Assembly (NCBI RefSeq): GCF_033153115.1
Contig: NW_026889750.1
Location: 45,322,001-45,386,000 of the forward strand
Direction: 5' to 3'
From: Saccostrea echinata
Taxonomy: Eukaryota
Length of the DNA stretch: 64,000 nucleotides
Shown: in pieces, positions 1-64,000 of the stretch
Position numbering within the stretch: the first letter of the stretch is position 1
Layout of the letters: every line of letters starts with the position of its first letter
Program-made: the position numbers and the translations under genes
The notes under the pieces: model-generated
Seen by the model: only the letters and a program-made list of their open reading frames with translations
The model's database searches: none
What the model was told of the DNA's origin: nothing

Positions 1-5
1 AAATG

Positions 6-50
<45 letters not shown>
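1..50 (-). mobile_element. Terminus of a HINE of the same family (inverted)
   Basis: gatcagaaaagctcacttgagccttcggctcaggtgagctaaaa is the reverse complement of 15957-16000. Confidence 0.85.
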
Positions 51-51
<1 letters not shown>

Positions 52-471
52 CTGGGACATTTAAGATACTTTTTTTAACATCTGTAAATTAATTTATACT
101 ATAGATATACTGAAACATTTCCATGTGTATAAGGTTGTAAGAGTATGAATGAAATCCTATACATTTACAACCATTAATCAATGTACATATGCCAGCAGCA
201 TCTATTGGACAAAAAATTATTCATAATTTAACATTAGCAGCAGAATTAACAGTTTTAACTGGCCCCATGCTGGATTATCACAATGTGAAAGAAAAGAAAT
301 ATTTAAAAGTCCACATGATAAAAAATTTATTTTCTTAAAAAAATATTGGGTTGAAGAAGTTCAAAGCAATAGCTTATAAAAAGCCTGTAGTTTTTCTGAC
401 CATAGTAAAACGTGTTATTGCACTGCTGTAGAGGTCTGTACACTATACATTATGTACACAATATGTACAAT

Positions 472-1745
472 TCACATTCTGTTACTGGGGCTCCCATGGG
501 GCATCATACTGCTTCTACAAAAGGCTCTGGTGGGGTGGTTTAAATTCCTCTGAAAAAAAAGACACATCAATTCACATTTTCAATCTCAATGAATGAAATC
601 TACATCAGCTAGCATTTCCACCTCAATGACTGATACATGTACCGGTACTTGTATCACTTTGCATAGATAATCTCAATGACCAAAATCTCAATACTTTTCA
701 TTTACATAGCTAGCACAAAGAAATGATAAACACTATGTGCCCCATTCATAATTGGAGGGGTGGGATAAAAATTTGTTCTTTTGTAAAAGTTATCGCCAAG
801 ATTAGAGTTCTTGAAAGTCAAACTGGTCTAGGTCATGACGTCAAAAATCATAATACATTCAGAAATGTCTTGTCACAAGTAATGGGTATAGGACAAAAAT
901 ACGGAAGCCCCATCTCATCAGGTACAAAAGTTAAAGCCATGGTTAAATTTTTGAAAAGTAGCATCAAGGTCAGGGTCAAGATGTCAAAAATCATCATGTC
1001 TCTTCAGGTGCAAAAGCTTACTGAAGTTAAATTTTTTTTTGAAAAGTTGGTCAAACTTCAAGGTCTTGAGGTCAAAAATGGTACTACTTCTTGAAAGTCA
1101 ATGTCACATATAATGTACTTCAGAAATACGAAAGCACTTTCATTCAAAAGTTATTACCAGTGTTAAATTTTGAAAATTTAAGAAAAACTCTGGTGTGGCC
1201 CCACCGTATCCCTGGGGGTTATGATTTGTACACACTTGAATCTACACTACCTGAGGATGCTTGCATATAAATATGACCATTCACCAATCATGGCTTTGCT
1301 GTTCTTAAGAAGAAGATTTTAAAAGAATTTCCTATGTATTCCTATGTAAAACTTTGATCGCCCATTGTGGCCCCACCCTACCCTCGGGGGTCATGATTTG
1401 AACTTGAATCTACACTACCTGGGAATTCTTGCATATAGATATGACCAATCATGGCTTTGCTGTTCTTGAGAAGAAGATTTTTTAAAGATTTTTCCTACGT
1501 TTTCCTATGTAAAACTTTGATCGCCCATTGTGGCCCCACCCTACCCCCAGGGGCCATGATTTGAACAAACTTGAATCTACACTACCTCTCAATGATTCCA
1601 CATAAGTTTCATATTTTCAAGCACAGTGGTTCTTGAGAAAATGCCATTAATTTTTCATGAATTCATAATTATCTCCCCTTGGAAGAAGGTGTGGCCCTTC
1701 ATTTGAAAAAAAACTTGAATCCCCTTTAACCAAGGATACTTTGCA

Positions 1746-1779
<34 letters not shown>

Positions 1780-4700
1780 TGAAGAAGTTGAAAATGTGAA
1801 AAGTTTACAACGACAGACAACGGACGAATTTCTATCAGAAAAGCTCACTTGAGCCTTCAGCTCAGGTGAGCTAAAAAGGTGTCGATTTTTCTATAAAAGA
1901 AAAGCAGACCTTTGAGTTACTGTAAATAACAGGTAACTATGAGAATATCATTTTAGTTTATTTATACTTTCAGGCAAATCAATCTTTTGATATCAACACA
2001 ATCTGTTATTTTTTTGCACACAGATTTGTGCTTCTCAATATCTATCTCATTGTGTGTTTATATATATTTAAGGATAATATATCATTTTTAAACATCTATC
2101 GGGATATAAATACGGGTCGGTCATGAGATCAAATTCCATAAAGCCCGAAGGGCTTTATGATAAATTTGATCTCATACCAACCCATATTTATATCCTGATA
2201 GATGTTTAGAAATGATACATTATTACTTATATTTACATTTACGACTTATTCATATTTTATATTTTCCTGATTATAATCTTTGACGAGTGAAATATTTTAT
2301 TTTTCAAACTCAATGGCACGTATTTGATCCATTGATTGCACATTGACTCTTTATGACGTCACCGAGAAATTACGTCGAACATTTATGACACGAGGAACCG
2401 TGTTTATACAGATATAGATACACATTGCTTTCAATAGTGTTATACAAAAACATTTGCAAATGTAAATATATATTGATAAATAGTGTGCATATCTAGTTTT
2501 GCTTATTTACATCTGTCCAGTTCAGTTGCCAATAATGAGTAACATGATGACTTACAAAAGTATTTGAGTAGTGGGTAACAGGAAAGATAACTCTAAAAAG
2601 GAACTTTCATACCAAGGATTTTGAAAATAATTTTTGTACACCAATAAATTTGATTTTAATTCAATTTCTGTTGTAATTTAATTCATTAATGTTTCTTCTA
2701 AAGTCTTCCCTAATTTTCATCCATATACCTATAATTTAGAGAAAATAAGTTATATAATTACTTTTTATAAATTTTTATTACCGGTAATATCTTTAAAAAA
2801 TATGTTGACTGATACACTTAAGTTTTTGTGGTTGTTAATATACGCCAGGAAAAAACAAAATTTGTTGTGCTACTTATCCAAACTCAATGGGAAAAATATC
2901 TGAACACTTATGAAATTAAATCTTAAGAAAATCAGTATAAATTATATTTCATTTCCTGCCAGTTTTTAAAGATTGATATGCTTGTTAAAAGTAATGCTCA
3001 GTAATATGAGATCATAAGCTTGGGGGATGAGGAGGACTCTTAAAGATTCTCCCTCCTAAGAAAAGAAAATTGTGAAATCCAATGCTGTCAAACATAATTA
3101 AGGTCATTGTAGTGCAGTTATTTATTTTCCATTCTGTACAAAGCAAGGTGTATGTACATGTATCTGGTCTAACAAAATTTTCGACCGGTCAAACATAGCC
3201 TTCGACTTCGTCAGATCAAATGTCTGACAATGATTTAAAAATTTCGACAACTCTGGATATGCATGTGTAAATATGAAAGTCACGTCTTCTCTCAATCAAA
3301 GAGAAGACCTCATGACCAAAGTTAAAGTTTTTGTTACAGACAGACAGACAGATGAATGAGATTTAATGTTCCCGCAGAAGTATGGGGAAAAAAAACTACT
3401 TTTATTGCAAATTTGTTATTCATTAATGTATTTTTAAGAGGGCTGAAAAACCATTAATAAACATATGACAGTTCCGTTATCTGATGCAATTCAGATTTAT
3501 TACTTGCATAAACTGAAAATGAAACTAGCTTATATTTTAATTACAATTTTTTTTTGAGTTAAAGCATTACAAAAATTATTGGAACATGCTAAAAGGATTA
3601 CAGTAATATTATACACTGAATAAAAAAAGAATAAACTTTGAGAGAATTTTTATAAATAATGTGCAAAATTATATTAATGATGGGAAACTCAATTACGTCA
3701 TGCATCTGAATGCAGTAGGGTTGTTAAAAAAAGTCATGCTGTGAGTAAACTGTGACAGAAATGGCAGAGTTTAAAGGCACAAGTATCACCTACATGGGCG
3801 GTTTTCTTCTGTACGTTAAAGTGCTATTCATTTGAATTCCCGACTGAAAATAGCATCAAATAAGATCACAGCTTCAAGTATAATATACTAATTAATGTAT
3901 AATATTCCATTTATTGTGTATTATTTATAACTCTGATTTAAAAATAGTCATATGGGATAAATCAAGACTTCAAATTGGAGAGGAGAGGTGAACTTAAAGA
4001 TTGACTGTATTACTTAAACAATTTTTAAAAAAAGTGATTCAAAAAATGTTTTTTATTAATTGTGTTAATGATAGAGAGAGACGACTTGATTAAAAAAAAT
4101 ACACACTTCAAAATCTTGATACGTTCCCATGGAGGCTGCCGAGACGTCAATATGGGCAGTAGGTGCGGACTGTCCGTGACTGCTTACCGTCGTATGGCTG
4201 AACAGGGCCGGGTTTGGAGGACCATTGTTTCGCTCTGACAGAACTTTACGATTTCCACGGAGGGACCTTCTTCGTGTTGTTTTACAGCCAGGTGTCTACA
4301 AAAAACATGACTTAAAAAATATTTCATATTATCTTCAAATTTTTAGTTAGATAAATTTATTCAGTCACAAAAATTTTTGACAAATGATATATAGGGGAAA
4401 AGAGATACTTCTAGCAAATTTGGCAAAAAAAACTTACATATTTACTTGCTGACATGGGAGCCCTCATAGATGGGGAAGCAAACACACTACTGTGCTGAAT
4501 CTTACTGCAAGACATTGGAGTCTTGGTTGTGTCATTCAGCTGAAATAATATTGACAGTATGTCAGTAACAGAAATTGATCAAGCCTTTATACTTCACCTC
4601 AGATCGGGAGACAGCAGTATCAGTACTACATTAACACCTGAGAAAGGAGTTGCATCTACAGTTTTAATACCATCTCCTTTGATAAATTGCCAGTGTAAAA

Positions 4701-7700
4701 ACAAAATATTGAACCCTGTGAAATGACCAGGGGTCCATTTTTGGCATTAAAAAATGACCCCAGGTCTCATTATTTTACAGGGGTCTTAATCGTCTTTACA
4801 TCAGAGATCTGGAAATTTATCTGCCAGACTGGATTGTATTACTTCCCTTCAATAGTTATCCATCCTATGTGTAAATTATTTAACTGTATTGCCCCCACTT
4901 TGAACTGTCAAACCACATTTGCCATCATGGGCCCCTTTCATACTTTCTTAAAAAAAAATAAAAAAATAAAAACTGGATCTTTCTATAGGATGCAAATGTT
5001 CAGGACATGTCAATAAAATGATTTTTAAAACACCCTAAAGCTCTACATGAAGAGGCATTTTTTATATAAGTTCCCAAGTCATTACTAAGCCCAGTTACTA
5101 GTTCATGAATTATGAAAAAGAACCTTGCTTTTAGGTGTCAGTAAAAAACTATAATAAACCCCCTACCTATTTCAACAATATGATACATATTAATCTTGAT
5201 TTCTTCAACATATTGATCAAATCACCATGTTGTTTGATTAAGATTCATTGATTTGACTCAACAGCCATATATATTTTCAAAGTAAAATTGGTATTAGTCA
5301 AGTAATTAAGGTGTAAATTTTATGGTTAAAATGGTACCATAAATTGTGAAATAATGGAACAGATGTGTACTTATTAATTGATCAAAAAAGTGCAATTTAC
5401 AAGATATCAAAATCACAGATGTCTTGTGCATTGGAGCATAACTAATCTTATCGCTGTCTATTGTAATTAGGGTTTCTTAATAGAATCAAGATATTTAGGT
5501 GTGAAAAACTGCATACATGCAGTTTAGAGCTACATATGTTTTCTGGTTGCAGGAGTTGGGAATGCAAACCCTGAACATCCATTGTAATGAAAAATAAAAT
5601 ACACCAAATACAGTTGAACTTCGGTATCTCGAACACGGATATCTCGAATGCCATGGATATGTTGAAGTCATTTTGAAGTCCCAACTGCTTATTTCTTAAG
5701 TATTTTACCATGGCTATCTCGAATCCTCGGATATCTCGAAGTATTTTCTTGGTCCCTTTGAGTTTGAGATAGCAAGGTTTGACTGTACTAATAAAACTGA
5801 ATTACAAAAATCCCTTTTTTAAAGTTTTAACTTTCTAAAGAAACAGAAATGAGAACAGTTTGTATGATTGCTTCCCTCATTACCAGAAATATAAATCTCC
5901 CGGGGACATTTTAAAAATAACTTTAATATGTGTTACTGCACCATTGTTTTATAGATACCTATCCCCAAGATGAAATTTTTAGATTTCAGTGAATGTTTAT
6001 TTTTATGATTCAATGAAATAATTAGAACTTCCATTTTTATTTCAATGCCAGAATTTTAAAATTCATCGGGCACAATGTCCAGTGTGGTTTTAACTTTTTC
6101 TGGACATACATGAAAACTATCCGCAATCCAGTATTTATCACCATCTCCGGCAAAACAATATGCCTCATCTGTAATCTTCAAGATATTAATGATTATTTAA
6201 AGAACTTCAGTTGGAGTGAGATCAAAATTCTGTTAGGAATAAATCAGTTTTAAGAAATGCTTATTATTAAACTTGGTAGATCAAAAAATGTGTGTTAAAG
6301 TGCCAGATTGTCCAGAAGTAAAACCGTGTCAAAGATCCAATTAGTGACCTAACCTTGACCTGTAGTCTGACCTGAACAGATATCCTTGAACTGGAGCCAT
6401 CAGTCAACTAGATCAGGAAAGTTAAAAAATTTGATTCCAGTGCCAAACATTTAGAGTTACAGACTTTCCAATAAGAAAGTACATTGTAGGTAAAAATTAG
6501 AACTCTCCTAATGGGTCCAGGACTATCACCCCCAAGGAGCAACTTAAAAAGGGATACATTTTAAAATGGCTTTAAAAAGAATAGCCATCTTGCAAGAAAA
6601 AAAAAAATTATACTGCAAATTTCTGTGGTCTGCATTGTGTTGAAATGCAATTGAGGTTGTAGCATCTCTGGTTGTAAGCAACGTCTGTATTGAGTATGAA
6701 AGTAAAACCTTCAACAGTCCATACACCTTGATGTATTTAGTATTAAAGTAAAACCTTCAACAGTTCATAGACCTTGATGGTCAGCTGAATATCAAGTTTT
6801 AAGTAGGACCACTTTAGCTCCACCTGTACTGAAACTTTGGTCGGACATGACAAACTTTTAGTTTATCAAAACTCTGTCATCATCATTTTCTGACATAGAA
6901 GATTCCTAGACCCAGGGAAAGAAAATGAATTTTTAATTTTTTTTAGAGGGCTAGCAAGACCAATTAAGCCCCCCCCCCCCTATCATGGGACCTGAACCAT
7001 GGGCAAAAGGGGGGGGGGGGGGGGAAATAAAACAATCTTGGTAAAATGTTGAGTACTCATTATATTCATGTAAACAATTTCCCTTTAGGTCTTTGCCATG
7101 AGTAAAAAAGATTTTATATAAGATATAATGCATTTTCAATAATCTGACTTACTTAGCAGGGGTGTGCAATTCGAAAAATTCAGCACTAGCCCACGGGCTA
7201 GTGGTAGAAATAAAGTTACTGGCCCCAAGTAAAAAGTTACTAGCCCCAAGTAAAACGTTACTAGCCCAAATGTAGGGGAAAGGGGGGGGGGTAACAAAGT
7301 TCTAATATTAAAAGAAAATAGTTTATTGTTGAAAAAGTCAGCTAGGGTTTTAATGTGATTCTTTTTAATTCTCACTAGTAAAATTAAATCATTTATAAAT
7401 TAATAATTATGATAGAAACTAAAAATGAATTAAAATAAATTATCCTATCTAAAATGAAATGACAATCATTTTTTTTCATCTTAAATCATTAAATACGCTG
7501 GAGTATATGTTATGCAAACCAAATAACACTTATCTTTCAATTGATTGAGTGATCGTAAATAATTTAATGAGATATCTGCATGCGTATTTACCATAAACAG
7601 TGGAATAGAGGAAATTCGAATTAGATAAAAACGATCGTTTTTGGAAGTAAATAAGTCAGGTAGTACTGCAAAATGGATAATATTATGTAGATTTACGAAT

Positions 7701-10700
7701 AATAGGCGCATGCTGCCGAAAAATTTTCATTGCTTAAGAATTTTATAGCCAAAAATGAGAGAAAATACCGATAGTGATTTTCATGTATTACATTGGTAGT
7801 TTTAATTTTTACTAGCCCAAGGGGCTACCTCCGTGCAGAAAACTACTAGCCCGACCCCAAAAAATGGTAGCCCCGGGCGTCGGGCGATGCTAATTGCACA
7901 CCCCTGCTTAGCCCCCACCCTGGAGCCTAAACATTTAACAATTTTTGGTAGAGGGCTCAATGCTTATTATAATCATGCCAAACAGTTTGCCTGCTATATG
8001 TCTAGGAGTAAGAATATTTTTGGAGATTGCATTAATTTTCATAATTTTGGTCCAGGGGAGCAGAGATTCATAAAATTCTTAATTTTTTTCTCCTTTCCCC
8101 ATATATGCTAATATAGCAAAATTGGTTGAAGTTGGTTCAATGTTCCTGAGAAGAAAATGAAAATGTTCAAAAGATAATGCACAACAATGGATAATACAGA
8201 TATCAATAGATCACCTGAGTTCCAAGAAATGTCTACAGACAGACATGGTGATATCCATATAACTGATGTCAAGTTTCCAACAAACCTTTTAAATCTCAAT
8301 GTACATGTATGTCCTCATTTGTGAAATTTCATGACTTGTTTTTGAAACGTCCTTGTTAACATTGTAAATTGTGGCTTGAACTCTTTTATACAAAAATAAC
8401 ATACATGTACATTGCAGTATGAATTCAATGAAATGTAAATTTAAAAGTTAACAGTCCAGCTGTATGCCCTTAAACATATCTAGTGCTCTGGAAACATGAT
8501 ATAAAGAGTTTTTTGTACAAAAATACAAACTCATTACAAAAACTACAAACTAGAGCTAAATGTACACTGCATGCCTTTGAGATACACTGCCTTGGTGTGT
8601 GATGACCTTTACTGACCTTCCTGAGTTTACTGGGGGTCTTTGTGGGCGTAGTCAGGAAGCGTTTCTTGGCAGGAGTAGACGGCTTACTACCATAAATCAT
8701 CTCTTCCTCCATCAATCGAGCCTTTGCTTTGTGCTGGAGAAATAAATCAAACAAGACATTCCCAACTGATTTTAACATTGCAAGCAATGAAAAAACAATG
8801 AACTGAGAAGCCCCCCCCCCCCCTTTACTTTTTAAGTTACGATTCAAATTAGCATTGTCAAATCTTAGTTTACTTTGAGTAACATATAATCAGACTTTAA
8901 CATTAAACATCAGAGGGATGGCTTGTTGCTAACTGATGTAGTACTAAAGCTTTTTGTGACAGCCTTACAGGAAATAATACAGTTCTAATATACCAGATTT
9001 ACCAGATTTTTTTTATACATGTCACATCATAACTTTGGTTAAAAGACATTTGATAGCTAGAATTTAGATAGATTTTTCAAGGATAAATACCCTTTGTTCT
9101 TTTTCCTTGATTTTCTGCTCTTCATAAGCGGCCCACTGTTTCTGTACAAATTCATCAAAAGCCACACCCTCTACCAGGAATGGCTGGCTATGTTCTGCCT
9201 CCCATTTAATAACTGTTTCTTTAAGTTCTTCTTCAATCTAGATACATTTAATTATAATGTCATTAGATTGCCGTAAGATCACTTTACAAAGAAAACTACA
9301 AGAAGTTTCACTTTCTGCAGGTCAGTCTACAGTTCCTGTACCTTTCCGCATTCAAAGTGCCAAAAAAAGTTCTAAAATCTACATTTAGAGCAAAGACTGG
9401 TATGGTAATATTGTAGATAATATACTGTAAGTAGAATGTATTACAAAAATTGATAATTATTAAATACACATTCCATGTACTTCAGAAAGGAACCTGCACT
9501 TTGCTGACTGTACACTCACCCTGTTCAGATCCTACAGGAATGAACCTATCATCTGTTGTAAATAATTATTTCAATAGTGGTCGTTATTTCAATAGTGGTT
9601 GCAACATACCACCTTAACCTTCTAACCCCAGGCAGATCCTAGAGAAATGAACCTATAATTGGTTGTATCACCCTCAGAGCTCCAGATAAGGTGCATATTT
9701 GCAGAAATACGCATTGAATTTTACAAAATATGCATTGAAAATTAAAACTGGGAGTACAGTTATGCACAAACAATCGTAGATAAGCATTACACCACGAAAG
9801 TACTGCGTATGACGGGTTGAATAATAAAAGTACGACTTAGCTAACGATATGAATTGAGGTTAACTCAGTATTTGATTTTTCTCAAAACGAAATACTGATT
9901 TAAAAACGTTTTATTAACCAGGAATATTCAAGTAATGGTGACAATGATTTTCAATTATGGAGAAAGAATCAAAGATATAGATTAAAATCGATTTCTTTAA
10001 ATAGAAGACTTTGCACTAGGCATAGTTACATGTACTTTTAAGCACACAAACGCTTGTGTTAGCTATGTAAGATGATATTGTAACAAGTGTAATGCATAAG
10101 TTAAGAAAACAATGTTACCTAGAAAACAAACGATAGTTGGAGGAAAAAAGTCAAAGCTGGAGAAAAAAGTTTATCCTTCAATGTTATCAAAGAGGACATG
10201 ATGTGTAAGAAAAAAAAACATTAAGACCATATTAAAACCATATATTGAATAAACAAGCTCTATTTAATTTCAAGACCTATTAAATAAATAAATTGCAGTA
10301 GAGAGACATTATGCATAACATGTATTTGAATTTACCGATCAAGACTTCTCTTAGATTCTGTAGAGTTCTCTGTTTAGTAGGACGGTTACACACAATTTGT
10401 ACATGACGTTTTTTATGATGGGTTCTTCTTATTTCTGTCAACTTGCCAGATTAAGATTTTTTTCTCGGTTTACTCTTGTTACGATATCATCTTAAAGGAA
10501 ATGTTTTATGTGCCTATGGTAGCTTTTACCTACTGTATGATCTTCCTTGTCAAAAAGGAACACTTCTCAGTTTTAGCAAAAAGTCTAATTGGTATTTTCA
10601 AAATTTATCTAAATGAATGCAGGAACTTTCCTTTGTAGTTTTTTTCCTTTCCTCTTCTAAAACACTTTATTTCGATAGCAAGCTCAAAATCAAAATAGAT

Positions 10701-13700
10701 GTCAAAACATTACATGTGTATATATTAACAAAATACTCTTAAATCATTTTGCTGAAAATCAAAATCTGCATTGATTTGAAAATCAGGGAGTAAATACACT
10801 TTAGGTTAAAAAATTATCTGGAGCTCTGACCCTTAACCATTCACCCATTCAGATCCTAAAGATATGAACCTATAATTTGATGTACCACTTTTTACCTCTC
10901 ATCCTGTTCAGATCCTTCAGAAATAAGCCTACAATTTGTTGTACCATCTACTCACCCCAGACAAATCCTACAGAAATGAGCCTGTAATTTGTTGTACCAT
11001 CTACTCACCCCAGACAAATCCTACAGAAATGAGTCTGTAATTTGTTGTACCATCTACTCACCCCAGACAAATCCTATAAATGAGCCTGTAATTTGTTGTA
11101 TCATCTACTCACCCCAGACAAATCCTACAGAAATGAGCCTGTAATTTGTTGTACCATCTACTCACCCCAGACAAATCCTACAGAAATGAGCCTGTACCTT
11201 GTTGTATCATCTACTCATCCCAGACAAATCCTACAGAAATGAGCCTGTAATTTGTTGTATCATCTACTCACCCCAGACAAATCCTACAGAAATGAGCCTG
11301 TAATTTGTTGTACCATCTACTCACTCCAGACAAATCCTACAGAAATGAGCCTGTAATTTGTTGTACCTACCATTTACCACTCACCCTGGGCAGAATCTTC
11401 AGAAATGAACCTATAATCTGTTTTACTACCTTTTACCACTTACCCTGGGCAGATCCTTCAGGACTTTTTTTCTTGCCTTTTCCTCCTGAAGTAATTTACC
11501 TCCACGGTTGTTAAATCTGTTGGGATCATTTGCTTTCCTCTTCAAAACAGAAAAGAAATGGCATCAGTTGAATCACAGTCCACCAAGTTTACATTTTCCA
11601 ACACCAATACATTACAATATCAGTATGTATATATTTATATATTTCATAAAATGAGGTAAAGAGTGGCAAAAATATTTATCTTATAAAACTGAAAGCTCTA
11701 GCATATTACTCCTCGAACTAATGTATAAAATAAAACTACATGCTGTTGATAACTTGCTTACATACCTCCATTTCAATCATCTGCCGAAAGTGGGAATCCC
11801 ATCGTTCCAGATTTTCAAACATTTGTTTATGATCCTCGTAATACTTCTTCAGTTTTTGAACTTCTCTATCATGCTCGTCTAATAGAGCCTCTGTATAGTT
11901 TTCTAAAAAAAAAAAAAAAGAAGAGTTTTTTTCTCTCAAGAAAACTTATAGTAATTAAAGTTCAGATCTATGAAGTTTAGCAGAATGTTTCAGCCATATG
12001 TACATTATAAGACTTTTTAACAGTCAAACATTTGGTTTTTATGAGATTTCTTACCATTAAAATAAGCGGTGAAATCTTCCCTCTGTTGTCTACTGAAGAA
12101 GCACTTATCCCACCATTCAACGATCTCTTTCCTCATGCCCTCCACAAATCGCTGAATATTATCAAACTTGAGCTTCTCACAACGTGCTATTTCAGCCTTT
12201 AGCTATAAGCACAAACAGATATTTGAATCAACATGATTGAATATCAATAAAATTCCATAGAAGTATACGAAATGGTCAATATTAAAGCTCTGTAATCATA
12301 ATAATAATGATGCCATAATTAAGGCTGGGTATCAGCTGGGAATTTCATATTGCGATATTTTTTAACTGAATTGCGATATGTATTGCAATATTTTCAGTAA
12401 CAGTTAAAATGATCTTTTCTTATTTTATTGACCTCCATTTAAGCAAAGTGTGGATAACTATTATAAATGTGTTGTAACAAAAAAGTTCTTGTTGATTTCA
12501 CTACAGTTTTGCAACAAAATGCAATCATACAACAGCAACCTTAGTGTTTGGCACAATTGATATCGTTTCTGACATCTTGAATTATATATTTTACATAAGA
12601 AATCCCAAGCCCAAGCATTTTGCAGGTATATCAGTATTGGAAAAAAATGTATCGCAATACGATATTTTTGGTCAACGAATTGCAATATACCAGAATATTG
12701 ATATTATTGCACAGTCCTAGCCATAATCACCAAAAGAAAACATTAAATTGCAATGTTTTCTTATACTATATATATATTGGAGTTTTTCCCCATATAATGA
12801 GGGGTTAACATTGATATTCAGACTCAGAAAAACTAAAACAATAATCCATAGCCTTTTTTTAAATGGGATGTTTGTCTGGTGTTGCACAAGACTACAAGCA
12901 TTTCCATCTTGTTTATACTTGTATCTTATGCTAACCTGACTTGTTTTTTCCCTTGCCAATACTAGAGAATTTGTTGGTCAATTTGGAAAATTTCAGATAA
13001 AAATATTTTTTGTTCATATCTTATAAACGTAACTCTTCATCAACAAAATGTTTATTTGGAAAGATTCAAGACTGACTAAAGCTCTGCTACAGTAAAGCTT
13101 TAATGATTTCAATAGAACTTGTTATAGAGCAGCAATCACATGTAAAGGCAAGAAACAGAAAAAACAAAATAATATATTTATGTTTATTTGAAAAATTATT
13201 GAAAAATAAAATTTACTTCTTAAGTTCTTATCTACTTATCTATTTTTTTCACATCATTACTGGAAACAGACCATTTATTTATTTTGGGAAGAAGAAAGAG
13301 AAGTAAGATTTATGCTAGCAACAATCAAGCCCCCCCCCCCCCCCCCCCCCCGCAGTAAATTGATTGAATTTTAAATGATATAATTATTTAATACATGATA
13401 AAGTAATTAATGGATATAACTCTAGATGCCAAATGAGTAAACTAAATAACTCAAGACAACAGGGTGCTTTTTTAATTACTCAGGTGAATATGATATACAA
13501 GAGAATATTATGGTACAAAAGTATATTATTAAACATTATACTCATCATCATAAAATAATTCAATACCACTAATTCATTAAGAAAAAGAAACCATCTTTCC
13601 TTTTTTCAAACACAGACTTACTGCCTCTATGACGGGGGGTTTGATGCCAGACTTGTCTTTCCTAAAGTGACTTCTCTCAGCCTCAGAAATCTCCAGTCTA

Positions 13701-25850: not shown

Positions 25851-26079
25851 ACAACATAAATAGTGAAATGTTTTAAGAATTTTTGGCACATAATACTCTA
25901 AGATTGGCCGTTTAGGAAAACAAGTCCAAAAGTATTGCATGTGTATCTCTATGATCTGCCGTCTAATTTTTTTTCGTCCAGTTGTACAGCTTTGTAAACG
26001 TATATCAGAAGGCAGAAAACAGTTTATTTTGAATGTTTTTAAATTATTAGATATCATAATAACGATGAAAATAAGTATA

Positions 26080-26718
26080 ACAAGATGTGTTTGTGAAACA
26101 CTGATGCCCCCGTATGGCAGCTTATGGCGAAGGGTAAAGTTTCTTCAAATGCAAGTCAAAATCCAGGCCAAAAGATAAAAAATGTTGATGCCCAAAGAAA
26201 GGTCTTGTCTCGAGGAATACACCTGTGAAATTTGAAAGACCTAGATACAACTGTTCAAAAGTTATGGCGAAGGTTAAAGTTTTTTAAATAAAAGTCAAAC
26301 GTCAAGGTCAATGTCAAAGTGGTTGGTATCCAAAGGAAGATCTTGTCACAAGGATTACACCTGTGAAGTATGAGAGCCCTAGCACCAACCATTCAAAAGT
26401 TATGGCCAAGGTTAAAGTTTTTCAAAAGTAGGTCAAACTCCTAGGTCAAGGTCAAAAGGTCAAAGTGGTGGTTGGTATCCAAAGAAAGGTCTTGTTGCAA
26501 GGATTACATACGTGAAGTATGAAAGCCCTAGCTGCAACCACTCAAAAGTTATGGCCAAGGTTAAAGTTTTTCAAAAGTAGGTCAAACTCCTAAATCAAGG
26601 TCAAAGGGTCAAAGTGGTTGATATCCAGAGGAAGGTCTTGTCACAAGGAATACACATGTGAGGTTTGAAACCCTAAGCACCAACTGTTCAAAGGTTATGG
26701 CCAAGGTTAAATTTTTTC

Positions 26719-26749
<31 letters not shown>

Positions 26750-26983
26750 AAAGTTCAAATATGATGGTACCCAAAGAAAGGTCTTGTCACAAGGAATACA
26801 CATGTGAAATATGAAAGTCATAGCTCCAACCAATCAAAAGTTATGGGCAAGGTTAAAGTTGGCAACAGACAGACAGACAAACAGACAGACAAACGGACAA
26901 ACAGACAAACAGATAAACAGATAAACAGACAGACAGGACAAAAACAATATACCCCCGGGATCTTTCGATCCGGGGGCATAAAA
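26080..26983 (+). mobile_element. HINE of a second family with ~120-bp tandem units
   Basis: Begins aacaagatgtgtttgtgaaacactgatgcccc; tandem units (aaagttatggccaaggttaaag..ggtcaaactcc..ggtcttgtcacaagg); GACA microsatellite; terminal hairpin cccccggatctttcgatccgggggcataaaa. Confidence 0.88.
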
Positions 26984-28940
26984 ATGTCCGAATAAATGAT
27001 ACTCATTATAATTTGAACTTTTTCATAAGAAAATTTCATAGTTTTAATGAAATTTAAAGATACTGAAATAATTTATCTGACTGTATTATTTTTATGGTAT
27101 TCGTCATTTGCACAGGAAAGTCATTCTGACTCAGAAAGCATGCATTTTTGGCTAATATTTCCTATAGTTATTTGCAAGTCTATTGATTATTACAAAATGA
27201 TAAGACATGCTTGAGTCAAGAGGTGTCATGACACACGATGAAAAGGGGGTGGGTGGGGTGAAAGAGGGTGAATGGCATGATGAAAGACAGAAAAGTGACT
27301 TTGATATTCCAGAAATATAAGTAGCTGGGACCAAATCACAGCTCAATAACGAGCAAATAAGTCTGACTAGAAAGAAATTCTCTGATGAGAAATTTTGCAA
27401 CAATATAAAAATGTGTTTGTGTTTGAAGAAAGGGGTGTAACTACACCTACGAAGGCGAATTATAACGTTAAATTTTACTTTTAAAATCACTAAAATTCAA
27501 GTTCGGGGTGCTTAGCCCCCTGACCCCCCACAAGGACTTTGCCTTGGACCCACTGGAGGCCTTGAGTCGGTCCCCAGACCCCCTGTCTCTGAAAAAAATT
27601 CACACCCCAACCCAAATTCCTGGAACGCGCCTGACGAGTTCATTGAATGTATAAAAAGATACATTCACATCACATCATAAGGTGCTGAGATAGTCTAATC
27701 TTACATCACATAATCAAGAACTAACAATGTGTTGGCATAATGTTTAGATAGGATCACAACACGTATCGCCAAATAAAGTGCTGACATAACGGCTTACTAA
27801 TCACGGTAGAAGAGTTTGGATATGCAGTTATGGCGTTCCGTATTTATTTTACTCCAGTGGCATGTATAAAGAGTAAGTAAACGATACGAAAAATTAATCC
27901 ATTAACTAGAAGTAAAGTTTATGCAATTAGAGCCGAACGTGAACGAAACTTTTGTTTTATTCATATCTATAAATATTGCATATGGAGTTTCCTATAAAAT
28001 ATATTGTGGAATGGATGTTTTAAAAAAATGAAATTGAATTTTGTTGAGAATCGATATCAGTTTTAATAACTTTACATAGAAAAGCTTTCCCAGACTGTCT
28101 CCTGAAAGCTTCGTGTTAAAATTTTGAAATTAAAAAGTACTAATTAACTCTGAATTATATTTATATCCAGCCTAAGATACCTTTCCCTCGCAAGCTTGTG
28201 AATTCCACAAGGATTTTTGTAAAGTTCTTCTAGATAACATCAAATAATTTCTCAGGGCTCTGAAATGAACGTTTTGTCGCCGAATGGAATCGATACTAAC
28301 AGTGTCGCAAGGGTATACTTTACAGTCATTGTATAATTCAAACAACCCTTTTTAATACACATGCAGGGATCATAGACAAGGCAACTAGATTAAAGACATA
28401 CAAATACATTAAGCTAAACGAGAGTTCATCGTCATTTTGATCAGCAGAGAATGGTCCATTTATGTATATATACATCATTAGATATTGAACAATTCATTAA
28501 GTCTGTACTGGCAGACTCAGCTTCAGCGGCGACAAATAAGCTTTTTGATCATACTTAGGAAAAATAATCGATTCCGAATTTTATTTTGACGACATCTGTT
28601 ATTGCGTAAGTCTGTTTATATAAAAAAAAAAAGTCGTCCACCCTTTCAAATATACATTCAAATTAAATATTAAATATTCATGTAAGAATGCTATTATATC
28701 GTTTGTGAGAAGCCCGAATATGGAATCGATTGATTTCATCGTCACCATAAAAGAAACCTCCCAAACACTATCAGGAGCTCTGAACAGTCAGTCAAGCAAC
28801 AGACAGGATTTGTGTAGAGGCTCGCAGAAAAGGAATTCCTAGCTGTGGAAGAATGTAGAGTTTTTGTTAATGTCATATTTTTCGATGTGAGTTGTTAAAT
28901 CGATTCACAAGGAGGAAACAAATGAATTGTTAAATAACAA

Positions 28941-30797
28941 ATGCTGACGCAAGGTATTCCAACGTCTGATTCCTCACCGGTCAGACCCAGAACCCCCGCC
29001 TTGTCCGAGTTTGTCTGCGGACCATGTAGTTTCAGTCGGATTTATTCGAGAGGGACGTTCTACTGCCCCGTATGTAAGGAGCTCTTTTGTCACAATTGTG
29101 CCAAGCTCCATCGAATGAAGGAATGGTCACAAAATCACGCCATAGTACTTCTAGACAAAGCTAATTCAAAGCAGCTAAAGGCTATCGCATCGCAAAAAAT
29201 TTCAAAATCCGAACGGGAATCGTCACAGCGGCCACAGCGGTGGGGGAGGAGGGCACCACTTAACGAAGGGTTTGAATCCAAGTCCAAATATCTGAACGCC
29301 TTGGCCAGTAACCACGATCACGAGACAGAGGACTTGGAGAATGAATTGTACTGTCCGGAGCATGATGTTGTCTTCTGTCTGCGCTGTAAAGACCCCCACT
29401 CTGAGTGTAAAGGGACGGTTCCTATTGTTTCATTGGCAAAAAAGATTGAAATCGCTCAAGTTATTTCAAACTACAAGAGATGTGTTAAATTCGCGGATAT
29501 CATGTTAGAGGATCGACTTGAACAGAAGAAACAGGTCGAATCACAGAGAAGCGAGATAATTCCAAACATTCAGTCTATGAAGAACCATTTTGGTAACATG
29601 ATAAGTAAAAAGGCTACAGTGATAGAAAATGAAGTTTCTATCAAAATAGAACAAAATATTAAGAAAATTCATCAACATATGGAAAAATGTAAGCGTGTGA
29701 AATACATGGCACAGTCTGATCTAGACAGTCTTCTATCTACCGTAGAAAGAGCAGTGCCAGGACCCATTGTTAAAGTGTATCTCCGACTGAAAGTCAAATA
29801 TTCGGTCTTTGAGAAATATCTTAGAGAGTTATATAACGACACAGAGTACGTATCCTACCAGTTTGTGCCAAATGAAGAGATAATGACTCTACCAAACATC
29901 ATCTCATCTATTGGAACTCTGAAGGAAACCAAAAGTTCCTCAAAGTTACCTCCCTTTATGTCGGTAGACAATGTCAAACCTTTCAAAGAAAGGTCGCTAA
30001 CTTATCGTAAAAACGGTGACATTCGGCTGTTTGGACTCGGTGTTCTTGGAAAGGGAGGAATCACATCCATGCGATGTACGGCAAACTATATAATGGCAGT
30101 GGCTCGGAGCACGTGCGAGTTTCGCGTGTTCACGTTACGTGGCTGGACCTTTGCCCATTTAACGCTCTCATCACTGCCATGGGATTTTACTATGATATCT
30201 GAAAAAGAGGCTATTGTCAGTCTCCCTGGTGATAAGAAATTGGTGACCTTGACCATTGATTTCACACTACGTAGAGTAACACAGACAAGGGAAATTATTC
30301 TGGATGAGGCATGTTGGGGATTGACAGAATTTAAGGGAAAGTTGATCGGCACATTCTTGCCTTTTGAATTAGACGCTCATTTAAGGGTCATGACCTATGA
30401 CGGAACCATGGAGAGAAAAATTGAAATCCAGGATTCTCCAGTGGCGTTTCGAGCACCACAATATGTGTTGTATCATGAGGATAAAGTGTACATTTCGGAC
30501 AGTTATTCACATGCACTGATTATCATTGACCTAGATGGACACGTAACGTTTGCCTTCAAAGTCGCCGAGTTCGAGAATCCGGCGGGAATGACCGTTGATG
30601 ATCAGGGGAACGTTTATGTTTGTGGGAAGACGTCACATAACGTTTTCCAGATCTCGAGGGAGGGGGAAATCCGGGAAATTCTATCCCAGGAGGACTGCCC
30701 CTCGCGACCTTGCTGTATTGGTCTGCTGGGGGACGGATCCACTTTACTAGTAGGATATTCAAACTCCAACGTGTTAAAATCATTTCAGTTTAAATAA
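28941..30797 (+). CDS. Intronless RING-less TRIM-like protein: B-box(es), coiled coil, NHL/6-bladed beta-propeller (618 aa)
   Basis: Single ORF. B-box CGPC..CPVCKELFCHNCAKLH..H, degenerate second B-box CPEH..CLRC..H..C, helical middle region, NHL-like blades (PWDFTM, CWGLT, VYISDSYSH, NPAGMTVDDQGNVYVCGKTSHNV). Confidence 0.9.
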   Translation: MLTQGIPTSDSSPVRPRTPALSEFVCGPCSFSRIYSRGTFYCPVCKELFCHNCAKLHRMKEWSQNHAIVLLDKANSKQLKAIASQKISKSERESSQRPQRWGRRAPLNEGFESKSKYLNALASNHDHETEDLENELYCPEHDVVFCLRCKDPHSECKGTVPIVSLAKKIEIAQVISNYKRCVKFADIMLEDRLEQKKQVESQRSEIIPNIQSMKNHFGNMISKKATVIENEVSIKIEQNIKKIHQHMEKCKRVKYMAQSDLDSLLSTVERAVPGPIVKVYLRLKVKYSVFEKYLRELYNDTEYVSYQFVPNEEIMTLPNIISSIGTLKETKSSSKLPPFMSVDNVKPFKERSLTYRKNGDIRLFGLGVLGKGGITSMRCTANYIMAVARSTCEFRVFTLRGWTFAHLTLSSLPWDFTMISEKEAIVSLPGDKKLVTLTIDFTLRRVTQTREIILDEACWGLTEFKGKLIGTFLPFELDAHLRVMTYDGTMERKIEIQDSPVAFRAPQYVLYHEDKVYISDSYSHALIIIDLDGHVTFAFKVAEFENPAGMTVDDQGNVYVCGKTSHNVFQISREGEIREILSQEDCPSRPCCIGLLGDGSTLLVGYSNSNVLKSFQFK

Positions 30798-31742
30798 TGG
30801 ATTTTTTTCTTTTACAATATATAAGTACAAGTATTTTGTTACATGTATTTATAAACTGCCACTGGCATTGTGATACTGTGATTACCAGTTGGCATACATA
30901 GTTTATTTTTAATGCAATATCGCCGATAGTAAACGCTGAACAATTTTTTGTGTTATTTTTACAGTCTTCTATTGGAATATAAAGAAAAAATAATAATACT
31001 GCCCTGTACATTTTCAGGCAAGAGTTTTTTTTTGGGGGGGGGGGTTAAATACTTTAAAAGTATAAACTAATTAGTCAGGATCTTAAAAATGATAAAAGGC
31101 AAAGTCCCAATAAATGATGTTAAAAAGTCGATAAACCATTTGTTACTTTTTTTTAAATCTATTTATTTATTTATTTATTTTTCTTCAAATTTTTAAATTT
31201 TTTGCCATTTAATTTCCAAATCTTGCCTATTATGATGTAAACTTTAAGTTCCTTCTAGTAAATTCAAGTGATTAAAATGTTGTCTAATCCGGAATGTTGT
31301 AAAATCCAGCCAATTTCTATGGAACCAGTAACGTCCGGATTAGACATGTTTCTCCGCTCTGTTTATCCCGCATAATCTGGTAACAACAAGTTGTTCCTAA
31401 GACTTAAGAAAGTATCAAATTAATGTATTATTTATCCAATAGTATTATTAACATAGACAATAATTTTATATTTATTTATTTTTTTCTCCACCCCTTTTGT
31501 GTAGGAAAGCATGTTAAGCCCCTGTCAACCCTTAATAAAAAATATTTACAATTCCAAATATTTTTCCATAAGATTCTTTGCAAATTAAAAAAGTTCATGT
31601 TCTCATGAACTACCGTGGGATGAGTAAGAATATTTCCATTGTGATGTGACTGAAGTCAAAAAATAGTGCAAACTTTTTTTTTCAAACATGATCGTTGAAT
31701 GACAAAAATATGTGGCAAGTCATCAGAAAAATAATGTAAATA

Positions 31743-31914
31743 TAAGATATGAATTTAATTATTGAGAATTCATGAGGTACATGAACTACAACGCTTCACT
31801 CCACGCCTGCATATTTATCATGAAGCGCTAGTTAACACGCTTCATGAAATATGCAGGCGTGAAGCGTCATAGTTCATGTCCTCATGAATTCTCAAAAATT
31901 AAATTCATCTCTTA
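31743..31914. repeat. ~170-bp imperfect palindrome (foldback element)
   Basis: atgaatttaatt..tgagaattcatgagg..catgaacta..acgcctgcatattt..catgaagcg / cgcttcatg..aaatatgcaggcgt..tagttcatg..cctcatgaattctca..aattaaattcat. Confidence 0.85.
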
Positions 31915-32093
31915 AAAGGTTAAGATATAAGGACAACCTTTTAAAGGTTGCGATGATTTCAATATTTTACCCTTAATGTACGTAAATTACCCATAATGTA
32001 AATAAATAAATTACCCTTAGTGTAAGAATCTGATCACACTAAAACAGACAAGTGCACAGTATTCAATTAACGTGAGGTATAGATAGATTGGAT

Positions 32094-32233
32094 NNNNNNN
32101 NNNNNNNNNNNNNNNNNNNNNNNNNNNNNNNNNNNNNNNNNNNNNNNNNNNNNNNNNNNNNNNNNNNNNNNNNNNNNNNNNNNNNNNNNNNNNNNNNNNN
32201 NNNNNNNNNNNNNNNNNNNNNNNNNNNNNNNNN
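32094..32233. other. Assembly gap (140 N)
   Basis: Run of N. Confidence 0.99.
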
Positions 32234-32599
32234 AACAGTGTAGAAGTACAAAGCCTGTGCAGGATTAACAAAACCTATTGCAATTAATGCTGATGGCTGC
32301 TATTTGGAGCTTTGAAATTTGCATAAAACCGTTTGAACTATAAATAGACTTTCATTAATTTCTCTGATGACGCAAATTGGAAAGCCCATGAGATGGGAAG
32401 AAATTATCTTTAGGGGGAAAAAAGTTTCAGAAATTTATTCAAATTATTTTGAAAATCTGTCATTCATTGTCTTTTATCTCCATAGCAACCAACCAACTGT
32501 GGTAGATTCCTTTGTTTGATATTAAAATTTGTACATGTATTTACTGACTAGAACACAATTTCTTTAAAACAAACCAAAAAATAAACCAAATTAGAGTTT

Positions 32600-33297
32600 A
32601 GCTCTTACTTAAAGAAACTATTCAATATATTTTATCGAACCTTACAAGCTGATACATACTGGTGAAAACTATTTAACTTCATCAACTTTTTTTGACCTTG
32701 ACCTTTCCTTTGATCTTGATCTCACTTTTCTTAAAATAGTGTTAAGCTCAGTTTCAAAAAAAAAAAAACTATTCAAGATATCAATTCTATCGTGCTTATA
32801 CACATTGGTAAGAGCTGTTCGACTGCATCATTGTGTTTTACTTTGATCTTTCCTTCTATCTTGACTTCAAATTTGTGTTTAGCTAAATTTCAAAGAAACT
32901 ATTCAAGATATTTTTATCAAACGTCAAATACTTATATATATATTGAAGAGAGCTATTCAACTGCATCAGCATTTTTGACCTTGAACTTCACTTTGACCTT
33001 AAACTCACTTTTTTAGATTGTGTATTTAGCTCAGTTTCAAAGAAACTATTCAAGATATTTTTTATGTAAGCTTATGCACTGATACATTATTTGGTAAGAA
33101 TTTATTAATTGTGTCCAATTTGCTTTTTACCTTGACCTTCCCAATGACCTTTGACTTTGCTATTTATTGTGTATAAAACTCAGTTTTAAAAAATATTCAG
33201 GATATTTTCATCAAACTCCATACACTAATACAAATTTTCATGTTTCATTACTAATGAATTTGAGCGGGGCATTTGTCCTATGCACATATTTCTAGTT
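32600..33297 (-). mobile_element. Degenerate HINE-like element with ~135-bp tandem units
   Basis: Repeated aaagaaactattcaagatat..tgaccttgac units, ending gcggggcatttgtcctatgcacatatttctagtt. Confidence 0.6.
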
Positions 33298-33418
33298 TTT
33301 TGTTTTTGTTTGTTTGGTTGGTTGGTTTTTGTTTTGTTTGATTTTGTTTTGAACTCATTCACTTTTATATCTAGTACTGTACACGAACTCCATTCGTTTT
33401 GTGAACTGCTGACTTTAA

Positions 33419-34201
33419 AGGTGCTTGGACACAGATTTGAAGTTAATATTTTCTCAAATTTTCTGTAAAATTTCAAGACTTATATGTTGCTATAGCATTT
33501 CATACTAAAAAAGAATAAAAATCTTATTTCATCTCGTAGTTATTGAAACTTCAAATTTCTGAACGCGTTTGATTGACACATCCTTGCACTTTCACAAATT
33601 TTAATTTTATTCTTAATACTTAAGAAAAGTGGCAATTTTGTTGTGTATTCATGAAAAATATTTAAACTATAATCCAGAAAATTCAGAGTAGAAATGTTCG
33701 AAAGCAAAACCCACTCACAGTATTGTCAGTTCGTGCTCAGTGGTGTGTGCAGACTTTAACAATTGAACACACCCGGTGAATCGTAAACATTAACAATAGC
33801 AGAGCTCGTGCCCTGTTTACAAAAACAGTTTACGTTTCACGGGTGTATTCAATTTGTTAAACTCTGTACACAACACTGAGCACGGGCTGACGATATTAGT
33901 GAGAGGATTTGCTTTCGCACATTTCTACTCTGAATTTTCTGGATTATAGATGCAATGTTTTTCATTAATATACATACATCAAAATCGCTTCTTTTCTTAA
34001 ATGTTAGGGATAAAGATAAAATTTGTGAAAGTGCAAGGATGTGTAAATCAAACGCGTCCAGGAATTCGTAGTTCCAATAATTTCAAGATAAAATAAGTTT
34101 TTAATTATATTTTCGTGTGAAATGCTATTGCAATATATAAGTCGTGATATTATACAGAAAATTTGAGAAAATATTAACTTCAAATCTGTGTCTAAGCACC
34201 T
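33419..34201. mobile_element. Almost fully palindromic MITE, TTAA-flanked (Kolobok-like ends)
   Basis: ttaa|aggtgcttggacacagatttgaagttaatattttctcaaattttctgta ... tacagaaaatttgagaaaatattaacttcaaatctgtgtctaagcacct|ttaa; imperfect arms pair over ~370 bp. Confidence 0.88.
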
Positions 34202-34559
34202 TTAAACTAGACTATTGAAAGCCCTGTAACATCAACTAGATATAAACTAAGCTTCAAGGGCAGAATGGGACTGTTAATAAATCATGGATTTACTTTAACA
34301 ATTTATTGCTCTCTTGTAATCCTGTAAATTATATTCACGCCAGGTATAAATGATGATTTATCAAGGTTAGAATAGCACTATTAATAAATCATGGATTTAC
34401 TTTAACTATTTATGGCTCTCATTATTTCACGCCAATTATAAATGATGTCCTTGACGTACTGACGAGGGAAACTCTAAAATGAGGAATCCTCCCTTTGGGA
34501 ACTCAATACACATTAAAATTAAACATTAATAATCCTAGACCAATCACAGACATGAAATA

Positions 34560-36685
34560 TGAAATATGGCGATCACGAACAGTATTCAAGCTCAAAGTCC
34601 ATTTAAACAATACAAATCGGGAGCAGAGCAAACATGGACCTCCAAAATCATCAGAGGGGGATCAGGTGCCATTGAGGAGCGAGCATCCCCTGCCGACCGG
34701 TCACACCCGCCGTGTGCTCCTTGTCATGAATGGGAAAACGGAAAAATCCGTAGGCAATTAAGTGTGTTAGTAATGGCCTAACATTAGTATGAAAAAAGGT
34801 CAGTCAGCATTTGACTTAAGATGGGTTGTATTTGCTGACAAGGTCATTCTATCGACCATAAAACTTGTAAAACGATGACTTCAGACGAGATTGTTGATAT
34901 CCTTGTTTCATCAACTTGTTTGTCAATAACTTGCCTCGTTTTAGAAATTGTTCATACGTAGAGCTTGCTCTTGCCTATCGAATCAACTGGGAGACAAAAA
35001 CCCCATGTGCAGGTGATAAGGGTATATTGCTATAGAAGTAAGGAAAGTTGACGATTGAAAAATTGAAGTCATCAAGTTTGTCATAAAGCTTTGTAGTTAG
35101 GTTACTATTAAAGTCTTTTTTCAAGTAAAATATCCAAATATGAAACAGATGTGTCAGACTCTGTGGTATCTTTTATTTCAAGCTCACTGGGATATATCGA
35201 GTCGACAAATGAATGGAAGTAACTATTGTTAATTGATAATACGTCGTCGATATATCTAAATGTCGAGTTGAAGGCCACGACAAGTGTTTTCTTCTTCTCA
35301 TGTAGAAGTTTTTTTAAAAATAAATTCTGCTTCATATGAATACAAAAATAGGTCTGTTAACAAGGGGGCGCAATTGGTACCAATTGGAATTCCAGCAGAT
35401 TGTTGAAAGATCTGATCTCCAAAAACTACATAGATCGTCGATCAGAAACTCAAGCATCTTTTCAATATCAGAGTACTTGTGTGTACAATCAGAATGCTTT
35501 TTAACGAAATAATTTTGCAAATGACCAATGAAAAGTAAGTATATTTACGAGTTCCATTTTTATTGAAAAAGCAGCTGTCAGTGATGTCAAAAAGCCTGGA
35601 CTTTAATTTATTGTGGGGAATGGTTGTATAATGTGTTGAAAAGTTGTACGTTTTGATGTTATTGATTTTGTTAAAATTTTTTGATTTCAAATTTTCTAAA
35701 AATTCCTTGGAGTTTTTAAGTATCCACATCTGATTTACACCACTTCTCGAATATACTGTTGCACAGTACTCTTGAAGTTTCTCCTTCAATGCTGTAAATA
35801 TTTTAGTGAGGAGTAAAGAAAGAGGCTTGGTAGAACATTTACTGAAACCTGCTATGTATCTTTGTTTGTAAAGATTTTATGGAGTTTTGGAATCCAGTAT
35901 CGGTATGGTAATTCAAATTCATTTTGATTGTTGGGAATATTTAAAACTGATATATTGTTTTTGAAGAATTTCCTCCTTAGAAAGTGAGCTATGGGTATAA
36001 GTTGGATGACCAATTGCAGAATTAAATCCTAATTCCTCTAAAAAACAATTCAAATAATGAGCCTTACAAACAAAGACAATGTTGTTAACTGCTTCGTCAC
36101 CGGGGACCAGTGCATACTGATCGTTTAATAAATCTAATTCTTGTTTCACATCTGCATTGTCGAAGACAGAAGGATGGATGGTTGTCATATTGCCCCTCAG
36201 TCGCTTAATCCGCGATTTCAACATACATCTGATACATTTAATCCATTCTGACAAAGTGTCAAGGTCTTCTTTTTCTTATTTAGTCCATCGCCTGGCGTAA
36301 TCTTCCACTGAATTTATAATATTTATGAAATTATGACGCCAGTTGAAAGATCGAGGTTCCCTAAACTTAGGCCCTCTTATAATTACTATATTTACGTCAT
36401 CAGTAATGACGTGTCCAGAAGGACTATAGTTGTAGGGTGAAGGAGAATATGATCACGTTGGAGGATTGTGTTTCAGATGCTCGATATCTAGGCACTGTAG
36501 AGTTTTTTTTTAATAATTAAAAAGTTTGAAAGCAATTGTCGATGTATATTTGTTAGAAATACAAGGTGTTGACTTCAACTTGAAATATGGTGGAATACAA
36601 AACTGTACCTTTTTGTGATTAAGAATATTACTTATATTAACTGCGTTAATTCCTTTCTTGGTATATTGAAGTTAAAGAAACAAAC
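34560..36685 (-). mobile_element. Longer Penelope-like retroelement copy, frameshifted
   Basis: ORF pieces LVPGDEAVNNIVFVCK, GVNQMWILKNS, TYNFSTHYTTIPH, FRYIDDVLSINN, SYLDI in successive frames. Confidence 0.88.
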
Positions 36686-38282
36686 GGGTTGCTTGATTGG
36701 TTTAAATTTTGGTCCAAAACTCTATGTCCGACTTATAGGCGAGTCCTAGAAAGATTGGTATTTTTCTGGACGGCGAAATATATATTTTTAAAGAACTCTG
36801 ATGATTACCGTTCACAAAAGTCTGGACTATTATTTTATTTTTGTATTCTAACATTATGCATAAAAGTACGAGCATTGCATAATACGCTAGCTAGCTTTAT
36901 ATATATATATTAAAAAAAATATGCCAGACTATAGTATATTACTCACATGCAATTAAAATATGATAGGATATTTGTTAATTAAATGTGTTAAAGAAGCATT
37001 AAATATTTAAGAAAACAACGTTGTGGGGTGTTATTTACGAAGGATGACTGATCTTCGGTAACTGTGATGCATTATCTTAATTAAAATGTCATGATCTTGA
37101 ATGAGTTAGAAGCACGAAATTTCACCATTTGTATTGTGTTGTGTTATACTCTGATTAGGATTGACTTGAAAGTTACAGCGGTTTCTATCTATTTTAAAAT
37201 CTCGATTCAGTGACAGCATAAGTAATAGGAAATATATATGAAATACCTATAGTGAGTTATTCCCAAGTTATTTCTTCAAAAAGCGACTTTATTTACCAAA
37301 CTAAGATCCTTTAAGAGTAACGAACTCATTACTACTCATCACATATGATTTTGGGCGTGCTGAGAATAGATCAAAAACAATTGTTCAATTCAGTTAGAAA
37401 AAAAGAGTATTGTCTAAATATATCAAGTTGTCTAGGTGCTATTTCAATAAATAAATAAATAAATAAATAAATAAATACTCAGGTATGACAAGTTCAAAAA
37501 TATCGCACACTGGAATCGTCCTTTCTTTTGAAGTCGACTCAGAAAAACAACAAAACGAGAAAAATATTGATTCTACCATTGAAGAAACAGCTATTCTGTG
37601 TTGTTCTTGAAAAGAAAATTCAATTTCAATTCATTTTGCTGCTCTTTGAAATTAATGAAGACGGATAAAATATTGTAGTTCGCGTTTAGCTCTTAGATCA
37701 GTGAAGAAAATTTAATTAGAGAAATTTGCCTATGAAGCCTGTTTCTTTTCAAGTTTTTATTCCGCGAAAGCTGATCCAAAAACTCTCTGAATACCAGAAC
37801 TGTTGGGAACGCGAACAATTTTCCGTTGCGAACTTGACGGAATTTATTGTAGTGAATTAAAATCGGAAGAATAACAAAATTCAGTAGCCATTCATCTCCT
37901 TCCTTTCAGGCGAATGACTAATTTACATGTATTGTCTCCATAGTGCATCATTTTACAGTTTTACAGGGAAAGCATAAAACATGACATATTGGAAGCTCTC
38001 AGTAATCATTAGAATTTATTTATATTAGAAGTGCTTGATATCAACTTTCAAGTTTTATCCCGAACAAGGAACTGTTTATACATGAGAGAGAAATGGGTAA
38101 AACATTCAGAAAGTTTCCTGGTATGAATTGTTTTTATCAATAAAAAAACACGACAAACCTTTATAATGTAAAAAGACGTTGCAAATATTTAAATGAGAGA
38201 CCTCAATTTGGAAGAGTTGCCAGGACAGAGTGGGAACAGGGATAGATACCGGTAATTAGTTTAAATCTGCAAGGCTATAATA

Positions 38283-40770
38283 AGGAACATGAGGCTCATG
38301 GGCCACAATGCTCACCTAACTAACCTGGGCCCGACTGTTCTTCATCAAAAGATTTAAATAATTTTTCTCCTCCTTTATTCACGTGAAAAATCCTTACCCA
38401 TATTACCCATGTGTTCATTACATATATCCTTACTTGAATTCACACACTCTGGGGGTGCTCCACTAACTTTAATATCATTATAAATAACATGGTCTTACTG
38501 TTCTGCATGAGTAGTAAACATACATTAGTAAAGATTGTTCAATAATTTTAGCCCTATTATAACCCTATGATCCATAATTTGAAAAAAAAAAAGAATTCAC
38601 ACAACTTGAGAATGTTTCGAGTGAATTCGATTCGGTGCGGATCACCTATTGTTACCCTACCCAATGGGAACCATGATTAAATAAATTTGAATCTACACTA
38701 CCTGATGATGATTGCATATTATCAATAGGGACTAATAATTATGGCCTTGCTGATCTTGAGAATATTTTAAAACATTTTTTCCTTTAGATTCCCTTAAAAC
38801 TTTGATCCCTATTGTCGCCCGCCTTACCCCGGGGACCATTCTTGAAATTTGAGTCTGCACTGCCTGGGTGATTGCTATTTGATATCACTAATCATGTCTA
38901 GAAAAGAGGATTTTAAATCATTTTTTTCTCTATATATATTTCTAAGTAAAACTGAGATCCCCTTTTGTGTCCACATCTTACCCGCGAGGTCCATGATTTG
39001 AATACACTTGAATCTGTACTATCCGAGAATATGCTTGTCTCTTAATTTATGATAATTAAGTTATAATTTAAGATGCAATTGTCATGTTAAAAAATCTCTG
39101 TAATAGAGGAAATAAAAGATGAATGAATGTAAACCCTTCCCCCGATTTCCATGATTTGAACAAACTTGAATCTGCACTACCGGTGGATAGTTGCATCTTA
39201 ATATCACTAACATGCATGGTCCTTCTTGAAAATTTTTGACAATTTTTCCTATATATTCCCAAGAAAAACTTGGATCCTCTTTTGTGGCCCCACCATACTG
39301 CTGGTGTCAATGATTTCAACAAACTTGAATCTGCACTACTTGGGGATGATTGCATATTAATATGAACAATCTTTTCGTATACGAGGGTTGTCCAGAAAGT
39401 TCGTGGACAAATGCTTAATTTTCTTTATAAAGTCCGCAATGGCAAACATGTACGATAAAATCTTAATATAGACAATGATTGAGTAAATGTACAAAAAATT
39501 AAAACAATGCACACTATTTACTGAACATTACAGGTGTAAAGACTTTGTATATGCAAGTCGCACGGGCCAGTCTGACGTAACGGTTATTTCATGATAACGT
39601 CAGAAATATGAATTTTGAATTTTTATCGCATGTTCATAGACGCACACTATTTTTCTTTATTATGCCACATTGCCAAACATGGCCGTAGGAACCGGGGGGG
39701 GGGGCACGGGCAAAATATAGCTTTTATATGCTTGTGCCCCCTCAATAATAACGTCTGATGACCTTTTCTTTTTTTTTTTTTGTTGTTGTTGCTTGTCAAG
39801 AAATTTTGGTAGTTGATAGTGCCCCTCCAACTGAAAATGTATGGTTGTGCCCCCTCATAGTGAAATTGCTTCCTACGGGCCTGCCAAATGTGTGCAATAA
39901 TATTTATGTATATATTATAATTAATTTAAATTTTGGAATTCAAAACAATACACAATAATTTACGAGCGTCATCAATATTAACACTTCGTAAACACAGGAT
40001 GCACAGCCCAGCCCGACGGCGCTATATTTACAACAACGTCATGAATAGGAATATATCCTACTTTCATCAAATAACAGTGGTTTTCCACTTCTTGTAGTGT
40101 CTCCGAAATTTTACACACCGTTGAAAAATCGTATACACCAATTACAAATCACTAGACTAAATATTTTCCAATAAGTTTAAGTTGTTTGAATAAATATTTT
40201 GTTTTTGACGACGTTTCAACCATATTAACCATAATTGTATGATTAGACGCTGTCCCGTTCGGATGGCCGACGTCGCTTTTTCTGTCAATTTTTGAAACAT
40301 ACTTCTTGCGGTTTTCACTTAATATTTTCATTGTCTATTTAGTAAGCGATACTAAAGGTATCAGAAAATGGCGATAACCGCTTTATTTGTGATATATTAA
40401 ATTTTTATTCCGCTTTGACTCGTTTAAAAAAGAAAATAATCATTTCAATCAGATCACTTTATTTAAAAGTTCATGGCATTTTAACCCTGGTCCGTGCGCA
40501 CTATCGGCGACCTTTAATGACCGAGATTTTCACAAAAATATTAAGTTCAAACAATAAAAACCAAACTATTCTGACTTGGATTTTCATAACTAATATTTTG
40601 GTATATAATAAGCATATCTTGAACCATTCATTTTGACAAAAACGCCATTGTCCACGAACTTTTTGGACAACCCTCGTACACATGTATATTACAATGTATA
40701 TTTTGCACCAATTTTACTTCGGGGGCCATGGTTTGAACAAACTTTGAACCTACACAATGTCAGGAAGCAT
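38283..40770 (-). mobile_element. Degenerate HINE interrupted by a TA-flanked MITE
   Basis: Starts gaggctcatgggccacaatgctcacct; satellite units to ~39370 resume at ~40700-40770. Confidence 0.7.
39382..40676. mobile_element. Tc1/mariner-type non-autonomous element with nested MITE 39678-39883
   Basis: ta|cgagggttgtccagaaagttcgtggacaa ... ttgtccacgaactttttggacaaccctcg|ta; nested catggccgtaggaa..ttcctacgggcctg with ccaaa TSD. Confidence 0.88.
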
Positions 40771-42912
40771 TAATTAACTACACTTTTTTTTTCATTTCAT
40801 AACCGACCAACACGATACACACTTAGCTGATCTATGTAAATAACGGGTTAGCACGACTAACACGATGTACACTCAGCTGATCTCTGTACATAACGAATTA
40901 GCACGACTTTCACGATGTACAATTGGATGTCCTCTGTAAATATCAACTTATTGTCTGCTTGTATGTTTAACGACAATGGCCGAAATTTAAAATACAGCAT
41001 TTAAATCGTGGACTGAATACTCGTGTCGTTTTTTGTACTTTGTTTCGTTTTAGTTTCTAGATTGGGTATCAGTTCTGACTAAATAATGGTTTGGAAATTA
41101 ATATTTAATTTTCTTTCAAGACAATTCAAAATTTTTATGCTGATCGACATTAAAAATGAGGTGGAAGCGTTCGTTTGGGACACGCAAGAACCAAGTTCGA
41201 ACACAATAAATTAAAATTGAACGAATTTTTTTAAATCCAGATCCATTAGGTTTGTCCCCAGATACCCCGGAGAATAAAAAGAAAGATACACGTAATGGTA
41301 TTGATTTAATTAGTTTGGTATGTCTATAGCTTTTATAAAATCATAAGATAATACGTTAATCCACACAGCGTCAGAGGTCCTAAATTCACTTTTGGCCGTG
41401 GACCCTGACGTTGTGAGGATGAAACGCTCTCGTTTATCCATGCATATTAGATAGAAACGATTGTGCTGAACAAAATCATTAATTAAAAAAGAATACTATT
41501 AAATAAGAAACTTTTTTTCATAGATTAAAAAAACTTTAAATACTCATTTGGTCCTCTCTCTATGCTTTTTTTTTTAACCGAGCAATCTATAATTGATATT
41601 TTAAATTTGAAAGAAATACTAGTACTTTAAATAACATGAAGCGGAAACCCAAATGGAAAAAAAATTGTTATGCAAGCAGTATTTCAAAATGGGGAATTTT
41701 AGTGATTAAATGCTTTTTTTTCTAGGTAAATACATTCCGTATTGATATTAGCATGTTGTAATTTTAAGACAACTATACTGATAATAACTAATCATTTGCT
41801 CACATTCTCATTTTTCCACCCTTGTGCATATTTCCCTCTTATTTGCCCATTGTTCTCCACAAAATTCGTGCATAATTTAAATTTCTTTGTTTATCTCTAG
41901 TTCTCCAATATCAGTTTGCATTAAATTGATACCGAATAAGCGTAGATCTTTGAATATAATGCATGATCGTTTTTATATTGTTATGTGTAATTTGTAACGG
42001 GGGAGGACTTATTACTTCATATAAATGCTGAATGCCAACTAATTATGAGTGTCAAATGATTATCTATACCTCTAAACTTTCATATAGTTTAACTTCGAAT
42101 ATATATACTTGCTACATGTATATATTTATGTATTTTGAATTATTATTTGATAAATGATTTGATTTGATTTCATGTAACCTTGTGTTTTGTGAATCAATAA
42201 ATGAAATTGAATTATTCATCCCCCTTTTTAATAGGTACATTCAGTGAATAAATATTTAATTACACTAAAAAAGGGGGCAGGCAATTTGAAGTGCAAACTT
42301 ATTTGAAGAAACATTGAGAATTTAGACTTCATTTTTATATTTAAGCAAAATTTATATCAAATATGAACCAGTGTATACCCAAGTTAATATTCTGGAGACA
42401 ATTTTATTTCTGAACATTTGAAAGCCATATTGCATCAAGATAAAACGTTATTACAGATATACATGTGTATTTGAACATCTGTACTGCAATGTGATTATTC
42501 ACATTCTCGGGTGATTCAGAATGCCCGATATTGCTTTTAAAAAATATTTTGGGGGGACTGTGGTAAACTCCCATCCAAAAAGAAAAGGGTTGTACCTGCG
42601 ACACTCATTACGTCAGAATCTATTCTGATTCGAAGAAATGAATCTTTTCTTCGCAAAAAATAAATTACAGAACGAAGTCGTAACCCGTCAAATTATCTCC
42701 TTTTTGAAGAGGAGAGATAGTCCCGGTGCGGAACACGTTGTCTGTCTGTTACAACAATATACTGTAACTTTGTTGGGCGGAGTAATCTAAATAATTGAAT
42801 TTGAATGTAGGCTACATGTATAACCTAAAGCAAGGAAAACCGCTAAATACTCATTTCAATATTTTATTCACTGTACCCATCGATTGTTGATTTACTTATT
42901 GCTGATCTTATT

Positions 42913-43660
42913 CGTGAAGGAGATGGGTGAACAAGTCGTGTAGAATGCCTATAGCTTCAGATATGTAAAAATTATATTCAATTTGCGACTTTGTATTTAG
43001 AGTAAAGTTATCTTTAATGAGTTTCATGAAATTATGATAAACAAAACTTTTCTGACCAAAATTTTCTCGACAAAATTTATTTGGTTATTAAAAAATAATG
43101 TGGTATTCGTGGGGTTCGAACCCTAGCAATAAAAATCCAAAGTATAAATTTTTCTTTAAGACTAGCACGCTAACCACTACGCTACACAGCTCTTGCTGAA
43201 GTGTGGCATTTAAATCATGTTTGTGATGTGATCTTTGACTAAATGGACTTTTTCGGAAGATGCGAATGTTGCTTCATAAAAGTGTATTTTTAAAGTATAG
43301 TGGGTCATTGCTCCATGCATGTTTTTGTTATCCAAAAAAAAAAATGTATATCTTTACGCAGACTTTGAGAATAAACTTTCCAAAAAAATGGAGCGAAGAC
43401 CCACTCACATCGAAAAATTGTGTTAAAGTATGAGAAAATTATCCCTTTCTGCCCTCTTTAGTGTGTGTATGCTATTTCATAGGCAAATAATTTCAATCTT
43501 TGTAAGATCTTTGCAAATTTTGGAGATTTTACATAAAGTATACTTTAATGTTAGATGAAGTATCAAATAAATTTTGTTATAATACAGATTTAATTTTTCA
43601 CCTTCATGTTTGTCGCACTATAGGCTCTTCGCTCGCCTTGTTCGCCCATCTTCTTCACCT
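42913..43660. mobile_element. TIR element carrying a tRNA-derived segment
   Basis: Imperfect ~40-bp TIR gtgaaggagatgggtgaacaag..gcctatag / ctataggc..cttgttcgcccatcttcttcac; internal A/B boxes at ~43108-43192 (minus). Confidence 0.7.
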
Positions 43661-46600
43661 TATTACATGTACTCCCAAATCGGAATTTACGAAAACTCCA
43701 GAATTGATAAGGCAATATATATAAAGTATTCACATGTATTCATTTTTTTCTAATGACACAACAAATCGCATTTTATGCTCTAAAGAAAAAAAAAAGTCAA
43801 GGGACAGGTATCCTCACAACGTCAGGTCCTGAGTCCAATCATGACCGGGTTCCACGGACACTGGTGGGCTGTATAGAGGGCGAGGTGCAGTTAACCCCAT
43901 TGGAAGTTATTGTTCAAATAAACTCGCATCTCGCAAGCTGTCTATTTAAGGTTCAACAATACTCTGATAAGCGAGATAACTCTTAATGACGAAAATGTTT
44001 ATTATTCCTTTTAGATTTGTCAGGTTGAAATGTCTTTTTTTGTCTAATTTTGCCCCGCAAGCTGTGCTATGATTGTTTGTATTACATGTATACTTAAAAA
44101 TTACATTTCTTTTGGAAAATTATGAATTAAAGCAACATTTTATATGAGTTAGCAAATGGTTTAGGAACCTTAAACGAATGGACGCATATCCCGTGGCTTG
44201 CGACAATGATAGAATCAGTAAAGTGAATACCATTTAATTCCATCCAAGCAAATTATTTTGCCCGGGCTAGACCTTGACCACAACCTATGATATTTGTAAA
44301 GAGAAAATTCAAGGAAGAGGATCAATTATCAAACACCAAAGGAATTTACTGACGATGGTGGTATTGCATATAACAAACATATCAATATTTTGAATCAGTT
44401 CCCAATTCCAAGTGTACTACCCGCTTTAAAAACATTTTAATGCAGTTTTGTGTCATTTAATTATTGAAATACAACAAGCAAAATCAGCAAATTTTCTATG
44501 TGAACATTCTTGATGATAGATTTTATCTATAGAAGAATGTAAACCCTAAATGAATAGGAAGCCGATTCTACTTATTAATTTTTGTGTGTGATGAAGAGAT
44601 CATAAAGCTAATATCTAATGTAAAACCTTAAGGTATGAAAAGAACCATTGAATTGAAAAATTCAATCCTGTTGCATTGCCAGAAGTCGAAAGTTAATTAG
44701 AAACAAAGTCAATAAACCCTTATATTGATTACCCAAGGGAAGGAAGGAAGGTGACTACAGTAATCGATTCCAAAAATATAAAATATTTTGTGTTAAAAGC
44801 TGATATCGAGTGAAAGAGAAATACTAATCAACTAATATGTACGTCAAATTAATTCAAAAGTTTTCCTTGGCAACTCAGTTGGATACAAACAATCAACACT
44901 GACGTAAAAATCTCTGATGACATTGCAACTATTTTAATCATTAGTTGTAAAACAAAATAACGGGGAGAAAAAGATGAGAAAATTTTAATTTTACCGTTTG
45001 AGTTGAATTATGTTTAGAATTTTAAACGTAAAATCGAATTTGTTTCAAAATCTCTGAACATGGGCACATAAAACTTGCTGACAGGATATTGTTTTTCAGC
45101 AGTAGAGATGCCAATACAGATAGTCTCATTTGATGCAAAATCTATTAAAATACCATGCAATAAATTCCATCAGTCTCTTGATTACATTTACAAATGTAAA
45201 TGCTTTTGTTTATTGTTCTTGGTGCATGGAACAAAATCAATCATCCTTCACTATATAGCTGTTTTTAATCTAGGAGAAAAAGTTAATATTCAGTGGCGGA
45301 TTGAATTTGTTTGGGGGAAGGGTGAGACCCTAAGGGGGGAGGGCACGGGAGGGGCAGGACAGTACAACGCGGTGGGGGGGGGGGGGGGGCAAGGGGACCC
45401 GGCCCCCAACTTTTTCTGAGTATAGTATGTTGCTATAAATTTTCATTTAGATGCTGGTTCCCCCCACCCTCCCCGACTTTTTGTTTCTGTAAGGTCGAGC
45501 ACTGGCAAATTCTAGGATTTTGGGCAGTTAAGGAGGTTCTTTTTTTTGCTTTTCAGATTATTTTGAGAAGTTGTCCCCCACTTTTTGGACAGTTTATTTC
45601 GTTAGATTTTTTGGGAGGTTGGCCCCCACCTTTGAAACCGTTTGCTACAGGCCTGGAGGGGTAACCCCACCCATTTGTGGGGTGGGGGTTGGGGATCTCC
45701 ACCGATAATTTTTTTAAAAAATGGCTCCAAATGTTGCATTTTCCAGCATTTTAGATTGAATTGGTTAGTTTTTGCCTTTCTTTCTTGCTTTGACGGGGCC
45801 TCTACTGGACATATACATTTAAGTTATACCACAATTCATTATACAAAGTTGTAACCGTTGAATTTTTTTTATAACATCATTCAACTGTAATAAAAAAAAT
45901 ATTTGCAGATCTTTTGCTTTTAAAATGTTTATTTCAATGTAACTTCCATCTACACAAAAAACACTATTCAATGCAATTTTATTTTACTATAGACTTGACC
46001 CTTTCGGTACAGATCACAACGTAAACCGTTAGAACTGGGGGGGGGGGGGGGTTTACTTTCTCGGTAGTAAAGCTAACTTGATTGGTAAAATACCGGTATT
46101 TTATTAAACGTTAATTTAAGTTTTAAAAAAATGACACTTGTAAAAAACATTAGGCGCCCCCCCCCCCCCCCCCCCCATACACACACACTTATATTGAAAG
46201 AGAATCACGGGTTTTTATATTTTGTGTCGAACACTTTCTCCTGAAATATTTATAAACGCTTATATTCCATATGGCAACTGGTATAAAAAAAATTGTGGCC
46301 ACATAAAAAAAGTCATGAAGTTCACAATTTTTATCACAGGCCAACTGCTCATTATAATCATGCAAACTTTTGCATGTCCATGAATAAAAATGGTACTCAT
46401 TAGCTACATGTATAATGTATTTTCAATATAAAATGAACTTTGTCATCCTTTGACCCAGAAGACTTTAATTCCAACCTCTTACAGAGAAATACCTGCTCAT
46501 TATATTCATAGAAACAGCTAGCCTGCTAATATCTTTGAGTAAAGAAGATTTTTAAAGCTGTAAAGTATTTTCAATATGCAGTCAAACCTTATTATCTCAA

Positions 46601-47508
46601 ATTCAATGGGACTGAGGAAAAAATTCTGAAATTTCCAAGAGTTTGAGATATTGAGGTTACAATACATAAAGAAAAACATGTTTTGGATTACCAACTTCAG
46701 TATTTCCATGGTATTCAAGATATTGATGTTCGAGAAACTGAGAGGTATGACCAGTTTAGCTCCAGATGCTTGAACCCTTGACTCATGGCCGGGATATGAA
46801 TTTCACAATTATAGCAGAGTCTACTGCTCATTTCATAATGTGGTGCATGAACTATGCCTGGATTAAAGTATCAGGTCATAGCTTCATGAACTTTCAAAAC
46901 TGAAATATATTTTATTGTACTTAATTGTCCACAATCTCTGAGATTTATGCGTAAAATGCTCAGCATCTCCAAAAACATCTTTGAGAAACATGTCAAAAGG
47001 TCCTCCTTCAAAGGTCTGATGTTAAATATAAATAAATATTCAAATATTGTTCTCAATTTTTTTCTATTTATTTGCATTTATTTGAGCAGTCCATTCATTA
47101 CTTATTTCCTTTGGCAGTTAAATATTTTTCATACATAAGGATATTCTTAAAGTTGAAGTAATACTCCTCTACAAACAATGATACAGGTTTGTCTACATAT
47201 TCAAGGAAGTTTCTTCTATATGGAAGTAAAAAGTTTCTAAATACAGCACATGGTAGATTGACTGGCCTATAAGGGTGTACTTATTGCTTATACACTGTAG
47301 ACTGAATATTAGTTTACAGTATTGGGTTATATCTAATAGATGATTAATTCTATATAACAACTTCCCATGTGTTATTTGTTCGTGTTATTTGTTGACACTA
47401 AGTTCTTGATGGTCCACATCCTCATTGCTGACAGATTCCCATATCAATGTAATATCCCCAGATAAACACTGTACTTTTAACAGAGAATGATTCATTGTTT
47501 CCTCCCCC

Positions 47509-50500
47509 TCACAATCCCACTAGCTCCTCCTTAGCGATCTTCCTTTTGTGGCTGTTATGAGTGTTATAATCTATTTGATCTACTCTACAGAACTCTCCTG
47601 TGTCCAGATTTTTGGCCATCAGCTGTTCTGGTGCTAAGTTTGGGGTCACATGCTGGATATACACACTGGAAACACAATAGTCCTGTAAATCAAAATAAAA
47701 AAAAGTTTATCACTTTTCCAAACTGAAAAAACACCTGGCAGTTGTTTACTGTAAAGAAAGATTTTTTATGCTGCATTATTTAGTAGTCTAGTCAATGTGG
47801 TAGAGTCATTTTCAGCATGTTCATGCACTATGATACGTAATCTGTGATTATAAAAAATCTACCCAGTTATTTTTCTGTGGTTACCAAAAGAAACTTATGA
47901 AAAGTTGTAAATATCAAAGTAAGTCTAATAATTAAAAATAGTTCAACTTTTTTTATCATGAGATAGTGTAGAGAAGAGGTAAAATAAACAATGTTTACAA
48001 TAATTACTAAATATTAATGTTGATAAATTGTACAAAGTTATGAGACTCATAATACCACTAGATAATGCATAGAAGTGGTGTAGAAAGATTACCTATAGAT
48101 ACTGAACAAAGTATACACACAGAAGTATGTAATATTACCACTAGATACTGTAGAAAAGTGGTACCAATAGTAATTTGTATATGATACCATGAAACACTGA
48201 AGAGAAATGGTACAAATAATATACATGTATTTCTGTACAATTACTAGTACTATAAGTATTGAGAAGTGTTGCAAACAGTATTTAAGTATGATTACCACAA
48301 AGAAATGTGAAGAAGTTATATTAATGTGAAATACTGATAATTTCTGTAACAAACAGTTATTTCTGTATGATAACTGAGATATAATGAATTCTCTATAAAT
48401 ACCATGAAATACTGTAAAGTAGTGGTAGAAATCAGTTTATCAGATACTGTAAATTAGTGGTGAATATCTCTCTAATTACCATCAGATATTGTAAATTAGC
48501 AGTAGATATCTTTATAATTACCATGAGATACTGTAAAGTAGTGGTAGATATCTGTTTACAGCCATTCAGGTAAATCTCCTCCAGGTAGGGACAGTTGTTG
48601 GCGATACAGAAGATGGATTTATCTGTGATGTTGTTCACTCCAGACAGAACAAGGAAAGCTAAATCCTGACAACTTCCACTCAAGGTGCATAAACCAGTGT
48701 CTGTTACCTGTCAAGTATATAAACCACTGTCTGATACCTGTCAGTTATATATACCACTGTCAGATACCTGTCAAGTATATAAACCAGTGTCTGTTACCTG
48801 TCAAGTATATTAATTATAAACCAGTGTCTGTTACCTGTCAAGTATATTAACCATAAACCACTGTCTGTTACCTGTCAAGTATATAAACCATAAACCACTG
48901 TCTGTTACCTGTCAAGTATATAAACCATAAACCACTGTCTGTTACCTGTCAAGTATATAAACCATAAACCAGTGTCTGTTACCTGTCAAGTACATATACC
49001 AGTGTCTGCTACCTGTCAAGTATATAAACCATTGTCTGTTACCTGTCAAGCATATAAACCATTGTCTGTTACCTGTCAAGTGTATAAACCATAAACCAGT
49101 GTCTGTTACCTGTCAAGTACATAAACCATTGTCTGTTACCTGTCAAGCATATAAACCACTGTCTGTTACCTGTCAAGTGTATAAACCACTGTCTGTTACC
49201 TGTCAAGTATATAAACTACCGTCTCTTACCTGTCAAGTATATAAACCACTGTATGTTACCTGTCAAGTATATAAACCAGTGTCTGTTACATGTCAAGTAT
49301 ATAAACCATAAACCAGTGTCTGTTACCTGTCAAGTATATAAACCATAAACCAGTGTCTTTTACCTGTCAAGTATATAAACCAGTGTCTGTTACCTGTTAA
49401 GTATATAAACCATAAACCAGTGTCTGTTACCTGTCAAGTATATAAACCATAAACCAGTGTCTGTTACCTGTCAAGTATATAAACCAGTGTCTGTTACCTG
49501 TCAAGTATATAAACCATAAACCAGTGTCTGTTACCTGTCAAGTATATAAACCAGTGTCTGTTACCTGTCAAGTATATAAACCATAAACCAGTGTCTGTTA
49601 CCTATCAAGTATATAAACCAGTGTCTGTTACCTGTTAAGTATATAAACCAGTGTCTGTTACCTGTCAAGTATATAAACCAGTGTCTGTTACCTGTCAAGT
49701 ATATAAACCAGTGTCTGTTACCTGTCAAACACTGGTACCTGTCAAGTATATAAACCAGTGTCTGTTACCTGTCAAGTATATAAACCAGTGTCTGTTACCT
49801 GTTAAGTATATAAACCAGTGTCTGTTACCTTTTAAGTATGTAAACCACTGTCTGTTACCTGTCAAGTATATAAACCATTGTCTGTTACCTGTCAAGTATA
49901 TAAACCACTGTCTCTTACATGTCAAATGCATATCATTTTCCTGTTACCTTACTATACATCCTCCCTGATATCTACACTCCTGAGTCTTTTTTTTTACCTT
50001 ACTACATCCTTTGATTCCCAGCCTCTGGAGTTTGGGAGTGTTCTGAGCCAGCAGACACAGGAGATTGTCATCCACACATCCAACCCCTCCCAAATCTAGA
50101 CTGCACAGATTATTACAATAGGTAGCAGCTGCACACAATACCTCATAGCTTATCTAAGGCAAAATAAATTGTACATGTAGATCAATCAATATTATTATTC
50201 ATACATGTGTATATAATTATTTTCATAAGATTTTTATTCTAATTACCTGAAAATTACAACTGAAATTATTAAAATAAATTCAAATTTTAATTGTTCTCTA
50301 AAAATGATTTGCTACACCTCATCTTGAAACTATATCTTAATGATGAGTTTTAAATGAAATCATATTATTCCACACTTTAATTGTTTTAAATGACACCAAA
50401 TTGCTACCTTTCTGGAGGACAGGAATAGCTTGGTGATGTGCTGAGCCCTCTTTGGGTCCTCTAGTAATGGTAGGAGAGACTCCCCTGTAAACTCATGACA

Positions 50501-53500
50501 CATACTGATGTTGAGAATCTCCAGTGAGGTGCAGTATTTACTGATGGACCTCAGGCCCTCATCTGTAAAATCTTTCTTCCTCATGCCACTAAGGTCGATC
50601 TCTACCAGGCTGGATCCTCTCTTCTCCATAATCTAAAATATTTCATTATAAATAGCCTCACTTATACAGTTTCTCAACTATGTCCCATTTAGAAATAACA
50701 AGCAAAGCAATTTAATAATCTATGTGTATGTGATATTTTAACTGCTCTTTTGGCAAATTGTAAATTTAACGGGTAGTTATTTTACAATAAACTTGTTAAA
50801 TCTTACTTCAGTGTTGCAGAAAGGTGCCAAGAGAGGTAACTCTCCTTGCACAATATATAAAACATTCAAGTGAAGTTGATACCATGTTTAATTTGGCTAA
50901 AATTTTACAGATTCTTAGATTTTCTGGTACATGTAATGACTCTTGATGAACCTCTATTCAGGAATGTGATTTACCTGAGTAAATGTGTCATCATCTAGAC
51001 AGGGAATCCCACAAAGCCGGACAGACTGGAGGTTCCTCAGTCTCTGCAAGGCTTCAACCAAAATCTCCTTGTCCTCCAACATAATTCCACATAAGGAAAG
51101 GGTTGTCAGGGTAACTGGAAGTGTCCATAGTGACTGGTTGTCTGGACTGTGACTCAGCTGTACACAGTAAGACAAATCCAGGTTCCTCAAAGAGGTACAG
51201 CCTTGTGTTAGCTACAATCAGAAAAACAAAGAGGTACAGCCTTGTGTTAGCTACAAACAGGAAAACAAAGAGGTACAGGCCTGTGCTAACTACAGTAAAA
51301 CAAAGAGGTACAGCCCTGTGTTAATTACAGTAAAACAAAGAGGTACAGCCTTGTGTTAACTACAGTAAAAGAGGTACAGCCCAGTATTAACTACAGTAAA
51401 ACAAAGAGGTACAGCCCTGTGTTAACTACAATCAGGATAACAAAGAGGTACAGCCCAGTATTAACTACAGTCAAACAAAGAAGTACAGCCCTGTGTTAAC
51501 TACAGTAAAACAAAGAGGTACAGCCCTGTGTTAGCTACAATCAGGAAAACAAAGAGGTACAGTCCTGTGGTAACTACAGGAAACAAAGAGGTATAGCCCT
51601 GTGTTAACTACAATCAGAATAACAAAGAAGTACAGCCCTGTGTTAGCTATAGGAAAAACAAAGAGGTACAGTCCTGTGTTAACAACAAAAACAAAGAGGC
51701 AGCCCTGTGCTAACTTCAGAAAAACAAAGATGTACTGTCTTGAACTAACTACAGGAAAACAAAGAGGTACAGCCTTGAGCTAACTACAGGGAAACAAACT
51801 ATAACTATAGAAAAACAGCGGTACAACCCTGTGTTAACTACAGGAAAACAAAAAGATAAAGCTCAGTGTTAACTAGAGGAAAACAAAGAGGTAAGACCCT
51901 GTGTTAACTACAATCATGAAAACAAAGCAGTGAGAGGGGCACATCTCAAAAACAGAATATTCAGGGTAATAAATCTCAAAAACAATTTATTAAGAAAGGA
52001 CTTCTTAACAGAACAAATGATCACCCTTCCTCCTTAAATAAGAGGTTATCTACATAATAATTCTAACTGTTTAGTTTTAAATAATCTTGAAGCAATTATA
52101 CTGTGTAAATTTAAAATTTTTATCCAGTAATTTTTTTTCTTTGAGTAAACGTAAGATAGTTAACATAGTTTACCTTTAACAGTGAACCTCCCGTTATTCT
52201 GGGACATCCATAAAGACTTAATCTGGAAAACACAATTCATTTGCATTGTGACACTTTAGTAAGATGAAAATGACAAATACTTTGTCATGGAATCAAACAC
52301 TCCTCATACATGCATGGTTTGTAATAAAAATAAAAGATGCAGTTGTAACTTTGACAATGTTATTGGGTCCAATTCACCCCCACTCCCTTTGATCCACCTT
52401 CTAGTTAATGCTGAATGCTCATGATCAAAATCCTGTACATGCAAAGTTTGATATTTTTTAAATTACCTTAGTGTGTTGAAAGTTTTTATTACCAATTGCT
52501 GATTAGCCTTTAAAAATTAAAAAAAACTGATAAACAGATAGTGTGGCAGACAGCCATGTTTAACTAAAAAATTGTATTAAATTTGGGGAAAAAACAGAGA
52601 GTAATGAGATACTTACACTTGAAGATTGGGACATCTGGTGGCTAAGACACACAAGCATACATCACTGATTGTGTGAGGGGCAAAGTGTAGCTCCTTCTGT
52701 AACAATAAAAAGTGTAAGAATTAAAAACCTGAAAACAAAACACAATAATGCAGAATAGTTTTCAGAATAACACATTTAACAGTTTATTTCTCTTTTGGTG
52801 TAACCAGGTTGGGAATTCTTTTGATAGAACATAGGTGTCTTTGTGGTCTGCATCCCCAGTAGAACTGATGAAGCATCCAGGGCATGAATAAGACTAATTA
52901 TTGTTGGATGAACCAAATGTTTATAACTTTGGTTTTGATACCATCAAACTGACTCAACTACTAATCTCAAACATGCCTTTACAGAGACTCAAATAGACAG
53001 GCATATAATGTGATTTCACTACCTTTCTCTTTGTTGTTAGGGAACGGGGTATGAATAAAAACTACAGCTTGATGCTAAATATCAAAACTATTACTGATAT
53101 AAAGCAAACATACCAGTGTTGGACCCACAGTCTCTGCGATATCATGAAATAATAGATCATCATATTTGTGGTTACCCTGTCCTGCCACACGGAGAACTTC
53201 TATGCTGGGATTATTCTGTAAGACGGTGAGAACACCTATAAAGGATAATAAGATCATGTCACAACTGCTGCTGACTGTGTGTATTTTTTCAAAATTACTG
53301 TTAAACATTTACAGACTGGGGAATACTGTACAGTAGAATTAAAAAAACCCAATAAATTGGGTCTTTTGCATGAAATCAGTACAGAATTATAAATCTGTTT
53401 TTATTTTTTGGTGTTTTAGGATAAGTTTGTGTTTGTTTGAATTATCATTACTGAGAATAACCCACCTTTTGAATTCATCTGGGAGCAGCCCTTTAAATTA

Positions 53501-54268
53501 AGTGTATGAAGGACTGGAGATTTAACATTTCCCAAGCCTTTTTGGGTCAAATGTATCAGATACTTTAACACCAAGGTCTCCAGGGACTTTTGTTGATGAG
53601 TCACAGCTAAAACTCCAACATCTGAAACAAAGCGTCAACAGTTAAAACACATCATGCACGTGCATAGCTAATAAATGAATGACAGAAAAAAAAAATCAGT
53701 TACTGTAAACATTCTAGACTTATTTTAGGGGTTATCATAATCTTGTCCTGCTTCATGTCTGCTAATTCATGAACACCCTAATCAATGATTTAAACTTATA
53801 TTTGCCATTTTCAGGACTCAAGGACTTACTCAATCTAATTTATAATTGCACTTATCATTTTAAAGGAGAGATTGGGCTAAATTTTTAGTGTACTAATTTA
53901 TGTACGATTACAGTATTTTTACTCCTATTCATTATATCTTGTTTTATTTTTCTTGATATGATAAAACTGAGACCTGAGACATCACACTTTTCTATGACAA
54001 GAGTCTTTAACTGTCTTCGAGAATCAGCAAAGGATTTCAGGAACTGGTCGTTAACTTGATCACAGTGGTAAAGCTGAAGGTGCTGAAGTGAGGTGACAAA
54101 CAGTTGCTGCTTGACACACTCCATGACATTTGGGGTCAAAAGGCTATGTTCACTGAGGCGCATCAGTAACAGTTCCTTGTAGATTCGGGGGAGTTTCTCC
54201 TTGATGTGGGGTATGTCCTGGATACTGTTCATAATACAGTGAATACATGTGTCCTCAAGAGATTTCAT
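47509..54268 (-). CDS. Cys-containing leucine-rich repeat protein (FBXL/AMN1-like), 10 coding exons, ~559 aa
   Basis: Phase-consistent exons: 53974-54268, 53466-53621, 53114-53235, 52617-52696, 52174-52222, 50975-51211, 50408-50632, 49998-50153, 48522-48707, 47509-47682 (sum 1680 nt). LRR-CC motifs such as CPNLQVLSLYGCPRIT, CTSLEILNISMC, CPYLEEIYLNGCKQIS. The N-terminus may extend through an acceptor at ~54327 to an upstream exon at ~54480-54534. Confidence 0.88.
48050..48560 (-). repeat. Degenerate ~42-bp minisatellite anchored on the donor of LRR exon 48522-48707
   Basis: Minus strand agatatctaccactactttacagtatctcatg|gtaatt repeats with increasing divergence; ORF track shows ISTTTLQYLM/ISTANLQYLM/IFTTNLQYLI. 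Confidence 0.85.
48689..49925 (-). repeat. 30/36-bp minisatellite anchored on the acceptor of LRR exon 48522-48707
   Basis: Plus-strand unit ataaaccagtgtctgttacctgtcaagtat = minus atacttgacag|gtaacagacactggtttat, roughly 38 copies filling nearly the whole intron. Confidence 0.97.
51188..51927 (-). repeat. 35-39-bp minisatellite anchored on the acceptor of LRR exon 50975-51211
   Basis: Minus unit ttttactgtag|ttaacacagggctgtacctctttg versus the real ttttctgattgtag|ctaacacaaggctgtacctctttg; roughly 20 copies. Confidence 0.95.
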
Positions 54269-56165
54269 TGTCTGATGTGATTTGTATTGCTTCCTGGGAT
54301 TGTCTGGTAGACTACTGTACCATTTCCTTTAAAAATACTATGATGTTTATTTTATATATTTGTATGGTTAAATGACTAGTTCTAGTTGTAATGCTTTCAT
54401 TCACAATACAAATGGCATTTGAAATGCAGTAGTGTGTCTGTGCATTGGTAGTTCACTTTTCAGGAGATAGGTGAATTACATGAAGAACATCATGGTTATT
54501 TCCGGAAGCACCATATACTGCTCATATTTTAAATCTGTGAAATACAAAATAGGATAGACCATACAACAAACAGTTAACATTAATGAGTACTTGTGAACAA
54601 TAGGCTTAATACAGTTATTTTTTAAAAATCCTATCATTTTTGTCAGTTGTTTAAATGAAACCCTATGTACATCAAAATCGTATTAAATGTAGTAGTGTAG
54701 GCAGGCAGGCTCACATTAATTAACCTATTAGTCTCCAATGTAAACATTGTACAGTGTAATATTAAACCTCATTTACAACAAATATTGACCTTTCATGACA
54801 TACATTAGTTTCTAAAATAAAGTAAAATCTTTCAACTTTTCATTTTCAAGGCACACAAAATCTTCGGAAAAGGGTGCTTACCAGGGTCAATCCTATTAAT
54901 AATAAGATTGTGTAAACTGAAAGTATTTATAGCTTAGCCAACTCCCGTTACTATTTATAGTTCTGATTCAGACTTCCGATCCCGATCTTTAGAGTTACTC
55001 AGATTATTATTAAAGATTCTGTACTGAATATTACCTACTCTGCGTCACAGGAATTTAGATTCATGTGAACAATTAATAATATTAGTTAGCTAAAATACTC
55101 TCATAGCGACAAAATAAACGTTATATTTAACTTTTTCCCCATATGATAATAGGAGACAAATTCAAACGGTAAAAAAAAATGTGAAATACATCTAAATAAA
55201 ATAATGAAATCTTTTGAAACATAATCGAATTTATGCAGATGAATAAGATAAGATCACAATTGAGAAAATATGTAAATAGACTGTTTTTGATTTTGATATA
55301 AGGCCTCATCTTGAATGTGCGACAGATGGACAGATGGAACACTATTGATTTTTCTGTGCGTTGTAAAAATAAAGTCAAGCGTCACATCATTTTGTAGTCA
55401 AACTTTAAAGGATTGCCTAGAGATGTTTTAATATAACAGTAAGTTATTACTTGTTACTTTAATCTTAAATGTGTATTGACTTTTAATTTTAGCGAATCTC
55501 AATAATCAAGATAGATCTATTTTAATTTTGCATTGCTTGTAATATAAATTATTCCAATCGATTCTCAACCCCCTTTTACCTACAGAAATTGATTTCAAAG
55601 CAGGCATATATTTTATGAGAAAATGATTTTATGATATAAATACTCAATTCAAAGGTTGGTTGTACGAGCTTATGCAAGTCCAAAGTGGAAGGGGGTGAGG
55701 GTTTTCCCTCCTTTTTTGATGTAGTTTTCCAAAAAGTAGGTAGATATGGCCCCTACCCCCTTGTAAGCTCTTGTACACACTACGGCTAGTCATTATAGAG
55801 TTCAGTTTATAGGTTATATGTGCACATTAATAACATTAAAAAAAGTTAGAGACATGATATTTTGGTTTTGTGAAGGATCTGGACATTATCTCTCTGTTCC
55901 ATTTTCTTACAACTCCACGTTTTTCCTTTTTAACAAGCATTATAAGATCAGAAGTGATGACAATTTGGTTCTGCCTTGTTACTTTACTACATTTTAACTA
56001 CACGATAAACACTTTCATAGAAATAGGGGAAAAAAGATCAAAAAAGCAGAAAAATGGGGTCAATTAGAATCAAAGTTGTGTAATAGTATAAAAGGCATTG
56101 CAAATTTCCCTTTCGGTGTTAATTTTTATATACATCCCTGTACATCTTACTTGCAGACAAATACA

Positions 56166-59100
56166 ATGGATCGTGGGACTTCCAGGGGACGGGCGGTGGA
56201 GAAGTTTGCTGAGGTGTGCCGGGATGTCCTGACTGAGCCTGAACGCCTAGGCCTGTATAAGCTTCTCAGCGACTATCACAGGAGACGAAGGGTTGAACGA
56301 CTGGTCCCTGGACTGTTCAAGGTCATCAGGGAGGAAAATAGGATGGAGGTCATCCACGTCCTGCGTCAGCTGATTCCATACGCGCACCTGCCAGAATTCG
56401 ACAGACAAACCCGTCAGAGAAGGGCCAGGGGTCAACTCAAAACCTTCTTTTGGGACGACGAAGATGATGGGATAGGAACCACAGTCAGCTTCAGCAGTGG
56501 TGGGTATTTTTTGTTTCGTTTAGGGATGTTTCAGGGTTGTCTTGATTAATGGCGATAACATTTTTAACCTAGATTTAAGACAAAGCTTTGCATCTAAACG
56601 TTATAATATAAATCCAATAACTATTGCTCCTGTCCTGAGGATGATACCAGAAATTATTTTGACAATTATTAGGGTCTCCTTTCGAAAGAAAAATTTAAAT
56701 TTAGATTTCAAGTACCCATCAATATATTTAGAAGGCCCGAACGTCAGGGAAATACTTTTATCACTGTTGAAATTAGTGACGAAGAAAATTATATAGAATA
56801 TATACATATAAAAATTACAAGTAGAAATATAACTGTATAAGTAGGATTTTAAGTTACAGAAAGAAATTCAGAAAAAGAAAGACAGTAATTGATTTCATGA
56901 AAAACTATTCACAACAATGTGTTATTTTAGGAAAAAGTAGTGTTGCAAGTATATATTTCAAACTAAGCAATCCTATTTAAAACTGAACCAAAGCTAGAAC
57001 TAAAAAAATACATCTTGAAATCTTTTCTATAAGATAAAATACATCTTGAAAAATTTATCTCAAATGAAAAATGGCCACTTTTCATTTTTCTAATTTTGTT
57101 CGGAAAGGATCTTTTTCCTTCATCGATGAATAATTAATCACACTGCCGTCTTCGCCATTGTTTTGGCGTAGCTGGAGGGATGCATCAGCAGCATTACTTC
57201 CAGTATTGATTGTCTACCTTTTGCCAGGTAAGACACTCAGGTAAGGGGACATGCCTGGGGCATCAATCTTCAGGTAGGTGACATATGGACTTTGCCGATT
57301 AACATAAGGATGTCATATGATACGTACAGTGTGTAATACCTTTACCTATAGATATTTTACATTCATACTACGAGGGGTTATCAAAAAGTTCGTGGACTGA
57401 CGCGATAAAATTAATAATATGTAGTCTTTGCTTACAAAATTTATGCGGAACATAAAACAACAAAAGTTTAAGAAATGTTGAAAATTTTAGCTTGATACGT
57501 TGATAATTTGTCAAATTATTCTAAAATTAAAAAGACTTTATGTGATTACCCGGTGCTGTCGCCCTTTAGTGTCATGACGTCCGCTTAACGTCATTGTTTC
57601 TTAATGTCCGCTCTCTCTACCTCATACACTTATCTTTATGAGATTACCTGGGGTTAAGTAAGGACTTAAACCCGTCTTATTTATATAAATTTACAATGTC
57701 ATGAGCAGCTGTTTTCAATGCATATAATATTGTAAATGGATCTTTATATGGGGAAAGATCCTCACTTGATTATGCCAGAATACTTAGCTTGTTGGAGTTC
57801 AATTTCTACCACACATGATCAACGTCACTTTTCGACGTGACTGACCTTTGACACCCTGACTACATATCGACACTAACTGTGCATATTTCATCTCTCTGAA
57901 TCTTTTTGGGCATTAAAAAACAAGTACTCTGGATGCATTTTATTTTTCTGTAGCCAGTTTAAACATTCCTTAGGTCAATACCAGTTTTTCCAGGAGCGAA
58001 ACTCTATAGAGTGTTTGAAAAAGAAACCCCTCCCCCTTTTTGACGTTATTTTCAAGCCAATAATTGTTTGGACACTCCATATAAAATTTACGATAAAATT
58101 TCATAGAAATTACAGAATGGGGTAAAAATTGCAAATTTTACTGAACAAATGTTTCGTACCACATGCCTGATTTAACGAGTTTTTTTTAGGACAAATACTC
58201 ATATCTAAAGAGTTTTTTTCAGTTACACTCAGGTAGAAAAAAACGTCATATTAGAGGTTGCGCCGCCTGGACATACCTTTGCTTACAAAAACACTAACAA
58301 TTTATTAAAAAATAAAAATTATGATTTATGGTTTATTCTATAGATAGAAAAGATGATGCTAACTAAATGTGTAAAAATTCATTGATGTACCTAAAGCGGT
58401 TTTAATTTTCTGACGCTAGTCCACGAACTTTTTGATAACCCCTCGTACATACGTAAAATTATTAAAAAAGAGCTGATATTCTCTGTTGTATATGTAAACC
58501 TGCAGTGGCAGTAAAAACGGACAATTTCGAGTTTTGATAGGATATATGTTAAATAAATCCAACTTAAATAATCGTTATGTAAATGTTTTATTATTGATTT
58601 CAGTGGCAGCTTGTGAAACAACGTTGTCTAAAAAATACTACAATTTTAGCCATTTCGTCATTTTCTTGACCCTCCTGAGAGGATTTGATAGACTATATAT
58701 ATTAAAGCCCCCCCGCCCCCCCTCCCACACCCGCCCCGAATTTTGTAGAGATCTACCTATGTATCTACATGTATGCATATGTCACTATTTCAGATTCTGT
58801 GTTTCTAAAAGCAGTGATATACATTGTACATTCAATCTTTTGTACCGTGAAATAAATAATTCAGGGAAATGACCTGAATTTCCGCCGTTTCATAATAAAA
58901 TCACCGCCCAGTATTAGCTCTGCAGCTGATATTTTCCACAAAAATGCAATTTCCCTGATGAAATAATTCATCTAATGCGGAATGAAACATGTAATTACAA
59001 AAATACTATAATCAGTGAAATACCACCAGCATTATGCCCCAAATGTAAATGTGATCGATTTGGATTTTGGTACTTCATCTTTTCTGCGACCAGAGAATTA

Positions 59101-62100
59101 ATTGAAAATGTTAGCATAACAAGAAGAAACTTAGGTATTTAGATTTGGATTTCAAATTTATTTCAAAATTATATTATGACCCCCCCCTTTCCCCTCTTCC
59201 ATATCAAATATGCATATTACGATGCAGTTGAGATTATTAATGATTTTGTTGAAGTTCTGTTTAAACTTCTATCATATCTTTCTTTTTTTACCGTTATCTC
59301 TTTACAGAGGACGAGTCGGAGGGTGAGAAAACTCGGGAGGATTTACATGAAGTAACCTTACATAGGGATAGTCCATCACAGAATCTAGGATTCAGTATCA
59401 GGGGCGGATCAGAGCATGGTCTGGGGGTGTATGTCAGTGAGGTAACACCCGATTCTTTAGCGGGTGAGTTGATTTTGTAGGAGTTAATATCACACAGTAC
59501 TGTTTTTGTATTCAAAAACCTTGATTTATTTAGATTTTTTCACAGATAATTAATCACGACATTCTTGCATCTACAAATTTGATCTAAAATTAGCTTAACA
59601 TTACATGGAATCTACGGAAGCAAGGAAACTTTTGTGTTACACATGTTAAATTTTATCCTATGATAAAATGCACACAAATGCTTTAAATTATTTCCTTGTT
59701 ATTCAGAAAATTCATTAACATATCTTTCATTAGTATTGCAGTAGCCCTCCTCTCTTAAAATTGCATCATTTTGTTCCGGTTTGGTAAAAAAAAATCAGCC
59801 ATTAAAAATATTTATAGTCATAAAATAATGTATATTTACACTAATCCTAAATACATGTAATTATTAAACCTATTGACACCAGATTGACTGAACAATTAAT
59901 TGAAGGTTTTCAAAAAGGAACAAAAAGAGAATTTGTTTTTAAATCTTACTTCTTATATGGTCAGCTGGAGCAGGATTGGAGTTTGGTGACAAAATCTTGT
60001 CAGTAAATGGCGTCAGTCTAAAGAATAAGTCCAGCAGTATTGTGGCGAGTCTTATGACCAGCAGCTCAGATATCAACATGACACTGAGGATGACCGGGCA
60101 CCTGCCAAAATGGCGATTATTCAAGGAAAAGACAGCATGGTGAATACAAAATATGAATAATTTAGATTGTATACAATTTCCATATCTAGTAAAATCCTCC
60201 TATACAATATAATAATCATAAAAAACAACAAAATTATATTTAGAAAGAGGTTGAAGTAGGATTATTCAACTGCCAAAAGAGACAGGAAACAAAATTATTT
60301 CAGGTTTGACCACGAGAAAAAGACGGTAATATGTGGGGAGTTTGAGAAATCTGGAGCTTCACACTACATAAAAGGTCTAGACATGGATATTCCCGAGCGA
60401 AGAGTGACATTGATCAATGATGGAGTTCTGGGGCTCAATATTAGGGGAGGGTCAGAGTTTGGCCTGGGTATTTACGTGTCAAGGTAAGACAAGGTATACA
60501 CAGTGGAATGGCATCTCCTTAAAGTTCACTGACCCTCTGATAAGAGAGATAACTCTATTATTCCTTTATAAAATTGTCAAGTTAAAGGGACATTTCTGTC
60601 AATTTCCCCCTTTTGGTATGTTGAAATACTTTGCATTTTAATTATGATTATAAATCCTTACCATTCAAGACAAATTTTATGTAAGTGAACAGAGGAGTGA
60701 TGGACACTGAACATTTTTATTTAAAAAATTCAAAAATGCAGATATGCTCAGAACTTAAGATTCATTAGACTAAATTTTAATATGATTAATAAAACTTTAT
60801 CACTTTTTTTCAGCATTGACCCAGGGGGGCAAGCAGAACGCCAAGGGGTAAGGGTTGGAGACCAGATAGTGGAGGTCAACGGTGTTAAATTTGAAGACGT
60901 TACACATGCCAGGGCTGTAGATGTTCTAACGAGTCAGGACCACATAATTATTACACTGAGAGTAAGTCCTTCATTTAAAGTTACTCACACCACATCACTG
61001 AGAGTAAGTCCTAAACTTAAAGCTACTCACACCACATCACTGATAGTAAGTCCTAAACTTAAAGCTACTCACACCACGTCACTGATAGTAAGTCCTAAAC
61101 TTAAAGCTACTCACACCACGTCACTGATAGTAAGTCCTAAACTTAAAGCTACTCACACTACGTCACCGTGAGTGAGTCCTCCAACTAAAGCTACTCACAC
61201 TACATTCCTGTGAGTAAGTCATCCAACTAAAGCTACTCACACTACATTCCTGTGAGTAAGTCATCCAGCTAAACTACTCACACTACATTCCTGTGAGTAA
61301 GTCCTCCAATTAAAGCTACTCTCACTACATTCCTGTGAGTAAGTCATCCAATTAAATGTACTCACACTTCATTCCTGTGAGTAAGTCATCCAATCAAAGC
61401 TACTCACACTATGTCACTGTGAGTTCCTACATTTTAAGCTACATAACTTAGAGTAAGTCCTCCTATTGAACATTCACATCACATCAATGAAATTGAGTCG
61501 TTCATTTAAAGCTACTCACACTACATCGCTGAGAGTGAGTCCTCATCTGAAAGATACTTACTCTACATCACTGAGAGTAGATTCTACACTTTAAGCTACT
61601 CACACTACATCACTGAGAGTAAGTCCTCCACTTAAAACTACTCACACTATATCACTAAAAATAAGTTCTTTTCTTAAAGCTACTCACACTACATCACTGA
61701 GAGTAAGTCCTCCATTTGTAAGCTTCTCTAGTGATACTAGTATACAGATTCATCCCGTACATTTTTTAGCGAATGAAATTTGTTAAGAATGATATTTAAG
61801 AAAATAATTTATAAACGAATAAAAAAAGCTTTGAATTTTAAACAGGATGTTGGTCGATACCCGGCATTTAAAGAGGTGTATGGAAAATATTCTTGGATTC
61901 ATGGAAACCCTAAAGTTGGAAGTACGTTCTCACAATATATCATGGCACTGTATGAGATGAACAGTAATTGTTGAGTTGTTGAATATAGTAATTGTTAATA
62001 AAGTAATAGAAGAAAACACTCAGATTTTGTGTTTCTTTAAAATTTAATGCTGCTTGCTTTGTTTCAATTCCATATAGCACGCAAAAACAAAGCACTGCAT

Positions 62101-64000
62101 GTAAAAGTTCCGGTGGAAGTTTTGTCTCAGCGGTCACATGACCATAATTCTGACAGCGCATACAATGACGGACTTCCTTTGCAATCCGAGATTTATCTTC
62201 CAAGCACAAGCCAAGGATCAGGAAAAGAGAAAATGATAGTAGACGACAGCGATATGGACGATTTGGGGTCTGTCAACTTAGAAATGTGGAAACACGCCGA
62301 GGGGTTCCAAAATCCTGCTTATAACTCAGAGTTTCGGAAGGACGAATACAATTCTGGTGAGTCGGATTCAGATGAGGGATCTGGAATTCAAGGAGAATAC
62401 AGTATGATGACAATGGATGCAAAAATGATGGAAGAATTCGAACTTGTAGATATTGAGCGGAAGGAAGATACACCGATAGACATTGAGAAAGAAACCGTGA
62501 TCGATCTCACTTTGAAAGAAACAGATGACGAGGCGGTTTATATTTCAAAGACTTCAAGGCAGTACTCTTCGAGGAACAATAAAATTATAGAAGAAAAGAT
62601 GGAGTTTTTGGAACCATCAGACGCTGAAGACAGTTGTTCAGCAAGTCTGAGTTGTTCACCAGTAAGTCTGGATTGTTCACCAGGAAGACTGAGTTGTTCA
62701 CCAGAGACCAGACGATACACAGCTTGGTCCGACGAAGAAATATTTAAATATAATGGAGAAGATGAAAGTGTCAGCCCAGCGTCTTCTCGACGAAGTATGG
62801 GCGAATATTCGGAACAAGAATTTGATTCAAGGATGAACGCTCCAGATTTGAAGGAATATCAAACAAGTCGCCAATCATCTCCTTCGCCGGCATCGAGTGT
62901 TCGATATATTTCCAGGAAAGACAGTGATCACATTGAAGATGATATTGAAATTCAGGAATTTGTGGAAAAGAACAATGCTTCTCAAATTCAAAAAGAAGTA
63001 AATCCATATGCTTCCATCGAGAGACAATTAAGTACAGGTTTTGTAGTCAGTGATGAAGAGATTGTAGTCATGCGAAGTTTCGATAGACAGATAGGTGATT
63101 CTGAGGAGATTCATTCACTTCCAAGTGATACTGAACACTTAGTTCAAAATGAATCGGACTCGGTGTCATCATCCGAAAAGATAAAACATGAAATAAAAAA
63201 TAGAAACCTTCTTAAGTACGAATCAACCAGCTTTAGAAGTAGTAAGCCGCAACTATCACCGTTGGAATTGCAGGAACAGACCATTTTGCTTCCTGTTAAT
63301 CAGAGTAAGAAAGATGAAGTAGACAACCGACAAAAGGAGGACCACAAGGATCCAGGTTCTTCTCCGATGACAGAGATTTCAGGAAACTTAAAGATGCCGA
63401 AGACTCCGGAGAAAGACAAAACTAGAGGTACATTCTGAACACTAAAAAATAGGATATTACAAGATTTGTTGTTCGTTAATAAATTTTTAAAAAGTTAAGA
63501 ATCTAAATTTGTCTTTCCCTAGACTTGGCTTCAAAACGCAGAGCTCGTGGAAACTGGAAAGTCTTAAGAGACAAGATTAAAGGAAGTTTACGCATTAAGC
63601 CCCTCTCACGTAAGCTATGAGCAAGCTCAAGTATTGTGCAATTTTTCAAATCACAAATTTAAAAACAAGTTACAATATTATACTGATGTTTATCTTTGCA
63701 GGCAAAGGTCTAGAAGAAAGGTTAAGAGGTAAATATTTAAAAAAGAATGACCAGAGAAATATATACAAGTTAGCTGTATTGCGACTATGATCTTTCGAAG
63801 AAATCAAAGCATAATTTAGAAAGCTAAGTTCTTTTTAGTGTATCTTCTAAAAGGATATATAGAGTGACAATATGACGATTTAATAACTTCTGTACTCTTT
63901 AAGAGATAGCAAGGGAAAATGAACAGTCAGACAGGCAAAGAGTTTCATCAAACAAGTTCCAAAAAACCACCGTGTCTTCCAACAGTGTGAAGGCTTTAGA
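56166..64000 (+). CDS. PDZD7/whirlin-family scaffold (N-terminal harmonin-homology domain, PDZ1, PDZ2, long acidic/Ser-rich region); 3' end outside window
   Basis: Exons 56166-56499, 59308-59463, 59965-60139, 60304-60483, 60814-60961, 61846-61921, 62078-63427, 63523-63609, 63702-63728, 63904-end, phase-consistent (last two less certain). Motifs LGFSIRGGSEHGLGVYVS, KEKTAWFD, LGLNIRGGSEFGLGIYVS, GVRVGDQIVEVNG, DVGRYPAFKE; HHD-like VLTEPER..LRQLIPYAHLPEFD. Confidence 0.88.
57371..58445. mobile_element. Tc1/mariner-type non-autonomous element in intron 1 of the PDZ gene
   Basis: ta|cgaggggttatcaaaaagttcgtggact ... agtccacgaactttttgataacccctcg|ta; TIR related to 39382-40676. Confidence 0.88.
60954..61715 (+). 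repeat. 42-bp minisatellite anchored on the donor of PDZ-gene exon 60814-60961
   Basis: Unit cactgaga|gtaagtcctaaacttaaagctactcacaccacat, roughly 18 copies, most retaining GTAAGT/GTGAGT. Confidence 0.95.

Follow-up and report, generated by a model that had tools for sequence, protein, structure and literature searches.

The 64,000-nucleotide window, a single stretch of a Saccostrea echinata contig, holds three unrelated genes whose introns carry five tandem arrays: A1 in a PRC1/MAP65-like gene, A2, A3 and A4 in an F-box/LRR gene, and A5 in a PDZ gene. These arrays had been described in an initial annotation, and Tandem Repeats Finder (TRF) recovered all five at the places given there. Their copy numbers are those of one assembly. 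Junctions at A2–A4 were fixed with spliced transcript contigs, and junctions at A1 and A5 by Pfam profile continuity or homology. As had been proposed, A1, A2 and A5 are anchored at donors, and A3 and A4 at acceptors. Elsewhere in the window, a locus-specific 3.2-kb array of 48 bp x 66.7 (22543-25702) lies free in apparently intergenic DNA. An N gap at 32094-32233 is intergenic and far from genes and arrays; its two sides have no 14-mer in common, and it has no bearing on the arrays.

The following features make up the A1 locus:

9067-9237, reverse strand: next PRC1-like exon in a stop-free stretch, with its acceptor at 9237 (MAP65_ASE1 positions 395-443)
~9500-9673, reverse strand: distal remnant of A1, ~3 degenerate units (local alignment to the A1 unit, scores 24-37)
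9674-10829, no strand assigned: transposon of 1156 bp inside A1, with perfect 16-bp terminal inverted repeats
10830-11461, reverse strand: proximal part of A1, ~12 units of 53/59 bp (TRF: 10912-11461, ~10 units)
11444-11539, reverse strand: PRC1/MAP65-like exon of 32 codons (MAP65_ASE1 positions 362-394, E 2.6e-11)

Each A1 unit comprises 18 nt of exon tail, copied from the end of exon 11444-11539, followed by GT(A/G)AGT and the intron head. Since the MAP65_ASE1 profile runs on from position 394 to 395 between the two exons, the first GT, at 11443, is the real donor (11444|11443), while the acceptor at 9237 sets the 3' end of the intron. The transposon that splits A1 has at least 50 dispersed copies (74-91% identity), and the array resumes beyond it, which accounts for the start at 9480 in the initial annotation. 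The centre of A1 is homogenised, with units 97% alike; two proximal units and the distal units have diverged, and these edge units are nearer in sequence to the real junction than the central ones. Alignment of the intron part of the unit to the head of the next exon revealed no similarity.

Three of the arrays lie in the F-box/LRR gene, where we recorded the following features:

48439-48553, reverse strand: A2, 42 bp x 2.7 (TRF; joint 47681/48521 in 4/4 runs)
48522-48707, reverse strand: F-box/LRR exon between A3 (upstream) and A2 (downstream), from transcript contigs and an open frame
48689-49925, reverse strand: A3, ~38 units of 30/36 bp (TRF; joint 48703/49994; unit profile)
49948-49985, reverse strand: intronic copy of the last ~34 nt of the upstream exon, joined directly, as in spliced mRNA, to an old A3 unit
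50975-51211, reverse strand: F-box/LRR exon; its first 24 nt recur in A4 (transcripts; boundaries kept in more than 10 other species)
51188-51912, reverse strand: A4, ~20 units of 35-39 bp (TRF; joint 51211/52174; sequence)

Spliced contigs define exons including 48522-48707, 49998-50153 and 50975-51211, which once joined form a single open frame up to a stop. Similarity searches were run exon by exon, and the joined model was used for the frame check and for alignment to the proteins found. In all long spliced contigs, drawn from four runs of two studies, the exon-proximal site is the one joined at A2, A3 and A4; assembled contigs drop rare variants, so low-level decoy use could be hidden. 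These joints place the real donor of A2 at 48522|48521 and the real acceptors of A3 and A4 at 48708|48707 and 51212|51211, respectively. The A2 unit consists of 32 nt of exon tail, GTAATT and then downstream intron sequence, with its decoys in frame; by eye, this intron part bears no similarity to the head of the next exon. In A4, the unit is a pyrimidine tract and TGTAG followed by 24 nt of exon head.

An A3 unit joins the acceptor TTGACAG to 19 nt of exon head; CAG|GTAAC stands at every unit junction. The array occupies 1218 of the 1290 bases of its intron (48708-49997), which is thus almost entirely made of junction copies and has AG|GT at both ends, leaving six ambiguous bases at the splice joint. 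Read in order, this intron contains 12 nt, the exon-tail copy fused to exon head as in the mRNA, and then ~38 exon-head units. Local alignment of the fused copy (49948-49985) scored 25, against a maximum of 18 in shuffled sequence (0 of 2000); the score of the tail alone is reached by 16 of 2000 shuffles. Small contigs from the RNA runs map inside A3, where an RNA-run contig matches at full identity.

Arrays differ between species. A4 is not found beside the same exon in other species, though the intron position is conserved, and A2 is absent from related species that have the same exon. Two close relatives have an intron at the A3 position, and the contig of one related species carries an extra A3-type unit.

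Two features describe the A5 locus:

60725-60961, forward strand: PDZ-domain exon in a stop-free stretch, up to the A5 junction (Pfam PDZ positions 31-72 of 81, E 4.4e-11)
60954-61714, forward strand: A5, 42 bp x 18.5 (TRF; sequence; locus-specific)

In Pfam alignments, the PDZ domain ends with the exon at 60961, which sets the real donor at 60961|60962. The A5 unit carries 8 nt of exon tail, GTAAGT and then the intron head, and the decoys are in frame in five units. A search for homologous proteins with the PDZ exon, with or without read-through, gave no matches and is uninformative on longer relatives. As with A2, inspection by eye showed no similarity between the intron part of the unit and the head of the next exon. 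Given that the units of A1, A2 and A5 all lack such similarity, we regard them as simple duplicates of a junction rather than as copies of spliced sequence.

The five arrays share a common anatomy. The terminal unit of each includes a piece of exon together with the real GT or AG, the exon piece measuring 8-32 nt (~8-30 in the initial annotation), and all five extend only intronward, as first described. Each of the five units is locus-specific and matches only itself in the 923-Mb genome, which bears out the earlier view that these are not dispersed transposable-element satellites. The decoy GT or AG is intact in 88-100% of units. Together with the proximal joints seen in the transcript contigs, this upholds the suggestion that splicing copes with tens of intact decoys. 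Splice columns are conserved no more than other columns of the unit, indicating that the decoys are neither disabled nor specially kept. Anchored donors are mostly strong already, reading GTAAGT in 3/7 cases and GTAAG in 5/7. Weight-matrix percentiles of the unit consensus as a donor were 0.82-0.99 for all arrays of at least four copies; they are not discriminating and may be inflated by base composition. Units are 19-69 bp long, and the exon part accounts for between 6 and 32 nt of them. Duplication breaks therefore fall elsewhere than on the splice site proper, an argument against cutting of the junction by the splicing machinery.

Are such arrays more frequent at junctions than expected? 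In the introns of the three genes, TRF detected no multi-copy array besides the five, and under uniform seeding the probability that all five touch a junction is about 1.5e-5. We also examined an independent 200-kb block, the exons of which were inferred from open frames and Pfam. Here, two of three intronic arrays are donor-anchored; the third, a free 26-bp x 4 array, sits 25 nt into its intron and contains no junction copy. The initial claim that every intronic array is anchored at a junction thus holds for the three genes of the window but not beyond them, and seven of the eight pooled intronic arrays are anchored. Two more donor-anchored arrays were located at L005 and L003. Genome-wide, tandem units containing a perfect 5' splice-site octamer were found at 43 loci, compared to 12 for reversed octamers, in a count of distinct loci made by hand over the same contig range with two control octamers, where some control arrays contain GTGAGT. 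Raw matches (AGGTGAGT) numbered 322 and 230, respectively, but these are skewed by a few long arrays, hence the count of distinct loci. The junction excess is real and exceeds chance. A process that seeds arrays at junctions had been proposed on the basis of the five loci. Its first element, a bias toward junctions, is supported. Breakage by the splicing machinery right at the junction fits poorly with the variable exon share, and R-loop breaks and RNA-templated repair, also named there, are no more than guesses. We tentatively attribute the excess to duplications that arise more often, or grow more, at junctions or close to them, and not to functional selection. Since the junction can lie anywhere within the unit, the target of the bias may, with similar reserve, be a region some tens of bases wide or any unit bearing a splice motif, instead of the splice-site cut.

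Altogether, the five arrays are probably mirage-type minisatellites, i.e. tandem copies of each gene's own exon–intron junction. Phenomena of this kind are already known: boundary-spanning tandem repeats are the "mirages" of amphioxus (PMC3087553, PMC3902484), and another occurs in human F7 (PMC1557585). What is new is the host taxon, a bivalve, and the apparent density of mirages, which appear to be common in this genome. Amphioxus mirages have been described in Adh3, troponin C, the globins BflGb6 and BflGb9, and PGBD5; they show length instability between haplotypes or tissues and were suggested to be material from which new introns could form, by a mechanism called unclear (PMC3087553, PMC3902484). 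The arrays studied here resemble them in that the unit spans the exon–intron boundary (5/5), that both 5' (A1, A2, A5) and 3' (A3, A4) boundaries are hit, that many units keep AG or GT while normal splicing is unharmed (A2–A4, contigs from four runs), and that concerted evolution in the centre leaves out the edge units (A1). They differ in their host, a bivalve mollusc and not a cephalochordate, and in their dimensions, with units of 19-69 bp and up to ~40 copies compared to 150-160 bp and 3-6 copies in the amphioxus globins. Unlike in amphioxus, five arrays occur here in three neighbouring genes, and more in every additional sample. The human case is a 37-bp VNTR of 5-8 copies in F7 intron 7, a single locus affected on the donor side only (PMC1557585). 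The exon 7 donor is contained in its first repeat, just as the real donor lies in the first unit of A2 (RNA) and A1 (profile). The upstream-most donor is likewise chosen, and the identical downstream pseudo-donors of F7 are silent (PMC1557585). Unlike F7, the genes studied here also carry acceptor-side arrays, in which the downstream-most, exon-proximal AG is used.

The anatomy of the arrays is consistent with a simple course of events. A local tandem duplication of 19-69 bp would by chance straddle a splice junction, leaving a second exon end with its GT, or an AG with an exon start, within the intron. Slippage or unequal exchange could then expand and homogenise the copies, as the homogenised centre and diverged edges suggest. 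Such arrays would persist through position-dependent choice of the splice site, which the transcripts show for A2–A4 and which presumably applies to A1 and A5: when splicing takes the first donor past the exon, or the acceptor directly adjoining it, all other copies leave as intron.

A rival account is that arrays arose anywhere, that short ancestral introns brought many of them into contact with a junction, and that only those beside open reading frames were noticed. The A3 and A5 introns minus their arrays measure only ~70-150 nt, which raises the odds of contact with a junction, and free intronic as well as large free intergenic arrays exist. However, TRF is blind to exons and found no further array in these introns, and the uniform-seeding probability, the pooled sample and the genome-wide octamer excess all make this account very improbable. 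Still less credible, and largely refuted, is an origin as a transposon-borne satellite or an assembly artefact. Dispersed 146- and 166-bp satellites do occur in the window, the 166-bp unit recurring in the 200-kb block, but each of the five units is confined to its own locus; the RNA-run contig inside A3 at full identity and the extra A3-type unit in a related species' contig argue against an artefact. The arrays might instead have a selected function, with additional U1 or U2AF sites aiding exon recognition, A3 serving as a recursive-splicing ratchet, or the in-frame decoys of A2 and A5 acting as NMD or isoform switches. Splice motifs are whole in nearly all units, A3 is shared by a related species, and for F7 it was proposed that sites in a row promote choice of the upstream site (PMC1557585). 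Moreover, the AG|GT unit junctions of A3 are dual sites usable as either splice site (PMC10809524); as at recursive splice sites, CAG|GTAAC puts an acceptor against a donor in every unit, and stepwise removal is conceivable. Known ratchet points are lone conserved sites of very long introns (PMC8605326), whereas A3 packs ~38 copies into 1.3 kb; no recursive intermediates were observed in the assembled contigs, which cannot display them. However, splice columns are not better conserved than the rest, most anchored donors are strong without an array, related species that possess the same exon lack A4 and A2, and unit sequence and length are unrelated across loci. We therefore consider a selected function unlikely.

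For A3 only, a different history deserves weight, although we think it improbable on balance: the intron may owe its birth or rebuilding to tandem duplication of exon sequence with AG|GT, through Rogers-type gain or dual-site expansion, so that the array made the intron. Its order of 12 nt, fused exon copy and exon-head units, its AG|GT ends and its ambiguous joint are what known cases of AG|GT-duplication intron creation (PMC3265369, PMC4974935, PMC10809524) would predict, and a comparable proposal exists for amphioxus (PMC3087553). A1, A2, A4 and A5, in contrast, lie in pre-existing introns, and their units contain true intron sequence. Even for A3, the intron agrees with a neighbouring ordinary intron of 254 nt in both its phase and its position within the LRR unit, which fits an old intron, and it is already there in the two close relatives. 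Another reading of the fused copy is that a donor mirage of two copies meets an acceptor mirage inside an old and very short intron.

Returning to junction duplication as the source of the arrays, a bolder extension is that in hyper-polymorphic marine invertebrates, bivalves and amphioxus alike, short tandem duplications have true hot spots at exon–intron junctions. This conjecture, which we put forward with considerable caution, would imply that each genome contains hundreds to thousands of arrays, with introns lengthened and occasionally created, A3 being a candidate. Such hot spots could be caused by intermediates of repair or recombination that end at the border of conserved exon and divergent intron, or by damage linked to transcription or splicing.

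So far, mirages have been an oddity seen in a handful of amphioxus genes, with their origin unexplained. A chromosome-scale bivalve genome with mirages in every sample would indicate that the phenomenon is not restricted to cephalochordates. There is also a risk for annotation, since gene predictors can choose a decoy site or take the in-frame units of A2 and A5 as coding. Many bivalve loci would allow the cause to be tested against expression, recombination, heterozygosity and intron age. Such loci could reveal how spliceosomes pass over dozens of perfect decoys, and how tandem duplication feeds the growth or birth of introns.

TRF reported all five tandem arrays (A1–A5) where the initial annotation had placed them, and that annotation was correct in assigning three of them to donors and two to acceptors. 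The observation of five arrays copying splice junctions is confirmed. Three genes in the window bear them, and transposon remnants and a B-box-like ORF occupy the space between these genes:

~8.5-15.2 kb, minus strand: PRC1/MAP65-like gene (Pfam MAP65_ASE1, three exons), carrying A1
9674-10829: transposon of 1156 bp, bounded by perfect 16-bp terminal inverted repeats and splitting A1
28938-30794: intronless ORF of 619 codons with B-box-like cysteine motifs
~47.5-54.3 kb, minus strand: F-box/LRR-like gene, carrying A2, A3 and A4
~56-63.5 kb, plus strand: harmonin-N and PDZ gene (Pfam USH1C_N and PDZ), carrying A5

Reverse-transcriptase fragments of transposable elements were seen at 20679-21176 and 34978-36275. 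The N gap at 32094-32233 is intergenic and touches none of the arrays; no 14-mers common to its two flanks were found. Between the 5' end of the PRC1-like gene and the B-box ORF lies a locus-specific 3.2-kb array (22543-25702, 48 bp x 66.7) whose unit contains CAG|GTAATA. Neither end showed an exon. The array is either a free minisatellite not derived from a transposable element or what remains of a transcript missing from the annotation.

The structure of the F-box/LRR gene was obtained by aligning contigs from four runs (two studies) to 47500-53400. These contigs are spliced on the minus strand with GT..AG introns, and the joined exons form a single open frame with a terminal stop:

minus strand, exons from spliced contigs: ..-47682, 48522-48707, 49998-50153, 50408-50632, 50975-51211, 52174-52222, 52617-52696, 53114-53237

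These exon models place the donor of A2 and the acceptors of A3 and A4 within the arrays. A2 starts 32 nt within its exon and includes that exon's donor, while A3 ends with 19 nt of the following exon and A4 with 24 nt of another exon, the acceptor being included in both. In the PRC1-like gene, the exon at 11444-11539 (32 codons) aligns with positions 362-394 of the MAP65_ASE1 profile and the next exon with positions 395-443. This continuity from 394 to 395 makes the first GT, at 11443, the true donor and places all later A1 units in the intron. A1 extends past its TRF call, with degenerate units continuing at ~9500-9673, which explains why the initial annotation began at 9480; the transposon that splits it has at least 50 dispersed copies in the genome at 74-91% identity. 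In the PDZ gene, the A5 exon and the PDZ domain end together at 60961 (Pfam).

The junction has no fixed place in the unit: across nine anchored arrays, exon sequence contributes 6-32 nt to units of 19-69 bp. The splice site is therefore not where the duplications begin. In A1 (by alignment) and in A2 and A5 (by reading the sequence), the unit joins the end of the exon to the genuine start of the intron, and the same comparisons revealed no likeness to the next exon. Decoy sites, the extra GT or AG copies inside the arrays, are intact in 88-100% of units, on par with other columns; nothing in the units indicates that decoys are being inactivated or singled out for conservation. In the F-box/LRR gene, every long spliced contig joins the exon-proximal site, although such contigs may miss rare decoy use. 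Inside A3, we noted a 67-nt contig from run X3 (49414-49480) and low X1 depth (49470-49863), which may stem from unspliced RNA, from splicing at decoys or from carried-over DNA. A1 has a homogenised centre and older edges, the usual minisatellite pattern. The 42-bp units of A2 and A5 are in frame (48439-48553; 60954-61168). Use of their decoy donors would insert 14 stop-free residues per unit (up to 5 units in A5), and gene predictors could misread these units as coding sequence.

When the whole genome was searched (923 Mb, 425 contigs; window at G000:C1:45322001-45386000), each of A1–A5 matched only itself. Every unit is unique to its own locus, which bears out the earlier view that the arrays are not transposon satellites. 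Weak matches to A3 elsewhere proved to be other arrays with a common CAGGTAAC motif, not copies of A3. Assembly artefacts are also very unlikely: one run yielded a contig that matches the interior of A3 at full identity, and a related-species contig (P0067) encodes an extra acceptor-plus-exon-head copy ahead of A3's exon. A 166-bp satellite-like repeat occurs in both orientations in the window (16245-17043 and 1194-1587) and at least three times in an unrelated 200-kb block (L022, L026, L031); unlike A1–A5, it is a dispersed family, probably borne by a transposable element.

The 1290-nt intron containing A3 has three parts:

part 1: 12 nt of intron start
part 2: a copy of the last ~34 nt of the upstream exon, directly fused to an old unit
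part 3: ~38 acceptor-plus-exon-head units, each with the junction CAG|GTAAC

The join between the exon-tail copy and the unit reproduces that of the spliced mRNA exactly, with an alignment score of 25 where shuffled sequences reached 18 at most. Either a tiny ancestral intron gained both a donor mirage and an acceptor mirage, that is, repeats whose unit spans the exon-intron boundary, or the intron was itself born from duplicated exon sequence. We regard such a gain as unlikely, because an ordinary neighbouring intron lies at the corresponding point of the LRR, in the same phase, and because the intron is present in close relatives. A2 was not seen in two relatives, whereas an A3-type copy was. 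For A4, the exon boundaries are kept in more than 10 other species, and the read-through upstream of the exon in those species is free of repeated units, including at 84% identity. A4 is thus a young array within an old intron.

Approximate gene models give 23 introns with ~11.3 kb of intron sequence outside the arrays; on this basis, the probability that uniform seeding would place all five arrays across a junction is ~1.5e-5. An independent 200-kb sample (G000:C2:5.0-5.2 Mb), chosen before inspection, contained three clearly intronic arrays, two of them donor-anchored (p = 0.034 at the null rate):

L021:4536-4656: 30 bp x 4, donor-anchored, on a WD40 exon
L026:7628-8788: 69 bp x 16.8, donor-anchored
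L023:1676-1804: 26 bp x 4, unanchored, beginning 25 nt into the intron after an Ig exon

The L023 array does not copy the junction, which refutes as a rule the claim that every intronic array is junction-anchored. Three further arrays in the block have unclear context. The block also holds an in-frame coding repeat of 21 residues inside an exon (63 bp x 4.1; L026:6076-6334, block 136076-136334), 1.3 kb from the 69-bp array and apparently in the same gene, and three 20-bp x 8.8 arrays at ~1.5 kb spacing (L017:3536-6750, block 43536-46750) in a segment that seems to have been triplicated in tandem. Among loci found through similarity to A3, a biased sample, two of three are donor-anchored:

L005: donor-anchored, on a CH_2-domain exon
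L003: donor-anchored, on another exon

Genome-wide, we counted three tandem perfect 5' splice-site octamers spaced 12-42 nt apart, with the reversed word as control. AGGTAAGT gave 484 matches against 97 reversed (20 against 5 distinct loci in the same contig range) and AGGTGAGT gave 322 against 230 (23 against 7). The pooled loci, 43 against 12, differ at p = 1.7e-5 in a rough test with two controls only. Altogether, the original reading holds in part: junction bias exceeds chance, but not every array conforms.

Repeats of this kind, named 'mirages', were described in amphioxus Adh3 and subsequently in the genes for troponin C, globins and PGBD5 (PMC3087553; PMC3902484). There, both boundaries are affected, splicing is intact, edge units are unhomogenised and the origin was called unclear (PMC3087553 section 16; PMC3902484). 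In human F7 intron 7, a 37-bp VNTR has its first unit across the donor, and splicing takes the upstream-most site (PMC1557585). Tandem repeats bearing AG|GT with embedded introns are a discussed route to new introns (PMC10809524, PMC3265369, PMC4974935). The literature searched contained no report of junction-spanning arrays in molluscs, although such reports may exist elsewhere. The arrays belong to a known, little-studied kind; what is new is the phylum and their notable density.
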